A stretch of 64,000 nt of DNA, from assembly GCA_963727505.1 (NCBI GenBank), contig CAVSGP010000006.1, positions 160,001 to 224,000 of the forward strand. The letters are read 5' to 3'. Both the position numbers and the translations under genes were made by a program. The stretch's first letter is position 1. Every line of letters starts with the position of its first letter. The DNA comes from an uncultured Trueperaceae bacterium (GTDB lineage: Bacteria > Deinococcota > Deinococci > Deinococcales > Trueperaceae). Under the pieces are notes generated by a model. That model had not been told where the DNA came from and ran no database searches. It saw nothing but the letters and a program-made list of their open reading frames with translations. Positions 1 to 64,000 of the stretch are shown in pieces.

Positions 1-1261
1 AGCTGGCGAGCCGCGTGTCGAGCTTGGTGAACAGGTCGCTCAGGCCCTTGGTCGCCGCCGCATCGTCGCTGCTCTTCAACACGAACACGGTGGACCCCAG
101 CACGTCGGTGCTGGGCATGCCGGCCTGTTGCGGTGCCGGCGAGGGGGTCGCGATGATGCCCACGTTGCCGCCCGACCAGGCGAAGAGGTCGGCCTTGAGG
201 TCGATGCCGACCATGCCCTGGACGAACTGGTTCAGATCCGTCACGCCGAGCTGCGGTTCGCTGGCGACGAGGCCGCCGAGGTAGTCCCACCAGGCGCCCA
301 GGTCGAGCGCGCTGCTGCTGACGCTGAGGGTGTCGGCGGGGGCGAGCCCCAGTGGGTCGGTCGAGGCCGGGCTGGACGAGGACAGCAGGGCGTACAGGGC
401 CGGGTCCTTGTCGGACGGGCCCAGCAGCCGCAGGCTGTGCGTCTCGACGCCGTCCGCCGTGATCACGGTGACGCCGCCGCTGGTGCCGATGGTGGTGAGC
501 GCGTTGGCGACGCGCTGCGCCAGGGCGTCCATGCCCTGGGCGGCCAGGAGGGGCTGCACCATGGAGGCGACGGGAGCGAGGTCGACGTAGGTCATGATGT
601 TCCCGCCCCTGAGGGTGCCGAGGGTCGCCTTGTAGCCCGCGCTGTCGGTGAAGGACGGCTCGCTGGCGCCCTGCTGGCGGCGGAGCACGCCGCGAAGGGC
701 GTCGGGGTTGTTCGACAAGGCCACGAGGGCGCCGTCCTGGGCGTAGGCGACCTGCGTGGTGGCGCCGTTACCGTCGTCGACCGTGGAGACGTAGAAGTCG
801 ATCTTGCCCTCGGTGAGCTTCTGGACGCCGGGCTGGCCGGCCTCCTTGGCGAGCAGCTTGGCGGCCGCCTGCTGCGCCTTGGCGTCCGCGTGGGCCACGA
901 AGACCACGGCCGGGAGCGGGTTGCCCTGGCGAAGGGCGATCGCGAGGTAGGCCTCGTTGCCGAGGAGGTCCAGCGCGCCGAGCCCCTTCAGCTCCGCGGG
1001 CATCTGGCTCAGGTTGGGTAGGTTCGCCGACTGTTCGGCCTGCTTCTCGGCGGACGCGAACGCGTCCTGGAAGGCCTTCGCGACTCCAAGCCGCTCGAAC
1101 TCGTCGAGGAACGGCTGGATCTTGGCCTGCTGGCCGCTGAGCCCCTGCACTCCGATGGCTGCCACGGTGTCGGGCGGCAGCAGGGAGCGCAGCGACTGGG
1201 CCAGTGCACCCGAGAACGCGGCGAGAACGAGGGCGACGAGTACGGTGCTGACGCGCTTCAT
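1..1261 (-). CDS. Exported protein, DUF3352-like; 3' end runs off the window
   Basis: ATG at 1261 with GGAGG RBS (1266-1270) and a TATAGT -10 (1328-1323). Reads MKRVSTVLVALVLAAFSGALA-QSLRSLLPPDTVAA (signal peptide). It is absent from the ORF track, consistent with a frame that stays open to the window edge. Family call is from memory only. Confidence 0.65.
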   Translation of the reverse strand, partial: MKRVSTVLVALVLAAFSGALAQSLRSLLPPDTVAAIGVQGLSGQQAKIQPFLDEFERLGVAKAFQDAFASAEKQAEQSANLPNLSQMPAELKGLGALDLLGNEAYLAIALRQGNPLPAVVFVAHADAKAQQAAAKLLAKEAGQPGVQKLTEGKIDFYVSTVDDGNGATTQVAYAQDGALVALSNNPDALRGVLRRQQGASEPSFTDSAGYKATLGTLRGGNIMTYVDLAPVASMVQPLLAAQGMDALAQRVANALTTIGTSGGVTVITADGVETHSLRLLGPSDKDPALYALLSSSSPASTDPLGLAPADTLSVSSSALDLGAWWDYLGGLVASEPQLGVTDLNQFVQGMVGIDLKADLFAWSGGNVGIIATPSPAPQQAGMPSTDVLGSTVFVLKSSDDAAATKGLSDLFTKLDTRLAS

Positions 1262-1400
1262 GGGACCTCCGCTGGGGTGTCGATGTGACCTTGGCGCCGT
1301 GCGTCACGGCGCGTTCCCAACCACTATACGGGCCACCGCCGGGCGCACACGGCGCGTGTGTCCCATCGCACGACATGCCCTGCTGTGGGTGTGATCCGTC

Positions 1401-1435
1401 CGCCGGGGAGCGCCTACCGGCTGCGCTCCCCGGCG
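1401..1435 (-). terminator. GC-rich hairpin downstream of tkt
   Basis: CGCCGGGGAGCGC-N9-GCGCTCCCCGGCG, a 13-bp stem right after the tkt stop. No clear U-tract. Confidence 0.45.
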
Positions 1436-1442
1436 CGTGCGA

Positions 1443-3470
1443 TCAGGCGCGGCGCGTGCGGGTCAGGCTCTCGCGGGCGGCGTCGACCACGTGTTGTGCC
1501 GTGAAGCCGTACTCCTTCATCACACGTGCGCCGGGCGCGGACCGCCCGAAGCGGTCGACGCCCAGGATGACGCCGGCGTCGCCGGCGTAGCGCTCCCAGC
1601 CGAGGGAGGCGCCGGCCTCCACGGTGACGCGCGCCTTCACGGAAGCCGGCAGGACCGCCTCCCGGTAGGCGGCGTCCTGCGCTTCGAACAGCTCCCAGCT
1701 CGGCAGGCTGATGACGCGCGCGCGCACGCCCTCCTCGGCCAGCGTCTGCTGCGCCTCCAGGCAGAGCGCCACCTCGGAGCCGGTGGCGATCAGGAGGGCG
1801 TCGGGATCGCCGTCGCCGTCCTCCTGCGAGAGTACGTAGCCACCCTTGGCTACGCTGCCTGCGGGCACGTCGAGCACGGGCACGTTCTGGCGGGTGAAGG
1901 CGAACGCGACGGGCCCGGTGCGGTGCTGCATGGCGGTCGCCCACGCCTGCGCCGTCTCGTTCGGGTCGGCCGGGCGGATCACGGTGACGTTGGGGATCGC
2001 GCGCAGCGCCATGAGCTGGGCGATCGGCTGATGGGTAGGGCCGTCGCCGCCGAGGCCGATACTGTCGTGGGTGAACACGTAGAGCACCGGCTGGCCCATG
2101 AGGGCCGACAGGCGCAGGGCCGGGCGCAGGTAGTCGGAGAAGATCAGGAACGTGGCCACGAAGGGGCGCACGCCGCCGTGCAGGCTGAGCCCGTTGGCGA
2201 TGGCCGCCATGCCGTGCTCGCGGATGCCGAAGTGCAGGATGCGGCCGCCGTACGAACCACGTGCGATGGAGGCGGCGCCCACGATGTCGGTGTGGTTGGA
2301 CCCGGCCAGGTCGGCCGATCCGCCGATCAGCTCGGGTACCCGGGGCGCCAGGGCGTTGATCGCCTGCTGCGAGGCCTTGCGGGTCGCTAGCTGGGTGCCC
2401 GGTTCGAAGGTCGGCAGGTCGGCGTCGAAGCCCTCCGGAAGGTCGCCGGACAGGGTCCGTTCGAGCTCGGCGGCGAGGTCGGGGTGCGCCTGCCGGTAGC
2501 GCTCCATGAGCGCCTGCCATGCCTGCTCGGCGCGCTGCCCCTCCTCCTGGACGGCCCGGTAGTCCTCCGCGACGTCGTCGGGCACGGTGAACGGCTCCCA
2601 ATCGATGCCGAGGTTCTCCTTGGCAGCCTTCGCTTCCTCGTCGCCGAGGACGGAGCCGTGCACGGCGGACGTTCCCTGCTTGTGGGGTGCGCCGTAGCCG
2701 ATGATGCTGCGCACGCGGATGAAGCTGGGGCGCAGCACCTCCCGCCGGGCCTCGGATACGGCTGCCTGCAAGGCCGCCACGTCGTTGGCGTCGTCGACGG
2801 AGGCAACATGCCAGCCGTAGGCCCGGTAGCGCTCCAGGACGTCCTCCGAGAACGTGATGTCGGTGGAGCCGTCGATGGAGATGTCGTTGTCGTCGTAGAG
2901 CACGATCAGCTTGCCGAGACCGTGGTGGCCGGCGAAGGAAGACGCCTCGCTGGACACGCCCTCCATGATGTCGCCGTCGGATGCGATGACGTAGGTGTGA
3001 TGGTCGATCACGTCGAAGCCGGGTTGGTTGAAGCGCGCGGCCAGGTGGGCCTCCGCCAGCGCCATGCCGACGGCCGTGCTGATGCCCTGCCCGAGCGGGC
3101 CGGTGGTCGTCTCGACGCCGGGGGTGTGGCCGTACTCCGGGTGGCCGGGCGTCTTGCTGCCCCACTGGCGGTAGTGCTCGAGCTCGGCCATGGAGAGGTC
3201 GTAGCCCGTCAGGTGCAGGAGGCTGTACTGGAGCATCGAGCCGTGACCCGCCGACTGGACGTAGCGGTCGCGGTCGGGCCAGGCTGGATTCCTCGGATTG
3301 TGCTTCATCGCGTACCGGTACAGCAGGTAGCCGACCGGGGCCATGCCCATCGGCATGCCCGGGTGGCCGTCGCCCGCCGCCTGGGTGGCGTCGATGACGA
3401 GCGCTCGGATGGCGTTGATCGCACGCTGCTGGAGCGTGTCGTTGCTGCCCGTGGTGATGTTGTCGGTCAT
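1443..3470 (-). CDS. tkt: Transketolase
   Basis: [37 protein letters not shown] (ThDP motif), FGIREHGM and [16 protein letters not shown] motifs; 675 aa; GAGGAGG RBS. Confidence 0.97.
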
Positions 3471-3584
3471 GCTGCCTCCTCGTCGGGGCGCGGGGCCGAA
3501 CCGCTCCCGACCGACCCACCATAGCAGCGGCGGTCCGGGGCGCAGGTCACGTCGTCCACGCGTTCCCGAGCGGTCGAGCGGTCT

Positions 3585-4088
3585 TCAGGCCGTGCTCGCT
3601 TCGGCGTCCCCCTTGCGTTCGCGTCGCCGCAGGATGTCCTGCCGGACGCGCTCACCGGTCTCCCAGTGGCGCTTCTCCAGCGCGGTCTCCACCCGGAGCT
3701 GTGGCACGGGGGTGGGCCGGCCGTCCTCGCCGATGGCCACGAAGTTGAGGTGGCCGATGGTGCACAGCCGGCGCTCGCCGGTGATGGGGTTCTCGCCGTG
3801 CACCTCGCTGCGCACGATCATGCTGGTCCTCCCCGTCCAGGCGACGCGGCTCTTGAGCTCGACGATCTCGCCGACGTAGATGGGGTTGCGGAAGTCGACC
3901 GGCTCCGTCGAGGCCGTCACCGATGCCTGACGGCAGAAACGCACGCAGGCGACGCTGGCGTTGATGTCCATCCACTGAAGCACCACCCCGCCGAAGAGGG
4001 TACCGAGCGGGTTGACCTGGTTCGGGAACACCGTGTCGACGGTGACCACCCAGTCGGACACACGGATCTCGCTGGGGTCGATGGGCAC
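3585..4088 (-). CDS. Acyl-CoA thioesterase (HotDog, YciA-like), probably leaderless
   Basis: FPNQVNPLGTLFGGVVLQWMD...VTAS...GRTSM motifs. GTG at 4088 lies 6 nt after a TATACT -10. Confidence 0.88.
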   Translation of the reverse strand: MPIDPSEIRVSDWVVTVDTVFPNQVNPLGTLFGGVVLQWMDINASVACVRFCRQASVTASTEPVDFRNPIYVGEIVELKSRVAWTGRTSMIVRSEVHGENPITGERRLCTIGHLNFVAIGEDGRPTPVPQLRVETALEKRHWETGERVRQDILRRRERKGDAEASTA

Positions 4089-4093
4089 GGTTT

Positions 4094-4145
4094 CAGTATA
4101 GAGGGCCGGTATAGGGGGCCAGTACAGAGGGCCAGTACAGAGGCG
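4094..4145. repeat. 13-bp tandem repeat x4 over the thioesterase promoter
   Basis: CAGTATAGAGGGC / CGGTATAGGGGGC / CAGTACAGAGGGC / CAGTACAGAGGCG. Confidence 0.85.
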
Positions 4146-4229
4146 CGGGCTCCCGGCGTTCGCGTTGGCCCCTTGTATACTCGGCGGCGACGCGGGAGCA
4201 CCACCCCCGCGGCTCGTGGAGGTTGAACC

Positions 4230-4817
4230 ATGGCAAGCCGAGCGCTCTCGACGACGCTCATCCAGCGGATCCTTCCCGACCGGCGAGACCGCAGCGCCTT
4301 GCGGGCCGCCCTGCAGGTCGTGGTCGGCGTGGCCTTCCTGGCCGCGCTGGCGCAGGTGCGCCTGCAGCTCGGTCCGGTGCCCTTCACCGGCCAGACGCTC
4401 GGCGTGCTGCTCCTGGGCACCGCGTACGGCCTCGGCCTCGGCGCCCTCACCACGGCGGCCTATGTGGCGCTGGGAACGCTCGGCCTGCCACTGTTCACCG
4501 GCTGGCAGGGGGGCCTCGCCCACCTGATGGGACCGACCGGCGGCTACCTGATCGGCTTCGTGCTGGCTTCGGCGCTGCTGGGCTGGCTGGCTCAGCGCGG
4601 ATGGGACCGGAGCTACGGCCGCACCGTCGGCGCCATGCTGTTGGCCGAGCTCGCCATCTATGTGCCGGGTCTGCTGTGGCTGCACGGCGTGCTGGGCGGG
4701 AGCTGGGCGCAGACGCTGGCCCTGGGACTGGTGCCGTTCCTGATCGGGGACGCGGTCAAGATGCTGCTGGCCGTAGGGTTGCTGCCGAGCGCCTGGCGGG
4801 CGCTGGGCGAGCGCTGA
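4230..4817 (+). CDS. bioY: Biotin transporter BioY (ECF S component)
   Basis: GPVPFTGQTLGVLL, GLPLF, GPTGGYLIGF and PFLIGDAVK signature segments; GGAGG RBS; TATACT at 4176-4181. Confidence 0.93.
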   Translation: MASRALSTTLIQRILPDRRDRSALRAALQVVVGVAFLAALAQVRLQLGPVPFTGQTLGVLLLGTAYGLGLGALTTAAYVALGTLGLPLFTGWQGGLAHLMGPTGGYLIGFVLASALLGWLAQRGWDRSYGRTVGAMLLAELAIYVPGLLWLHGVLGGSWAQTLALGLVPFLIGDAVKMLLAVGLLPSAWRALGER

Positions 4818-4825
4818 GCGAGCGC

Positions 4826-5710
4826 ATGGCGAAGGGCGGCGCGGACGCCGAATCCGGGGCGCGTGCTGGTGCCGGCGCGGCCGCCGCTGCGGTGACCGAT
4901 GGAGCTGTGGCGCGAACGCAGCAGCGCGCGCGAACGCGCTTCGCCGCGTCGGCGCAAGCCTACGTGAACAGCGTGACGCACGCCCGGGGGGACGAGCTCC
5001 CGCGCCTGGTGGAGGCGGCGCGCTCGCGCCTGGGCGACCTCACGGGGTGCCGTGCGCTCGACGTCGCCACCGGCGGCGGGCACACGGCGCGGGCCCTGGC
5101 CGCGGCCGGCGCGCATGTCACCGTCTCCGACCTGACGCCCGAGATGCTCGCCGCCGCCGAGACGCACCTTCGTGAGGCGGTGCCGGGTGCGGCGTTGGAC
5201 TTCGTGGTCGCCGCCGCCGAGGCACTGCCCTTCGCAGACGGTGCGTTCGAGATCGTGAGCTGCCGCATCGCGGCGCACCACTTCGGCGACCCGCGTGCCT
5301 TCCTGGCCGCGGCGCGGCGCGTGCTGGCGCCCGGCGGGGTGTTCCTGCTGGTGGACAACGTGGCGCCGGAGGACCCGCGGCTGGGCGAGGCGATGAACGA
5401 GGTCGAGCGCCTGCGCGACCCGAGCCACGTGGAGGCCTACCGGGTGTCCACCTGGATGCGCTGGCTGGGGGAGGCGGGGCTCGAGCCCTACCTGCTCGAG
5501 CGCTTCTGGCGCGTCAAGCCGCTGGCCTCGTGGCTGCGGCGGGCCGACACCTCACCGGAGAACGAGACGGCGCTGCGGGCGTTGCTCGAGGGTGCCGACG
5601 AGGCGGTGCGGCGCTACCTGGTCGCGCCGGACGCCGGGGCGGGCAGGGCGTCCGAGCCCGAGCTCCGGCACGAGGTCATGCTACTGGCTGCGTCCGCGGG
5701 ACCGGTCTGA
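4826..5710 (+). CDS. Class I SAM-dependent methyltransferase
   Basis: LDVATGGGH (motif I), DLTPEML, AEALPFADGAFE, CRIAAHHF and RDPSHV motifs. Start position approximate. Confidence 0.85.
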   Translation: MAKGGADAESGARAGAGAAAAAVTDGAVARTQQRARTRFAASAQAYVNSVTHARGDELPRLVEAARSRLGDLTGCRALDVATGGGHTARALAAAGAHVTVSDLTPEMLAAAETHLREAVPGAALDFVVAAAEALPFADGAFEIVSCRIAAHHFGDPRAFLAAARRVLAPGGVFLLVDNVAPEDPRLGEAMNEVERLRDPSHVEAYRVSTWMRWLGEAGLEPYLLERFWRVKPLASWLRRADTSPENETALRALLEGADEAVRRYLVAPDAGAGRASEPELRHEVMLLAASAGPV

Positions 5711-5756
5711 GCCGACGTCGACGCGAGGGCGCGCTGTACCCTGGCGTCCCGAACGA

Positions 5757-5792
5757 CGGAAACGCGCTCCCCAGCCTGAGCCGGGGAGCGCG
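5757..5792 (-). terminator. Intrinsic terminator (possibly bidirectional)
   Basis: Minus strand CGCGCTCCCC-N10-GGGGAGCGCG followed by TTTCC. Confidence 0.65.
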
Positions 5793-5927
5793 CCGGTAAC
5801 CCGCCAGAATCTCGAGGGAACCCTGAGGTTCCTTCTGAACTCAAGAAGGCGGTCCTGAGTTACCCTCGACGGGTACCTCCACTGGTCTCTTTACTCGTAT
5901 GTATTAGGACCACCTCCTTTCCGTGGT
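5757..5927 (-). ncRNA. Candidate structured small RNA or small-peptide mRNA (unannotated)
   Basis: Has its own promoter, a 5' hairpin ACCAC-GGAAAGGAG-GTGGT, a long internal helix and a 3' terminator. No AUG-initiated ORF. Confidence 0.6.
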
Positions 5928-5933
5928 GCGTCT

Positions 5934-5962
5934 ACTATACCCCTGGATCGCGTCGCTGTCAC
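5934..5962 (-). promoter_or_regulatory. Sigma70-type promoter for the small transcript
   Basis: GTGACA (5962-5957) - 17 bp - TATAGT (5939-5934). Confidence 0.7.
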
Positions 5963-6345
5963 GGGTTGGGGCTCACCGGGGGCTGTAGGCGATGACGTGC
6001 GCGCGGGCGCCCGGCGGAGACGGCGACCGCATGGCCCGAGGCAATGTGAAGCGGTGTCCGGACGATTCGAGGCGGGTTGGGAAGCGTTCGACGTGGTTGT
6101 CCTACACAGCGTGAGCGCTCTGGAGGACATCTGCCTCTTACCGTCGTGCCGGGCCAGGTGGATGGTGGCCTTGCGTTGCCTGACGCCAGCAAGTCGGTTT
6201 GGGGAGGGGGTGTGCTCGTCACCTGCGTGTTCTCAATGGGTTTTCAGGGAGAGCGTCAGGCGGACGGGCACGTGCTGGCGTGTCGGTGGCCCCGTGGTTC
6301 TCCTGACGGAGAGACCATCTCGCCGATGCAGAAGGGGGACCCGAA

Positions 6346-8025
6346 GTGTTGCGACCGTTCGGAACTCGGAATCGACGCCCAGCTGTCAGCCGTCTTCCCG
6401 TCCAGATTGTGGTCTCGGCGCTCGCGGTGGCAGCCCTCGCGCCTGTCGTATCGGCGCAGGCGTCTCCCACGGCATCGCAGCCGCCGAGTGAGCACGTGAT
6501 CTCCGCGGACGAGACGGTCGTCGACACCGACGCCGGCAGGTTGATGGGGGCTCGCTACGAGGGCATCTATGACTTCCGCGGTGTTCAGTACGCGCAAGCC
6601 GAGCGCTTCATGCCGCCCGAACCAGTGACGCCTTGGGATGGGATCAAGCCCGCCGTGCACTACGGGCAGAACTGCCCGGTCCCACCGATGACGTCGGTGG
6701 CCAACGGGGAGTTGTTCAATCCGCATCGCTACCTGCCGGAGAGCGAGGATTGCCTGTTCCTGAACGTATGGACGCCCGGCATCAACGACGGCGTCAAGCG
6801 CCCAGTCATGGTGTGGATCCATGGCGGTGGGTTCACGAACGGCTCGGGCATCGAGCAGGTCGTGTACGACGGCCACAACCTCAGCAAGCGGGGGGACGTG
6901 GTCGTCATCTCCCTGAATCACCGGCTCAACGTACTGGGCTTCCTCGACCTGTCCGCCTACGGTCCTGCCTACAGGTACTCCGGCAATGTGGGCATCATGG
7001 ATCTGGTTGCTGCGCTTCAGTGGGTGCACGACAACGTCGCGGCGTTCGGCGGCGATCCCGACAGCGTGACGATCTGCGGGCAGTCGGGCGGCGGCGCGAA
7101 GGTCGCGGCGCTCATGGGCGACCCGGCGGCCGAGGGGCTGTTCGAGAAGGGCATCGTTGAGAGCGGCGTCTGGGGCACTCTGTTCGCCGATCAGGCTTCT
7201 GCGCACCTGGTGGCGAAGTACACACTGCAGAATCTCGGGCTGACCGGTGATCAGGTCGATCGGTTGCGGGCTATCTCCTACGGCGAGCTCCTCGCTGCAG
7301 GGACGAAGGCCTTGACGCAGGTCGCCGATGCTGGGGCGGGGAGCTCGCGTTGGACTCCGGTGCTGGATGGGGATTACTTCCCTGTCATCCCGATCGGCGA
7401 TGCTTGGGCTCCTCAGGCGAAGGACATCCCGCTTCTGATCGGCAACGTCCTGAACGAGTTCCAGACGATCGTCACGAAGGATCCGGGGGACCTCTTCGCT
7501 GACAACAAGGATGATTGGAGCAACCAGAAGGTTCGCGAGATGTTGGCGAAGCGCTTCGGTGACAAAGCGGATGCGGTGGCGAAGGCGTTCCTCGCGGCCT
7601 ATCCGAACAAGACGCTCGCGGACGCCTACTTCCTGGACACGCTGTTCCGGCCGGGAACGATCCTCTGGGCGGACGCGAAGGCGCGACAGGGCGGAGCTCC
7701 GGTCTACAGCTACATGTTCACCAAGGAGTCACCGGTGATGGGCGGGATTGGCATGGCGTACCACTGCTCCGAACTGCCGTACGTGTTCGACAACGTTGGG
7801 TTGGTCCCGCAAGCGACCGGGGGAGACGCCGCAGCGTTCGCGCTGGCGGACAAGGTGAGTTCGGCCTGGGTGAACTTCGCTCGCGCCGGGAATCCCAGTG
7901 CCAGGGGTCTTCCTGATTGGCCGGCGTATACCTTGGGCACCAGGGCGACGATGATCCTGGACGACGTCAACCGGGTTGCCGACGATCCTGACGGGGCGTT
8001 GATGAAGGCAGCCGGCGCCCTCTGA
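6346..8025 (+). CDS. Secreted type-B carboxylesterase/lipase (PnbA-like)
   Basis: SEDCLFLNVW, WIHGGGF oxyanion hole, GQSGG nucleophile, YHCSEL His; signal-like segment ending VSA-QA. Start uncertain. Confidence 0.92.
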   Translation: MLRPFGTRNRRPAVSRLPVQIVVSALAVAALAPVVSAQASPTASQPPSEHVISADETVVDTDAGRLMGARYEGIYDFRGVQYAQAERFMPPEPVTPWDGIKPAVHYGQNCPVPPMTSVANGELFNPHRYLPESEDCLFLNVWTPGINDGVKRPVMVWIHGGGFTNGSGIEQVVYDGHNLSKRGDVVVISLNHRLNVLGFLDLSAYGPAYRYSGNVGIMDLVAALQWVHDNVAAFGGDPDSVTICGQSGGGAKVAALMGDPAAEGLFEKGIVESGVWGTLFADQASAHLVAKYTLQNLGLTGDQVDRLRAISYGELLAAGTKALTQVADAGAGSSRWTPVLDGDYFPVIPIGDAWAPQAKDIPLLIGNVLNEFQTIVTKDPGDLFADNKDDWSNQKVREMLAKRFGDKADAVAKAFLAAYPNKTLADAYFLDTLFRPGTILWADAKARQGGAPVYSYMFTKESPVMGGIGMAYHCSELPYVFDNVGLVPQATGGDAAAFALADKVSSAWVNFARAGNPSARGLPDWPAYTLGTRATMILDDVNRVADDPDGALMKAAGAL

Positions 8026-8228
8026 ATCGGAGCAGGTAGCGCCGGGCGGCGGGGGCCGGCGGTGCTGAAGCGGGTCGAATGGATCGAAGGACGGTTTCGG
8101 TCGACCATCGCGACGTCTGGCCGGCCGGCTTGAGGTCGGCCGGCGTTCGGGAGGTTGCGGGCACCGTTCCTGACAATGGAGCGGGCCGGCCACGAGGGCC
8201 GGCCCGCAAGCACGAGCGCGCGTGTGGC

Positions 8229-9686
8229 TCAGGGTTTGAAGACGAGGTAGCGGTAGTTGGTTTCGTCGGCGACGATCAACGCCTGGTCGGTCAGGAGGAA
8301 CCCTGCCGGGTAGTAGAGCGTGCGCGCGGTGGGGGTGCCGGCCGTGTTTGTCTGGCCGTCGTCGTTCTCGGTGACGTGCGTGAAGTCACTCTGGCCGAGC
8401 ACGTGAGCGGCGCTGGCGCCGTTCGTCGTGGGGATGCCGTCGAAGATCAGCACGCGGTTGTTGTCCGCATCGGCGACGAAGAGCTGGTTGCCGTTGCTCG
8501 CGAGGAAGTATGGAGTGTACATCCCGGCTGCGCCGGCAGCGGAAGCGTTGCTGGTCATGTCGGGCTGACCCACGACCACGTCGGCGGGCTGGGAGTTGCT
8601 GGTGGGGAAGGTGTTCCAGATCAGGACCCGGTTGTTGGCCTGATCAGCCACGATGAGGCGGGTGCCGTCCGACCAGACATCGCTCGGGTAGTCCAGCGTC
8701 GCGGCGGTGGCGTTGGTGCTATCGCTGCCGGCGCCGGCGTTCGCGTAGCAGCTGGTGAAGCTGCTCTGACCGAGCACGAGGTCGGGGGTGGCGCCGTTGC
8801 TGGTGGGGATGCTGTTGTAGATGAGCACCCGGTTGTTGTCGCTGTCGGCGACGATGAGCTTGCCGTTCACCGTGAAGATGCTCTCCGGGTCGTAGAGGCC
8901 CGTGGCGCTGCATGCGTTACCGCTGTTGCCGAAGGCGGTCTGGCCGACGACGAGGTCCGCCGGCGCCTGGGTAGTGGTCGGCACCGTGTTCCAGATGAGC
9001 ACGCGGTTGTTACTGTATTCGTCCACGAGCAGTTTACCGCCCGCGCTCATCACGGTCTGTGCCCCGTCCATGCCATCGGCGGTCGAGCTGGTGGCGGACG
9101 AGGTCAGGTTGGCCTGGCCGAGCACGAAGTCGGCACTGGCGCCGTTGCTGGTCGGGATGCCGCTCGAGAAGCCGAGCACCCGGTCGAAGCCATAGTCAGG
9201 GAGGTACAGCACGCCGTTGACGAGTGCCGGGTTGCCGTAGGGGTCCCCCACCGACGTCGCGGTCGCCGAGCCGGCTGCGGTGTTGGTGGACATGTCGGGT
9301 TGTCCGATGACCACCGAAGCGTTCTGGAAGTCGGTAAAGCTGAGGAAGGGGTAGACCAGGGTGAGCGTGATGGTCGAGGTACCGGCCCCCGAGGTGGCGG
9401 TGACCACGATGCTGTTGCTGCCGTCGGCCAGCGTGAGCGGTGCACTGAAGCTACTGCTGGTGTGGGTCGTGCCGCTGACGGCCGCGCCGTTGAGCTTCAC
9501 GCTCACGGCCGTGGCGGGACCGCCGCTGAGGGTGCCGGCGAGCGTCAGGCTGCGGCTCCCGACGATGCGTTGGCCGTCGGTGTTGGATGTCACGCTGATG
9601 GACACTTTGCTCGACGTCGAACAGCCGGCCAAGACCAGGGCCAATCCGAGAAGGGAAGCGTAGGCGAGTAGTTTCGGTCGCATCAT
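8229..9686 (-). CDS. Lipoprotein with Ig-like domain and NHL-like beta-propeller repeats
   Basis: Lipobox LAGC; Ser/Thr-rich Ig-like segment; about 5-6 repeats of ADxxNNRVLIxNxxPTxNGxxADxVxGQxDF; GGAGG RBS. Confidence 0.82.
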   Translation of the reverse strand: MMRPKLLAYASLLGLALVLAGCSTSSKVSISVTSNTDGQRIVGSRSLTLAGTLSGGPATAVSVKLNGAAVSGTTHTSSSFSAPLTLADGSNSIVVTATSGAGTSTITLTLVYPFLSFTDFQNASVVIGQPDMSTNTAAGSATATSVGDPYGNPALVNGVLYLPDYGFDRVLGFSSGIPTSNGASADFVLGQANLTSSATSSTADGMDGAQTVMSAGGKLLVDEYSNNRVLIWNTVPTTTQAPADLVVGQTAFGNSGNACSATGLYDPESIFTVNGKLIVADSDNNRVLIYNSIPTSNGATPDLVLGQSSFTSCYANAGAGSDSTNATAATLDYPSDVWSDGTRLIVADQANNRVLIWNTFPTSNSQPADVVVGQPDMTSNASAAGAAGMYTPYFLASNGNQLFVADADNNRVLIFDGIPTTNGASAAHVLGQSDFTHVTENDDGQTNTAGTPTARTLYYPAGFLLTDQALIVADETNYRYLVFKP

Positions 9687-9947
9687 ATGTTGCCTCCAGA
9701 ACGCACGTTTTCGGCATGCTAGCATCCTCGGGGGCGCGGCTCGAAGGATCGAGGAATCACTCCCTGCCGAAGTGCCTGAATTGTGAGTGTTCCCTCACTT
9801 CAAGATTCGACCCCCGGTGCGACAGGGCGTCTCTAGATGAGCACTCTCCATGGATGTGCTGATCGAAGGAGCTCACCAGGCAGAGCCTCGAGCACATTGG
9901 GCCGCGCGTCGGGCGCCGCGACGGGTGCCGCGACACCCGCAGCGGCC

Positions 9948-11207
9948 TCAGTAGAGCAGTGCCAGCGCCGAGGGATCCTCCACCAGCTCCAGCAGCCGGT
10001 CGGCCCACGCCGCCGCCGCGCCGAGCTCGACGCGGGAACGGTCGAACGCCAGGCGCAGGGTCAGCGCGGTACGGACCTCCGGAGCGCCGTTGACGGCGAG
10101 GACGCGTTCGGCCAGCCTTCCAGCGACCAGGCTCACGACGCCCTCGTGCGGCGCGCTCTCGCCGGACAGCTCGGTGCGAGCGCGGGTGAGGTCGAGCAGC
10201 GAGAGCGCGGGAACGGATCCCGTCTCCGCCGGCCCGGCATCCCGCGCGGCAGCAGCCTCCCTTGCGCTCACGACGGCGGTCAGGCCGGCCGATGCGGCGT
10301 CTTCGAGGTGTGCGTCGCTCAGGGTGCCGTCTGCCACGCGGCGGTATCGCAGGCCGTGCGGGGTGCCTGCGTGGGTTTCGACCAGCGGGTTGCGCGCCCA
10401 CACGGCGGCCAGGAACCGCGCCAGCAGGTCGCCGACGTCGACCCCCGCGGTTTCGCCCGCCCCGCCTGTCGGCGTCCGGCTTTGCGCCCAGGCCACGACG
10501 GCCAGCAGCGGCGCGGCGTCGACCTCGCGGACGAACTCGGTCCAGCTTCCGGGTGCGCGCGGAACGCCGGCGGAGGTCGGGGAGGGGCGGATACCCCGCT
10601 CCGCCTCGCGCAGCACGTCGGCGGCCAGCACGGCGCCCTCCGGCCCGCTCCCCTCCAGCACGGTCACGTCCAGTCCGCGCTCCGACGCCAGACGCCGCGC
10701 CTTCGGGGACGCCGGGGTGAGGCGGTACGGGCCGGGGCGGTCGCTGGCGGCAGAGGGAGAAGTTCGTTGCGTGCCGGCCATCGCTGGGGTGCGGGTGGTG
10801 GTGGGCGCGCCCGTGGTGGGCGCCCCCGTGGTGGGCGCCCCCGTTCCGGGCTCCAGGGGGCCGTTGGCCCCCGGTCGCGGGGTCCCGGCCGGGGCCCGCT
10901 CGGGCGTGGCGGCGTCCGGTGTGGCGGCGTCCGGCTTTGGGGAGCGCGCGGAGGTATCCGCAGCCTCCCCTTCCGCGAGGATCACCGCGATGACGCTCCC
11001 CACCTTCACCTCGTCACCGGCGGCCGCGGTGACGCGCGCGAGCGTGCCGCTGGCGGGCGCGTCGAGCTCCATGGTGGCCTTGTCGGTCTCGACCTCCATG
11101 ATGGGCTCGCCCTCGTGGACCTGCTCGCCCTCCTGCTTGAGCCAGTTGAGGAGTACGGCGGTGTCCTGGTTCATCCCCAGGACCGGCATGATGACGTCCT
11201 TGGCCAC
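9948..11207 (-). CDS. E2-like lipoyl-carrier protein (lipoyl + E3/E1-binding domain + degenerate acyltransferase domain)
   Basis: Lipoyl motif VETDKAT and PSBD ASPKARRLA...GSGPEGAV are intact. The C-terminus reads LAFDRSRVELG where active E2s have DHRxxDG. Confidence 0.85.
   Translation of the reverse strand: MAKDVIMPVLGMNQDTAVLLNWLKQEGEQVHEGEPIMEVETDKATMELDAPASGTLARVTAAAGDEVKVGSVIAVILAEGEAADTSARSPKPDAATPDAATPERAPAGTPRPGANGPLEPGTGAPTTGAPTTGAPTTTRTPAMAGTQRTSPSAASDRPGPYRLTPASPKARRLASERGLDVTVLEGSGPEGAVLAADVLREAERGIRPSPTSAGVPRAPGSWTEFVREVDAAPLLAVVAWAQSRTPTGGAGETAGVDVGDLLARFLAAVWARNPLVETHAGTPHGLRYRRVADGTLSDAHLEDAASAGLTAVVSAREAAAARDAGPAETGSVPALSLLDLTRARTELSGESAPHEGVVSLVAGRLAERVLAVNGAPEVRTALTLRLAFDRSRVELGAAAAWADRLLELVEDPSALALLY
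10798..10842. repeat. 15-bp tandem repeat x3 (GAPTT) in the E2 linker
   Basis: GTGGTGGGCGC(G/C)CCC repeated three times. Confidence 0.85.
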
Positions 11208-11246
11208 GGCTCTCCTCTCGGGTCTAAGCGGGGCGCCTGGCGCGCA

Positions 11247-12629
11247 TCAGTGCTTGCCGTCCGGCCCGACGGCACCGGTGTCGGCGACGACCGGCGTGCC
11301 GGGCACGCCGGGCTTGCCTTCGGGGAAGATGCGGCCGTTGTTGTAGTTCGACTCGGTCTCCCGGATGCCGGGGAGGTCTCCGAGGGCGGTGTAGTACTTG
11401 GGCCCGGCGACCATGAGGTCCTCGGCGGGGAAGCGGCTGATGATCTCGCAGCCGTCCTTGGTCACCACCAGCTCCTCCTCGATGCGGGCGGCGGACCAGC
11501 CATCGCTGGCGGGCCAGAAGGTCTCGAGCGCGAACACCATGCCTTCTTCGATGACCTCGGGGTGGTCGAAGGAGAACAGGCGGCTGAAGATGGGCTTCTC
11601 CCAGATGTTGAGGCCGAGACCGTGGCCGTACTGCAGGGCGAAGGCGAGCTCTTCGTTGGGGAAGCCGAACTCCTGGGCCTTGGGCCAGATCGACACCACC
11701 TCGGCGGTGGTGACGCCGGGCTTGATGAGGCTGATGGCGTGGTCGAGCAGGTCGCGGCACTTGGCGTAGGCGTCGACCTGCGCCTGGCTGGCGCTGCCGA
11801 CGGCGAAGGTGCGGTAGTAGCAGGTGCGGTAGCCCATGTAGCTCTGCAGGATGTCGAAGTAGGCGGGATCGCCGGGGCGCAGCATGCGGTCGGACGCCAC
11901 GTGCGGGTGGGGGTTGCAGCGCTCGCCGCTGATGGCGTTGACGCCCTCGACCATCTCGCTTCCGTTCCGATACAGGAAGTCGCTGACGAGTCCGACCAGT
12001 TCGTTCTCGCGGACACCCGGGCGGAGGTGCTCGTAGAGATGGTCGTAGGCGGCGTCGACCATGCCCGCGGCGTGCGTGAGCAGGCTGATCTCGTCGACGG
12101 TCTTGATCTTGCGCGCCTCCAGCATGAGCTGCTGACCGTCGATGACGGTGATGCCCGCCTTCTGCAGGGCGAACAGCACCGGCGGCTCGACGATGTCGAT
12201 GGCGACGGGGTCGCCGGCGAGGCCGCGCTGGTCGAGCTCGTCCTTGATCCAGCGCGCCACCTTCTCGGCGCGGCCCATCTCGGGACTGATGGTGCCGCGC
12301 AGCATGGAGACGCCGGGGCGCGAGCGCTTCTCGCCGTCGAGCCACGGGGCGTAGAGCTGGTGGTGCTTGGCCGCCGAGCCGAAGTCCCACAGGATGGGTT
12401 CGTCGCCCTGCGGCAGCAGCGTGAAGCGCGCCACCTTGTCCTGCGCCCAGGTGCCGATGTGGGTGCTGGTGATGTAGCGGACGTTGTTCATGTCGAAGCA
12501 CAGCAGCGCTCCGGCCTCGGACTCTGCCAGTACCTTCTTGATGCGTGCCAGTCGTTCCGTGCGGAGGCGCTCGAAGTTGATGCGCTCCTCCCAGTCGACC
12601 GCCATGACGCCGTGTGTGTGAATGGCCAT
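11247..12629 (-). CDS. M24 (pita-bread fold) hydrolase, Xaa-Pro peptidase superfamily
   Basis: Creatinase-N-like ALLCFDMNNVRY; ARKIKTVDEI; YFD..., GYRTCYYRT, GHGLG, ALETF and RIEE motifs; GGAGG RBS before ATG 12629. Confidence 0.85.
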   Translation of the reverse strand: MAIHTHGVMAVDWEERINFERLRTERLARIKKVLAESEAGALLCFDMNNVRYITSTHIGTWAQDKVARFTLLPQGDEPILWDFGSAAKHHQLYAPWLDGEKRSRPGVSMLRGTISPEMGRAEKVARWIKDELDQRGLAGDPVAIDIVEPPVLFALQKAGITVIDGQQLMLEARKIKTVDEISLLTHAAGMVDAAYDHLYEHLRPGVRENELVGLVSDFLYRNGSEMVEGVNAISGERCNPHPHVASDRMLRPGDPAYFDILQSYMGYRTCYYRTFAVGSASQAQVDAYAKCRDLLDHAISLIKPGVTTAEVVSIWPKAQEFGFPNEELAFALQYGHGLGLNIWEKPIFSRLFSFDHPEVIEEGMVFALETFWPASDGWSAARIEEELVVTKDGCEIISRFPAEDLMVAGPKYYTALGDLPGIRETESNYNNGRIFPEGKPGVPGTPVVADTGAVGPDGKH

Positions 12630-12675
12630 CAGGAATCCGCCTCCCTCGTAAGGGGTCTGTTGCGCTCCCGGCGAA

Positions 12676-13695
12676 TCAGCCGGGCAGGCACATCTCGCGC
12701 GCGAGCGCGGTGAGCTGCTTCGGGGTGGGGACGGTGACGTCCTCGAGGACGGGGGAGAAGGGCACGGGCACGTCCATCGCCCCGAGCCGGCGAACCGGCG
12801 CATCGAGGTAGTAGAACGCGCCGTCGGCGATGACGGCGGCGAGCTCGGCACTCGCGCCGTAGCTGCGGTGCCCTTCGTCGACCACCACGACCCGGCCTGT
12901 CTTGCGGGCCGAGTCGATGAGGGTGTCTGCGTCGAGCGGGGCGAGCGAGCGCGGGTCGACGACCTCGGCGGAGATGCCGTGGGCCTCGAGTTGTTCGGCC
13001 GCCTGCAGTGCGACCAGGACCATGCTGCTGGTGGCAACGAAGGTGATGTCGGTGCCCTGGCGCTTGATGTCGGCCTGCCCGAGCGGGATGAAGACGTCAC
13101 CCTCGGGGACGGGCCCCTTGTCCTGGAAGCTGAGCTTGTCCTCGATGATGACGACGGGGTTGTCGTCGCGGATGGCGGCCTTCATGAGGCCCTTGGCGTC
13201 GTAGGGCGTGGCGGGCAGCGCCACCTTCAGGCCGGGGACGTGGCTCACCCAGGCGTGGAGGCTCTGGCTGTGCTGGGCGGCGCTGCGCCTGGTGGCGCCG
13301 AGGGTGGTCCGGAGGACCATCGGCACCTTGAGCTTGCCGCCGGACATGTAGTGGGTCTTGGCGGCCTGGTTCACGAGCTGATCCATCACCAGCGTCAGGA
13401 AGTCGCCGAACATGAGGTCGACCACCGGGCGCATGCCGGTCATGGCGGCGCCGACGGCCAGGCCGGTGAAGCCGGCCTCGCTGATGGGGGTGTCGCGGAC
13501 GCGTTCGGGACCGAACTCCTCGACGAGCCCCGAGAGCACCTTGAAGGGGGTGCCGGCCTCGGCCACGTCTTCGCCCAGGATGAAGACGCTGGGGTCGCGG
13601 CGCATCTCCTCGGCGAGCGCCTCGTTCACGGCCTGGGAGAAGGTGATGGTGCGCGCCTGACTCTCCTCGGAGAGCGTTCGGCTAGGCGTAGACAT
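12676..13695 (-). CDS. ThDP-dependent 2-oxoacid/acetoin dehydrogenase E1 beta subunit
   Basis: LGEDV, RVRDTPISEAGFTG, DQLVNQAAK, AQHSQS and YLDAPV motifs. Confidence 0.92.
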   Translation of the reverse strand: MSTPSRTLSEESQARTITFSQAVNEALAEEMRRDPSVFILGEDVAEAGTPFKVLSGLVEEFGPERVRDTPISEAGFTGLAVGAAMTGMRPVVDLMFGDFLTLVMDQLVNQAAKTHYMSGGKLKVPMVLRTTLGATRRSAAQHSQSLHAWVSHVPGLKVALPATPYDAKGLMKAAIRDDNPVVIIEDKLSFQDKGPVPEGDVFIPLGQADIKRQGTDITFVATSSMVLVALQAAEQLEAHGISAEVVDPRSLAPLDADTLIDSARKTGRVVVVDEGHRSYGASAELAAVIADGAFYYLDAPVRRLGAMDVPVPFSPVLEDVTVPTPKQLTALAREMCLPG

Positions 13696-14722
13696 GCAGC
13701 GTGACCTCGCTCTCGTCGGGGTAGGGGGCGTCGAGTCCGAACGACACCGCTTCGTCGGCTTCGGCGCGGACCTCGGTCTCCACCGTTTCGAGCTCCGCGG
13801 CGGTGGCGATCCCCTGCTCCTGCAGCCAGGTGGCGTACAGGGTGAGGGGGTCGCGTTCGCTCTTCCAGTGCGACTCCTCGTCCTTGGAGCGGTAGTAGTC
13901 GCGCTGGATGTCGCCGACGTGGTGCCCGTAGTAGCGGTAGGTGTGCGCCAGCAGGAACGAGGGTCCGTCGCCTTTGCGGGCGCGCTCGACCAGCTCGTGG
14001 GCCACGGTGCTCACGGCGGTGACGTCCTGGCCGTCGACTTCGGCGGTGTGGATGCCGAAGGCGCGCGGCCGGTCGAGGATGGCGCCGGCGGTGGTCTCCT
14101 CGAAGTGGGTGTATTCGTTGTAGAGGTTGTTCTCGCAGACGTAGATGACGGGGAGCTTCCAGAGCTGTGCCATGTTCATGACCTCGTAGAGCAGGCCCTG
14201 GCCGAGCGCGCCCTCCCCGAAGAAGCACACCGCCACCCGGTCGGTGCCCTGCAACCTGGCCGACAGCGCCGCGCCGGTGGCGATGCCTGCCGAGCCGCCG
14301 ACGATGGCGTTGGCGCCGAGGTTGCCGTTCTCCTGGTCGGCGATGTGCATGCTGCCGCCCTTGCCGCGGTTGTAGCCGGCGGCCTTGCCCAGCAGCTCGG
14401 CGAACATCAGGTCGAGCCGGGCGCCCTTGGCGATGCAGTGGCCGTGACCGCGGTGGGTGCTGGTGATGTAGTCCTCGCGGGTCAGGGCGTCGCATACGCC
14501 GACGGCGACGGCCTCCTCGCCGGCATACATGTGCGTGAGGCCGGGCATCTTGGCGGTGAGGTAGAGGTCGTTGGCGTGCTCCTCGAACACGCGGATGCGC
14601 ATCATCTGGCGGTAGGTGAAGAGGTGGCGCGGGGGGTCGGCATCGGCGGATACTCCGGCCCCCGGTGCCTTCCCGCCCGCCTTGGGATTCGTCGGCTTGT
14701 TCGCTGTGGATCGACCCGTCAC
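13682..14722 (-). CDS. ThDP-dependent 2-oxoacid/acetoin dehydrogenase E1 alpha subunit
   Basis: THRGHGH, GKGGSMH, GANAIVG, FFGEGA...ENN (variant GDG motif) and TYRYYGHH motifs. GTG 14722 has an AAGGAG RBS; alternative start 14788. Confidence 0.92.
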   Translation of the reverse strand: MTGRSTANKPTNPKAGGKAPGAGVSADADPPRHLFTYRQMMRIRVFEEHANDLYLTAKMPGLTHMYAGEEAVAVGVCDALTREDYITSTHRGHGHCIAKGARLDLMFAELLGKAAGYNRGKGGSMHIADQENGNLGANAIVGGSAGIATGAALSARLQGTDRVAVCFFGEGALGQGLLYEVMNMAQLWKLPVIYVCENNLYNEYTHFEETTAGAILDRPRAFGIHTAEVDGQDVTAVSTVAHELVERARKGDGPSFLLAHTYRYYGHHVGDIQRDYYRSKDEESHWKSERDPLTLYATWLQEQGIATAAELETVETEVRAEADEAVSFGLDAPYPDESEVTLHVYA

Positions 14723-14774
14723 GCAGTGCTCCTTCCCCGTGGAGCGGTACCCGGTCGGGGCCGCGGTTGGCGGC

Positions 14775-15524
14775 TCAGGCGGCGTCACCGTCCAGCTCGT
14801 CTTCGCGATCGTCGGCTTTCCGTTTCGTCTTCTCGAGCGCCAGCCGGCTGTCCTCGCGCACCTGTGCGAGGTGGGCCAGCATCGCGCTCCTGGCGGCGTC
14901 CGCGTCCCCGGCCTCGATGGCGACGAGGAGGGTGCGGTGGTGGCGCTGGCCGCGCATCGGGCCTCCGCTCACCTGGAAGATGTGCCCACGCAGCTCCTGC
15001 AGAAGGTCCACCACCGAATCGAGCAGGCGGGGGACGAAGTGGTTCTGGGTAGCGACGGCGAGCGCGATGTGGAAGCGGTTGTCCGCCTCGATGAAGGTCT
15101 TGGCGTCGTCCAGCGCGTCGTCCATGTCGTGGACGGCGGCGCGCAGGACCTCGAGATCGGCAGCGGTCCGGCGGAGCGCGGCGCGGGCGGCGATCTCGGG
15201 CTCGAGCAGCTCCCGAACTTCGACCATCTCCTCGGCCCGTTCCTCGGACGCGAACCCCATCATGAGCCGCAGCGACTGCTTCAGCGCGTTGACGGTGCCG
15301 TCGACGACGAACGTGCCCTGGCCGCGGCGTACCTCGACCAGGCCGTTCTGGATGAGCGTCTTCATGGCCTCGCGGATGACGGTCCGGCTGACGCCGTAGC
15401 GCTCCCCCAGGCTACGCTCGTTGGGCAGCTGGTCCCCACTGGTCAACTCGCCAGAGAGGATCAATTGGCGAATCCTCTCCACGACCTGTTCGTAGAGCTT
15501 GCGGTGTTGAAGCACATCCGTCAT
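14775..15524 (-). CDS. GntR/FadR-subfamily transcriptional regulator
   Basis: wHTH GDQLPNERSL...GVSRTVIREA...RRGQGTFV; FCD domain RELLE, DNRFH, QNH and HLA. Confidence 0.94.
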   Translation of the reverse strand: MTDVLQHRKLYEQVVERIRQLILSGELTSGDQLPNERSLGERYGVSRTVIREAMKTLIQNGLVEVRRGQGTFVVDGTVNALKQSLRLMMGFASEERAEEMVEVRELLEPEIAARAALRRTAADLEVLRAAVHDMDDALDDAKTFIEADNRFHIALAVATQNHFVPRLLDSVVDLLQELRGHIFQVSGGPMRGQRHHRTLLVAIEAGDADAARSAMLAHLAQVREDSRLALEKTKRKADDREDELDGDAA

Positions 15525-15560
15525 ATTGTAAACCCATGCATAAGATGCAATCTCTTGCAG

Positions 15561-15581
15561 GAGGTATGGTGGTAATACCTC
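15561..15581. promoter_or_regulatory. Putative FadR-type operator O1 (module A)
   Basis: GAGGTAT-GGTGGTA-ATACCTC inverted repeat; one of four copies of a shared 21-bp motif. Confidence 0.7.
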
Positions 15582-15596
15582 TTTTGGAATGGTGCG

Positions 15597-15678
15597 AACC
15601 TAGCACGCCTCCGAGCGCTCTGTCAAGAATTTTCGAGGGCTCGAGGGGTTTGACACACCCCCTCTGTTGTGCTAACGT
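15597..15678. promoter_or_regulatory. Back-to-back sigma70 promoters (module A)
   Basis: Plus: TTGACA(15650)-17-TAACGT with TGn. Minus: TTGACA(15626-15621)-18-TAGGTT with TGn. Confidence 0.8.
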
Positions 15679-15807
15679 TGGCCGCGTCCACAACTTGATT
15701 CTGTAGGTCTTGCGATTCCTTGCGAGCCGAGCCGATCCCCCGCCGAGGAGCGGGGCGCCGGCGCAACCAAAGGGGTGGTCCAGGCGCCCGAAGCGATTCT
15801 TACCGTC

Positions 15808-15843
15808 CGGTGGTATGACCACCACACCACTAATAGTTATCGA
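15808..15843. promoter_or_regulatory. Putative FadR-type operator O2 block (module A)
   Basis: CGGTGGTATGACCACCACACCACTAATAGTTATCGA; core TGGT-N3-ACCA; 35/36 identical to 32791-32826. Confidence 0.72.
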
Positions 15844-15950
15844 GCGCGTGTTCGCGTGTCCGGAGGGGCAGGGGCCACCGCTCGCGCCGTCGCACGGGCA
15901 AGCGAGTGCGCGTGCCGCATGGTCTCGCACCGCGTGGAGGAGAACCTGAC

Positions 15951-16829
15951 ATGGCAAGAATAGGATTCGTGGGCCTCGGGGTGATGGGCGGCCGCGTGGC
16001 CAAGCGACTGCTGGACGCGGGGCACACCGTCACGGGTTACAACCGTACGCGTTCGAAGGCGCGCTGGCTGGAGGACGCCGGCGTGGCCTGGGGCGACACT
16101 CCCCGGGCGGTCGCCGAGGCATCCGACGTCGTGTTCACCATGGTGACCAACACGACCGCCCTGGAGGCCGTGACACAGGGCGAGGACGGCGTGCTCGCTG
16201 GGCTCGCTCCGGGCAAGATCTACATCGACATGAGCACGGTCAGCCCGGCCTATAGCCAGGGACTCGCCGCGCAGGTCAAGGAGCGTGGCGCCACCATGCT
16301 CGACGCGCCGGTGTCCGGCAGCGTGGAGACGCTCGAGCAGGGCAAGCTCACCTTCATGGTGGGCGGCGAGCGCAGCGACTTCGAGAAGGTAGAGCCCATC
16401 CTGCTGGACGTGGGCCCGAAGGCGACCCACGTCGGCGCCAACGGCCTGGCGGTCACCATGAAGATCGCCACCAACCTGAGCCTGGCCGTGCAGATGCTGG
16501 CCTTCAGCGAGGGCCTGTTGCTGGCCGAGCGTAGCGGGATCAAGCGGGAGACGGCCGCCGAGGTGCTGCTCAACAGCGTCATCGCGTCCCCGATGGTCAA
16601 GTACCGCGGCCCCTTCGTCCTCCAGATGCCGGAGGAGGCCTGGTTCGACGTCAACATGATGCAGAAGGACATGAACCTCGCCCTCGAGCTGGGCCAGGAG
16701 GTCAACGTGATGCTCCCCACCACGGCCGCGACCAACGAACTGCTGACCGCCGCCCGCGGGCTGGGGCTCGACAAGCAGGACTTCGCCATCGTCTTCGAGG
16801 TGCTCGCGCGCCTCTCCGGGGGGAGCTGA
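15951..16829 (+). CDS. Beta-hydroxyacid dehydrogenase (3-hydroxyisobutyrate/tartronate semialdehyde reductase family)
   Basis: IGFVGLGVMG, YNRT, DMSTVSP, DAPVSG and MKIATN (catalytic Lys) motifs. Confidence 0.92.
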   Translation: MARIGFVGLGVMGGRVAKRLLDAGHTVTGYNRTRSKARWLEDAGVAWGDTPRAVAEASDVVFTMVTNTTALEAVTQGEDGVLAGLAPGKIYIDMSTVSPAYSQGLAAQVKERGATMLDAPVSGSVETLEQGKLTFMVGGERSDFEKVEPILLDVGPKATHVGANGLAVTMKIATNLSLAVQMLAFSEGLLLAERSGIKRETAAEVLLNSVIASPMVKYRGPFVLQMPEEAWFDVNMMQKDMNLALELGQEVNVMLPTTAATNELLTAARGLGLDKQDFAIVFEVLARLSGGS

Positions 16830-16833
16830 GTCG

Positions 16834-18324
16834 ATGGCCGCCGAGAGGCTGCGCCGCGATTCGGGAGAACGCCGGGAAGCCGCCGCCGGGGGGCAACCCA
16901 GGCTGGGCGAGTTCGGTTGCTACGTCGCCGGCCAGTGGGTGCGTACCGGCGACCGGCTGGAGGTGCTCAGCCCCTTCGACGGCAGCCTGGCGGCCGTGGT
17001 GCACCGGGCCGGCCCGGAGCAGATCGAGGCGGCCATCGCGCAGGCCACGGCGGCGTTCGAGACTACCCGGCACATGCCGGTGTGGAAGCGCTCGGAGGCG
17101 CTGGAGGCGATCAGCGCCGGTATCCGGGAGCGCCGCGAGGACCTCGCGCAGACCATCGCCCTGGAGGCCGGCAAGCCGGTCGCGGCGGCGCGTGGCGAGG
17201 TCGACCGGGCGGTGTTCACCTTCAAGGTCGCGGCCGAGGAGGCCAAGCGCATCTACGGTGAGATCGTGCCGCTCGACTGGATCCCCGGTCTGGAGGGACG
17301 CGAGGCACAGGTACGCCATGTCCCGCTGGGCCCGGTGGCGGGCATCAGCCCCTTCAACTACCCGCTGAACCTGGTGGCGCACAAGGTCGCGCCGGCGCTG
17401 GCCGCCGGTGACGCCATCGTGCTGCGCCCCGCCAGCCAGACGCCGCTGAGCGCGCTGAAGCTCGCCGACATCGTGCAGGGATCCGGTTTCCCGGACGGCG
17501 CCTTCAGCGTCGTGCCCAGCCGCACGGCCGACGCCGCGCCGCTCGTCGAGGACGAGCGTATCCGGCTGCTGACGTTCACGGGCAGCCCCGCGGTGGGCTG
17601 GTCGCTCAAGAGCCGGGCCGGACGCAAGCGCGTCACGCTGGAGCTCGGCGGGAACGCCGGCGTCATCGTGCACGCCGATGCCGACGTGGCGTACGCAGCG
17701 GAGCGCGTGGTCTGGGGAGGGTTCCAGTACTCGGGCCAGTCGTGCGTATCGGTGCAGCGCGTGTACGTGCACGAGGACGTATACGACGCATTCCGGGACG
17801 CGCTCGTGCCGCAGGTGGAAGCGTTGAAGCTGGGCGACCCCCTCGACGAGGCGACCGACGTCGGCCCCGTCATCGATGCCGACGCCGCCGAGCGGATCGA
17901 GGCGTGGGTGCGTGAGGCCACCGAGGGCGGCGCCCGCCTGCTCGCCGGTGGTGCCCGCCAGGGCAATCTGTGGCCGCCGACGGTGCTGGAGGACGTCACG
18001 CCGGCGATGAAGGTATGCAACCAGGAGGTCTTCGCGCCCATGATCGGGCTGTACCGCTACGCCGACGTGCACGAGGCGATCGACGCCGTCGACGCCAGCG
18101 ACTTCGGCTTGCAGGCGGGTCTGTTCACCAACGACTGGCGCGTCATCCGCGAGGCCTTCGACCGCATCGAGGTGGGCGGCCTGAACATCAACGACGTATC
18201 GACGTTCCGCGTCGACCACATGCCCTATGGCGGCGTCAAGCAGTCCGGGGCGGGGCGCGAGGGACTGCGCTACGCCATCCAGGAGATGAGCGAGATGAAG
18301 CTTCTGACGCTCAATCCCAGGTAG
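16834..18324 (+). CDS. Aldehyde dehydrogenase
   Basis: ISPFNYPLNL, FTGS, LELGGN, SGQSCVS (catalytic Cys), EVFAP and PYGGVKQSG motifs. Confidence 0.93.
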   Translation: MAAERLRRDSGERREAAAGGQPRLGEFGCYVAGQWVRTGDRLEVLSPFDGSLAAVVHRAGPEQIEAAIAQATAAFETTRHMPVWKRSEALEAISAGIRERREDLAQTIALEAGKPVAAARGEVDRAVFTFKVAAEEAKRIYGEIVPLDWIPGLEGREAQVRHVPLGPVAGISPFNYPLNLVAHKVAPALAAGDAIVLRPASQTPLSALKLADIVQGSGFPDGAFSVVPSRTADAAPLVEDERIRLLTFTGSPAVGWSLKSRAGRKRVTLELGGNAGVIVHADADVAYAAERVVWGGFQYSGQSCVSVQRVYVHEDVYDAFRDALVPQVEALKLGDPLDEATDVGPVIDADAAERIEAWVREATEGGARLLAGGARQGNLWPPTVLEDVTPAMKVCNQEVFAPMIGLYRYADVHEAIDAVDASDFGLQAGLFTNDWRVIREAFDRIEVGGLNINDVSTFRVDHMPYGGVKQSGAGREGLRYAIQEMSEMKLLTLNPR

Positions 18325-18479
18325 CTGGGGTCGAGCCGATCGTGCTAGGCCCAATCCTGGAGGGAGGTGAGCGGATTCTCCTGACCCATCAGCATGTGGA
18401 GGGGCACGGAGCACGGATAGGACGCGTACTCCTGTTCGACATCGACGAAGGAAGACCGGAAGACGTAGGAGGTTGAGAG

Positions 18480-19670
18480 ATGTTCAAGAGATTCGTACTC
18501 GTGGTCGCGGCTGCGCTGTTCGCCGTGACGGGCTTGGCGATGGCCCAAGGTCCCATCAAGATCGGGATCTCGCTTCCCCTGACCGGTATGTTCTCGCAAC
18601 CGGGCGGAGCTGCCCAGAAGGGGTACCAGGTCTGGGCCAAGATCGTGAACGACAACGGTGGCCTCCTCGGTCGCCAGGTGCAGCTCGACATCAAGGACGA
18701 CGCCAGCGACCAGAACACCATCGTTTCGGACTACAACCGTCTGATCACACAGGACAAGGTCGACCTCGTGCTCGGCACGTTCTCGTCGCTGCTGAATCTG
18801 CCCGCGTCGGCGGTGGCCGAGAAGTATCGCATGCTCTACGTCGAACCGGCCGGCGGCGCGCCGAAGATGTTCGACCGCGGCTTCCAGTACCTGTTCTTCG
18901 CGCAGCAGGCAACGGCCAACCACCAGGGTGACCAGTTCGTGAAGTGGGTGTTGTCGCTGCCGGCGGACCAGCGGCCCAAGACGGCGGCCTACCCCACGCA
19001 GGACGATCCGTTCACCAAGCCCGTGATCGAAGGCATCCGCACGCAGCTCGAAGCTGCGGGCATCAAGACCGTCTACCAGACCACATATCCGCCCGATACC
19101 TCGAACTTCGACACCATCGCCAGCGCCATCAAGAACAGCGGCGCCGAGCTGGTTGCCGAAGGCGCCGTCTTCCAGGACGGCGTGAGCATCATCCGCTCGT
19201 TCCAGAAGCTGGGGTACAGCCCCAAGGTGTTGTTCGAGACCTCGGCGCCCTCCGAGAGCGAGCAGTTCTCCAGCGGCATCGGGATGGCCAACACCGAGGG
19301 CATCTTCTACGCCGTGAGCTGGAATGCGCAGCTCCCCACCAACATGAACAAGAAGTTCGTCGACACCTATCAACAGATGTTCGGCGCTGGGCAGATCCCG
19401 GCCGAGGACGCGGCCGACGCCTTCGCCACGGCGCAGGTGATGCAGAAGGCGGTCGAGGCCGTGGGATCGCTGGATCAGGCCAAGCTCAAGGACTGGCTGC
19501 ACGCCAACAGTGTCGACACGATTCTCGGCAACCTCTCCTGGGACGAGACCGGCGCGCCGCAATCGGCGTTCCTGCTGGCGCAGTGGCAGAAGGGCAAGGC
19601 GGAGATCGTGTTGCCGCGTGACGTCGCCACCTCGCCGACGATCACCTTCCCGAAGCCTGGATGGCAGTAA
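18480..19670 (+). CDS. Liv/HAAT-type ABC transporter substrate-binding protein (copy 1)
   Basis: Signal peptide; PIKIGISLPLTG...NGGLLGRQVQL...DDAS type I periplasmic-binding pattern. Confidence 0.9.
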   Translation: MFKRFVLVVAAALFAVTGLAMAQGPIKIGISLPLTGMFSQPGGAAQKGYQVWAKIVNDNGGLLGRQVQLDIKDDASDQNTIVSDYNRLITQDKVDLVLGTFSSLLNLPASAVAEKYRMLYVEPAGGAPKMFDRGFQYLFFAQQATANHQGDQFVKWVLSLPADQRPKTAAYPTQDDPFTKPVIEGIRTQLEAAGIKTVYQTTYPPDTSNFDTIASAIKNSGAELVAEGAVFQDGVSIIRSFQKLGYSPKVLFETSAPSESEQFSSGIGMANTEGIFYAVSWNAQLPTNMNKKFVDTYQQMFGAGQIPAEDAADAFATAQVMQKAVEAVGSLDQAKLKDWLHANSVDTILGNLSWDETGAPQSAFLLAQWQKGKAEIVLPRDVATSPTITFPKPGWQ

Positions 19671-19687
19671 GCCCCACCTCGAGGCGT

Positions 19688-19717
19688 GGGCGGGACCCCT
19701 TCCGGGGGGTCCCGCCC
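19688..19717 (+). terminator. Stem-loop after SBP gene (stabiliser or partial terminator)
   Basis: GGGCGGGACCCCT-TCCG-GGGGGTCCCGCCC; no U-tract. Confidence 0.5.
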
Positions 19718-19785
19718 CGCCCTAGAGTTCTCCCGGCGCTCGGCGCCGGCATCCGCGCGCCGACCTCCGGCCGTCGAGGAGACGC

Positions 19786-20667
19786 ATGACACTGTTGGTC
19801 CAGACGATCCTCCTGGGGCTGCTCATCGGGGGGGTCTACGCCCTGTTCGCGTCCGGTCTCACCCTGGTGTTCGGGGTGATGGGAATTGTCAACGTCGCGC
19901 ATCCGGCGTTCCTGGTGCTCGCCGGATTGTTCACCTACGAGCTGTGGTCGCGCCTCGGCATCGATCCGTTGCTGCTCACCGTGGTCACGACCCCGTTGAT
20001 GTTCGCTCTGGGCTGGTTGGTCTACAAGGGGCTCATCGCGAGGGTGCGCTCTGGACCGGTCTCGATGTCGGTGGTGTTGACCTTCGGCCTGGCCATCGCG
20101 CTCGAAGGCGCCATGGGCATGACGTGGGGGAACCGCTTCTTTTCCGTCACGCCCCCCTATTTCAACCAATCGTTCCACCTCGGGGTGCTGGTGCTACCCA
20201 AGGCCCAGGTCTTCGGCTGCATCGCTTCCGTGGTGGTCCTGTTGCTGCTCTATCTGTTGCTGACGCGCACCTGGGTCGGACGGGCGATCCGCAGCGCTTC
20301 GGAGAACCCGGAAGGCGCCCATCTCGTTGGCATCGACATCGGCACGGTGGCCGCCCTGACGTTCGCCATAGGCGCCGCCACGGCCGGCGTGGGCGGGTCC
20401 GTGATGGCCATCATGTACCCGATCTTCCCGGCCTCCCAGTACGTGTGGATCTCCCGCACCCTCGGCATCATCGTGCTGGGTGGCATGGGGAGCCTTCCCG
20501 GCGCCGTGGTGGGGGCGCTGATCCTGGGCGCCGCCGAGACCCTGACGGCCACCTACATCTCCACGCAGTGGGCGGTGGTGGTCTTCTACCTCGTCATCCT
20601 GGTGGTGCTCATGGTGCGGCCGGAGGGATTGATGGGCGCCCGGGTCCGGAAGGACGTGGTGGCATGA
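19786..20667 (+). CDS. Liv-type ABC permease (LivH-like)
   Basis: GLTLVFGVMGIVNVAH, GRAIRS and IVLGGMGSLPG motifs. Confidence 0.92.
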   Translation: MTLLVQTILLGLLIGGVYALFASGLTLVFGVMGIVNVAHPAFLVLAGLFTYELWSRLGIDPLLLTVVTTPLMFALGWLVYKGLIARVRSGPVSMSVVLTFGLAIALEGAMGMTWGNRFFSVTPPYFNQSFHLGVLVLPKAQVFGCIASVVVLLLLYLLLTRTWVGRAIRSASENPEGAHLVGIDIGTVAALTFAIGAATAGVGGSVMAIMYPIFPASQYVWISRTLGIIVLGGMGSLPGAVVGALILGAAETLTATYISTQWAVVVFYLVILVVLMVRPEGLMGARVRKDVVA

Positions 20668-22523
20668 CCGGCTCCCCGAAGCCGGCGGCGGCACGCCGAT
20701 CCGTCCTCACCTGGCGTAACGCGCTGTTTGCGGTGGCGGGTCTGGCCCTCGTCGCCTACCCGCTGGTGCGGCCAGGCGATCAGTACCAGCAGACCGTGCT
20801 CATCCTCATCTTCTTGCTCGGTGTGATGGCGACGGGCTGGAACGTCATCGCCGGCTTCACCGGCTACGTGTCGCTGGGGCAGAGCGCCTTCCTGGGGCTG
20901 GGCGCATATACCGTCGGACTGCTGACGCGCGTCGTGCATGTCTCGCCGTTCCTCCTGGCGCCGCTCGGCGGCATCGTGGCGGCGCTGGTGGCGGCGCTGC
21001 TCGGCTCGACCATCATGCGCACCCGCGAACACGCCTACGTCATCATCACCATCGCCTTCCTGTTCCTCATGCAGGCCATCGGTCTGAACGCCCCCGGGTT
21101 CACCGGCGGTTCCGATGGCATCACGCTTCCGCTCCCCCCATGGGGGCTCGGCATCGGCAACATGCCGTTCTACTACGCACTGTTCGGCCTCATGCTGCTG
21201 TCGGTCCTGATGACGTGGTGGATCCGCCGTACCAAGTTCGGCATGGGGCTTGTGGCGATCCGTGAGGACGAGGACAAGGCGGCGGCCATCGGCGTGCGGA
21301 CCAGCGTCTACAAGATCCTGGCCACCATCGCCAGCGGCGTGCTCATCGGCGTGGCCGGCGGCGTGTACGCCTACTTCCTGACGTTCATCGATCCGCGAGG
21401 CATGTTCGCGATCCTGGTCAGCGTACAGATCGTCCTCGCGACCCTCATCGGGGGTTTGGGGAGCATCTGGGGGCCGGTCCTGGGCGCGTTCCTGGTGGTG
21501 CCCATGAACGAGGTCACCAACGGCATCGTGGCCGCTCAGGGTGTCCACCTGTTCGTGTTCGGGCTGGTGCTCATGGCGGTCGTGATGTTCCTGCCGCGGG
21601 GACTCCTCCCCACCGTGCGCGGCTGGGTGGATCGCCGACGTGGCACCACTGTCGCGTTCGAACGCAGGCAGAGCGTGCCGAAGGTGGTGGAGCTGAGCGC
21701 CCCACCGGCGGCCGCCGCGCAGGGTCGATGGGCCGGTCGCAGCGACCGCACCCGTCCGCTGCTCGAGATCGATGGGTTGGTGAAGCGCTTCGGTGGCATC
21801 ACCGCCGTGGACGACTGCTCGTTCAGCGTCGCCGAGGGCAGCCTGACCGGCCTCATCGGCCCCAACGGGTCGGGCAAGACCACGGTGTTCAACCTCGTCA
21901 GCGGGATGATGCGCGCCAACGAGGGCTCCATCCGGCTGGACGGCGAGCGGATCGATGCGCTGCAACCCTGGGACCGGGCGTACCGCGGGCTGGGGCGCAC
22001 CTTCCAGAGCACCCGGCTCTTCCCCAAGCTGACCGTGATGGAGAACGTGGTGGCGCCGCTGAAGAGCTTCCAGTGGAACCTGCTGCCGGCCGACGCCGTC
22101 AGCGGACCCGAGGCCCGGCGGGGGATGGAGCTGCTCGACTTCGTGGGGCTGGCGGACTTCGGGCAGCAGCCCGCGTGGCAGCTCTCCTTCGGGCAGAAGA
22201 AGCTGGTCGAGCTGGCGCAGCTCCTCATGCTCGAGCCCCGCCTGATCCTGCTCGACGAGCCGGCAGGCGGCATCAACCCCGGCCTGATCGAGCGCATCTC
22301 CGACACCATCCGTGCGCTCAACAAGCAGGGCCTCACCTTCGTGATCGTGGAGCACAACATGCCGATGGTCCTCGACCTGTGCGATTCGATGCTGGTGATG
22401 GCGCGCGGCAGCGTCATCGCGAAGGGGAGCCCCGACGAGATCCAGAGCAACCCAGTAGTGCTCGACGCCTACCTGGGCGAGGACTGGAACCGCGAGGCCG
22501 AGCTCGAGGAGGCGAGGGCCTGA
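20664..22523 (+). CDS. Fused Liv-type permease-ATPase (LivM-LivG-like)
   Basis: ATGA overlap with previous gene. N-half has [10 protein letters not shown] and [10 protein letters not shown]-half has [13 protein letters not shown] and LLDEP, all in one open frame. Confidence 0.88.
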
Positions 22524-23257
22524 TGGCGGCCGTTCTCGAGATGACGGGCGTGGTGTCGGGCTACAACGGGGCTCGTGTCCTGCAGGGCGTCGATCTGGCG
22601 ATCGAGTCCGGCGCCATCACCTGCGTGGTGGGTCCGAACGGCGCGGGCAAGTCGACGCTGCTCAAGACGGTGAGCGGCGTGTGCCGCGTGATCGAGGGGT
22701 CGATCCGCCTCAACGGCTCGGAGTCGCTCGCGACCCTGTCGCCCAGCCAGATCCTGGCACGCGGGGTGGTGCAGGTGCCGCAGCAGAACGCCCTGTTCCC
22801 CAGCCTCACGGTCAAGGACAACGTGCTGATGGGCGCCTACATCCTGCGAGGCAAGCCGGGGCTGGTACGCAAGCGCTACCGGGAGGTCGAGGATCTCATC
22901 CCGCTGGTGCACGACCGCGCCTCGGACAAGGCGGGCAACCTGTCGGGCGGGCAGCGGCGCGCCGTCGAGTTCGCGCGCAGCCTCATGCTCGATCCCAGCC
23001 TGGTGCTGCTCGACGAGCCCTCGCTGGGCTTGGACCGAAAGAGCCTGAAACAGGTGTGGGACCTCATCGCCGGGATGCGCGACCGCGGCCGCACCATCCT
23101 GTTGGTGGAGCAGAACGTCCGGCTGGGCCTGGGTTCGGCCGATTACGGGGTGGTGCTGGAGGGCGGGCGCGTGCGCCTCGAGGGCCCGGCCCGGGAGGTC
23201 CTCGAACATCCCGAGATCGCCGATCTCTACCTCGGCGGCACCGTCCGGGATGCCTGA
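22523..23257 (+). CDS. Liv-type ABC ATPase (LivF-like)
   Basis: [23 protein letters not shown] and LVEQN motifs. Confidence 0.92.
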
Positions 23258-23359
23258 GCGCGGGAAGCGGGTACGTCGCCCCCGCCGGAGCGGCCGGCGA
23301 CGCCGCCCGCGGCGCCCCTCCGCCGCGGGGATGCGGCCCCCTCTCCGGAGGTGGGTGCG

Positions 23360-24304
23360 GTGACGGGCGTGCTGTGGGCGGCCGTGGCAGGTGTTGCCTA
23401 CGGCGTGTTCCAGGCCGTGAACCGCGGCACGCTCGTCGACATGGACGTGCTGGAGTCCACCTTCCTCCAGCTCCTGGTGAGCTCGTTGGTGCTGGTGGTG
23501 CTGGTGCTCGGGCTGCGCGGCGTGACGCTGGGGCAGATCCCGGCCGCCGCCGTGCTGTACTTCGGCCTGGCGGGCCTCGTCCACTTCGTGGGCGGCTGGA
23601 CGCTCCTGAACCGCAGCCAGAAGCTGCTGGGGGCGGCCCGCACCAGCCCGCTGCTGGCGTCGGTGCCGCTCTTCGGCACGGCCCTGGCGCTCGTCGTCCT
23701 GCGCGAGGTTCCGAGCCTGGCGGCCGTGGCGGGCATGACCACCATCGTCGCGGGCGTCTACGTGGTGCAGCTCGACCGGGCGCGCCGCTTGGCGCGTGCG
23801 GCCGCGGCCGCCGGGTCGGCCGGCGCCGACGGGTCGACCGGTGGCTGGAGGCGGGCGCTGGCGTCGTCGCGCTTCGGGCTCGGCGCGGCTCTGTGCTGGT
23901 CGATCAGCCCGCTGTTCATCCGGCGCGGGCTGGACGCCATGGACGCGCCCATGGTGGGGGTCACGCTCGGGTTGCTCGCCGCAACGCTGGCCTACGGGGG
24001 GATCCTCGCCGTCCGCCGCCGCGCCCCGTGGCGCGGCGTGCCGGCGCGGGCCATGAGCTGGAAGATCGTCGCCGGCGTACTGGTGGGGTTCGCGACCTGG
24101 ACCCGCTGGTACGCCCTGTCGCTCAACCCCGTTACGGTGGTGCTCAGCCTCGGCCTGCTCTCCGTGCCCACCGTCATCGCCCTGGCCCCGCTGCTGGCGG
24201 GCCGCCACCTGGAGCAGGTGACCCGCGCCGTGGTGCTGGGCTCGGCGCTGGTCGTGGTGGGTGCGCTGGTGCTGGTCGCCCCCGGCGTGAGGAGTTCGAT
24301 GTGA
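23360..24304 (+). CDS. EamA/DMT family transporter
   Basis: About 10 hydrophobic segments in two repeats; GGAGG RBS before GTG 23360. Confidence 0.8.
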   Translation: MTGVLWAAVAGVAYGVFQAVNRGTLVDMDVLESTFLQLLVSSLVLVVLVLGLRGVTLGQIPAAAVLYFGLAGLVHFVGGWTLLNRSQKLLGAARTSPLLASVPLFGTALALVVLREVPSLAAVAGMTTIVAGVYVVQLDRARRLARAAAAAGSAGADGSTGGWRRALASSRFGLGAALCWSISPLFIRRGLDAMDAPMVGVTLGLLAATLAYGGILAVRRRAPWRGVPARAMSWKIVAGVLVGFATWTRWYALSLNPVTVVLSLGLLSVPTVIALAPLLAGRHLEQVTRAVVLGSALVVVGALVLVAPGVRSSM

Positions 24305-25309
24305 ACGTAGACGTCCATTGCCACGCCATCGTCCCTGAGATGCTGCGAGGGGCGGGTGGCGACGAGCCCTGGCGACCGTCGGTCACGTGGGAGGACGGCG
24401 CGCAGGTGGTGGCCTACCGCGGCAAGAGGATCCGTTCCGCCGTCCGTGAGTTCGTACGGGTCGATCAGATGCTGGAGGAGGCGGCAAGCGAAGGCGTCGA
24501 CCACGTGGTGCTCTCGCCGTGGGTCAACTTGCTCCCCTTCGAGCCTCGCGGTGGACGAAGCGCTGGCGGTATGCGGGCTGCAGAACGAGGCGCTGTCCCG
24601 CGCGGCCCGGGCCCATCCGGGGCGGGTGAGCGGGCTCGGCGCCGTGCCGCTGCAGGACCCGGAACGCGCCGCCGAAGAGCTGGAGCGCGTCATGGGCCTG
24701 CCGGGGATGCTCGGCGTCGAGACCAGCGCCAGCGTGCAGGGCGCCTACCTCGGCGACGACCGCTTCCTGCCCTTCTGGGAGGCCGCCGAGCGCCTCGGAG
24801 CGCTGGTGTTCGTCCATCCGACCACCAAGGGCTTCGGGCTGCCGGTGTTCGAGGACTACTACATGTGGAACACCGTCGCCAACCCCATGGAGACCGCGGT
24901 CACCGCCGCGCACATGGTGATGGCGGGCGTGATGGAACGCCATCCGGAGCTCCGGGTGCTGCTCGCACACGGCGGCGGAGCGCTGCTGGCGCTGCGTGGC
25001 CGGCTGCGCCACGCGGCCTCCTTCCAACCGCAGGCGCGAGCGCGACTCGAGGGCTCCTTCGACGACTCGCTCCGGCGCTTCTATTACGACACCGTCACCT
25101 TCGACGGCGAGCTGCTCCGTTCGCTCGTCGATTACGTCGGTCCCGAGCGCGTGCTGCTCGGGACCGACCGGCCCTTCGACATGGGCACCGCCCGGTCGGT
25201 CGAAGAGGTGCGTGCCCTGCAGCTTCCCGAAGCGCAGGAGCGGGAGCTGCTGGGCGGCAACGCCGAGCGCCTGTTCGGACTGTCGGCCACCGTCACGGCA
25301 GGGCGATGA
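24301..25309 (+). CDS. Amidohydrolase-2 / ACMSD-like decarboxylase, interrupted by a +1 frameshift at ~24544
   Basis: N-part VDVHCHAIVP...LSPWVNLLPFE is in one frame. LAVDEA...VFVHP, AHGGG, YYDT and GTDRPF are in the next frame. GTGA overlap with the DMT stop. Confidence 0.82.
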
Positions 25310-25349
25310 GCGTGCGAGTCCATCGCTCCATGACGCGGAGGGTGCCGGC

Positions 25350-26930
25350 ATGAGCGAGGCTTTCGACGTCGTCGTCGCCGGGGCCGGGCATAACAGTCTG
25401 GTCACGGCGGCCTACCTCGCCAAGGCGGGGTTCCGATGCCTGGTGCTGGAGTCGCGTCACGAGGTAGGGGGCGACACCAACACCGAGGCACTCACCCTGC
25501 CCGGCTTCCGCCACGACGCCTGCTCGACGGCGCACACGTTGCTGCAGAGCAGCCCGCTGCTGCGTGACGACGAGCTGGACCTCGAGCGCTACGGGCTCAC
25601 CTACCTCCACCCCGACCCGGTGGTGCACGTTCCCTTCCCGGACGGCACCTCGATCACGCAGTGGCGCGACCCGGAACGCACGGCCGCGGAGCTGGCGCGC
25701 TTCTCCGAGCGCGACGCGGCCGCCTACCTGCGGGCGCTGGCCGAGTACGAGGAGGTGGCCCCGTTGTTCGGGCGCCACCGCTACACCCCCATCGGCTGGG
25801 GGCCGTCGCTGGCCGAACGGCTGGCCGAGCACCCGCACGGCAACCGCTGGCTGCGACGCCAGGCCATGAGCGCCTGGGACATCATCGAGGACACCTACGA
25901 GAGCGAACGGGTCCGTGCGTTCATGCTGTGGATGGCCTTCATGACGATGCAGCCGCCCGAACGGCCCGGCACCGGCCGGCTGGCGTACTCCCTGATCTAC
26001 GGCCGTCAGAAGCACAGCTGGACCCTTCCCAGGGGCGGCTCGGGCTCGCTGCCCGCGGCGCTGGCGCGGCTCATCGAGGATCGGGGCGGGGTCATCCTGA
26101 CCGACCGTCGAGTGCGCCGGCTGCTGCTCGAGCACGGGCGCTGCATCGGCGTTCAGACCGAGGACGGCGAGGAGCACCGCGCGACGAGGGCCGTGCTCTC
26201 GACCATCCACATCAAGCACCTGGTCGGCATGGCTCCGGCCGCGGCCTGGGGCGAGGACTTCCTCTACGGCGTGCGCACCTGGAAGGCGGGGGTGTCGATG
26301 TTCGTCACCCACTACGCCACCACCGAGCCGCCGCAGTTCGCGGTGGAGGGCGGCACCCTGACCGCCTCGGCCAGCGGTACGCCGGGCTCGGTGGCGCGCA
26401 TGCTGCGCGTCGCGCCCGAGTTCCGCCGCGGCACCGTGGCCGACGACGACCCCGTGCTGCTGGTGCTGTGCCAGACCGTAGCCGACCCCTCGCGCGCGCC
26501 GGAAGGCAGGCACACCCTGAAGGTGGTCGGGTTCCAGCCCTACGAGCTCGCCGAGGGCGCCGAACGCTGGGACGCCCTCGAGGAGGAGGTGTCGGAGGCC
26601 AACCTGGCACAGCTCCGGCGCTACGCCCCCAACCTCACCGAGGACACCATCCTCGCACGGGTGATCGAGAGCCCGCTGGGGCTGGAGCGCTTCAACGAGC
26701 ACAACTGGCACGGCTCCTGCCACGGCGGCGACGCCTCGCCGGCGCAGTCCGGCGCGCTGCGCCCCGCGCCCGGCTGGGCGGACCACCGTACGCCGATCGA
26801 GGGGCTCTACCAGACCGGCGCCACCACGCATCCCGGAGGGTCGGTGTCCGCCGGGCCGGGTCGCAACGCGGCCATGGTCATGCTCCGGGATCTAGGAACC
26901 AGTCTCGAGGAGGTCGTGCAGCGTGCCTGA
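25350..26930 (+). CDS. FAD-dependent oxidoreductase, phytoene-dehydrogenase/PYROXD2-like
   Basis: DVVVAGAGHNSLVTAAYLAKAG, LTLPGFRHD, PRGGSGSL and GLYQTGATTHPGGSVSAGPGRNAA motifs. Confidence 0.88.
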   Translation: MSEAFDVVVAGAGHNSLVTAAYLAKAGFRCLVLESRHEVGGDTNTEALTLPGFRHDACSTAHTLLQSSPLLRDDELDLERYGLTYLHPDPVVHVPFPDGTSITQWRDPERTAAELARFSERDAAAYLRALAEYEEVAPLFGRHRYTPIGWGPSLAERLAEHPHGNRWLRRQAMSAWDIIEDTYESERVRAFMLWMAFMTMQPPERPGTGRLAYSLIYGRQKHSWTLPRGGSGSLPAALARLIEDRGGVILTDRRVRRLLLEHGRCIGVQTEDGEEHRATRAVLSTIHIKHLVGMAPAAAWGEDFLYGVRTWKAGVSMFVTHYATTEPPQFAVEGGTLTASASGTPGSVARMLRVAPEFRRGTVADDDPVLLVLCQTVADPSRAPEGRHTLKVVGFQPYELAEGAERWDALEEEVSEANLAQLRRYAPNLTEDTILARVIESPLGLERFNEHNWHGSCHGGDASPAQSGALRPAPGWADHRTPIEGLYQTGATTHPGGSVSAGPGRNAAMVMLRDLGTSLEEVVQRA

Positions 26931-27981
26931 CAAGAAGATCGAGTCCGCCGTTCTCAACTGGGCCCCGCGCTTCACATCGCAGGGCGTCGACTACAACGAC
27001 TTCGTGCGGGTCACCGCGGGTCTGGAGCGCTGGGACGACTGGCTCGACGCCTGGAGCGCCAACGGCGACACGCACGCCGAGCTCGCCGAGCAGGCCGAGG
27101 AGCGGGGGCGCACGCTGTCGGCCGGGGAAGCCTGGGTGCGCGCCGCGCTGAGCTACCACTTCGCCAAGTTCGTGTGGATGGTCGACATGGCGAAGTACCG
27201 CGCGGCCGCGGACCGCGCGGTGAACGCGTTGCGCCAGGCGCACCGCCTGCTCGACCCCAGTGCCGAGCGTCTCGAGGTGCCGTTCGAGGGCGGCAGGATC
27301 GTCGGCAACTTGCGGCGGCCGGCCGGCATCCCGCGGCCGCCGCTGGTGCTGCTCCTGCCCGGCCTCGACTCCACCAAGGAGGAGTTCTTCAACTGGGAGA
27401 ACGTGTTCCTGGCGCGCGGTATGGCGACGCTGTCGCTCGACGGGCCCGGCCAGGGCGAGACCGGCTACCACACCGTGATCCACCCGAACTACGAGGTCGG
27501 CCCGGCGGCGATGCTCGACCATCTCGCCGGCCGCGGCGACCTCGACCTCGAGCGCGTCGGCGTGGCCGGCGTATCGCTGGGCGGGTACTACGCCCCGCGC
27601 ACGGCCGCTTTCGAGCCGCGCATCAAGGCCGTATGCGCCATCGGCGGGCCCTACAACTTCGGCGAGTTCTTCGCCGAGCGTCCCGCCATCTCGCGCGAGA
27701 CCTTCCTCCACCATTCGGGCACCGACAGCCTGGAGGCGGCCCAGGCGGTCGCCAGCCGACTCAGCCTGGAGGGGGTGGCGGAAAGGATCGCGCAACCCTT
27801 CCTGGTGATCTTCGGCAAGCTGGACCGGCTGGTGCCCTACCAGCAGGCGGAGCGGGTGGCGGCCGAGGCCCCCAACGCGCAGCTGGTCATGTATCCCGAC
27901 GGCAACCACGTCTGCAACAACCTGCCCTACAAGTACCGCCCCCTGGCCGGGGACTGGATGGCGGAGCGGCTACGTGGTTGA
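26923..27981 (+). CDS. Alpha/beta hydrolase resembling 2,6-dihydroxypseudooxynicotine hydrolase
   Basis: SAGEAW, GLDSTKEE, RGMATLSLDGPGQGE, GVSLGG (Ser nucleophile) and DGNHVCNN motifs match my recollection of Arthrobacter DHPON hydrolase. Confidence 0.8.
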   Translation: MPDKKIESAVLNWAPRFTSQGVDYNDFVRVTAGLERWDDWLDAWSANGDTHAELAEQAEERGRTLSAGEAWVRAALSYHFAKFVWMVDMAKYRAAADRAVNALRQAHRLLDPSAERLEVPFEGGRIVGNLRRPAGIPRPPLVLLLPGLDSTKEEFFNWENVFLARGMATLSLDGPGQGETGYHTVIHPNYEVGPAAMLDHLAGRGDLDLERVGVAGVSLGGYYAPRTAAFEPRIKAVCAIGGPYNFGEFFAERPAISRETFLHHSGTDSLEAAQAVASRLSLEGVAERIAQPFLVIFGKLDRLVPYQQAERVAAEAPNAQLVMYPDGNHVCNNLPYKYRPLAGDWMAERLRG

Positions 27982-29178
27982 CCGGTTCACCAATGGCGAG
28001 ATGGCGCGGCGCTGGGGCATCGCGCGCGACCTCATGGACGAACACGAGCTGGACGCCCTGCTCCTGTTCGGGAACTCGGGGGTGAACCGCCACAACGAGG
28101 CCAACGTCTTCTGGCTCTCCAACCACCTCGACCTGCACCACTGCTACCTGATCGCGCCGCGCGACGAGGGTCTGCCGGCCGCCCTCTACACCGGGCTGAC
28201 CAACCACGTCCCCAACGCCAGGCAGGTCAGCGACGTGCCGGACATCGCCTGGGGCGGCTATGACCCCGCCGCCACGGTGGCCGCCCGCCTGCGCGAACAG
28301 GGCCTCGGGAGTGCACGCCTCGGGCTGGTCGGCGTCAACGCCACCTTCGGCATGGGCATGCCCTACGCGCACCTCCGGACGCTGCGCGAGGCTCTGCCGG
28401 GACTGAGCGTCGTCGACGTCACCCGCGCCTTCGCGGCGCTCCGCGCCGTCAAGTCGGGCGAGGAGATCGCCTGGCTGCGCAAGGCGGCGAGCTTCACCGA
28501 CCGCACCATCCGCGCCCTGCAGGCCGAGGTCCGGCCCGGGATGCCGGAGTACGCCCTGCTCGACATCATCGAGCACGCCTACCGCGCCGACGGGGGCCAG
28601 CCCCACATCGCGTTCCTGCGCTCCATGCCGATGGACGCACCCAACGGCTGCCTGCCGGCACAGAATCCCTCGGACCGGCGCATCGAGCACGGGGACGTCA
28701 TCATCACCGAGATCAGCGCCTCCTGGTGGGGCTACTCCGGCCAGATCCACCGGCCGGTGTTCGTGGGGGCCGAGCCCACCCCGCCGTGGCAGCGCATGTT
28801 CGACACCGCTCGGGAGGCCTACCAGCGTATGGCCGAGGTGATCCGTCCGGGCGCCAGCGAGGGCGACGTCATCCGCGCCGCATCGGTCATCGGCGAGCGC
28901 GGCTACGCCATCTACGACGACCTCATCCACGGCTACGGGGTCGACATCCATCCACCGCTCGTCGACCGCTCGTGCTGCCGTTACTGGCCCTGGGACGATG
29001 CTCGTCCCGCGCCTGCCGGGCGCCGGTTCGAGGCCGGCATGGCCATCGTGATCCAGCCCAACCCGATCACTCCCGACGAGCGCATGGGGCTGCAGCTCGG
29101 CGCGCTCACGGTCGTCACCGGAGCCGGGGCCGAGTCGCTGCACAGGTCCCGTTCGAGCCGGTGGTGACGACGGCATGA
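27974..29178 (+). CDS. M24-fold hydrolase lacking canonical metal ligands; probable -1 frameshift at ~29145
   Basis: RAVKSGEEI, VRPGMPE, GDVIITEIS, GYSGQIHRP, HGYG and IVIQPN motifs. As read it ends at 29167; the shifted tail VPFEPVVTTA* ends at 29178, overlapping the next ATG. Confidence 0.78.
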
Positions 29179-30221
29179 GCTCCGCCGCGCGCCCGAGCGG
29201 CTCGGACCGCGGCGACGCGGGGGCCCGCTGGGCGTCGGCCTGGTCGGGGTGGGGCGCTGGGGCGTGCGGCTCGGCGCGGCACTGCGGCGCGCCGAGGGCG
29301 TGAAGCTCATCAGCTGCTACGCGCGCACGGCCGAGGCGCGCGGAGGCGGCGGCTCGGGAGCTCGGGTGCAACGCCGCGGCCACGCTGGAGGCGCTGCTGG
29401 ACGACCCGCGGGTCGAGGCGGTGGTCGTGGCGACCCCCAACGCCAGCCACGAGGCCATCACGCTGGCCGCCGCCGCGCGCGGCGTGCACGTGTTCGTCGA
29501 GAAGCCGATCGCCCCCGACGAGGCGGCCGCCCGCGCCATGGCGGCGGCTTGCGAGCGCGCCGGCGTGACGCTGCAGGTGGGCCACGCCTTCCGGCGGCTG
29601 GGTGCGTCGCGCGCCGCGCACCGGATGGTGCGCTCGGGCGCGCTCGGCACGGTGGTGCTCGCCGAGGCCAACTTCTCGCTGCCCGGCGCGTTCGCGCCCG
29701 GCAACTGGCGCTCCCAGCGGGCGACGCTGCCGGGCGGCCCCATGACGCAACTCGGTGTTCACCACGCCGACACCCTGCAGGCATGGCTGGGCCCGGCGGT
29801 GCGGGTCCGGGGCTCGTTGGGGCACGTGGCCGCGGACGCCGATATCGACGACGTGGCCGTTGCGGTGCTGGAGCACGGCTCGGGCGCCCGCTCGGTCATC
29901 GCCTGTAGTTACGTCTCGCCCAAGACCTATCGCATCCGGCTCTACGGCACGCGCGCCAACCTGGAGCTGCGCACCGCGATGGCGCTGTGGCCGGAGGCCG
30001 AGCGCATGGACGCGGGGACCACCCTGACGCTGGAGATGGACGGCGGCTCCCGGCGGGTGCCGTTCGCGGTGCGCGACATGCTGGTCGACGAACTGGAAGC
30101 CTTCGGGCGCTGCGCACGGTCGGGGGAGGCGCCCGAGACCGGCGCCGAGGAGGGCATCGCGGCGCTGCGCGTCATCCTCGGCGTGTTGCCGGCGGAGGCG
30201 GCCCGCGAGGTCGCGCGCTGA
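29175..30221 (+). CDS. Gfo/Idh/MocA oxidoreductase with two compensating frameshifts (~29221, ~29342)
   Basis: GLVGVGRWG Rossmann motif is in one frame; LLDDPRVEAVVVATPNASH, HVFVEKP and GGPMTQLGVHHAD are in another. Confidence 0.8.
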
Positions 30222-30311
30222 ACGGCTGCGTGGCAGGGAGCGCGCTAGGAATGGGGCACGACCGAGATGTTCCGGGGCAGGCGCGAGCAGCGCGCCGGAA
30301 GGAGTGACGCC

Positions 30312-30941
30312 ATGGAGAAGCAACGCATCAGCTACGTGGATCCCAAGACGCTCGAGGACCCGAAGATGCTCGAGGAGCTACAGCGCTGCGCCCGCGAGGG
30401 CACGCCCCGGCCCGAGAGCTCCGCGGTGCGCGCCCACGTGCCCGCGGTGTTCTGGTCGTTCGCGAACAGCTGGCGCGACGTGTTCAAGCACGGCGTGTGC
30501 GACCACGCCATCAAGGAGCTGTGCAGGGTGTACGTGTCGCGGTCGGTGAAGTGCGAGTACTGCGGCAACCAGCGCTCCATGACGGCGGCCAGGGACGGTC
30601 TCGAGGAAGAGGACTACCGCGCGCTGATGGAGTTCGAGAGCGCAGGCCGCTACGACGACCGTCAGAAGGCCGCGCTGTCGCTGGCCCAGGCCATCGCCTG
30701 GCACTCCGACCTGAGCGACGAGGACTGGGCACGGCTTCACCGGCACTTCAGCGAGCCCGAACTGGTGGAGCTGGGCTACTTCATCGGCCTGACGCTCGGC
30801 CAGCAGAGCTTCCTCAGGCTGCTCAACATCGGGCACCACGAGGTGCTGGATCTCGGGGACGCCTCGCTGGCGCCCGGGTTCGAGACCAAGGAGGAGATGG
30901 CCGAGACGCGTGCGTCGGAGGACTACTGGGCCCGCAAGTGA
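30312..30941 (+). CDS. AhpD/carboxymuconolactone-decarboxylase-like protein
   Basis: KELCRVYVSRSVKCEYC (CxxC), RQKAAL and LHRHFSEPELVEL motifs; AAGGAG RBS. Confidence 0.78.
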   Translation: MEKQRISYVDPKTLEDPKMLEELQRCAREGTPRPESSAVRAHVPAVFWSFANSWRDVFKHGVCDHAIKELCRVYVSRSVKCEYCGNQRSMTAARDGLEEEDYRALMEFESAGRYDDRQKAALSLAQAIAWHSDLSDEDWARLHRHFSEPELVELGYFIGLTLGQQSFLRLLNIGHHEVLDLGDASLAPGFETKEEMAETRASEDYWARK

Positions 30942-30944
30942 GGG

Positions 30945-32408
30945 CTACTCCGGCAACACCATCTGGATCGCCTTCACGCGGCTGAAGTTGCGCATCGCTT
31001 CGAGGAAGTCCTTCTTGCGACCCACGCCGCTGCGCTTGTAGCCGCCGAAGGGTAGCCCCAGCTCACCGGTGTTGACGCGGTTGACCGACACGACCCCGGC
31101 CTCGATGCGGGTGGCCATGCGGTGGGCGACCCCCAGGTCGCGGGTCCAGACCCCGCTGGTGAGTCCGTAGTCGACGGCGTTGACGATGGCAACGGCCTGA
31201 TCCTCGTCGGCGAACGGCAGGACGCCGGCGACGGGACCGAAGACCTCGGACGTCATGATCTCGGCGTCGGCCGCTGCCTCCGTCACCACCGTGGGCGCGA
31301 TCCAGAAGCCGCCCTTCAGGCGCGCGTCCGACGGCAGGTCGGCGTGTGCGGGGATGCAGGCCCCGGCGGCGGCGGCGCGCTCGAGGGCGCCCTGCACCTT
31401 CTCCTGCTGGCGCTTGCTGACCATCGGCCCCACGATGGAGCGTTCGTCGAAGCCCTCGCCCACGTAGAGGCCGGCCACGGCGGAGGTGAAGCGCTCCATG
31501 AAGGACGGGTAGATCGACTCGTGCACCAGCACCCGCTCGCTGCCCGAGCACGCTTGCCCGCTGTTGAAGAAGGCGCTGCGCACCATGCCCTCCACGGCCT
31601 TGTCGAGATCCGCGTCGGGGAAGATGATGGAGGCGTTCTTGCCGCCGAGCTCCATCATGGTGGGCAGGATGCGCTTCGCCGCGGCGGCCAGGATCTTCTC
31701 GCCGGTGAGGTCGGAGCCGGTGAAGGCGATGAAGTCGATGCCGCGGTGCGCCACGAGCTGCACGCCGGTCTCGACGCCGCCCGTGACCACGTTGAGCACG
31801 CCCGGCGGCAGGACGTCGGCCGCCAGCTCGGCGATGCGCAGCGATGACAGGGGCGTCTCGGGCGCGGGCTTGAGGACAACGGTGTTGCCGGTGGCGAGCG
31901 CCAGCGCCGCGAAGTCGGCGGTGTGCATGGGGGGCCAGTTCCAGGGGATGATGACGGCGACCACCCCGTAGGGCTCGTAGACGATCTTGCGCATCTCCGT
32001 CGGGCTGTCGTAGACGCTCTGGCCGTAGAACTTGTCGGAGGCGCCGGCGTAGAAGCGGAAGGTGCGTTCGGCGTTGGTGACGTCGCGCGCCGACTGCACG
32101 CGCGGCTTGCCGTTCTCCCACGTCTCGAGGTCGACGAGCTCGTCGTGGTGCTCGTGGATCAGGCGGGCGATCTCGAAGAGCATCGCGCCCCGCTTCTCGG
32201 GGCTGACCCAGCGCCAGGTACGGTAGGCGTCGCGGGCCGATGCCACCGCGTGGTCGACGTCGGCTTCGCTGGCGGAGGGGGCCTCGCCGAGCACCTCGCC
32301 GGTCGCGGGGTTCACGACCTCCAGGGCTGAGGTGCCGTCACCGTCGACGAACGCGCCGCCGATGAGCATCTTCCAGGTCGCGTGGTCTTTGTAGGGGTGG
32401 TAGGCCAT
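30945..32408 (-). CDS. Aldehyde dehydrogenase
   Basis: PWNWP, KPAPETP, FTGS, ELGGK, NSGQAC, EVFGP and PFGGYKRSG motifs. Confidence 0.93.
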   Translation of the reverse strand: MAYHPYKDHATWKMLIGGAFVDGDGTSALEVVNPATGEVLGEAPSASEADVDHAVASARDAYRTWRWVSPEKRGAMLFEIARLIHEHHDELVDLETWENGKPRVQSARDVTNAERTFRFYAGASDKFYGQSVYDSPTEMRKIVYEPYGVVAVIIPWNWPPMHTADFAALALATGNTVVLKPAPETPLSSLRIAELAADVLPPGVLNVVTGGVETGVQLVAHRGIDFIAFTGSDLTGEKILAAAAKRILPTMMELGGKNASIIFPDADLDKAVEGMVRSAFFNSGQACSGSERVLVHESIYPSFMERFTSAVAGLYVGEGFDERSIVGPMVSKRQQEKVQGALERAAAAGACIPAHADLPSDARLKGGFWIAPTVVTEAAADAEIMTSEVFGPVAGVLPFADEDQAVAIVNAVDYGLTSGVWTRDLGVAHRMATRIEAGVVSVNRVNTGELGLPFGGYKRSGVGRKKDFLEAMRNFSRVKAIQMVLPE

Positions 32409-32545
32409 CCGCTGTCTCCTCCGCCGGGGCCGGCCCTCGGCGCGTTACGACAAGAACTCGGGCGCCTGCAAGCTAGTGCGCGCGCCCGCTTCGCTGGAGC
32501 GCCCGCCGGGATGCAAGCGCATACATAATATGTAATGTCTTGCAA

Positions 32546-32566
32546 GAAGTATGGTGGTCATACCTC
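32546..32566. promoter_or_regulatory. Putative FadR-type operator O1 (module B)
   Basis: GAAGTATGGTGGTCATACCTC; 19/21 identical to 15561-15581. Confidence 0.7.
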
Positions 32567-32580
32567 TCGGGAATGCCGTG

Positions 32581-32662
32581 AAGGTAGCATGTTGCTCGCG
32601 CCCCTGTCAAGGAACGCGGCGGTTCGCACGGGTTTGACAGCCCCCCGCCGGTGTGCTAGTTT
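32581..32662. promoter_or_regulatory. Back-to-back sigma70 promoters (module B)
   Basis: Plus: TTGACA(32634)-17-TAGTTT with TGn. Minus: TTGACA(32610-32605)-18-TACCTT with TGn. The -35 boxes are 23 bp apart, as in module A. Confidence 0.8.
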
Positions 32663-32790
32663 GAGCGGCGTCCACAACTAGATTCCGGTACTCTCGCCGC
32701 TACGCTCGGGCGGCCCGGGCACCGCTTCACCTGGCGAAGCTGTCCATGGTCCAAGGAGCCGCTCGCGTGGCACGTTGCAGTCCGATCCCC

Positions 32791-32826
32791 CGGTGGTATG
32801 ACCACCACACCACGAATAGTTATCGA
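32791..32826. promoter_or_regulatory. Putative FadR-type operator O2 block (module B)
   Basis: CGGTGGTATGACCACCACACCACGAATAGTTATCGA. Confidence 0.72.
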
Positions 32827-33111
32827 ACATGTTGTCATTTCCGGGACCCGAGGCGCGCTCAAGCGCCCGGGCGCCGCCTGGTTGCGCGCGCCCGTCCCTT
32901 GCAGGCCGCTCCGCGGCCCTGGTCCGGTGTGTCCTCTCTGGAGGTGTTCGCTCCCGGCATGGCAGCCGCCCACCGCTTCGCGGTGCGGTCCTCCATGCGG
33001 ATCGAGGAGGTGGGCGCTCCAACCTGACCGGGCGCGCCGAGCGTACGTGGGGTCCGCCCGACGTGCCGCCCAGAACACCTTGGCATCACGTGCTTGCCCA
33101 TGGAGGCAGAC

Positions 33112-34311
33112 ATGCACAAGAGGATCACGGCGCTCGTCGTCGCGGCCGCGCTGCTCGCAGCGCTCGGCGTCGCGGCTGCGCAGGGCCCCATCAAGATCGG
33201 TATCTCGCTCTCGCTCTCCGGAGACTTCTCTGCCGACGGGCAGGGGTTCCAGCAGGGCTACAAGCTGTGGGCCGACCAGGTCAACGCCAACGGGGGGCTG
33301 CTCGGGCGCCAGGTGCAGCTCGACATCGTCAACGACAACTCCAGCCCCGACCAGGTGCAGACCAACTACCAGAAGCTCATCACGGTGGACAAGGTGCCGC
33401 TCGTGCTGGGGCCGTTCTCGACGCTGCTCACCAAGCCCGCGTCGGTGGTGGCCAACCGCTACGGCTACGCCATGGTGGAAGGCGCGGGCGGCGCGCCGTC
33501 GGTGTTCAACCGCGGGCTGAAGAACGTCTTCGACGTGGCACTGCCGGTGATCAACGACCTGGACAGCTTCACGCAGTACGTCCTCTCGTTGCCCGCCTCC
33601 GAGCGCCCCAAGACGGTGGCCTACGCCACCAACGACGACCCCTTCACGCAGCCGCAGATCGAGCGCTCGCGCAAGCTGTTCGAGGCCGCCGGGCTGAAGA
33701 CGGTGTCGTACCAGACCTATCCGTCGGAGACCACCGACTTCAACCCCATCGCCGACAAGATCATCCAGTCGAAGGCCGATCTCGTGGTGGCCGGGACCTT
33801 CATGCCCGACATCGTTGCCTTCGTGCAGCGCTTCCGGCAGCAACACTACAACCCGCAGGGGCTCATCGCGACGGCGGGGCCCGACCTGGGCTCGCAGTTC
33901 ATCCAGGCCGTCGGCGGTGCGCAGAACGCCGAGGGCATCCTGGTGCCCAACACCTGGTACCCGGGTGCCGAGAATCCCGGAAACGCAGCGTTCGTGAAGG
34001 CGTTCATCGCCAAGTTCGGAGGCAAGGCCGCCGACATCAACGGCGATGCCGCCGAGGGATACGCGGCCGGCCAGGTGCTGCAGGCGGCGGTCGAGAAGGT
34101 CGGCAGCCTCGACAACGCCAAGATCATCGCCGAGCTGCACTCCGGTGACACCTTCAAGAGCATCCTCGGTGACGTGACCTTCAACGACGTGGGCGAGAAC
34201 ACCGCGGCCAAGGCCTACCTGTTCCAGTGGCAGAACGACCACTACCTGCCGGTCTATCCGGACAGCGCAGCCGCGGCGCCGTTCGAGTACCCCAAGCCGG
34301 CCTGGAATTGA
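33112..34311 (+). CDS. Liv/HAAT-type ABC substrate-binding protein (copy 2)
   Basis: Signal peptide; QGPIKIGISL...NGGLLGRQVQLDI; clear paralog of 18480-19670. Confidence 0.9.
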   Translation: MHKRITALVVAAALLAALGVAAAQGPIKIGISLSLSGDFSADGQGFQQGYKLWADQVNANGGLLGRQVQLDIVNDNSSPDQVQTNYQKLITVDKVPLVLGPFSTLLTKPASVVANRYGYAMVEGAGGAPSVFNRGLKNVFDVALPVINDLDSFTQYVLSLPASERPKTVAYATNDDPFTQPQIERSRKLFEAAGLKTVSYQTYPSETTDFNPIADKIIQSKADLVVAGTFMPDIVAFVQRFRQQHYNPQGLIATAGPDLGSQFIQAVGGAQNAEGILVPNTWYPGAENPGNAAFVKAFIAKFGGKAADINGDAAEGYAAGQVLQAAVEKVGSLDNAKIIAELHSGDTFKSILGDVTFNDVGENTAAKAYLFQWQNDHYLPVYPDSAAAAPFEYPKPAWN

Positions 34312-34331
34312 GGTGAGGACCTACGGGTTCC

Positions 34332-34361
34332 GGAGGGGCGGCGCGCAGGCGCCGTCCCTCC
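34332..34361 (+). terminator. Stem-loop after SBP gene
   Basis: GGAGGGGCGGCGC-GCAG-GCGCCGTCCCTCC; no U-tract. Confidence 0.5.
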
Positions 34362-34434
34362 CCCCGGCGCAGGTCCCCCGCCCGCACAGGCGGGTGGGCG
34401 GTCACCGCGGCGGGACCGACTCGGGAGTCGAGCC

Positions 34435-35310
34435 ATGCGCATAATCATCGACGCCATCATCACGGGCGTGCTGTCCGGCGGGATCTACGTCCTCATGGCG
34501 CTGGGGCTGACGCTGATCTTCGGCGTGATGGACATCATCAACGTCGGCCAGGGAGCGCTCGTGATCCTGGGCGCCTATCTCAGCTACGTCCTGCAACAGC
34601 ACCTCCACATCGACCTCTTCCTCGGGCTGCTCATCACCATGCCGGTGATGTTCGCCTTCGGGGTGGCGCTGGAAGCGGCGTTCGTGCGCCCCATCCGCTG
34701 GGAGCGCACCACGCTGTCCATCCTCATCACGTTCGCCATCGCACTGCTCATCCAGGGGGCGCTGTCGCTGGTCTTTTCGACCAACCTGGTGCAGATGCAT
34801 GCCTGGTACGTCGACCACTCTGTCAAGATCGGCAGCTTCTACCTGGCGTGGATCTACATCTTCGATTTTCTGTTGAGCGTCGTGCTGGTCATCGGCCTCT
34901 ACCTGCTCCTGAACCGCACCAAGTTCGGCGCCGGACTGCGCGCTTCCATGCAGAACCGCACCGCCGCGCAGCTCATCGGCATCGACGTCGAGCGCGTCTC
35001 GGCGATCACCTTCGGCATCGGTGTGGCCCTGGCCGCCGCCGGCGGCATGGCCTACGGCGCGACCTCGGCGTTCAACCCCAACAGTCAGTACGACCTGATC
35101 TCGCGGCTGCTGGCCATCATCATCCTGGGCGGCATGGGCAGTCTCCGTGGCGCCGTCGTGGCGGGCTTCGGGATGCTCGTCATCGAGGACGTCACCTCGG
35201 TGGTGTGGTCGCCGGTATGGGCCAGCACGGTGTTCTACATGGCGCTGGTGCTGGTGCTGGTGGTCCGGCCGCAGGGGCTGTTCGGGCGCATGGCGGGTAG
35301 GCAGCAATGA
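34435..35310 (+). CDS. Liv-type ABC permease (LivH-like)
   Basis: GLTLIFGVMDIIN and ILGGMGSL motifs. Confidence 0.92.
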   Translation: MRIIIDAIITGVLSGGIYVLMALGLTLIFGVMDIINVGQGALVILGAYLSYVLQQHLHIDLFLGLLITMPVMFAFGVALEAAFVRPIRWERTTLSILITFAIALLIQGALSLVFSTNLVQMHAWYVDHSVKIGSFYLAWIYIFDFLLSVVLVIGLYLLLNRTKFGAGLRASMQNRTAAQLIGIDVERVSAITFGIGVALAAAGGMAYGATSAFNPNSQYDLISRLLAIIILGGMGSLRGAVVAGFGMLVIEDVTSVVWSPVWASTVFYMALVLVLVVRPQGLFGRMAGRQQ

Positions 35311-36371
35311 AGACGCTGCGCCCCGTCCTGCTGCTCGCGCTGCTGGTCTTCGCGGTGGCCTTCCCGCTGCTGTTCCCCAACCCCGCCGTCGACACGGTGG
35401 CGGTGCTGACCGTCATGTTCGCCGCCGCCGTCACCGCCTGGAACGCCTTCTCGGGGTACAGCGGCTACATCTCCATCGGCCACGCCGCCTTCTTCGGGAT
35501 CGGCTCCTACGCCGTCGCCATCCTGTGCCAGGACTGGCATGTGCCCGGCGGCTTCCTGCCCTTCCTGCTGCTCCCGCTCGCCGGGCTCATCGCCGCGGTG
35601 CTCGCCGTCCCGATGGGCTGGGTGGCGCTCAGGACGCGGAAGCACACGTTCGTGATCCTGACCATCGCGATGTTCTTCATCATGCAGCTCATGGCCTTCA
35701 ACCTCCGCAGCATCACCAACGGCTCGCGGGGCATGAGCCTGCCGATCCCCACCGCCTGGAGTGGCACCTTCTACGACCTGCCCTTCTACTACGTGGGGCT
35801 GGCCGTGCTGCTGCTGGCATTGGGCGTGTCGTGGTGGATCCGCAACTCCAAGTACGGACTCGGGCTGCTCGCGATCCGCGACGACGAGGACCGCGCCCGC
35901 GGCCTCGGCGTGCGTACCGGCGCTTTCAAGCTCACGGCTTTCGTCATCGCCGCCTTCTTCTTCGGCGTGGTGGGGGGGCTCCACGCCTACTTCGTCGAGT
36001 CGATCTTCCCGGCCTTCGCCTTCGATCCGCTGATCGACCTGATGGTGGCCCTGATGGCCTTCCTGGGCGGGCTCGGCACGCTGGCAGGGCCCGTGCTCGG
36101 TGCGCTCATCCTGGAGCCGGCCCAGCAGTACTTCACCATCTGGTTCAGCAAGCCCGGTTACTACCTGATGATCTACGGGGCGCTGTTCCTGCTCATCATC
36201 CTGCTCCTGCCCCAGGGGATCATCCCGGCTCTGCGCGCGCGCTTCACGCGGACCGAGGCGCTGGCGGGGCCGGTGCGGCGTGGGGACGCCGCCGACGGCC
36301 CGTCGGGCGACGGATTGTCGGCGGCCGCCTTGATCGGGGACGGCGACGCGGAGCCAGGGGGTCGAGCATGA
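35307..36371 (+). CDS. Liv-type ABC permease (LivM-like)
   Basis: GYISIGHAAFFG, AIRDDEDRA and GGLGTLAGP motifs. Confidence 0.92.
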   Translation: MKTLRPVLLLALLVFAVAFPLLFPNPAVDTVAVLTVMFAAAVTAWNAFSGYSGYISIGHAAFFGIGSYAVAILCQDWHVPGGFLPFLLLPLAGLIAAVLAVPMGWVALRTRKHTFVILTIAMFFIMQLMAFNLRSITNGSRGMSLPIPTAWSGTFYDLPFYYVGLAVLLLALGVSWWIRNSKYGLGLLAIRDDEDRARGLGVRTGAFKLTAFVIAAFFFGVVGGLHAYFVESIFPAFAFDPLIDLMVALMAFLGGLGTLAGPVLGALILEPAQQYFTIWFSKPGYYLMIYGALFLLIILLLPQGIIPALRARFTRTEALAGPVRRGDAADGPSGDGLSAAALIGDGDAEPGGRA

Positions 36372-37099
36372 GTCTGCTGGCAGCGACCGGGGTGTCCAAG
36401 TCGTTCGGCGGCGTGCAGGCGCTCGACGGCTGCTCGATCACGGTCGAGAAGGGAAGCCTGACCGGCCTCATCGGACCCAACGGCTCGGGCAAGACCACGC
36501 TGTTCAACGTCATGACGGGCTACGAGACGGTGGACGCGGGCGAGATCGCCTTCGACGGCAAGCCCATCACCAACGCCACCCCCGACCGGGTGTTCCAGCT
36601 CGGTATCGCGCGCACCTTCCAGCTCACCCGCATCTTCCCGCGCCTTTCGGTGCTGGAGAACATGCACGTGGCGGCCCAGCGGCAGGGCTGGCGCTCGCTG
36701 TTCGGGCGCTGGAGCTCGTCGACGGAGCACGAACGGGCGCTGGAGCTGCTCGGCTTCGTGGGCCTCACCCGCCTCAAGGACGTGCCCGCGCGCAACCTCT
36801 CCTACGGCCAGAAGAAGCTGCTCGAGTTCGCCTACGTACTGGTGGCCGAGCCCGAGGTGATCCTGCTCGACGAGCCGGCCGGAGGCGTCAACCCGACCAT
36901 GATCCGCTACCTGACCGAGCGGATCCGCGAGCTCCACGAGCGCGGGGTGACCTTCCTGATGGTGGAGCACAACATGGAGTTCGTGATGGGCCTGTGCGAC
37001 CGCGTGGTCGTCATGAACCACGGCGAGACCATCGCCGATGGCGACCCCGAGACCGTCCGCAGCGATCCACAGGTCCTCGAAGCCTACCTGGGGGCGTGA
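36368..37099 (+). CDS. Liv-type ABC ATPase (LivG-like)
   Basis: [18 protein letters not shown] and VEHNM motifs; ATGA overlap. Confidence 0.92.
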   Translation: MSLLAATGVSKSFGGVQALDGCSITVEKGSLTGLIGPNGSGKTTLFNVMTGYETVDAGEIAFDGKPITNATPDRVFQLGIARTFQLTRIFPRLSVLENMHVAAQRQGWRSLFGRWSSSTEHERALELLGFVGLTRLKDVPARNLSYGQKKLLEFAYVLVAEPEVILLDEPAGGVNPTMIRYLTERIRELHERGVTFLMVEHNMEFVMGLCDRVVVMNHGETIADGDPETVRSDPQVLEAYLGA

Positions 37100-37101
37100 G
37101 C

Positions 37102-37824
37102 ATGCTTCTGGAGATGCGCAATGTAACGGCCGGCTACGACGGCAGTGACGTACTCAAGTCTCTCGACCTCAACGTGGAGGAGGGCTCGGTCACGTGCATC
37201 GTCGGGCCCAACGGTGCGGGTAAGTCGACGGTGCTGAAGGTGGTGAGCGGCCTCCTCAAGCCGCGGCGCGGCGAGATGCTCTTCCAGGGACGCGCCGTCA
37301 CCGGGCTCAACCCGCGCAAGGCCCTGGGGCTCGGCATCGTCCAGGTGCCGCAGAACCACAGTCTCTTCCCGGACATGACGGTCCGCGAGAACGTCCGCCT
37401 GGGCGGCTTCACCATCCCCGATCCCGCCCGCGTCGAGGAGCGCATGCGTGAGGTCGAAGCGATGTTCCCGATCGTGCGTGAGCGTGCCGGCGAGAAGGCG
37501 GGCAACCTCTCCGGTGGCCAGCAGCGGCTGGTGGAGTTCGCGCGCTCGCTGATGCTCGACCCCCGGATGATCCTGCTCGACGAACCCTCGATGGGTCTCG
37601 ACCCGAAGACCATGAAGACGGTGTTCGAGACCGTGGCGCGTATGCATGAGGGTGGCCGGACCATCCTGCTGGTCGAGCAGAACGTGCGGGCCGGACTCGC
37701 CATCGCCACCCGCGGCATCGTGTTGGAGAGCGGGCAGGTGCGCCTGGAAGGTTCGCACGACGAGGTCCTCGGCAACCCGCAGATCGGCCGGCTCTACCTG
37801 GGCACCGCGCTCGCCGACGCCTGA
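37102..37824 (+). CDS. Liv-type ABC ATPase (LivF-like)
   Basis: [23 protein letters not shown] and LVEQN motifs. Confidence 0.92.
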   Translation: MLLEMRNVTAGYDGSDVLKSLDLNVEEGSVTCIVGPNGAGKSTVLKVVSGLLKPRRGEMLFQGRAVTGLNPRKALGLGIVQVPQNHSLFPDMTVRENVRLGGFTIPDPARVEERMREVEAMFPIVRERAGEKAGNLSGGQQRLVEFARSLMLDPRMILLDEPSMGLDPKTMKTVFETVARMHEGGRTILLVEQNVRAGLAIATRGIVLESGQVRLEGSHDEVLGNPQIGRLYLGTALADA

Positions 37825-37964
37825 CGCCTCGGCGCCCCGCGCGCCGCGAGGTGTACCGTCCCCGACGTCGCCCGGCGAGACCGTTTCGCCGGGCGATTAG
37901 ACTGGAGCGCAGGCGTCGCCCGCTGGAGGGACACCGTTCGAGGCAGGTCGCTGGAGGGAGCCAC

Positions 37965-40067
37965 GTGCTGAGTACCCCGGAGAAACTCGTCTTCCTCGTT
38001 CTGACGCTCGTGTCGTTGTATTTCGCGGTCCTGGGGTTCGCGCGGGTGATCCGCGTGGTGCGGCGCGGACCGGAGGGTGCCTACCCCCGGCTCGACCGGC
38101 TGCCCGTCCGGCTGGGCGACGGCCTGATGCGGGTGCTGTCGCAGCGCACCGTGTTCCGGGCGCGGCCGTGGGTGAGCTTCTTCCACAGCTTCATCTTCTA
38201 CGGCTTCGTGCTCTACCTGTTCGTCAATCTGATCGACTTGCTCAACGGCTACCTGCCGCACGCCTGGACCGAGGGGATCCGGCTGGGCGTGGTGGGCGAC
38301 GTGTACCGCTTGCTCGCGGACGTGCTCACGGTGCTGATCCTGGTCGGCATGGTCTACATGCTGGTGCGCCGCTTCTGGACCCGCGACCCGCGCCTGGAGA
38401 TGGGCGACTCCACGCTGCTGCACGACAAGGTGCGGCTCGGCGGCATCCAGCGCGACAGTCTCATCGTCGGCGTGTTCATCGTGCTGCATGTGGGCTTCCG
38501 GCTCTTCGGCGAGAGCTTCCTGCTCGCTTCCGAAGGGCACCCTGACGCCTTTCAGCCCGTCGCGAGCGCGGTGGCGTCGGCGGTGGGGTTCGGGCCCGGG
38601 CGCATCTGGGGTTGGCATGTCGGCTGGTGGGCGGCGCTCGGCATGATCCTGGCGTTCCTGCCGTACTTCCCGCGTTCCAAGCACCTGCACCTCATCGCCG
38701 CGCCGTTCAACTTCGCCTTCGAGAGGCGCAGCGAGGGTGGCGGGCGCGTGTCGAGCGGCGCGCTCGAGCCCATCGACTTCGAGGACGAGTCGCTGGAGCA
38801 GTTCGGCGTCGCTAGCCTCGAGCACCTGCGTTTCCCGCAGCTCCTCGACCCCTACGCCTGCATCCAGTGCAACCGCTGCGCCAACGTGTGCCCGGCCAAC
38901 CAGACCGGCAAGGCGCTCAACCCGGCCGCCCTGGAGATCAACAAGCGCTACGAGCTCAACCTCGTGGGGGAGGCGTTCGCGCGGGGCGAGGCCAGCCCGC
39001 GCCCGCTGATCGAGTTCGCCATCCCCCCCGAGGCGTTGTGGGCCTGCACCACCTGCGGTGCGTGCATGGAAGTGTGCCCGGTCGGGTGCGAGCAGATGAT
39101 CGATATCGTCGATATCCGGCGCGACCAGGTGCTCATGCAGGGCGAGTTCCCCTCGGAGCTGCAGACCGCCTTCCGCGGCATGGAGCGCACCGGCAACCCC
39201 TGGGGTCTCGGCCAGGACAAGCGCATGGACTGGGCCGAGGGGCTGGAGGTCCCCACGGTCGAGCACAAGCCGGACTTCGAGGTGCTGTTCTGGGTCGGCT
39301 GCGCCGGCTCCTACGACCCCGCGGCGCAGAAGACCACCCGCGCCATGGTGCGCATCCTCGAGCAAGCGGGCGTGAACTACGCGGTCCTGGGGAAGGGCGA
39401 GAAGTGCACCGGCGATCCCGCCCGGCGCGCGGGCAACGAGTACCTCTACTATCAGCTCGCCACCGAGAACGTCGCGGTGCTCAACGAGGCGCTGGCCTCG
39501 GAGGCGCTGGACGAGGGGAGCCAGAAGCTGGTGCTGACCACCTGCCCGCACTGCTTCAATGCCCTGTTCAACGACTACCCGCAGCTCGGCGGCGACTATC
39601 GGGTGGTGCACCACACCCAGCTCATCGAGCGCCTGGTCGCTGAGGGGCGGCTGCCGCCCGTGGAGCTCGACGCCAGCGTCACCTACCACGATCCCTGCTA
39701 CCTGGGGCGCCACAACGGCGTCTACGACGCGCCACGCAACGTCTTGACGGCGGGCGGCGGCGAGCTGCGCGAGATGGAGAAGAACCGTAACGACGCGTTG
39801 TGCTGCGGGGCCGGCGGCGCCCAGTTCTGGAAGGAAGAGGAGGAGGGGCGCATGCGCGTGTCCGAGCTGCGCTTCAGCCAGGCCAAGGCGACCGGCGCCG
39901 AGGTCGTGGCGGCCGCCTGCCCCTTCTGCAAGGTGATGCTCTCCAGCAGCGAGAGCGCCGAGAGCGAGGGTGCGCCGGAGGTCCTCGACGTGGCTCAGCT
40001 CGTGGCGGCGCAGCTCGATGCCATGCAGGCGCGCGTCTCCGGAGGGAGCGAGGCCGCCGGCGACTGA
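37965..40067 (+). CDS. Membrane-bound Fe-S oxidoreductase with CCG domains (FadF/HdrD-like)
   Basis: N-terminal TM helices; CIQCNRCANVCP and CTTCGACMEVCP 4Fe-4S motifs; TCPHC, YHDPC, CCGAGG and ACPFC. Confidence 0.9.
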   Translation: MLSTPEKLVFLVLTLVSLYFAVLGFARVIRVVRRGPEGAYPRLDRLPVRLGDGLMRVLSQRTVFRARPWVSFFHSFIFYGFVLYLFVNLIDLLNGYLPHAWTEGIRLGVVGDVYRLLADVLTVLILVGMVYMLVRRFWTRDPRLEMGDSTLLHDKVRLGGIQRDSLIVGVFIVLHVGFRLFGESFLLASEGHPDAFQPVASAVASAVGFGPGRIWGWHVGWWAALGMILAFLPYFPRSKHLHLIAAPFNFAFERRSEGGGRVSSGALEPIDFEDESLEQFGVASLEHLRFPQLLDPYACIQCNRCANVCPANQTGKALNPAALEINKRYELNLVGEAFARGEASPRPLIEFAIPPEALWACTTCGACMEVCPVGCEQMIDIVDIRRDQVLMQGEFPSELQTAFRGMERTGNPWGLGQDKRMDWAEGLEVPTVEHKPDFEVLFWVGCAGSYDPAAQKTTRAMVRILEQAGVNYAVLGKGEKCTGDPARRAGNEYLYYQLATENVAVLNEALASEALDEGSQKLVLTTCPHCFNALFNDYPQLGGDYRVVHHTQLIERLVAEGRLPPVELDASVTYHDPCYLGRHNGVYDAPRNVLTAGGGELREMEKNRNDALCCGAGGAQFWKEEEEGRMRVSELRFSQAKATGAEVVAAACPFCKVMLSSSESAESEGAPEVLDVAQLVAAQLDAMQARVSGGSEAAGD

Positions 40068-40231
40068 ACCGGAGGCCGTCGACCGGCGGGGCCGGCGGCC
40101 TGCGGGTCGAGTGGAATTGTCGGCAGGCCGGCCCCGCACGCGGCGCGTATCCTGTGGGGCGGCGACCGCGTGGTGATGGTGATGGGGGAACGGCCGGCGG
40201 CCGCCCGAGTTCTCGAGGAGGCCGGACCCCC

Positions 40232-42829
<2,598 letters not shown>

Positions 42830-42881
42830 ACGGCGTTGGCGCCCGCCCCACCGGGCCGTCGCGCGGGCTATGCTGGCCCGC

Positions 42882-43478
42882 ATGACGCGGATGAAGCGCA
42901 GCCTGCTGTGGGCGCTGGTACTGGTGGTGGCGGGAGTCGTGGCGTACGGTCTCGGGATCTTGCTACACCCCTCGCCTCCGCTCGCCGGTCAGGCCCTCGA
43001 GAACAACCCGCCCGACGTTGCCGACGTCCATCTCGTCGACGGTGCGGGCGAGCCGGTATCGCTGGCGGACTTCCAGGGAAAGGTGTTGCTCGTCTACTTC
43101 GGCTACACCCGCTGCGCCGACACCTGCCCGCTCACCATGCAGAAGCTCGCCAAGGCCTACCGCGACGCCGGCGCGCCCGGCGACGTGCAGGTGGCGATGA
43201 TCACCGTCGACCCGAGCCACGACACGCCCGCCGTGCTGGACAAGTGGGTGAAGCAGTTCGACCCGAACTTCGTCGGGCTCACCGGCTCCGCCGATCAGAT
43301 CGCCGCGGCCGCCAAGGCCTTCATGATCGGCTACAGCACCGGCGGCGAGCCGAGCGACCACACAGCGGTCGTCGAGGTCGTCGGGCGCGACTCGCATATC
43401 CGCTACATCTACGGTCAGGGAGAGATCGTCAAGCTGAGCGACGACCTGCCGCGACTGTTGGCAGCCAGAGCAGGCTGA
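42882..43478 (+). CDS. SCO1/SenC copper chaperone, probably leaderless
   Basis: N-terminal TM anchor; FGYTRCADTCP (CxxxC), TVDPSHDT and DHT. TATGCT -10 lies 7 nt before the ATG. Confidence 0.9.
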   Translation: MTRMKRSLLWALVLVVAGVVAYGLGILLHPSPPLAGQALENNPPDVADVHLVDGAGEPVSLADFQGKVLLVYFGYTRCADTCPLTMQKLAKAYRDAGAPGDVQVAMITVDPSHDTPAVLDKWVKQFDPNFVGLTGSADQIAAAAKAFMIGYSTGGEPSDHTAVVEVVGRDSHIRYIYGQGEIVKLSDDLPRLLAARAG

Positions 43479-43531
43479 GCCCGCAACCGCGTGTTCGTGC
43501 CGACAGCGTGCCGGCCGGGTGCGATGCGCTC

Positions 43532-44197
43532 CTAGGTCAGGGCGATGCGCTGCGCGAACTCGACCAGCGGCTCGCGCCGGAACCGGTAGGTCCCGCGCGT
43601 GCCCTCGAGCAGGCCGAGGTGACGCAACTCGCCGAGCGTGGCCGTGGTGGTCTCGCGGGCCGCACCGACCATGGCGGCGAGGTTCTCGTGCGTGAGCGGG
43701 AGGGTGATGCGTACCACGCCGCCCTCGGACTGCTGGCCGAAACGCTCCCCCAGCCGCAGCAGTGCGCGCGCCAGGCGTGCGCCGACCGGGAGCTCGCCGT
43801 CTTCGAGAGCGTCCGTCATGCGGGTGAGCTGATCGCCGGTGGCACGGAACAGGGCGGGCTCGAAGGCGGCGGCCTCCTCGCGGGGGACCACCGTGACCAC
43901 GACGCTGGCGCCGAGCGCCTCGGCACTCTCGCGCAGGGCGGCGCCACCGGGCGCCAGGGCGCCGATGAGGTCGCCGGGGCCGGCCACGCCGATGATGCGC
44001 TCCTTGCCGGAAGGAACGTCGATGGCGAGCTTCACCAGGCCGTGCACCACGCGATACACCGTGTCGGCACGGTCGCCGGCACGGTACAGCAGTTCCCCCT
44101 TGCCCAGCTCACGGCGAGGATATCCGTCCAGGCCGCGAGGCGGAGGCGGAGGGCTGTGCCAGCCCGCGTAGAGAGCGGCATCGAAGCTCGGCGTCAC
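43532..44197 (-). CDS. Crp/Fnr family transcriptional regulator, probably leaderless
   Basis: cNMP-like domain (LYRAGD...GLVKL...GDLIG); HTH LTHENLAAMVGAARETTT. TAGAAT -10 lies 6 nt before the GTG. Confidence 0.88.
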   Translation of the reverse strand: MTPSFDAALYAGWHSPPPPPRGLDGYPRRELGKGELLYRAGDRADTVYRVVHGLVKLAIDVPSGKERIIGVAGPGDLIGALAPGGAALRESAEALGASVVVTVVPREEAAAFEPALFRATGDQLTRMTDALEDGELPVGARLARALLRLGERFGQQSEGGVVRITLPLTHENLAAMVGAARETTTATLGELRHLGLLEGTRGTYRFRREPLVEFAQRIALT

Positions 44198-44272
44198 GGC
44201 TGTATTCTAGCCGCCCCCACGCGGAAACGCTGTTCGATGCTTGGCAACGGCCTACCAGGCTAGCGCTCCTGC

Positions 44273-45579
44273 TCAGCCGACCGCCACCTCGCGGCGGAAT
44301 GCGACGGCGCCGCCGACGACCGTCAGCGTTGGCCAGCCGTGCAGGCGTTCGCCCGTCCAGGGGCTGAACCTGGCCTTGCTCCGGAAGTGCCGCGGGTCGA
44401 CCGGGCGCTCGGTCTCGAGGTCGAGCAGCACCAGGTCGGCAGGCGCACCGACCTGCAGGCGTGGCCGATCCCAGCCCATGACGGCGGCCGGACCGTCCTG
44501 GAGGAGCCGCAACAGGTCCGCGAGCTCGAGCTCGCCGGACCGGACCAGGCGCGTGTAGAGCACCGGGAAGGCCACCTCGATGTTGGGCAACCCGAAGGGC
44601 GCGCTCATCAGATCACGCTCCTTCTCGGCACGGGTGTGCGGAGCGTGATCGGTGCCGATGCTGTCGACCACGCCGCGCCGCAGCGCCTCCCGCAGGTAGG
44701 CCACGTCCGCCTCGCTGCGTAGCGGAGGCGCCACCTTGAACACCGGGTCGAAGCCCAGCAGGGCGGCGTCGGTGAGGGTCAGGTGGTGAGGCGTCACCTC
44801 GCAGGTGACCGGCGCCCCCAGCGCCTTGAAGTGCTCGACGACCTGCATGGCGCGCTTCGAGGTCACGTGCGCGATGTGCACGCGCGCCCCGGTGAGGCGG
44901 GCTACCTCGCAATCGCGGAACACCATGACCGCCTCGGCGGCGTCGGGGTTGCCGGGCAGGCCGAGCTGCTGACTGACCTCACCCTCGTGCATCACGCCGT
45001 CCCCGCGCAGGCTGGGGTCCTCGGAGTGGGTCTGGATGACCAGGCCGAGCTCGGCGGCGTACTCGCAGGCGCTGCGCATGAGCCGGCCGTTGGCCACCGG
45101 GATGCCGTCGTCGGTGATCATCACCGCGCCCGCGGCCTGGAGCGCCGCGAAGTCGGTGAGCGTGTCTCCGCGCAGGCCGTGGCTGAGCGCGGCACCCGGC
45201 CGTAGCCGGGCCCCCGGCAGCCTGGCCGCCTTCTCGACAAGCTCCGCCACCAACCCGGGCTCGTCGACCGTCGGCGTGGTGTTCGCCATGCTCACCACCG
45301 TGCCGAAACCTCCGGCCGCCGCCGCGGCGAGGCCGCTCGCCAGATCCTCCTTGACCTCCTGGCCGGGCTCGCGCAGGTGGGCGTGCAGGTCGAGGAAGGC
45401 TGGCGTGAGGAGCGCGCCGCCGGCGTCGACGACCGTTGCCGCGCCGGCCTCGGCGCCCGCGCCCTCGCCGATCGCCTTGATCGCGCCGTCCTCGACCAGC
45501 AGGTCGCCCACGCCGTGATCGCCGTCGCCGTCGAGGAGGCGTGCACCGGTGATGACGAACCGTTCCATCACCCGAGCGC

Positions 45580-45583
<4 letters not shown>
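44273..45583 (-). CDS. pyrC: Dihydroorotase
   Basis: DLHAHLREPG, MANT, HSED, HIAH, EVTPHHL, KVAPPLR and TDHAPH motifs; ATGA-coupled to pyrB. Confidence 0.94.
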
Positions 45584-47283
<1,700 letters not shown>

Positions 47284-47289
47284 CGCTCG

Positions 47290-47318
47290 ATTGTAGCTCC
47301 GGGGCGTCTCGGACTCAA
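47290..47318 (-). promoter_or_regulatory. pyr operon promoter
   Basis: TTGAGT-17-TACAAT; predicted +1 falls at the PyrR loop. Confidence 0.7.
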
Positions 47319-47340
47319 GCGGGGTGTTGTTCGCGGCGGC

Positions 47341-47381
47341 GGGTTCAGCTTCGCTTCAGCCAGGGTTCAGGGGCGCTTCAG
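47341..47381 (+). promoter_or_regulatory. Four TTCAG direct repeats at 11-bp period (OmpR/PhoB-type boxes)
   Basis: TTCAG at 47344, 47355, 47366 and 47377, followed by a CATGCT -10-like hexamer and an AGGAGG RBS. Confidence 0.6.
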
Positions 47382-47416
47382 CGCCCGCGGGCATGCTGAC
47401 GTTCAGGAGGTTACGC

Positions 47417-47839
47417 ATGAAGCGCACAGCCATGTTCGTCTTCGTCACCGCTGCCATGCTGCTCGCCGGTGCCTGGGCGAGCGGACTGCCGCAACAGGGT
47501 ACGGTCCGGGTCATCAACGACCAGGGTGCCCTCGTGGGAGCCGGGAGCGTCCATGACGGCACGATGGAGGTCGAGCTGACCGACGCCGCGACCGGATTCG
47601 TTTCGCTCCTCGTCTCGGACGCGAACGGCAAGACCACCTGGGTGCAGGCGGTGGTCCCCGTCGACGGGTCGCTCCACATCGTGGCCAGCGACGGCGTCCT
47701 TCCCGCACACGCCTTCGCCTCACGGAACGCCCTCGCTTTCGAGTTGCATAGCCACGCCAACGTCGAGGCCAGCAACGCGCCCGCCGGGAGCGCTCAGGAC
47801 GAGTCCCGCGAGAGCGGCGGGAACAGCGTTCGCGACTGA
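47417..47839 (+). CDS. Secreted hypothetical protein (paralog of 48113-48664)
   Basis: AGGAGG RBS; signal peptide ending AWA; VRVINDQGALVGAGSVHDG. Confidence 0.75.
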   Translation: MKRTAMFVFVTAAMLLAGAWASGLPQQGTVRVINDQGALVGAGSVHDGTMEVELTDAATGFVSLLVSDANGKTTWVQAVVPVDGSLHIVASDGVLPAHAFASRNALAFELHSHANVEASNAPAGSAQDESRESGGNSVRD

Positions 47840-48112
47840 CGTACAGGCCGACCCCGACCGGGGCCGGCCTGGCCCGAACTCCTTCGGAGACCCGTGCCAT
47901 GCGACCACCATGGCCTGTGATGGTCTCAACCACTCCCCCCTTCGGGTGGGGCGCGCCCCAGCGGCCGCCCCACCTGGCCTCATGCGGGATTCCGCGCCAT
48001 CCCGGGAGGCGAGAGAAGGCCGTCGGTCGACCGGGACGTGTTCCAGGGCTAGCCCGAGGGCCCTTCCGGGTTGCACAATGAGGACACCGTGTAGGGAGGA
48101 TGGAAGCACTTC

Positions 48113-48664
48113 ATGAAGAAACTGACCCGTTGGACGGTCGCCCTCGCCGCGGCCCTGCTCGTCGCCCATGCGGCGGCGTTGCAGCCGGCCGACGGGACCG
48201 AGGTGGTCGTCACCGACGCTGGGGGCCACCAGCTCGTCGGGTACGGGGTGGTCAAGAACGGCTTCCTGATGCTCCGCATGGGGTCTTCGGCGAGCGCCTT
48301 CGTGATGGTGCTGGTCGCGCCGGACGGCTCGGTCCAGAGCTTCGATGGCGTACACGGAGCCGGTGGTGCGCTGCTCGTCGACCTCGCCGACGGTACCCGT
48401 GAGAGCCTTAGCTCGTTGCTCGGCAAGAACGACATCGCATTGCGCGTGGTGCACCAGGCCGCAGGCTCGGGCTCGTCGAGGGCGGGCTCTTCGGAGGGCG
48501 GGTCCGAGGGGAGTGACACGAGCGGCGGGAGCGACGCGGGCTCCGGCGATTCGTCGGGCTCGGGCGACACCTCCATCTCGGTCGGTGACGGGAGCTCCCC
48601 GGACACGGGCGTCTCCGTCGACACCGGCGATTCCTCATCCAGCGACAGCACCGATGGACCCTGA
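48113..48664 (+). CDS. Secreted hypothetical protein with Gly/Ser/Asp-rich tail
   Basis: Signal peptide; VVVTDAGGHQLVGYGVVKNG; low-complexity acidic C-terminus; overlaps the response-regulator start. Confidence 0.75.
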   Translation: MKKLTRWTVALAAALLVAHAAALQPADGTEVVVTDAGGHQLVGYGVVKNGFLMLRMGSSASAFVMVLVAPDGSVQSFDGVHGAGGALLVDLADGTRESLSSLLGKNDIALRVVHQAAGSGSSRAGSSEGGSEGSDTSGGSDAGSGDSSGSGDTSISVGDGSSPDTGVSVDTGDSSSSDSTDGP

Positions 48665-49340
48665 GTCTTCCGCGGGCGCGTCCCGCGCGCGGATCCTCGT
48701 CGTGGAAGACGACTCCGCGCTCGCCCATCTCGTCGTCGAACAGCTCGGGCACGCAGGCTATCGCGCCGAAGCGGTCGGGCTCGGGCGCGAGGCGCTGGTG
48801 CGCGCCCAGGAGGGTCCCTTCGACCTGGTCGTGCTCGATCTGAACCTCCCGGACGTGGACGGCATCGAAGTTGCCGAGCGCCTGCGGGAGGACGGGGACG
48901 CGGCCATCCTCATGCTCACGGCTCGAGCCGACGTCGACAGCCGCGTCGAGGGCCTCTACGCAGGCGCCAGCGACTACCTCGCCAAACCCTTCAGCGTGCA
49001 GGAGCTGCTGGCCCGCGTCCACGTGCGCCTGCGCGAGCGGCAGGCGACCGGCGTCCTCCGTCACGGTGAGCTGGAGCTCGACCCCGACGCGCTCAGCTGC
49101 CGCTGCGGAGAGGACAGGGTGGTGTTGCCAGAGCGCGAGTTCGAGCTTCTGAGGCTGCTGGTGCGCCACCGTGGCCGGCTCTTCTCGCGCGAGGACATCG
49201 AGCGCGCCCTCTACGGCGTGGACACGCCGGAGTCCAACACCGTCGAGGTGTTCGTCTACAACCTGCGACGCAAGCTCGGCAAGCTCGGCCACAAGGAGAT
49301 CATCCGCACGGTGCGCAACCGCGGGTACATGGTGCTCTAG
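48654..49340 (+). CDS. OmpR-family response regulator
   Basis: ILVVEDD, LDLNLPDVDG, LTAR, DYLAKPF, REFELL, NTVEVFVYNLRRKL and TVRNRGY motifs. Confidence 0.94.
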   Translation: MDPESSAGASRARILVVEDDSALAHLVVEQLGHAGYRAEAVGLGREALVRAQEGPFDLVVLDLNLPDVDGIEVAERLREDGDAAILMLTARADVDSRVEGLYAGASDYLAKPFSVQELLARVHVRLRERQATGVLRHGELELDPDALSCRCGEDRVVLPEREFELLRLLVRHRGRLFSREDIERALYGVDTPESNTVEVFVYNLRRKLGKLGHKEIIRTVRNRGYMVL

Positions 49341-49573
49341 CGGGCCCCGACGGCCTCGACGATCCCAACCCCAGGTTCATGAAGTCCTCGCATGGGACGT
49401 GCGTGAGACGGGTCTGCCTAGTCGGGCACGGCATCGGTCTCGATGGGTCCAGGTGAGGATGCGGGCACGCTCAGCGTGCTCCGCAGGTCCTCACGTGCGG
49501 GCCTCCTAGCGTGAACGCCATCCGCCGCCGGGCGCCGCAACGAGGGCGCCGGGCCGCGATGGGAGGTCACGGT

Positions 49574-50218
49574 ATGACACGACCGCGCAAGCATCGAACG
49601 TTCGCGTTCCTGGCCGTCGCCGCGCTGCTGATGCTGGCCGCTGCCGGCAACGTCCTGGCCGAGGGCGTGCACGCCTCCTCCGTGCAGCTCTACGCCGGCC
49701 TCCCCGGGTTGGGAGGCCGGCTCGTCGACCGGGCGAACCGTCGCATGCCGGACGCGGGCCGCGAGCCGCGCGTCCTCATCACCACCGTGGAGAATGCGCC
49801 AATGCTGCGCCTGTCATGGGCGGCGGCTGAAAGGGCGGGCGCAGCGCTCGACCCGGGCGCCGAACGTCTCGTTCCGCACGGGGCCGTGGTGCTGAGCGAA
49901 ACCCACAGCGAGGGCCGCGTCCACATCGCTCTCGTCCACCCGGACTGCGTGGACGCCCGCATCCCCGCCCGCCACGCAGTCGCCCGCGGCGCAGTCGCCA
50001 CCCGCGCTGCCGCCACCCGCGCTGCCGCCACCCGCGCCGCGGTGTCGGTGCGCTCAGGGGGCTCGGAGGCGGAGGGTTCGCCCGGCGCCCCGGGGGGCCG
50101 GGCGGTGCTCAGCGCGGCGGCCGGCGCCGGGCGACGGTCCGGTAGAGCCGCTCCCCTCCGAACGCCAGGATCGAGAGCCCGGCCACGAACCAGAGCTGCG
50201 CAGGGTGCTCGCGGATGA
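49574..50218 (+). CDS. Hypothetical secreted protein; 3' end doubtful
   Basis: GGAGG RBS and a signal peptide. The C-terminus runs through a 15-bp tandem repeat (AAATR) and overlaps the convergent APC gene by ~110 bp. Confidence 0.4.
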   Translation: MTRPRKHRTFAFLAVAALLMLAAAGNVLAEGVHASSVQLYAGLPGLGGRLVDRANRRMPDAGREPRVLITTVENAPMLRLSWAAAERAGAALDPGAERLVPHGAVVLSETHSEGRVHIALVHPDCVDARIPARHAVARGAVATRAAATRAAATRAAVSVRSGGSEAEGSPGAPGGRAVLSAAAGAGRRSGRAAPLRTPGSRARPRTRAAQGARG

Positions 50219-51389
50219 CCTGCGCCAGCAGCGTCAGCAACGCGGCCGCCGACGCCGTGGCCGCCAGCCACGAGACGCTCCGGCGTGCGCCCGTGCGACG
50301 GGCCAGGCGGGCGCTGGCGACGTTGACGAAGGTGAAGATCAGCAGGAAGCCCGCGCTGCCGACGGCCGCGATGCTGGCCAGCGGGACCAGGTTCGCGAGG
50401 ACCAGGGTGGCGCCTCCGGTGATCAGGAGCCCTTCGATCGGCCGGTTCCATACTTTGTGCTCGAGCTCCTCCGGCAGCTCGCCGGAGCTGGCGATGACGA
50501 AGCTGACGCGTGCCGCGCCGTAGAGCGAGGCGTTGATCGCCGACGCCGTGGACAGCATCGCCGCCACCGCGATGAGGGCGAACCCCGCTTCGCCCAACGA
50601 GGGCCGCGCGGCCACGGCCAGGGCGTAATCCTTGGCGTCGACCAGGGTGGCCGCCGGCACCGCGCCCACCGCGACGAGCGCCACCGCCACGTACAGGGCC
50701 ACCACGAAGCCCACCGCCAGGTGATAGGCGAGGGGCAAGGTCTTCTCGGGGTCGCGTACGTCCTCGGCGGCGTTGGCGATGAGCTCGAAGCCCTCGTACG
50801 CCAGGAAGATGAGCATGCCGCCGGCCGCGAGCGCCAGGGGAGAGGACCAGGTCGTCGGCGCAAGGCGGCTGGCGTGGATGGCGAGCGCCCCCGCGCCGAC
50901 GAAGACGAGCAGGATCGCTACCTTCAGCCCGACGATGACGGTCTCGGCCCGTCCCACCACGTCGGCCCCGAACATGTTGAGAGCGGTGATGATCACCACC
51001 ACCGCGCTGAGCAGCAGGTGCCGTACGGCCTCGTGGGCGGGGCCGGTCGCGAAGCTCGAGCCGTAGCTGCCGAACGCCTGCGCGTAGAGCGCCAGCATCA
51101 CCAGGTAGCTGAGCCACAGCATGACGTTGAGCCCGCCGCTGAGCATGCCGGTGCCGAACGCTTCGTTGAGGAAGGTGACGGTGCCGCCGCGGTTGGGGAA
51201 GGCCAGCGTGAGGTGCACGTAGCTGTTCGCCGTCAGCAACGCCACCAGCCCCGCGAGCAGGAACGCCAGCGGAGCGCCGCCGCCCGCCAGCTCGACCGAC
51301 AGCCCCAGCACCGCGAAGATGCCGCCCCCCACCATGCCGCCGACACCGATGGCGACCGTGCCCCACAGGCCGATGTTGCCTCGCTCCAC
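50109..51389 (-). CDS. APC family amino acid permease
   Basis: GVGGMVGGGIF, FLAYEGFELIANAAED and STASAINA motifs; ~12 TM segments. Confidence 0.9.
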   Translation of the reverse strand: MERGNIGLWGTVAIGVGGMVGGGIFAVLGLSVELAGGGAPLAFLLAGLVALLTANSYVHLTLAFPNRGGTVTFLNEAFGTGMLSGGLNVMLWLSYLVMLALYAQAFGSYGSSFATGPAHEAVRHLLLSAVVVIITALNMFGADVVGRAETVIVGLKVAILLVFVGAGALAIHASRLAPTTWSSPLALAAGGMLIFLAYEGFELIANAAEDVRDPEKTLPLAYHLAVGFVVALYVAVALVAVGAVPAATLVDAKDYALAVAARPSLGEAGFALIAVAAMLSTASAINASLYGAARVSFVIASSGELPEELEHKVWNRPIEGLLITGGATLVLANLVPLASIAAVGSAGFLLIFTFVNVASARLARRTGARRSVSWLAATASAAALLTLLAQVIREHPAQLWFVAGLSILAFGGERLYRTVARRRPPR

Positions 51390-51501
51390 GCTGATGCGCT
51401 CCCCTCCGAGCCGTACCGCGCCCAGCGTACTGCGGCCTGCTCGTGCGCGGGGCGCGGGTGAATTACCGCCAAATACCACCCAGGGGTATAAGATGCGAGC
51501 C

Positions 51502-51825
51502 ATGGCGAAGCACCCGATCAAGCTGACCGATACCTCGTTCAAGCGCGCCACCAAGTCCGGAGTGGCCCTGGTCGACTTCTGGGCGCCCTGGTGCGGGCCC
51601 TGCCGCATGGTGGGCCCGATCGTGGAGGAGATCGCCGGCGAGCTCGGCGACAAGGTCCTGGTCGCCAAGCTGAACGTCGACGAGAACCCCAAGACGGCCT
51701 TGCAGTTCCGCGTCCAGAGCATCCCCACCGTACTGGTCCTCAAGGACGGCGAGCTGCAGCAGGCGATCGTGGGCGCGCGTCGCAAGGGGGACTACGTGGG
51801 AGCGCTGCAGAAGGTCCTGGCCTGA
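51502..51825 (+). CDS. trxA: Thioredoxin, probably leaderless
   Basis: VDFWAPWCGPC, KLNVDEN and SIPT motifs. TAAGAT -10 lies 7 nt before the ATG. Confidence 0.93.
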   Translation: MAKHPIKLTDTSFKRATKSGVALVDFWAPWCGPCRMVGPIVEEIAGELGDKVLVAKLNVDENPKTALQFRVQSIPTVLVLKDGELQQAIVGARRKGDYVGALQKVLA

Positions 51826-51989
51826 CGGCGTAGCCGTTCGCGGCGCGTGCGGGACCCTATCCGTCCGCCTGCCCGAGGCGCGCGAGGAAGGCCTCGCGCG
51901 CCATCCACACCTCGATGAACGCGACGTCGACGAGACGTCGGTCCTCCAGGCTTGCAGGGGTATAGGCCGCCAGCAGGGGAGCACCCCGC

Positions 51990-52493
51990 TCAGATCGCCT
52001 CGGTCGGGTCGGTGCCGCCGGTCGCGGCGAGCCGCGGGCTGAGGAGATGATCGAGGCAGGCATCGTAGATCACGCCCTGGCGGAAGTCCGTGACCAGGTC
52101 CTCGACGCTGACGTCGGCCAGCACCTCCAGCAGGCGCTCCCGGACACGCTCCCAGACGGCGCTGCGGGCGTGGCAGCGGGCCTCCTCGGCGCAGGCCACG
52201 CGCCAGTTGAGGCTGACGCAGGCCAACGGGGCGACCGGCCCGTCGACGGCGCGCAGGACGTCGCGCAGGCTGATCTCGCCTGCCGGTCGTGCCAGTGCGT
52301 AGCCGCCCCCGACGCCCTTCTTGGAGGCCACCAGGCCGCGGCCGTGGAGCACCGACAGGATCCGGAGGAGGTAGGGGCGCGCGACGCCGGTCGCACCGCT
52401 GATGCCCTCGCTGGAGACCCAGCGACCGCGCGGCTGGGTGCCCAGGAACCCCAGCGCCTGGAAGGCGTAGATGTCGGTGGCGGAGAGCCGCAT
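51990..52493 (-). CDS. Rrf2 family regulator with three Cys (possible Fe-S)
   Basis: YLLRIL...[25 protein letters not shown] and [16 protein letters not shown] motifs. Confidence 0.9.
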
Positions 52494-52825
52494 GTGCCTC
52501 CTGAGTCTAGCAGCGCCCGGTCCAGTCCCTGCGGTAAATGCCGTGCTCGTGGGCGACCGGCGCGGACGACGTTGGGAGGGCGACGCAAGGGGGGCGAGCC
52601 TTGTCCCTAGGATAGTGGATGGAAGGAGTCAAGTATCGTGATGCATGAACCGGGTACGGGCACGGGGATCGCGTCTCCAGGACGACCGCGCCCGCGCTCC
52701 CGAAGCAGGCAAGATGGAGTCCTCGACAACGGTGCCGGAGCGCGGACGTCGGGGGCACGCCATGATCGCGTCGGGCGGCCGCGCGCCGGCGCGCGCATCC
52801 TGTGGCAGACGTGGAGGAGGTCGCG

Positions 52826-53689
52826 ATGAGCGAGTACGCGCATCCCGAGGTGTTGGTGAGCACGCAATGGGTCGAGGAGCACCGGGCGGACGAGGGCGTC
52901 CGCGTGCTGGAGGTCGACGAGGACGTCCTCCTGTACGAACAGGGCCACGTGCCGGGCGCCGTGAAGCTCGACTGGCACACCGAGCTGCAGCGTCCCGACG
53001 TGCGCGACTTCATCGACGCCGACGGGTTCGCTTCCCTGATGAAGGCCAAGGGCGTGAGCAACGACACCACCGTCGTGATCTACGGCGACAAGTCGAACTG
53101 GTGGGCGGCGTACGCCTTCTGGTTCCTGAAGTACAACGGGCACGCGGACGTGCGGCTCATGGACGGTGGGCGCCAGAAGTGGACGGCCGAGGGCCGCGAC
53201 CTGGCCGGGGACGTCCCCAAGCCGAAACGAGGACGCTACCAGGTCCCCTACCGCGACGCCTCCATCCGGGCCTTCGCCTCCGACGTGCTGCGTCAGATCG
53301 TGGCGGTGAAGGACGGCAACGGCGCCCTGGTCGACGTTCGCAGCCCGCAGGAGTACACGGGCGAGAAGCTCCACATGCCGGAGTACCCGCAGGAGGGCGC
53401 GTTGCGGGGCGGGCACGTGCCCGGCGCGCAGAACATCCCGTGGGCGAAGGCGGTCGACGAGGACGGCACGTTCAAGGATGCCGACGCGCTGAAGGAGCTC
53501 TACGGCTCGAGCGGCGTAACGCCCGACAAGGACGTGGTGGCCTACTGCCGCATCGCGGAGCGGAGCAGCCACACCTGGTTCGTGCTGAAGTACCTGCTGG
53601 GCTACCCCAACGTTCGCAACTACGACGGCTCCTGGACCGAGTGGGGCAACATGGTCGGGGTGCCGATGAGCCAGGGCGAGGCGCCCTAG
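52826..53689 (+). CDS. Tandem-domain rhodanese / thiosulfate sulfurtransferase (CysA/SseA-like)
   Basis: [20 protein letters not shown], active-site YCRIAERS and NYDGSWTEW motifs. Confidence 0.93.
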
Positions 53690-53825
53690 GCCCGGCTGCG
53701 ACCAGCGACCAGGACGAACGTGGCGGCGCGTCTAGCGTCGCCACGCGTCATCCCGGAACGTGTCGACGTAGGGGGTGTCGCCATGCTGTGCTTCCAGGGG
53801 CCGCGGAGGCCGATGGCGGCGACGT

Positions 53826-54062
53826 TCATGGTCGCCGGTCTCCGTCGTTCGCGTCGTCCCCCGGCTGCGAGGTGCTCGCCGCGGGGCGGCTCTGCGCCGG
53901 GCGCTCCTCCTCGTCGCGCTCAGGCGCCTCCTCCGAGTTCGCCTGTGCGTCGGAGCGTCGCATGAAGCGCACGAAGAACACGACCACCGCCAGCATGATC
54001 AGGAAATCGCCGATCTGCCAGAGCTGCCACCACGGGTGCGGCATGACGCCATGAGGGATCAT
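53826..54062 (-). CDS. Small single-pass membrane protein
   Basis: GAAGGAG RBS; MIPHGVMPHPWWQLWQIGDFLIMLAVVVFFVRFMRR followed by an acidic tail. Confidence 0.55.
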   Translation of the reverse strand: MIPHGVMPHPWWQLWQIGDFLIMLAVVVFFVRFMRRSDAQANSEEAPERDEEERPAQSRPAASTSQPGDDANDGDRRP

Positions 54063-54367
54063 CGCGATCGCTCCTTCCGCGGGTCGTTCACCGGTCCATC
54101 CCTCGCTCCTTCGCCGGACGCTGTATCCGGGTCCCTGCTCGGGCCGCCTCGAGATGGGGTCCATCGTACGCCTGCGCGGCAGGGTGTCCCGGGTTCGGCG
54201 GCGACCCGGTTTCCGTCTTGTCCCTTGACGCTCGTTCCGGCCAATCAATAGGCTCGCGGGGTAGCTTCTCTCAGCGCGGCGCCGGACCCGCCGCTGCCCG
54301 CGATGGCGGTGGCCTCCGGTGGACGCTCGCCACTCGTCCGGCGCCCGCGCATCTTAGGAGGTTGGGC

Positions 54368-55663
54368 GTGAAGCGTAGAGTCGTAGCGTTCCTGGCGATC
54401 GCGGCCCTGGTGCTAGCCACCGTGGGTGTCGCGAGCGCACAACAGTTCGACTGGAAGCAGTTCTCCGGCACGAAGATCCGCTTCCTGATGAACCAGCACC
54501 CCTTCACCACGTTCATCCAGCCGCTGCTGCCCGAGTTCGAGCAGCAAACGGGTATCCAGGTGACCTTCGAGACCTTCCCCGAGGATCAGTTCCGTCAGCG
54601 CCGCCTGCTCGAGGCGAGCAGCGGGGCCGACACCCTCGACGGCTACATGATCATGCCGGGACAGGTGGGCGCGCAGTATCTCGAAGCCGGCTGGGTCCGC
54701 TACGTCGATGACTTCCTGGCCGACCCCACCATGACCGACCCCAACATCGACCTGAACGACTTCTTCGGTGGTGCGCTCAACACCTTCAAGAACGGCGGCA
54801 AGGTCTTCGGTCTGCCGCTGCAGAACGAGACCAGCCTGCTGTTCTACCGCAAGGACCTGTTCCAGCAGGCCGGGATCCAGCGGCCGCCGCAAGACATGGC
54901 CGAGCTGCTGGCCGACGCGGCCCTGTTGAAGCAGGGTCGGGTGGCCGGCTTCGCGATGCGCGGCAAGGCGGCCAGCGCCACCTCGCAGATCGTGAACTTC
55001 CTGATGTCGTTCGGCGGCACCTGGCTCAACGACGATGGCACCTCGGCGCTGAACAGCTACCAGAGCAAGCAGGCGCTGGCGTTCTACGCCGATCTTCTGC
55101 GCAACTACGGCCCTCCCGGAGAGTCGAACATGTCGTGGCCGGAAGTGACCAGCATCTACGCGCAGGGCCAGGCGGCCATGATCTTCGACGCCAACGTCTT
55201 CCGCTCGATCATGGAGGACCCGCAGCAGGCGATCGACGTGGTGCGCAACAACACCGGCTACGCGCCGCTTCCGGCGGGTCCGGCCGGACTGCACCCGGTG
55301 GTGCTGGTGTGGGGTCTCAGCGTCAACCACGCCTCCAAGAACCCGGGCGCGGCCTGGTACTTCGTCCAGTGGGCGCTCTCCAAGGCCAACCAGGAGAAGG
55401 CCATCCTGGCCGGCGTCCCGGCGGCGCGCACCTCGGCGTGGCAGAACGAGGAGTTCATGAAGACCGCTCCGGCGGACTGGATCGACTCCTCGCAGAAGAG
55501 CTTCGCGGTCGGCGATCCCAACTGGAACCCGCCGGTGAAGCCGGTGCCCGAGGTCCGCGATGCGTACGGTCAGGCGATCGTGGCAGCGCTCGAGGGCAAG
55601 CCGGTCGGCCCCGCCCTGGATCAGGCCGCGAAGTCGATCGACCAGATCCTGTCGAACCAGTAG
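54368..55663 (+). CDS. Sugar (CUT1) ABC substrate-binding protein
   Basis: AGGAGG RBS, signal peptide, FEQQTGIQV, LFYRKDLF and AWYFVQW motifs. Confidence 0.9.
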   Translation: MKRRVVAFLAIAALVLATVGVASAQQFDWKQFSGTKIRFLMNQHPFTTFIQPLLPEFEQQTGIQVTFETFPEDQFRQRRLLEASSGADTLDGYMIMPGQVGAQYLEAGWVRYVDDFLADPTMTDPNIDLNDFFGGALNTFKNGGKVFGLPLQNETSLLFYRKDLFQQAGIQRPPQDMAELLADAALLKQGRVAGFAMRGKAASATSQIVNFLMSFGGTWLNDDGTSALNSYQSKQALAFYADLLRNYGPPGESNMSWPEVTSIYAQGQAAMIFDANVFRSIMEDPQQAIDVVRNNTGYAPLPAGPAGLHPVVLVWGLSVNHASKNPGAAWYFVQWALSKANQEKAILAGVPAARTSAWQNEEFMKTAPADWIDSSQKSFAVGDPNWNPPVKPVPEVRDAYGQAIVAALEGKPVGPALDQAAKSIDQILSNQ

Positions 55664-55680
55664 CGTAGCCTCCGCGCGGA

Positions 55681-55720
55681 CGGCTGCCGCCGGATCCCCG
55701 AGGGGATCCGGCGGCAGCCG
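55681..55720 (+). terminator. Near-perfect long palindrome after SBP gene
   Basis: CGGCTGCCGCCGGATCCCC-GA-GGGGATCCGGCGGCAGCCG. Confidence 0.6.
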
Positions 55721-55753
55721 CGCGAGCCCTGCGTACGAGCGAGGGACCTGTCC

Positions 55754-56629
55754 ATGACCGAGCGCGCCTCCCGCTTCTTCGATCGCAACGCGCAGTGGTT
55801 GTTCCCGCTGCCGGCGGTGATCGCCATCGTGATCCTTTTCGTCGGGCCGGTTCTGGCGAACGCATATATCTCCGTTCACGACTGGTACATCGGCGGCACC
55901 CCCAAGTACATCGGGCTGGGCAACTTCGTGCGCGCCCTGAACGACCACCGCTTCTGGAGCGGGCTGAAGAACACCTTCTATTTCACGCTCGTGGCCGTGC
56001 CCCTGGAGCTGGTGCTGGGCCTGGGCATCGCCGTGCTCTTCAACCGCGACTTCCGCGGCAAGGGCCTGGTCCGCACCGTCATCCTGCTGCCGATGGTGGC
56101 CACGCCCGTCGCCATCGCGCTGATCTGGGCGCTGATGTTCAACCCCAGCCTCGGCGTCATGAACTATTTTCTCGAGAGCCTCGGCCTGCCGCGCTCGCTG
56201 TGGGTCGCCAGCGCCCAACTCGCCATCCCCTCGCTCACGCTGGTCGACATCTGGGAGTGGACGCCCATGGTGGCGCTGATCCTGCTGGCGGCGCTGCAGG
56301 GCGTACCCACGGAGCTCTATGAGGCCGCCATCATCGACGGCGCCGGCCCGGTCCAGGCGTTCCGCTTCATCACCCTGCCGTCGATCCGCTCCGCGGCGGT
56401 CATCGCGCTCATCCTGCGGAGCATCGACGCGCTCAAGACCTTCGACATCATCTACGTCATCACCCAGGGAGGGCCGGGGATCGCCTCGGAGACGCTGAAC
56501 GTGTTCGCCTTCAAGACCGGTTTCGAGTTCTTCCGGGCGGGCTACGCCGCGTCGCTGCTGATCTTCCTGCTGGTGGCGGTGCTCGGCGTCTCGATCCTTC
56601 TCAACATGACGCGTAGGAGACCGGCATGA
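55754..56629 (+). CDS. Sugar ABC permease
   Basis: GLGNF, LLPMVATP and EAA loop LYEAAIIDGA. Confidence 0.92.
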   Translation: MTERASRFFDRNAQWLFPLPAVIAIVILFVGPVLANAYISVHDWYIGGTPKYIGLGNFVRALNDHRFWSGLKNTFYFTLVAVPLELVLGLGIAVLFNRDFRGKGLVRTVILLPMVATPVAIALIWALMFNPSLGVMNYFLESLGLPRSLWVASAQLAIPSLTLVDIWEWTPMVALILLAALQGVPTELYEAAIIDGAGPVQAFRFITLPSIRSAAVIALILRSIDALKTFDIIYVITQGGPGIASETLNVFAFKTGFEFFRAGYAASLLIFLLVAVLGVSILLNMTRRRPA

Positions 56630-57498
56630 GTGCTCTGGATCCGGGCGCCCCCAGGCGCGCGCAGGCCACGCCGGCCGGCGATCGCCGCCGTCGCCGCTTG
56701 CGTCAGATCCTCATCTACCTGCTGATGGCCGTGGTGCTCGCGATCATGCTGTTCCCGTTCTACTGGATGATTCTGACCAGTCTGCGCAGCCAGGTCGACA
56801 ACACCAGCCCGGTACCCGTGTGGTTCTTCAAGCCCACGCTGCAGAACTACGTCAACGTCATCCGGCAGAACAACTTCCTGGCCTATACCTGGCACTCCCT
56901 GGTGATCGCGACGCTCGCGACCAGCGTCGGTCTGGTCCTCGGATTGCCGGCGGCCTACTCGATCGCGCGCTACAAGCAGAACGGCCTGGCGTTCGCCATC
57001 CTGATGGCGCGGCTGACGCCCTACATCACCTACCTGGTGCCCTGGTACATGGCCTTCCGTGCCCTGCACCTGATCGATACCTACGTCGCTCTGACGGCCA
57101 CGCACCTGATCGTGGGGATGCCGCTGATCATCTGGATCATGATCAGCTTCTTCGAGGAGGTGCCGCGGGACCTCGAGGAGGCGGCCTACGTCGACGGCGC
57201 CAGCCGCTTCGGGACCTTCACGCGCATCGTGCTGCCGCTCTCGGCTCCGGGCATCGTGGCAGCGAGCATCCTGTCGTTCATCTTCAGCTGGAACCAGTTC
57301 CTGTTCAGCCTGGTGCTGTCGGGGCCGAACACCAAGCCGGTGCCGGTGGCGGTGTTCAACTTCATCAGCTACGGGCAGATCAACTTCGGTGGCCTCGGGG
57401 CGGCCGCGGTGCTGATCACGCTGCCGGTCGTGATCCTGACGCTGGCCATCCAGCGCTACATCGTGTCGGGCCTCACCATGGGGGCGGTCAAAGGCTGA
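56626..57498 (+). CDS. Sugar ABC permease
   Basis: PFYWM, LEEAAYVDGA, FSWNQF and GLTMGAVKG motifs. Confidence 0.92.
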   Translation: MSALDPGAPRRAQATPAGDRRRRRLRQILIYLLMAVVLAIMLFPFYWMILTSLRSQVDNTSPVPVWFFKPTLQNYVNVIRQNNFLAYTWHSLVIATLATSVGLVLGLPAAYSIARYKQNGLAFAILMARLTPYITYLVPWYMAFRALHLIDTYVALTATHLIVGMPLIIWIMISFFEEVPRDLEEAAYVDGASRFGTFTRIVLPLSAPGIVAASILSFIFSWNQFLFSLVLSGPNTKPVPVAVFNFISYGQINFGGLGAAAVLITLPVVILTLAIQRYIVSGLTMGAVKG

Positions 57499-57534
57499 GG
57501 AGCGCGGCGGCCGGGCCGGCGCGCAGGCGGCGGG

Positions 57535-58593
57535 CTAGAACCCTCCGTGTTCCGCCACGAACGTGAGCGCCTCTTCCTCGTAGGCCATGAAGTTGGCGCA
57601 GCCATGGCGGGTGACGACGATGGCGCCGCAGGCGTTGCCCATGCGTGCGCTCCTCACCCAGTCCCAGCCACGGGCGCGGCCGTAGATGACGCCGGCAGCG
57701 AAAGCGTCGCCCGCGCCGAGCACGTTCATCACCTCGACCTCGAAGCCGGGCACGGCGGTGACGGTGCCGTCCTCGAGATGGACGGTGCAGCCCTCGGCGC
57801 CGCGCTTCGCCAGCAGCGCCTCCGGACCGGGACGGCGCGCCAGCATGGCCGCGATGTTGGCCTCCACGTCCCCGCGGATCACCGGCGCCGAGATCTGCTG
57901 CTCCAGGATGGTGATGTCGCCGGGATCGACGAGCATGGCGGCGTTGATCTCCTCCTCGGTGCCGAACGCCACCGTGACGAGCGGCAGCAGCGCGCGCACG
58001 GCCAGGCCGAACGCGCGCGGGTCGTGCCACTGGTCGGCGCGGAAGTCGAGGTCGAGGTACACGGTGCGCCCGGCGCGCCGCGCCTGCTCGGCCGCGAAGA
58101 ACGCGGCGCTGCGGCTCGGTTCCGCGGCGAGCGCCGTGGCGGAGATCTCCAGCGCGCCGGCCTCGGCCACCGGCGCTCGCTGCACGTCGTCGATCGTGAG
58201 GGCCATGTCGGCGCAGTTGTCGCGGTAGTACACCAGCGGAAAGCGGTCGCGTTCGATGCCGAGCAGCACGGCGCTGGTGCGCTTACCGTCCTTGACGGGG
58301 ATGTAGCGCGTGTCTACCCCCTCATGGTCCAGGAAGTGCCGGACGAAGTCGCCGACCTTGTCGCGGCCGACCGCGGTCAGCAGCGCCACCTTCAGGCCGA
58401 GGCGCCGGGCGCCGACGGCGATGTTGGTGGGGCTGCCCCCCACGTAGGCGGCGAAGCTGGTGATCGCTTCGAACGGGGCGCCGATGTCGTTGCTGTACAG
58501 ATCGATCGAGGAGCGCCCCAGGGTGATGAGGTCGAAAGTGGCGGGCCCGTCGGCCGCTCGCTCGGGGGCCGGCGCGTCGGCTCCTGCGCTCAT
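57535..58593 (-). CDS. iolC: 5-dehydro-2-deoxygluconokinase (PfkB family)
   Basis: GRSSIDLY, YVGGSPTNIA, FPLVYYRDNCAD, DLDFRADQW and GAGDAF motifs. Confidence 0.85.
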   Translation of the reverse strand: MSAGADAPAPERAADGPATFDLITLGRSSIDLYSNDIGAPFEAITSFAAYVGGSPTNIAVGARRLGLKVALLTAVGRDKVGDFVRHFLDHEGVDTRYIPVKDGKRTSAVLLGIERDRFPLVYYRDNCADMALTIDDVQRAPVAEAGALEISATALAAEPSRSAAFFAAEQARRAGRTVYLDLDFRADQWHDPRAFGLAVRALLPLVTVAFGTEEEINAAMLVDPGDITILEQQISAPVIRGDVEANIAAMLARRPGPEALLAKRGAEGCTVHLEDGTVTAVPGFEVEVMNVLGAGDAFAAGVIYGRARGWDWVRSARMGNACGAIVVTRHGCANFMAYEEEALTFVAEHGGF

Positions 58594-59642
58594 CGCGACG
58601 ACCCCGCGGCGCCCCCGGGTCGGAGCAGCACCTTCGCGCCCCGCTTCGAGCGCACCACCGCGAGCGCCTCGTCCCAGGCGTTCAGGTCGAAGCGGTGCGT
58701 GATGAGGCGGTCGGCCCGGACGGCGCCGTCGGCCAGCAGGCGCAGCGCCCGCGGCCAGGCGGTCGGGACCGAGGCGTTGGTGCCGGTCACCGTGAGTTCC
58801 TTGTAGCAGACCACGTCCTGATCGAGGGCGATCCGGCGGCCGTAGAGCCCCATCTGGGCGAAGCGCCCGCCGCGGGCCACCACCTGCAGCAGCGTGGCGG
58901 CGGCCGGCTCGGCGCCGGAGCACTCGATCGCGACGTCGGCTCCATCGGCCTGCAGGGCGTCGTTCACCGCCTGTGGCACGTCGCTCTCCTGCTCGACGTC
59001 GATGGCGGCCGCGGCACCCAGCTCGCGCGCCAACGCCAGCCGGTCGCGGTCGGCGCCGGTGCCGAGCATGACGGCCCGGGCGCCGGCGGCCACCGTCAGC
59101 TGCAGTGCCAGCAGCCCGATCGGTCCCGGGCCGGTGATGGCGACGCGGTCGCCGGCCCGGACCCCCGCGGTATCGGTGACGCCGTGCACGGTGCAAGCCA
59201 GTGGTTCGGTGAGGGCGGCGTGCTCCAGCGGGAGGGCATCGGGCACGCGGTGCAGGTTGGTCGCCGGCACCAGTAGGTAGGGGGCGAAGGCGCCGTTCTC
59301 CTTGGAGCCGATGGAACGCCGCGCGCTGCAGAGATTGGGCCTCCCGCGCCGGCAATGGATGCAGCGGCCGCAGGTGGAGAAGTAGGTCTCGGACGTCACG
59401 CGGTCGCCCACGGACCAGCCCGTCACGCCGGCGCCGACCTCGGCTACGATGCCGGCGAGCTCGTGCCCCATCGTCACAGGCGGCTCGGTGGCGAACTCGT
59501 CGTCGACGATGTGGAGGTCGGTGCCGCAGATCCCGGCGGCGGCCACCTCCACGACCACCTGGCCGGGTCCGGCCGTCGGCTCTTCGACGTCGACGACGGC
59601 GACGTGCCCGGCTCCGCGGGCGAGCTTGCGAACGGCGTTCAT
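58590..59642 (-). CDS. Zn-dependent alcohol/polyol dehydrogenase
   Basis: GICGTD, GHE, CGRCIHCRRGRPNLC, EPLAC and GPGPIG motifs; ATGA-coupled to iolC. Confidence 0.92.
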   Translation of the reverse strand: MNAVRKLARGAGHVAVVDVEEPTAGPGQVVVEVAAAGICGTDLHIVDDEFATEPPVTMGHELAGIVAEVGAGVTGWSVGDRVTSETYFSTCGRCIHCRRGRPNLCSARRSIGSKENGAFAPYLLVPATNLHRVPDALPLEHAALTEPLACTVHGVTDTAGVRAGDRVAITGPGPIGLLALQLTVAAGARAVMLGTGADRDRLALARELGAAAAIDVEQESDVPQAVNDALQADGADVAIECSGAEPAAATLLQVVARGGRFAQMGLYGRRIALDQDVVCYKELTVTGTNASVPTAWPRALRLLADGAVRADRLITHRFDLNAWDEALAVVRSKRGAKVLLRPGGAAGSSR

Positions 59643-59760
59643 ACAGGCGTCCTCTCCGGTCCCGGCGTGCGCGTCGGCGCGGTTGGCAACGTTCTCATGG
59701 TAAGGGTGGCGGCCGCGTTCCTCGCGGCGTCGGTCGCTGGTGCTTCCTGGCCGGCCGGCG

Positions 59761-60261
59761 TCAGGGTTTGGACGTACTGGAGTGGGCGTCGTACTGCTTC
59801 TGCTGTTCGGGCGTCCACCAGGAGCGCATGAGTGCCAGCACGTCGCGCATGTCCTGCTGGTTCCAGGAGCCGCCCACCCCGGGCATGCTGCCCTTCCCGC
59901 CCTTGACGATGAACTGCAGGTCGATGGCGCTCTTCTGCCAGGCGGTCCCTTGCGCGTCGAGGGGAGGGATGCCAAGCCCGGGCATGGCGGCTCCCGACCC
60001 GTACGGGCCGTGGCAGGCGACGCAACTGGCGCTGTAAAGGTTGGTGGCACGCTGGAAGTCCGGTTCCGGTGGTTCCTGGGCCACGAGCGGTGGCGCTTGC
60101 CGCGCCGCCGCGTCCGGCAGGGCGGAGGTGCTTGCGGAGGCGGCCCAGGTGCCGGTGGCGGCCAGGGCGAGGACCGTGCCGAGGGCCAGCAATCCCGGCC
60201 AGCGCCGCGATCCTCCGCGGCGGTTCTGGTTAGCGTGCGTGCGGGGTTCGTCAGGGTTCAT
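59761..60261 (-). CDS. Monoheme cytochrome c
   Basis: Signal/anchor segment, CVACH heme motif and GSMPG distal Met; AGGAG RBS. Confidence 0.88.
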   Translation of the reverse strand: MNPDEPRTHANQNRRGGSRRWPGLLALGTVLALAATGTWAASASTSALPDAAARQAPPLVAQEPPEPDFQRATNLYSASCVACHGPYGSGAAMPGLGIPPLDAQGTAWQKSAIDLQFIVKGGKGSMPGVGGSWNQQDMRDVLALMRSWWTPEQQKQYDAHSSTSKP

Positions 60262-60596
60262 CGTGGTCGACTCCTGGAGGTGAGCGATGCGCGCGGTGCC
60301 GCCCGCTATCGTCGCAGCATCGCGCGGGGCGGAGACAGCGCGCCAGGGTCGGATGCCCCATGCGGGCAGCCTCCGCCAGCGTGATGCCGCGTTCCGGCGC
60401 ATGGGGTGAGGAGGTCGCGCGTCCCAGCGATGAGGGCGGCGCGGCCCGCCAGGGCGGGGGCGGGGTAGGCTGGACGGGTACGCCGCCCCAGGCGAGCGGA
60501 GGTCGCGATGACGCAGACGAGACGCCGGTGGTGAAGCGGGTGCCGGTGGCCCGCCGGCTGGAGCCGCACGTTCTGAGGGCGGCGGGCTAGGACGCC

Positions 60597-61883
60597 GTGC
60601 TGCGCTTCCGATTGAGCCTGCTGCTGGCGTCGGCGCTGCTGCTGGCGTTGCTGGCCTTCGCCGGCCTGGCGGGCACCGTCTTCGCGCAGATCCAGGACCG
60701 CGAGCTCGGGCAGCTCCTCCAGCGCGAGCTGAGCCGCGTGCAGACGCTGCTGAGCCAGGCGGCCGTGGGCGAGCAGTTCCTCGACACGCCGGGGCAGGCG
60801 ATGACGCTGCAGTTCGTTACGCGCTCCGGGCAGGTGGCGATCCCGAGCGGCGGTCCCCAGGCGCTGCCGCTGGAGGTCACGCCCACCATCGTGAAGGTGG
60901 GCGGGCGCACGCTGATGGTGGCGTCGGCGCCCTGGCAGCTCGGCGGCGGCACCACCCTCGGCACCGTGCGGTTGGGGATGGACATCACCGATGCCCTGGC
61001 GGCGCGCCGCACGCTGCGTGTCAGCCTCGTGACCTCGGGTGCGCTCATCGCCGCCGCAGCCATGCTGGCGGGACTCCTGATCCTGGGGCGAACGTTGCGG
61101 CCGCTCCGGCAGCTCGCGGTGCAGGCCGACGAGCTCGACCCGCGCGACCCGCACCTGACGGCCGTGACCGACCGCGACGATGAGGTCGGGCGGGTGTACG
61201 ACGCGTTGCGACGGGCGCTGGAGGCGATCCGTGAGCGCCAACAGGCGGAACGTGACGCTCTGGCCGAGGTGGCGCACGAGCTGGCCGCGCCGCTCTCGGT
61301 GGTGGCCGGGCAGCTCGACGCGCTCTCCGAACAGGACCCCGACCCGCACGTGCTGGCCGCGCGCGACGCGGCCCGGGAGCTGCTCTACACCTCGCAGGAT
61401 CTGCTGTCTCTGGCGCGCGGAGAGCTCGAATGGCCCGTCGAGCTGGAGGCGGTCGAGCTCGGCGAGCTGGCGCGGCGCGTGGCTCACGAGTACCCAGGCG
61501 TCGCGCTCGAGGACGAGGGAGACACCCGCGTGCTGGCCAGCCCGCAACGGCTGGCCCAGGTGGTGCGCAACCTGGTGCGCAACGCGTTGCAGGCCGCCAG
61601 CGGGCCGGCGGGCGTGCGGGTAGCGGTGACGGGGGAGGGTGAGCGGGTCCGGCTCGCCGTGCACGACGACGGGCCTGGTCTGGACGTGGAGGTGCAGCGG
61701 CGTGTGTTCGACCGCTACTACACGCGTCGCCGGGCCGCTGGCGGCAGCGGCATCGGCCTGGCGGTGGTGCGCACCATCGTCGAGGGGCACGGTGGCAGCG
61801 TGGCGGTGCGCTCGGCGCCTCGGCAGGGCACCACCTTCACGGTCGTGCTGCCGAGCCTGGAGGCCGAGATCGTCGAGGATTGA
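60597..61883 (+). CDS. Sensor histidine kinase (2 TM, HAMP, HisKA, HATPase)
   Basis: RPLRQL...DEVG HAMP, AHELAAPL H-box, NLVRNA, DDGPG and GSGIGL motifs. Confidence 0.92.
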   Translation: MLRFRLSLLLASALLLALLAFAGLAGTVFAQIQDRELGQLLQRELSRVQTLLSQAAVGEQFLDTPGQAMTLQFVTRSGQVAIPSGGPQALPLEVTPTIVKVGGRTLMVASAPWQLGGGTTLGTVRLGMDITDALAARRTLRVSLVTSGALIAAAAMLAGLLILGRTLRPLRQLAVQADELDPRDPHLTAVTDRDDEVGRVYDALRRALEAIRERQQAERDALAEVAHELAAPLSVVAGQLDALSEQDPDPHVLAARDAARELLYTSQDLLSLARGELEWPVELEAVELGELARRVAHEYPGVALEDEGDTRVLASPQRLAQVVRNLVRNALQAASGPAGVRVAVTGEGERVRLAVHDDGPGLDVEVQRRVFDRYYTRRRAAGGSGIGLAVVRTIVEGHGGSVAVRSAPRQGTTFTVVLPSLEAEIVED

Positions 61884-61956
61884 GGGGCGCGGGATCATTC
61901 CGCGACCGCGACGTCCGCGACGGCGACGCCCGCGCACACCGGGCTATCCTTGCGCC

Positions 61957-62919
61957 ATGCCCGTCCTGCTCCTGGCCATCGAACCCGAACGTCTACCGGA
62001 GGGCGTGGAGGCGCGGCTGCGGGCCGACGCGCCCGAGTACGAGGTCCTCGTCACGCGCGACCGCGACGTGGTGCGCCGCCACGCCGGCGAGATCGAGATC
62101 ATCATCGGCTTCCCACCGCGCGAGCTGCTCACGTCGATGCCGAAGCTGGCATGGTTCCAGCAGTGGGCGGCGGGCGCGGACTGGCTGCTCCGTCACCCGG
62201 AGCTGGCCGACGCTGCCTTCACGCTGACCAGCGCAGTGGGGATCCATGCCGTGCAGATCGGCGAGCACGTCTTCGCCGGGTTGCTGGCGCTGGCGCGCGA
62301 GCTACCGGCGGCGGTGCTCGCGCAGCGCGAACGACGCTGGCACGGCTTCAATGACGTCGGTACCTTCGAGCTCCATGACAAGAACCTGCTTGTGATCGGC
62401 GTGGGCGCCATCGGCGCCCGGGTCGCCGAGCTCGGCAGGGCCTTCGGGATGCACGTCACCGGCGTCCGGCGCCACCCCGACAAGGGCGTGGCGGGCGTCG
62501 AGCGCATGGTGGGCCCCGAGGGGCTCGACGCGGAGCTCGCCCGGGCCGACGCGGTGGTGCTCACCGTGCCGCTGACCGACGAGACCCGGGGGCTGCTCGA
62601 CGCCCGGCGCATCGCGGCCATGAAGCGCGGCGCGGTGCTGGTGAACATCGGGCGCGGCGGCACCGTGGACGAGGATGCTCTGGCCGCGGCGCTGGCAGAC
62701 GGGCGTCTGCGCGGCGCGGTCCTGGACGTGTTCGAGACCGAGCCCTTGCCTCCGTCCTCGCCGCTGTGGGGGTTGCCGAACCTGCTCGTCACCGGCCATT
62801 ACGCCGGCGCGACGCCGCGCTACGGCGAGCGGGCCATGGCGCTGGCGCTCGAGAACCTGGCGCGCTACCGGGCGGGCGAGCCGCTGCGGAACGTGGTGGA
62901 CAAGCGCCTGGGGTACTGA
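61957..62919 (+). CDS. D-2-hydroxyacid dehydrogenase, probably leaderless
   Basis: GVGAIG, PLTDET, VNIGRG, LDVFETEP and TGHYAG motifs. TATCCT -10 lies 6 nt before the ATG. Confidence 0.92.
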   Translation: MPVLLLAIEPERLPEGVEARLRADAPEYEVLVTRDRDVVRRHAGEIEIIIGFPPRELLTSMPKLAWFQQWAAGADWLLRHPELADAAFTLTSAVGIHAVQIGEHVFAGLLALARELPAAVLAQRERRWHGFNDVGTFELHDKNLLVIGVGAIGARVAELGRAFGMHVTGVRRHPDKGVAGVERMVGPEGLDAELARADAVVLTVPLTDETRGLLDARRIAAMKRGAVLVNIGRGGTVDEDALAAALADGRLRGAVLDVFETEPLPPSSPLWGLPNLLVTGHYAGATPRYGERAMALALENLARYRAGEPLRNVVDKRLGY

Positions 62920-63071
62920 GGGCGTCCCGCCTCGGTTGTCGCGTGCGGGGCCGACGGTGTCGGGCCTTCCGGGCCCGGCGTGGTACCATCAAGGCATCGC
63001 GGGAGAGCCGTCCCTGACGCGGTTTATCGATGGATACCGCGGGCGACCGGCCTCCCGGAGGGAGGAACCCC

Positions 63072-64000
63072 ATGGCCGAAGTCACGGCCCCCAGAGAGCC
63101 AAAGAAGGCGGCGGTCGGTCACCTGATCGACGGCCGCTCGGTCGGCAGCGAGACCACCTTCGCGTCGCGGAACTCGAGCGAGCTGGCCGACATCGTCGGC
63201 GTGTTCCCGGAGGCGACGAAGGAGCAGGTGCGCGCGGCCTGCGAGGCCGCCGGACGCGCCTTCAAGGTCTGGTCCAAGACGCCGGCGCCGGTCCGCGGCG
63301 AGCTGATCGGCTCGATCGGCCGGGCGCTGGAGCGGGAGAAGGAAGCGCTCAGTCGCCTGGTCACGCGCGAGATGGGCAAGACCCTGAAGGAGGCGCGCGG
63401 GAGCGTGCAGGAGGCCATCGACACCTGCCACTTCTTCCAGTCCGAGGGCCGGCGCCTCTACGGCCAGACGGTCCCCTCGGAGATGCCCAACAAGGAGCTC
63501 ATGACCTACCGGCGCCCGCTGGGCGTGGTGGCGATGGTGACCGCCGGGAACTTCCCGATCGCGGTGCCGAGCTGGAAGATCATCCCGGCGCTGCTCACCG
63601 GCAATACCATCGTGTGGAAGCCGAGCGAGGATGCGCCCGCCGTCGCCTACGCCTTCGCCCGGCTCATCGAGGAGGCGGGCGTGCCCGCCGGCGTGCTCAA
63701 CGTGGTGTTCGGGCACGGCAAGGACGCGGCCGGCGAGTACCTGGTCGACATGATGGACGAAGGCCTGGTCCACAAGTTCGCGTTCACCGGCAGCACCAGG
63801 GTCGGACGCCACATCGGCGAGGTGGCGGGCCGCAACCTGCTGCACCCGACGCTCGAGCTCGGCGGCAAGAACCCGCTCGTCATCATGCGCGACGCCGACC
63901 TCGACAACGCCGTGGAGGGCGCCATCTTCTCGGCGTTCGGCACCGGCGGACAGCGCTGCACCTCGGCCGGCAACATCATCGTCGACGCACCCATCTACGA
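63072..64000 (+). CDS. Aldehyde dehydrogenase (partial; runs off the window)
   Basis: GGAGG RBS; EMGK, TAGNFPIAVP, WKPSE, FTGS, LELGGKN and GTGGQRCT motifs. Confidence 0.9.
   Translation, partial: MAEVTAPREPKKAAVGHLIDGRSVGSETTFASRNSSELADIVGVFPEATKEQVRAACEAAGRAFKVWSKTPAPVRGELIGSIGRALEREKEALSRLVTREMGKTLKEARGSVQEAIDTCHFFQSEGRRLYGQTVPSEMPNKELMTYRRPLGVVAMVTAGNFPIAVPSWKIIPALLTGNTIVWKPSEDAPAVAYAFARLIEEAGVPAGVLNVVFGHGKDAAGEYLVDMMDEGLVHKFAFTGSTRVGRHIGEVAGRNLLHPTLELGGKNPLVIMRDADLDNAVEGAIFSAFGTGGQRCTSAGNIIVDAPIY

Follow-up and report, generated by a model that had tools for sequence, protein, structure and literature searches.

The locus at positions 9948..37824 of the window, a stretch of 64,000 nucleotides, raises the question of whether a large set of uptake and breakdown genes forms one pathway and which compound it serves. 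The host is a salt-loving Deinococcus relative (Trueperaceae, Deinococcota) with a genome of 3.26 Mb that is 97% complete. The original prediction described 23 genes; a recount gives 24, the gene of the one repressor included, and all of the gene families it named were confirmed by Pfam, NCBIfam and PDB searches. It had also assigned the whole island to a single route for one substrate, which is borne out only in part, given that module A occurs alone in two relatives (G006 and G017) and that add-on genes accompany the core in 0 of 80 loci. The island is probably a single-repressor catabolic regulon composed of two modules that exist separately elsewhere and of lineage-specific additions. In the NCBIfam profile search, every island enzyme fell short of the equivalog-level cutoffs, and E1 beta alone cleared a subfamily cutoff; because of the former, all reactions given for the island are putative.

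Strand and spacing suggest four transcription units (TU1 to TU4). A consensus scan returned no promoter-like sites, and 2 terminator-like sites were found versus 4.3 expected. The features are as follows:

9948..11207, minus strand, TU1: pseudo-E2 with lipoyl, E3-binding and degenerate catalytic domains (Pfam Biotin_lipoyl and E3_binding only)
11247..12629, minus strand, TU1: M24a, a DddP-like M24 metalloenzyme (Pfam Peptidase_M24, 130 bits)
12676..13695, minus strand, TU1: E1 beta (Pfam Transket_pyr and Transketolase_C)
13682..14722 (start possibly 14788), minus strand, TU1: E1 alpha, ThDP-dependent, PDH/acetoin type (Pfam E1_dh, 255 bits)
14775..15524, minus strand, first gene of TU1: FadR/FCD-type GntR regulator (Pfam GntR 88 bits, FCD 101 bits)
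15525..15905, unstranded: control region 1, with O1 GGTATGGTGGTAATACC at 15563-15579 and O2 GGTGGTATGACCACC at 15809-15823
15906..16829, plus strand, TU2: beta-hydroxyacid dehydrogenase, HIBADH family (Pfam NAD_binding_2 and NAD_binding_11)
16834..18324, plus strand, TU2: ALDH1 (Pfam Aldedh, 492 bits)
18480..23257, plus strand, TU2: Liv-type ABC importer 1 (SBP 18480-19670, LivH 19786-20667, LivM-LivG fusion 20664-22523, LivF 22523-23257)
23351..24304, plus strand, TU2: EamA/DMT transporter (Pfam EamA in 2 stretches)
24301..25309, plus strand, TU2: ACMSD-like Amidohydro_2 gene (Pfam, 135 bits)
25350..26930, plus strand, TU2: CrtI/CrtO/PYROXD2-like FAD flavoprotein (Pfam Amino_oxidase, NAD_binding_8 and DAO)
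26923..27981, plus strand, TU2: DHPON-hydrolase-like (FrsA-like) alpha/beta hydrolase of the C-C hydrolase clade (PDB 2jbw)
27974..29167, plus strand, TU2: M24b, an M24 fold with Creatinase_N (Pfam)
29249..30221, plus strand, TU2: Gfo/Idh/MocA oxidoreductase (Pfam), with a 1-nt insertion near 29325-29344
30267..30941, plus strand, TU2: CMD/AhpD-like, YciW-related protein (Pfam CMD 23 bits; NF053654 55 bits versus 310)
30945..32408, minus strand, TU3: ALDH2 (Pfam Aldedh, 516 bits)
32409..33093, unstranded: control region 2, with O1' at 32548-32564, a putative -35 box at 32634-32639 and O2' GGTGGTATGACCACC at 32792-32806
33094..37824, plus strand, TU4: Liv-type ABC importer 2 (SBP 33094-34311, LivH 34435-35310, LivM 35307-36371, LivG 36368-37099, LivF 37102-37824)

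The two control regions share two blocks of 82% and 79% identity and a third that holds GGTGGTATGACCACC, and each copy carries two palindromic operator-like sites. The exact 15-base palindrome GGTGGTATGACCACC occurs only twice in the 3.26 Mb genome, once in each of these divergent regions; TGGTNNNACCA has 2 copies in the window versus 0.4 expected, with at least 2 in 4 of 100 shuffles. Moreover, the blocks are invariant across five intergenic regions of three genomes, and the same half-site lies next to GntR in two relatives (G017, G019) and three further loci (L015, L021, L023). In control region 1, divergent -35 boxes may lie at 15621-15626 (reverse strand) and 15650-15655, and its promoter function is predicted. 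The closest NCBIfam models of the adjoining GntR+FCD regulator are NanR, LldR, PdhR and GlcC, every one below cutoff. These findings bear out the predicted duplicated promoter/operator module with one FadR-type regulator, and the shared operator-like palindrome is consistent with the co-regulated uptake and catabolism island that had been proposed.

Module A consists of GntR, the beta-hydroxyacid dehydrogenase, the PDH/acetoin-type E1 alpha and beta subunits, the DddP-like M24a, a lipoyl E2 and sometimes ALDH1, together with a Liv importer. The top PDB match of E1 alpha is human PDH E1 alpha (190 bits), versus 141 bits for the Thermus 2-oxoacid dehydrogenase; its ThDP motif reads GEG...ENN, and E1 beta scores 390 bits with the PDH E1 beta subfamily model NF006667 (cutoff 321). 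M24a, the hub of the system, has DddP as its top NCBIfam model, at 103 bits under the cutoff of 600. Its metal-ligand set is D259, C270, H336, E369 and E384; the cysteine, an Asp-to-Cys swap, is kept in 80 of 83 HSPs, and the protein keeps at least 70% identity across phyla. As had been foreseen, both M24 proteins are atypical, M24b having four of the five canonical ligand positions substituted. The description of the E2 as a pseudo-E2 likewise stands: it lacks a Pfam 2-oxoacid_dh match, its DHR and SNLG motifs are replaced, and both motifs are missing in all nine Trueperaceae E2 sequences examined, while the lipoyl-lysine motif ETDKA is invariant in eight Trueperaceae copies. The Trueperaceae E2 has lost its catalytic residues and is predicted to be catalytically dead, with the lipoyl and E3-binding domains retained. 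Neither an E3 nor a catalytic E2 was found in the island; four other PF00198 genes lie elsewhere in the genome. The closest PDB entries of the dehydrogenase are 3pef, 3doj, 3cky, 3pdu and 1vpd, of which we take 3pef and 3doj, whose PDB titles are generic, to be of the GHB-dehydrogenase/glyoxylate-reductase types; among NCBIfam models it comes nearest to tartronate semialdehyde reductase, with 216 bits versus a cutoff of 341. ALDH1 is closest to the lactaldehyde DH, SafD, GAPN, PhnY and SSADH models, each below cutoff.

Co-occurrence in other genomes, which the original prediction had expected of all the genes, was found for module A, was patchy for module B and was seen only within Trueperaceae for Gfo/Idh/MocA, CMD and ALDH2. 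Genes neighbouring M24a were counted in a set of 80 public loci that spans five or more phyla, with record titles naming Deinococcota, Chloroflexota, Actinomycetota, Acidobacteriota, Pseudomonadota and Dormibacteraceae. E1 beta (at least 60% identity) lay next to M24a in 68 of the 80, E1 alpha in 60, GntR in 53 and the HIBADH-like dehydrogenase in 45; the E2 count of 46 is an undercount because the E2 query is degenerate. When the count was restricted to the 40 loci whose sequence extends 8 kb or more to either side of M24a, E1 beta was present in 34 and the dehydrogenase in 25. The recurring order is GntR-HIBADH-E1a-E1b-M24a-E2-Liv, and five or more phyla share module A as a conserved operon. 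Its core, an M24 enzyme encoded within a PDH-like complex, is common to many bacteria from soil and the sea. In other genomes, importers of the sugar or peptide type are coupled to the same core; xanthine-dehydrogenase-type MoCo and [2Fe-2S] genes adjoin it in eight Chloroflexota or Actinomycetota loci, adenine-deaminase-like genes in L020-L023, and a PanE/ApbA-family gene in L058, the only such locus among those annotated.

Module B comprises a Liv importer, the DMT transporter, the ACMSD-like protein, the CrtO/PYROXD2-like flavoprotein, the DHPON-hydrolase-like enzyme and the metal-poor M24b. The Amidohydro_2 protein matches human ACMSD best in the PDB (E 2e-35). The flavoprotein scores 293 bits with NCBIfam CrtO (cutoff 1000), and its single PDB match is the phytoene desaturase 4dgk. 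The hydrolase matches DHPON hydrolase (2jbw) over its full length (E 1.3e-48), followed by AntI and Ayg1, and has its nucleophile motif GVSLG at residue 216. Next to M24a, the hydrolase was found in 21 of 80 loci, the flavoprotein and M24b in 8 each, EamA in 4, and Amidohydro_2 and TauE in 3 each; six Actinomycetota loci (L045, L053, L068, L070, L075, L084) combine M24a with B-type genes in the absence of E1. Of 41 relatives, 11 have an ortholog of M24a, nine have one of M24b and eight have one of the hydrolase. Module B is patchy, and some carriers of A lack it: in the relatives it appears only alongside M24a, bar one genome that is 70% complete (G001), and G006, G016 and G017 have M24a with M24b and the hydrolase unmatched. 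By synteny, G006 and G017 hold module A by itself, and the entire island is present in G003, G019 and, minus the flavoprotein, G007. Gfo/Idh/MocA, CMD and ALDH2, the last closest to the aminobutyraldehyde DH and betaine-aldehyde DH models (below cutoff), were seen only in the host's genus and one other Trueperaceae genus, and they and the island-flanking genes lay next to M24a in 0 of 80 loci. Two genes are frameshifted in the assembly by 1-nt insertions relative to relatives: Amidohydro_2 near 24540, where the N-terminus with the DVHCH motif falls in another frame (in frame in G003 and G019), and Gfo/Idh/MocA, whose base 29344 is missing in one near-identical metagenome contig.

A route consistent with the composite regulon can be proposed. 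The Liv systems would import a small carboxylate. In carriers of module B, the flavoprotein may first oxidise a larger precursor to a beta-dicarbonyl, which would undergo retro-Claisen cleavage by the DHPON-hydrolase-like enzyme; the ACMSD-like decarboxylase and the metal-poor M24b might then trim the product. M24a would break a carbon-heteroatom bond of the compound so formed, by hydrolysis or DddP-type elimination; the hydroxyacid dehydrogenase and ALDH1 would oxidise a terminal or alpha hydroxyl; and the PDH/acetoin-type E1 with its lipoyl carrier could oxidatively decarboxylate or cleave a 2-oxoacid or alpha-hydroxyketone. Release of the repressor may be triggered by a small intermediate, either a 2-hydroxy or a 2-oxo acid. 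The order of B before A is taken from the nested distribution only, among kin that are non-independent samples. Because importer types differ among genomes, the substrate of M24a may be an intermediate further down the route, common to these genomes, and not the compound taken up. Against this explanation, there would be little reason for a PDH-like complex of its own if the substrate were plain pyruvate, a dead E2 with neither E3 nor catalytic E2 in the island leaves the fate of the acyl group unexplained, and frameshifts interrupt two genes of module B or the add-on set in this assembly.

It is unlikely that all ~24 genes form a linear route that takes up, ring-opens and oxidises a single N-heterocyclic compound. 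Such a route would account for the operator common to all units, the strong likeness to 2jbw, the ACMSD-like decarboxylase and the synteny of the whole island; nicotine catabolism pairs Kdh with DHPON hydrolase, and the eight loci with MoCo and [2Fe-2S] genes recall that pair. An N-heterocyclic substrate as such may still apply. Against the single route, the add-on genes adjoin M24a in none of the 80 loci outside the family, module A stands alone in two relatives, the flavoprotein is missing in G007, and other importers feed the same core. Furthermore, as predicted, no ring-hydroxylating or ring-cleaving enzyme was found among the island genes by Pfam, and the Mo-hydroxylase domain PF02738 was absent from a search of the whole genome. 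Functionally unrelated operons that share a regulator and neighbourhood, with no joint pathway, are improbable; the separate occurrence of the modules and the lack of conservation of the add-on genes outside the family agree with this, but not the duplicated control region with its genome-unique palindrome conserved in three genomes, the nesting of module B among module A carriers, or the Actinomycetota loci that link M24a to B-type genes.

As the substrate of module A, a 3-substituted 2-hydroxy acid of three or four carbons (for instance DHPS, sulfolactate or an onium analogue) is quite unlikely, ranking ahead of unrelated operons. The GHB-dehydrogenase-like enzyme and SSADH/SafD-like ALDH would yield an acid, M24a would eliminate the substituent to an enol and hence a 2-oxoacid for the PDH-like complex, and EamA or TauE would export the leaving group. 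The alignment of M24a with the C-S lyase DddP, the dehydrogenase relatives (3pef, 3doj and sulfolactaldehyde reductase 6sm7), the ALDH1 models, a regulator closest to LldR, PdhR and GlcC, and the PDH-like E1 fit this chemistry. DUF6/EamA-type and DUF81/TauE-type exporters accompany sulfo-lyases, and such genes adjoin M24a in the few loci counted above. Yet every family match is below cutoff, we know of no Liv-type importer that carries sulfonates, the island has no sulfite-handling gene, and a pyruvate-dedicated complex would be redundant; the genome matches (Oxidored_molyb 2, TauE 6, GD_AH 1) do not discriminate, and TauE also matches in 13 of 14 control genomes. Catabolism of pantothenate or pantoate is very improbable: following the classical pantoate pathway, M24a would fill the role of the orphan pantothenase, pantoate would pass to the dehydrogenase and ALDH for oxidation, and E1/E2 would take the 2-oxoacid. 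Pantoate, a gamma-hydroxy 2-hydroxy acid, fits both oxidising enzymes, and the pantothenase gene was still unidentified as of 2023 (PMC10393543). Nevertheless, by the bit scores above E1 is not BCKDH-like, dimethylmalate dehydrogenase is absent, the PanE-like gene supporting this reading adjoins the core in one annotated locus only, two importers for one vitamin would be odd, and module B is left unexplained. Scarcely credible is a non-canonical degradation of ureides or purines, with the M24 proteins as urea-releasing amidinohydrolases and the ThDP enzyme and dehydrogenase handling glyoxylate. The tartronate-semialdehyde-reductase model, the adenine-deaminase-like and XDH-type genes near the core in other loci, and a genome in which no uricase, OHCU decarboxylase or ureidoglycolate lyase of the canonical kind was found speak for it; in the allantoicase search the control matched nowhere. 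Neither an XDH-type domain nor urease alpha was found in the 97% complete genome, which leaves neither route open for making urate or using urea; moreover, glyoxylate carboligation needs no lipoyl E2.

No known counterpart of the composite regulon was found, as had been anticipated: no NCBIfam equivalog was identified, and neither a description of the gene set nor a pathway matching it was found in the literature. DddP (4b28, 4s00) is the only protein of solved structure to which M24a could be aligned from end to end. In the alignment of M24b with prolidase 5cdl, the ligands are changed from D to E, D to Q, E to Q and E to G. In contrast to the degenerate Trueperaceae E2, that of Chloroflexota is canonical. 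L077, L047 and L046 hold canonical copies, and in L058 and a Phaeobacter plasmid a degenerate lipoyl protein is paired with a catalytic-only E2.

The island at 9948..37824 of the window is, in its overall picture, rather likely to be a composite regulon, and the single steps proposed for it are less certain. Because the window has a G+C content of approximately 70%, genes were called by third-position G+C and frame plots, and 26 ORFs were compared with Pfam and NCBIfam. All families named in the original prediction were found at their places, and the gene count was 24 rather than 23. The genes are listed below by transcription unit (TU), as delimited by strand and spacing.

Genes of the island
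14775-15524, minus strand, TU1: GntR regulator with an FCD domain
13682-14722, minus strand, TU1: E1 alpha
12676-13695, minus strand, TU1: E1 beta
11247-12629, minus strand, TU1: M24a, an M24 protein
9948-11207, minus strand, TU1: lipoyl and E3-binding protein of 419 residues without a 2-oxoacid_dh match
plus strand, TU2: beta-hydroxyacid dehydrogenase and ALDH1
plus strand, TU2: Liv-type substrate-binding protein (SBP), LivH, LivM-LivG fusion and LivF
plus strand, TU2: EamA transporter and Amidohydro_2 protein
plus strand, TU2: amine-oxidase/CrtI-like flavoprotein and FrsA-like hydrolase
plus strand, TU2: M24b, a second M24 protein, with Creatinase_N
plus strand, TU2: Gfo/Idh/MocA oxidoreductase and CMD/AhpD-like protein
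minus strand, TU3: ALDH2
plus strand, TU4: second Liv set, complete

None of the island enzymes reached an equivalog-level NCBIfam cutoff, and E1 beta was the only protein to pass a subfamily cutoff (NF006667, 390 bits versus 321). Both importer sets had the composition of the HAAT (Liv) type, with a Peripla_BP_6 SBP, two BPD_transp_2 permeases and two ATPases carrying the BCA C-terminal motif. Their SBP genes are at 18480-19670 and 33094-34311. In the first set, LivM and LivG formed one fused protein of 619 residues (20664-22523); a fusion of similar kind was seen in an Actinomycetota locus (L053). The relatives of the SBPs in the PDB were only distant Leu/Ile/Val-type binders (best E value 2e-22) and are uninformative about the ligand.

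The regulatory part of the original prediction, namely two copies of one promoter/operator module and a FadR-type regulator, agreed with the intergenic sequences. The regions 15525-15905 and 32409-33093 shared two blocks with 82% and 79% identity in a repeat search, and a third common block was the perfect palindrome GGTGGTATGACCACC. The 3.26 Mb genome contains this 15-mer two times in all, once in each control region of the island; a copy with one mismatch on contig 10 was dismissed as an operator, since it lay inside a coding region. The sequence TGGTNNNACCA occurred twice in the window versus 0.4 expected, a number reached in 4 of 100 shuffles. When both control regions were aligned with their counterparts from two relatives, four elements were invariant: the upstream imperfect palindrome O1 (15563-15579; GTATGGTGGTnATAC), two TTGACA boxes placed back-to-back with one on each strand, TGTGCTA, and the downstream palindrome O2 (15809-15823) plus its flank (GGTATGACCACCACACCACnAATAGTTATCGA). 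Moreover, the operator half-site also adjoined the GntR gene in two relatives' genomes (G017 and G019) and three public loci (L015, L021 and L023). The consensus scan, with no promoter-like sites and two terminator-like sites versus 4.3 expected, was uninformative. Judged from sequence, each control region would consist of divergent promoters, each followed by a predicted operator for the neighbouring FadR-type repressor. The regulator shares a GntR wHTH and an FCD effector domain (Pfam), predicted palindromic operators of the TGGT-N3-ACCA type, one of which is near its own gene, and a divergent, probably autoregulated arrangement with the FadR-subfamily repressors LldR, PdhR, GlcC and NanR, but it differs from them in lying under every NCBIfam cutoff. 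Its nearest NCBIfam models are sensors of lactate, pyruvate, glycolate or sialic acid, which suggests that the inducer would be a small 2-hydroxy or 2-oxo acid.

The M24a protein resembles the DMSP lyase DddP. Its best NCBIfam model was DddP NF043017, at a score below the cutoff (103 bits versus 600), and the DddP structures 4b28, 4s00, 4s01 and 4rzy were the only PDB entries to align over the full length, including the N-terminal domain, at a weak E value near 1e-17. Four of the five metal ligands of prolidases were retained (D259, H336, E369 and E384). The second, bridging Asp was replaced by C270, which was invariant in alignment A1, and Cys was found at this position in 80 of 83 tblastn HSPs of related loci, the other three giving no pattern match. 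M24a differs from DddP, with which it shares the M24 fold, in the incomplete Asp/Asp/His/Glu/Glu metal site and also in a quite unlike gene context. The ESM Atlas matches were unnamed M24 clusters only, the AlphaFold2 model from an 11-row alignment was poor (mean pLDDT 57), and the predicted complex with the E2-like protein scored 0.00, which speaks neither for nor against binding. The second M24 protein, M24b, combines Creatinase_N with the M24 fold and is substituted at four of the five metal-ligand positions of canonical M24 proteins. In these features it resembles creatinase, which works without a metal, and the ectoine hydrolase DoeA/EutD, but it scored only 45 bits versus the DoeA cutoff of 613 (TIGR02993) and matched creatinase PDB entries only at E values of 3e-7 and 4e-6. 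The description of both M24 proteins as atypical was right in view of C270 and of the ligand losses in M24b.

The E1 part of the predicted E1/pseudo-E2 complex was confirmed, and the E2 was found to be without the catalytic His. E1 alpha matched E1_dh (255 bits) and E1 beta matched Transket_pyr (157 bits) and Transketolase_C (139 bits). In the PDB, E1 alpha ranked human PDH E1 alpha (190 bits) before the Thermus 2-oxoacid dehydrogenase (141 bits), and its ThDP motif was GEG...ENN; among orthologs with at least 60% identity, 30 had GEG, 29 had GDG and one gave no motif match. The E2 protein matched Biotin_lipoyl (61 bits) and E3_binding (39 bits) in Pfam and gave no match to the catalytic domain PF00198. 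Its lipoyl-lysine motif, ETDKA (K43), was invariant in eight sequences and the E3-binding domain was likewise kept, while the catalytic DHRxxDG read FDRSRVELG and SNLG was replaced. Both catalytic motifs were lost in all nine Trueperaceae copies examined by alignment, and these copies were only 31-58% identical to each other versus 69-96% for neighbouring genes. The linker of the window copy contains three tandem 15-nt units at 10796-10858 that encode GAPTT repeats. Outside the family, canonical E2s with approximately 250 bits or more to PF00198 were found in two Chloroflexota loci (L077 and L047) and in Tropicibacter (L046), and in two Rhodobacterales clusters a similarly degenerate lipoyl protein was accompanied by a separate, catalytic-only E2. 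The genome of the window has four PF00198 genes, all outside the island. A dedicated E3 gene (Pyr_redox_2) was absent among the 26 ORFs scanned and was present in the clusters of Tropicibacter (L046) and of a Phaeobacter plasmid.

The protein search with M24a gave at least 8000 proteins at an E value of 1e-20 or better, of which the 120 best were all at least 71% identical and were named only "Xaa-Pro peptidase family". A pattern scan with one genome per species confirmed 496 relatives, from which the 80 best loci were taken for comparison. By their titles, these belonged to Deinococcota, Actinomycetota, Acidobacteriota, Rhodobacterales, Dormibacteraceae and Chloroflexota, the last with Anaerolineae, Ktedonobacteria, Chloroflexia and Thermoflexus. 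Genes beside M24a were counted by tblastn with the proteins of the window, many of the loci being short.

Genes beside M24a in the best 80 of 496 loci
E1 beta (at least 60% identity): 68/80
E1 alpha: 60/80
GntR: 53/80
E2: 46/80, an undercount because the query was the degenerate window copy
HIBADH-like dehydrogenase: 45/80
SBP2-like: 22/80
DHPON-hydrolase-like: 21/80
ALDH1: 15/80
Flavoprotein: 8/80
M24b: 8/80
EamA: 4/80
SBP1-like: 4/80
Amidohydro_2: 3/80

Co-occurrence in other genomes thus held for E1, M24a, GntR and the HIBADH-like dehydrogenase and failed for Gfo, CMD and ALDH2, which, like the NHL and CCG flank genes, were found beside M24a in none of these 80 loci. Of the 40 loci flanked by 8 kb or more on each side, 34 had E1 beta, 25 the HIBADH-like gene and 17 the hydrolase. 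The recurring gene order beside M24a was GntR-HIBADH-E1a-E1b-M24a-E2-(ALDH)-Liv-(hydrolase). Two neighbour clusters, "unk450" and "unk86", were rejected as an ORF-calling artefact of antisense ORFs over the E1 genes. Six Actinomycetota loci (L045, L053, L068, L070, L075 and L084) combined M24a with flavoprotein, hydrolase, M24b, Amidohydro_2 or Liv-1-type genes and had no E1. The Phaeobacter inhibens pP92_e cluster, with SBP-like, SDR, M24, E1 alpha, E1 beta, lipoyl protein, ALDH, catalytic-only E2 and LpdA genes, adjoins a sugar-type ABC system. The Paenarthrobacter ureafaciens SD-1 plasmid (NZ_CP101190) carries a variant with fused E1, E2, VOC, amidase, Liv, RidA, cupin, dehydrogenase, M24 and flavin reductase genes; a zeta toxin family protein and a Pycsar effector/cyclase pair are annotated at 13607-15964 of the same locus (L095, NZ_CP101190.1). 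Four Trueperaceae loci had an SBP_bac_5 gene and two to three adenine-deaminase-like genes ahead of the core, and eight loci had xanthine-dehydrogenase-type genes beside it. In Rhodococcus opacus pR1CP1 and a Streptomyces plasmid, the M24a homologue was alone or unannotated.

Within Trueperaceae, 41 genomes (that of the window and 40 relatives) were compared, with a clear M24a ortholog in 11; M24b was found in 9 and the hydrolase in 8. The genes of module B (Liv importer, EamA, Amidohydro_2, flavoprotein, hydrolase and M24b) occurred only in carriers of M24a, with the exception of one genome (G001) that was 70% complete, while G006, G016 and G017 had M24a and gave no match to M24b or the hydrolase. 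The entire island was kept in G003, and in G007 it was kept without the flavoprotein. G019 also kept it, and a second Liv set was not seen within the 40 kb examined there. G006 retained no more than TU1, the dehydrogenase, ALDH1 and a LivF remnant, and G017 no more than GntR-E1a-E1b-M24a with a degenerate E2. This nesting hints that module B may feed module A (GntR, HIBADH-like dehydrogenase, E1, M24a, lipoyl E2 and sometimes ALDH1), and it is taken as a hint and not as a test because kin are not independent samples. In the same-genus genome, the M24a ortholog (G003:C4:144139-145519; loci L011 and L102) is split into two frames covering residues 1-213 and 213-460.

On one side, the neighbours of the island are a secreted-type carboxylesterase (6346-8025) and, at 8229-9725, an NHL-repeat protein, whose place next to the island is retained only in G003. 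On the other side, a 738-residue protein with Fer4 and two CCG domains (37851-40067; HdrD/GlpC/LdhH-like) starts 26 nt past LivF2, and its adjacency was kept in G003, G007 and G006 and in none of the best 80 of 496 distant loci. Given the short gap and the kept adjacency, this gene may be co-transcribed with TU4. It is followed by a large PAS-PAS-GAF-HD_5 signalling protein (39800-42829), the start of which is uncertain because the CCG gene ends within its longest ORF.

The other enzymes were assigned by their nearest structures. For the dehydrogenase these were 3pef and 3doj, which we take to be gamma-hydroxybutyrate-dehydrogenase/glyoxylate-reductase types (the PDB titles themselves being generic), 3cky (2-hydroxymethylglutarate dehydrogenase), 3pdu and tartronate semialdehyde reductases. 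The flavoprotein had phytoene desaturase 4dgk as its sole PDB relative and the ketolase CrtO as its best NCBIfam model (293 bits versus a cutoff of 1000). Its gene overlaps that of the hydrolase by 8 bases, and the two co-occur in L045, L053, L054 and L085. The Amidohydro_2 protein was nearest to human ACMSD (E value 2e-35). Its gene begins with GTG at 24301, in overlap with the stop of EamA, and has a DVHCH metal motif near the start; compared with G003 and G019 over 24301-24560 there was one extra base near 24540, and this insertion places the HxH motif out of frame with the rest. Similarly, the Rossmann N-terminus of the Gfo/Idh/MocA protein lies in another frame (29249-29440), with one extra base near 29325-29344 compared with G003, G019 and G007. 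A near-identical 274-nt metagenome contig (run X2) lacks one base at 29344, which is weak evidence at a depth below 5, and this extra base may stem from an assembly error or from strain variation. Assembly indels and real decay both fit the two frameshifts.

In the proposed route, M24a would cut a carbon-heteroatom bond of a small carboxylate, a hydroxyl group would be oxidised by the dehydrogenase and ALDH, and the PDH/acetoin-type E1 with its lipoyl partner would then remove a 2-oxoacid or an alpha-hydroxyketone. From a larger precursor, module B would produce the module A compound, with the CrtO-like flavoprotein installing a carbonyl to give a beta-dicarbonyl for the retro-Claisen hydrolase. 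Elsewhere the core is found with sugar-type and peptide-type importers, so the molecule on which M24a acts may be a shared intermediate and not the imported one.

Four substrate classes were weighed, and none was supported enough to be named. An N-heterocycle was the original proposal, and the predicted likeness of the hydrolase to 2,6-dihydroxypseudooxynicotine (DHPON) hydrolase of Paenarthrobacter nicotinovorans pAO1 was borne out: 2jbw was its best PDB match (E value 1.3e-48; residues 6-348 versus 23-362), the C-C hydrolases AntI and Ayg1 of the same clade came next, and the GxSxG nucleophile motif was present as GVSLG at residue 216. The island differs in that a CrtO-like flavoprotein gene adjoins the hydrolase gene. 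The nicotine pathway of pAO1 includes the Kdh Mo-hydroxylase, 6-hydroxynicotine oxidase and dihydroxypyridine hydroxylase; none of these was among the Pfam matches of the island, and the Mo-hydroxylase domain PF02738 was absent from the whole genome, in line with the earlier view that the nicotine cluster is not matched. For 3-substituted 2-hydroxy acids, such as sulfolactate or DHPS, the sulfur-related genome checks did not discriminate for or against the sulfonate idea. For pantothenate, the available parts of the pantothenase literature, including PMC10393543, do not describe the module. The ureide (purine) idea was weakened, as domain searches of the genome found no uricase, XDH-type, OHCU decarboxylase, ureidoglycolate lyase or urease alpha domains, which speaks against it.

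The public annotation of the module genes is generic throughout, and no description of the module was found in the accessible portions of the literature on pantothenase, Paenarthrobacter SD-1, Xaa-Pro/E1/3-hydroxyisobutyrate dehydrogenase, DddP-like proteins and PYROXD2. The sad genes of strain SD-1 lie on a plasmid other than that of the cluster, and the variant cluster is not treated in the available part of that source (PMC10873849). New findings of this study are a predicted GntR-type regulon, the operator of which is unique in the genome, and two frameshifts, together with the observations that module B is nested among module A carriers and that the E2 is dead throughout the family. The occurrence of M24a at 70% identity or more in Deinococcota, Chloroflexota, Actinomycetota, Acidobacteriota and Rhodobacterales, mostly with an adjacent ThDP/lipoyl complex of its own, suggests that a common environmental compound is degraded. 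Its bacterial breakdown is covered neither by pathway maps nor by genome annotation, which labels all copies as "Xaa-Pro peptidase". The window offers a clean regulon definition, with one repressor and four predicted operator sites as a handle for finding the inducer, and adds both a hint that a second enzyme module feeds the core and a lineage in which E2 is a dead scaffold. Cultured carriers include Ktedonobacter robiniae, Phaeobacter inhibens (plasmid pP92_e) and Paenarthrobacter ureafaciens SD-1, so the substrate question is directly testable.

Compared with acetoin dehydrogenase (AcoA/AcoB/AcoC/AcoL) and PDH-type complexes, the island system shares the heterotetramer-type E1 alpha/beta with its ThDP motif and the lipoyl and E3-binding domains, and the E1 is nearest to PDH E1 by sequence. 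It differs in the M24 gene, which in most loci separates the E1 beta and E2 genes, in the hydroxyacid dehydrogenase as its fixed partner, and in an E2 without the catalytic His and an island without an E3 gene. In eukaryotic PDH, protein X (the E3-binding protein) has lipoyl and E3-binding domains with a catalytically dead E2-like core and acts beside a true E2. By analogy of architecture only, the pseudo-E2 appears similar to protein X, but the island contains no catalytic E2. Tentatively, and with less confidence than the composite regulon, the M24a/E1/E2/hydroxyacid-dehydrogenase set could be the core of a widespread undescribed pathway, in which a DddP-like M24 protein with Cys in its metal site acts on a carbon-heteroatom bond and so supplies a dedicated ThDP/lipoyl complex with its substrate, the complex being equipped in Trueperaceae with a dead, E3BP-like E2. 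If this is true, the complex would be a bacterial lipoyl scaffold without an acyltransferase of its own, working with a borrowed E2 or releasing the acyl group by hydrolysis.

Follow-up and report, generated by a model that had tools for sequence, protein, structure and literature searches.

A Trueperaceae dehydrogenase-complex operon encodes an E2-like protein that lacks the acyltransferase residues and retains its lipoyl arm

The window we analyzed is a stretch of 64,000 nucleotides from the genome of an uncultured Trueperaceae bacterium (contig CAVSGP010000006.1, positions 160,001 to 224,000). Between positions 9948 and 15524 its minus strand carries a run of genes in the order GntR, E1alpha, E1beta, M24 and an E2-like gene, whose product we call E2*; the placement of the M24 gene between E1beta and the E2-like gene, as claimed in the original prediction, is borne out by the gene coordinates. 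The features of the locus and its surroundings are the following.

14775..15524, minus strand: GntR/FCD-family regulator (Pfam GntR and FCD), the first operon gene, with a 14-nt overlap with the E1alpha start
13682..14788, minus strand: E1alpha, the ThDP-binding subunit of a PDH/acetoin-type heterotetrameric E1 (PF00676, E 9.3e-76)
12676..13695, minus strand: E1beta (Pfam Transket_pyr and Transketolase_C)
11247..12629, minus strand: M24 'pita-bread' enzyme, DddP-like with an N-terminal domain (PF00557, E 8.5e-38)
9948..11207, minus strand: E2* pseudo-acyltransferase, 419 aa (Pfam, alignment, AF2 model, Foldseek, hhalign)
10980..11198, minus strand: lipoyl domain of E2*, residues 4-76 (PF00364, Biotin_lipoyl, E 6.9e-17)
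11079-11081, minus strand: codon of lipoyl-Lys43 of E2*, within ETDKAT (residues 40-45)
10611..10715, minus strand: peripheral-subunit-binding domain (PSBD) of E2*, residues 165-199 (PF02817, E3_binding, E 7.7e-10)
9951..10556, minus strand: degenerate catalytic-fold core of E2*, residues 218-419 (AF2, Foldseek, hhalign)
10020-10043, minus strand: remnant of DHRxxDG in E2*, D389-G396
15570..15580, no strand assigned: putative operator-like TGGT-N3-ACCA site, two mismatches to the exact copy
15811..15821, no strand assigned: putative operator-like site TGGTATGACCA, in the divergent promoter region
15906..16829, plus strand: beta-hydroxyacid dehydrogenase, HIBADH/tartronate-semialdehyde-reductase-like (Pfam), divergent here and ahead of E1alpha in other phyla
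16834..18324, plus strand: aldehyde dehydrogenase (ALDH; Pfam), nearest model lactaldehyde dehydrogenase, under its cut-off
18480..22523, plus strand: LIV-type ABC importer (Pfam), with a binding protein at 18480-19670 and a permease at 19786-20667
6346-8025, plus strand: carboxylesterase (alpha/beta hydrolase), convergent to the operon

The GntR/FCD gene lies ahead of E1alpha in 10/10 loci of relatives and in the majority of 80 wider loci compared by synteny. The best model for E1alpha is the PDH-type TIGR03182 (329.9 bits, under the cut-off of 393.85), and its nearest solved chain is human PDH E1alpha (190 bits); E1beta scores 390 bits with NF006667 and exceeds the cut-off of 321. The M24 gene starts with an ATG at 12629 that is preceded by GGGAGG. 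A promoter and terminator scan of positions 9500-16000 gave no usable result. For the hydroxyacid dehydrogenase, the ALDH, the binding protein and the regulator every NCBIfam model stayed under its cut-off, the best match of the hydroxyacid dehydrogenase being TIGR01505 (216 bits). A second LIV permease and an ATPase are encoded within the long frame ending at 22523. Of 11 Deinococcota loci, seven have an ALDH (285 bits or more) downstream of E2* and two have one in the divergent arm. Annotation of six Trueperaceae loci also shows two adenine-deaminase-like amidohydrolases near E2* in one subclade.

The original prediction described E2* as a protein with an intact lipoyl-lysine motif and peripheral-subunit-binding domain, joined to a divergent C-terminal domain with a replaced catalytic motif, and each part of this description holds. 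The lipoyl domain, with its ETDKAT, and the PSBD are both matched by Pfam; residues 388-396 read FDRSRVELG, with DRSRVELG in place of DHRxxDG; the end of the fold, LLELVEDP, is retained in an open frame; and the C-terminal domain gives no match to PF00198, even at E <= 0.1. A scan of the whole genome with PF00198 matched four other E2 genes and missed E2*. In hhalign comparisons with the genome's four canonical E2s (probability 100%), FDRSRVEL pairs with FDHRVVDG, so that the catalytic His is replaced by Arg (Arg390) and the Gly by Leu, and a Leu also occupies the position of the catalytic Ser/Thr in T-I-[ST]-N-L-G. E2* lacks the acyltransferase residues and retains its lipoyl arm.

The core of E2* is about 202 residues long; canonical E2 cores have about 230. 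Structure prediction still gives the C-terminal 200 residues the fold of an E2 catalytic domain: pLDDT in the AF2 model is 85-96 in most 10-residue blocks of the core, and Foldseek aligns the modeled core with the E2 cores 6zzn, 3l60, 1c4t and 7q5r (E about 1e-12, TMt 0.6-0.71). A sequence search against solved structures matched the lipoyl and PSBD parts only and not the core, and the fold assignment is therefore taken from the model. The homotrimer model scored 0.44 against 0.00 for the best control, in a test whose mark is reached by 20/30 solved pairs and 1/23 single chains, with a contact agreement of at least 92% between runs and a partner pLDDT of at least 76; this pass may reflect likeness, because solved E2 trimers exist. 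These models suggest that the core of E2* is folded and probably trimeric.

The loss of the catalytic residues is a property of the family. DHRxxDG is absent from all 18 complete Trueperaceae orthologues of E2*. When 14 of the 18 are aligned, the His is missing from the motif column in 12 and the Ser/Thr in 13; E-H-R is found in the aligned column in two of the 18 (the clade of L051 and L052). Across orthologues the position of the His is taken by Arg, Pro, Ala, Gly, Ser or Arg-Asp, and that of the Ser/Thr by Leu, Val, Tyr, Ile, His or Asp. In the tree the E2* sequences, whose carriers cover 10 genera, form a single clade (support 100) that is sister to the canonical E2s of the same gene module in other phyla. 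The acyltransferase site was lost once, in the common ancestor of those Trueperaceae that carry the module. Decay of a single copy is ruled out, since all 18 orthologues share the loss and form one clade.

The relaxation that accompanies this loss is domain-specific: the core evolves fast, whereas the lipoyl domain and PSBD are constrained as in active E2s. ETDKA is invariant in 17/17 aligned E2* sequences and is also present in seven complete E2* read separately; in the PSBD motif ASPKARRLA, A-S-P-K-A and L-A are invariant, and the two Arg nearly so, in the 17 sequences. The identity of E2* to canonical E2s is 42-54% in the lipoyl domain, 47-64% in the PSBD and 17-34% in the core, as compared to 52-68%, 42-49% and 51-55% between canonical E2s. 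Within the Trueperaceae, identity is 21-38% for the core versus 60-78% for the lipoyl domain. By the Nei-Gojobori method, whose estimates are unreliable when GC3 is near 0.9, the closest pair has a core dN/dS of 0.165 (202 codons) and more distant pairs have 0.34-0.80; for the lipoyl domain the value is 0.08-0.41. The values for distant pairs suggest that constraint may be almost absent from a large part of the core. However, in 18/18 orthologues the reading frame runs uninterrupted as far as the conserved tail D-P-x-x-L at the C-terminus; together with the low value for the closest pair this indicates that the core is kept, and no complete copy contains a frameshift or stop. The original prediction had named as evidence against itself the combination of intact syntenic orthologues with relaxed selection on this copy. 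Half of this combination is seen: DHRxxDG is indeed intact in distant syntenic orthologues, and selection on the core is relaxed. Within the family, however, all orthologues lack the motif and the gene is maintained.

In other phyla the module consists of a regulator, a hydroxyacid dehydrogenase, E1alpha, E1beta, M24 and a canonical E2. Matches to it occur in at least 599 places and at least six phyla in a collection with one genome per prokaryotic species, and the form with a canonical E2 is found in Acidobacteriota, Chloroflexota, Spirochaetota, Verrucomicrobiota and others. T-[ILV]-[ST]-N-L-G and DHR are retained in the E2s of 52/52 complete modules from outside the Deinococcota. An ALDH and a LIV-type ABC importer often accompany the module: an ALDH scoring 804-810 bits follows the canonical E2 in loci L053 and L100, and related binding proteins and permeases lie downstream of the module in Spirochaetota and Chloroflexota loci. 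The module is a widespread catabolic unit conserved across phyla, and uncharacterized as far as our searches went: they returned no paper on it, and matches around E3BP were to eukaryotic E3BP or to unrelated papers only. The predicted class of substrate is a small carboxylate or hydroxy-carbonyl compound.

As originally predicted, the window contains no E3: matches to TIGR01350 are on other contigs, and a tblastn search with E3 of the same genome as query has no match in the window at E <= 1e-5. An E3 gene is likewise found in 0/80 module loci, so that reliance on a housekeeping E3 is the normal state of the module; outside this locus the genome encodes two bona fide E3s as well as the four canonical E2s. 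The prediction had tied the M24 gene and the missing E3 to the dead E2 as one non-canonical machine. This linkage is not supported, as both also accompany canonical E2s. What survives is its reading of E2* as a lipoyl carrier or scaffold, with which the family-wide loss of catalytic residues and the constraint on the lipoyl domain and PSBD agree. The alpha/beta hydrolase proposed as a further partner, the neighboring carboxylesterase, is encoded convergently and has no synteny beyond the closest relative; we rejected it as a substitute for E2 catalysis.

With a lipoyl domain and PSBD conserved as in active E2s and a fast-evolving core, E2* is best read as an E3BP-like carrier or scaffold, and the missing catalytic site implies that the last chemical step would be carried out by something else in the cell. 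We propose that the locus is the Trueperaceae version of the module, in which E2* is a pseudo-enzyme that serves as lipoyl carrier and scaffold and acyl release occurs in trans on a housekeeping E2; we consider the chances of this proposal to be about even. The E1 would oxidatively decarboxylate, or cleave in the manner of an acyloin, an intermediate of the pathway and load the acyl group onto lipoyl-Lys43. E2* would act as lipoyl acceptor and docking scaffold, as eukaryotic E3BP does; one of the genome's four canonical E2 cores, acting in trans, would pass the acyl group from the dihydrolipoyl arm to CoA, and a housekeeping E3 would then re-oxidize the arm. Lipoylation of E2*, its loading by E1 and its discharge in trans are thus the steps that we infer. 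The M24 enzyme would act on the substrate or an intermediate and would not replace the E2.

An alternative explanation is release without CoA: the acyl-dihydrolipoyl thioester on E2* might be hydrolyzed by the M24 or another hydrolase, as the original prediction suggested, or might cyclize without an enzyme, as could an acyl group with a hydroxy or amino function in the gamma or delta position, and the product in Trueperaceae would be the free acid rather than acyl-CoA. The M24 gene is translationally adjacent to E2*, an ALDH is always within the Trueperaceae locus, and no polar residue of the E2* core is invariant or nearly so among 17 aligned sequences, all of which would fit. Furthermore, the Trueperaceae M24 is 69-74% identical to the M24 of other phyla, which are 83-96% identical among themselves, and this excess divergence of 10-20 points may mean that its role has shifted. 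However, the M24 is found at the same position, between E1beta and a canonical E2, in the 52 complete modules of other phyla. Its putative metal ligands (D259, C270, H336, E369 and E384, from alignments to 1pv9, 3q6d and 4b28) are shared with these modules, including the hallmark Cys at C270, where prolidase and DddP carry Asp; GYRTCYYR is present in 67/67 examinable M24 orthologues (of 80). Position, ligand set and identity kept beside canonical E2s suggest that the core role of the M24 predates the loss of E2 activity and is independent of it. Being equally present beside canonical E2s, the M24 appears to be a pathway enzyme of the module, and we rejected it as the main explanation for how E2 catalysis is replaced. 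In the six annotated Trueperaceae loci no compensating acyltransferase or thioesterase consistently adjoins E2*, and we know of no M24 enzyme that cleaves thioesters. Release without CoA is unlikely.

E2* might also be a slow or unconventional acyltransferase, its channel and oxyanion stabilization being provided by backbone atoms or by lineage-specific residues such as Arg390 in this genus. In a study of E. coli E2o, His375Ala causes only a 54-fold loss and His375Trp costs little (PMC5986005), so that absence of the His is by itself no proof that E2* has zero activity. The Asp that precedes the lost His is retained (F/Y-D) in 11/14 aligned orthologues, and the fold and trimer model are retained too. 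Nevertheless, the His and Ser/Thr positions vary, no polar residue of the core is conserved, the core is far less conserved within the family than the lipoyl domain, and some cores are shortened (proteins of 368-386 aa), which makes this explanation rather improbable. We give least credence to E2* as an outgoing relic, persisting through polarity or a recent loss of function while the E1 works without it, either by non-oxidative decarboxylation to an aldehyde for the adjacent ALDH or with the lipoyl domain of another complex: fast core evolution and the ever-present ALDH would fit, but the ETDKA and PSBD motifs kept across 10 genera, the low dN/dS of the lipoyl domain, lipoyl and PSBD identities to active E2s as high as those between active E2s, and the absence of frameshifts and stops from all complete copies speak against it.

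The Trueperaceae represent a natural experiment: the catalytic site of the E2 was lost a single time, after which lipoyl arm and docking domain persisted over 10 genera. More tentatively, and with somewhat more doubt than confidence, we suggest that E2* is an independently evolved bacterial counterpart of E3BP, which a private E1 loads and the core of another 2-oxoacid dehydrogenase complex unloads, through hybrid cores or traffic of lipoyl arms between complexes. Discharge by another complex's E2 would mean that bacteria can share lipoyl arms between complexes; to our knowledge, the only cases described so far are those of the Corynebacteriales, where the direction is reversed, and of eukaryotic E3BP. 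The acyl product would likely be one that a housekeeping E2 accepts, for example acetyl, so that fewer substrates need be considered.

Among known systems, the E3BP (protein X; see for example PMC10156792, PMC7494870) found in eukaryotic pyruvate dehydrogenase complexes is similar in that it derives from E2, and E2* likewise is E2-derived and combines a lipoyl domain and PSBD with a catalytically dead core of E2 fold. However, E2* branches as sister to the E2s of its own bacterial module, and its independent origin makes it an analogue of E3BP and not a member of that family; moreover, it is the only E2-like gene product of its operon, which encodes no catalytic E2 partner alongside. The canonical module E2s, the sister clade, share with E2* the gene position after M24 and the lipoyl-PSBD-core layout; they carry both catalytic motifs (52/52), whereas E2* has neither.

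The acetoin dehydrogenase system AcoA/AcoB/AcoC(/AcoL) resembles the locus in its PDH-type E1alpha-beta, its dedicated lipoyl E2, its catabolic operon and the adjoining dehydrogenase for a hydroxy compound, and some Aco operons also lack an E3 of their own. In contrast to Aco, the Trueperaceae module has an inserted M24 gene, and all Aco equivalog models stay below their cut-offs, E2* matching NF011457 through its lipoyl domain only (78 bits, cut-off 307). Aco E2s are active or carry a domain of alpha/beta-hydrolase fold; the dead CAT-like core is a feature of E2* and not of Aco E2s. Among named proteins, the one most closely related to the M24 enzyme across its two domains (residues 17-404) is the DMSP lyase DddP (PDB 4b28, 4rzy, 4s00). 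However, the DddP model NF043017 gives 104 bits where its cut-off is 600, the module M24 has Cys (C270 here) in place of the second Asp, a bridging ligand, in all examinable orthologues and thus lacks the full Asp/Asp/His/Glu/Glu site, and its neighbors are ThDP and lipoyl genes and not DMSP genes; a search of the ESM Atlas returned only unnamed 'Peptidase M24' clusters.

The PDH-ODH supercomplex of corynebacteria and mycobacteria, in which OdhA/Kgd borrows the lipoyl domains of E2p, provides a precedent for a lipoyl domain and an acyltransferase site that reside on separate proteins and cooperate in trans. The polarity is reversed: OdhA/Kgd is a catalytic domain without a lipoyl arm, and E2* is a lipoyl arm without a catalytic domain. 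If the proposed discharge in trans is correct, the Trueperaceae locus would represent natural sharing of a lipoyl arm in the direction opposite to that of corynebacterial OdhA and E2p.

The E2-like protein of the window (E2*) lacks the catalytic residues of an acyltransferase, as the original prediction held, and this loss is real and a trait of its whole family. The genes concerned are the following.

Genes of the E2* operon and its divergent neighbors (G+C of the window about 70%)
9948-11207, minus strand: E2-like protein (E2*), 419 aa; ORF listing and translation
11247-12629, minus strand: M24 enzyme, 460 aa; GGGAGG before its ATG
12676-13695, minus strand: E1beta; overlaps E1alpha by 14 nt
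13682-14788, minus strand: E1alpha; overlaps the regulator by 14 nt
14775-15524, minus strand: GntR/FCD regulator; ORF listing and translation
15906-16829, divergent from the E2* operon: beta-hydroxyacid dehydrogenase
16834-18324, divergent from the E2* operon: aldehyde dehydrogenase (ALDH)
from 18480, divergent from the E2* operon: LIV-type ABC importer

Downstream of E2*, on the same strand and after a 222-nt gap, lies a gene for a 498-aa protein (8229-9725, minus) with NHL repeats and a glucodextranase-B-like domain; it has no NCBIfam match and is retained only in the closest relative. A separate plus-strand cluster (24356-29167) encodes an amidohydrolase_2, an FAD amine oxidase, an alpha/beta hydrolase and an M24 protein; the latter (27974-29167) is an ordinary Creatinase_N plus M24 protein and bears no relation to the operon's DddP-like M24.

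Pfam places Biotin_lipoyl at residues 4-76 of E2* and E3_binding at residues 165-199, with no PF00198 match even at E <= 0.1, and NCBIfam models cover the N-terminal half only. Scanning all 3.26 Mb of the genome with PF00198 recovers four other E2 genes, E2* not among them, and in all four the motif reads DHR. When the E2* alignment is compared with these canonical E2s using hhalign (probability 100%), FDRSRVEL falls opposite FDHRVVDG, so that Arg takes the place of His, and a Leu falls opposite the Ser/Thr of the canonical S-I-T-N-I-G. E2* thus lacks the profile match, the His and the Ser/Thr, each of which helps to define an active E2, yet its core still models as an E2 fold. In an AlphaFold2 model built with 17 orthologues, most 10-residue blocks of residues 218-419 have a pLDDT of 85-96, and Foldseek places this region among the E2 catalytic cores 6zzn, 3l60, 1c4t and 7q5r (E ~1e-12, TMt 0.6-0.71). 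A homotrimer model of the core scored 0.44 against 0.00 for the best control, with contact agreement of at least 92% between runs and partner pLDDT of at least 76; 20 of 30 solved pairs attained this mark, as did 1 of 23 single chains. The three-copy model supports the core as a trimer, but solved E2 trimers exist, and likeness to them may alone explain the pass.

The M24 gene is found in 23 of 364 Deinococcota genomes, all Trueperaceae (22 of 127, plus the window's own genome; 0 of 236 in five other families), and its carriers span 10 genera. The order GntR-E1alpha-E1beta-M24-E2* is kept in 10/10 fetched loci, where M24 is 84-96% identical to the window's copy, E1beta 77-94% and E1alpha 67-90%, but E2* only 31-87%. 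Among 61 related genomes full-length E2* is present solely in the window's own family, and residues 210-419 used as a database query returned only 8 proteins of 8000 candidates scored, none with the His. None of the 18 M24-carrying genomes with a complete E2 has DHRxxDG. Among 14 aligned Trueperaceae orthologues the His is absent from that column in 12, the exceptions being two loci (L051 and L052) whose strongly reduced cores show E-H-R, and the Ser/Thr is absent at the second catalytic position in 13. A FastTree phylogeny unites the 14 Deinococcota E2* sequences in a single clade (SH-like support 100), whose sister group is the canonical module E2s of Chloroflexota and Acidobacteriota; therefore, the catalytic site was lost once. 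Decay of a single E2* copy is ruled out, as the loss is common to the whole family. In the closest relative (L032, G003:C4, ~9140-10520; also L144/L145), a frameshift or an assembly error breaks the M24 gene into two frames around residue 213.

An M24 alignment used as probe of a species-level genome collection matched at least 599 stretches. The best 80 loci come from Acidobacteriota (the majority), Deinococcota, Chloroflexota, Spirochaetota, Verrucomicrobiota, Actinomycetota and Rhodobacteraceae, and their genes usually run GntR, hydroxyacid dehydrogenase, E1alpha, E1beta, M24, E2. DHRxxDG is present in 52 of 69 E2 reading frames adjoining M24; the other 17 comprise 11 from Deinococcota, four cut by contig ends, one that ends after the binding domain (L063) and one that reads DHRILYG (L089). 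In a 70-sequence alignment, both catalytic motifs are kept in 52/52 complete E2s from outside Deinococcota. The syntenic orthologues thus share the defect within Trueperaceae and are canonical in other phyla. As predicted, the window holds no E3; tblastn with the genome's own E3 detects none there or in the 80 module loci, nor is one found in five annotated loci from other phyla. Since the M24 insertion and the missing E3 also occur at loci elsewhere, they belong to the module in general, found with canonical E2s too, and the roles that the original prediction gave them are not supported. The annotated Spirochaetota and Chloroflexota loci carry the same LIV-type importer and ALDH. A Tropicibacter sp. 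locus (L077, 6986-14862) has a variant layout: a sugar-type binding protein, M24, hydroxyacid dehydrogenase and ALDH come first, followed by a fused E1alpha-beta (731 aa), a glyoxalase-fold protein and a canonical E2.

The nearest model to the operon's M24 is DddP, at 104 bits against a cut-off of 600. Alignment to prolidases and DddP (4b28) predicts D259, C270, H336, E369 and E384 as metal ligands, with C270 replacing the second Asp of both, and GYRTCYYR occurs in all 67 orthologues examined of the 80 (13 without the anchor string were left out). M24 identity is 83-96% between non-Deinococcota phyla and 69-74% between those and Trueperaceae; the former range covers Acidobacteriota, Chloroflexota, Spirochaetota and Verrucomicrobiota (L053-L121, M24 at ~7001-8300 in each), and M24 is more conserved between phyla than E1alpha. 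The high identity speaks for M24 being very strongly constrained, for the module having recently spread by horizontal transfer, or for both.

The part of the original interpretation that stands is the dead E2 as a lipoyl carrier or scaffold, and from the anatomy and evolutionary pattern shown here E2* may be read as an E3BP-like pseudo-acyltransferase. We infer that E2* would accept the acyl group on its lipoyl domain and offer the module's E1 a scaffold to dock on. For the loaded acyl-dihydrolipoyl arm, the simplest route would be discharge in trans by any one of the four housekeeping E2 cores, after which a housekeeping E3 would re-oxidise it. An alternative explanation is that the acyl group is released without CoA, by hydrolysis or self-cyclisation. 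In the six Trueperaceae loci annotated, no gene that could compensate for E2* is conserved beside it. Another alternative is that E2* retains residual catalysis without the His. PMC5986005 lends this some support: in E. coli E2o, His375Ala costs 54-fold and His375Trp little. Among 17 sequences, however, the E2* core has no invariant or nearly invariant polar residue. As to the substrate, adenine-deaminase-like amidohydrolase genes lie directly upstream of GntR-E1alpha-E1beta-M24-E2*-ALDH in one Trueperaceae subclade, and may hint at a nitrogen-bearing compound.

Adenine-deaminase-like amidohydrolases at three Trueperaceae loci
L048, 419-4091: two paralogues
L050, 470-4083: two paralogues
L051, 496-2313: one scanned

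That E2* is a relic gene on its way out has to be weighed against a frame that in every complete copy runs open through the D-P-x-x-L tail conserved at the C-terminus, and against Nei-Gojobori dN/dS values, rough at a GC3 near 0.9, of 0.26 (lipoyl), 0.14 (peripheral-subunit-binding domain, PSBD) and 0.165 (core) in the closest pair, although in more distant pairs the core reaches 0.34-0.80, with M24 near 0.1. Identity of E2* to canonical module E2s is 42-54% in the lipoyl domain, 47-64% in the PSBD and 17-34% in the core, against 52-68%, 42-49% and 51-55% between canonical E2s of different phyla; within Trueperaceae, E2* lipoyl domains share 60-78% and cores 21-38%.

The 11-mer TGGTATGACCA, a FadR/GntR-type TGGT-N3-ACCA half-palindrome, has exact copies at 15811-15821 and 32794-32804 and near copies at 15570-15580 and 32555-32565. 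Both pairs sit within divergent intergenic regions, the second between an ALDH (30945-32408, minus) and a second LIV-type ABC importer (33094-37824, plus). Sites with up to two mismatches are not above chance (6 versus 5.5 expected), and what is suggestive is confined to the two exact copies and where they lie; the two putative operator regions may form one regulon.

In literature open without subscription we found no account of this module and none of a dead E2 in bacteria, and work on E3BP and the catalytic histidine concerned eukaryotic E3BP or was unrelated. The module resembles the acetoin dehydrogenase system, yet matches no equivalog model. The proposed functional likeness of E2* is to E3BP, the E3-binding protein of eukaryotic pyruvate dehydrogenase complexes, but the origin of E2* within the bacterial module's own E2 clade places it outside that family.
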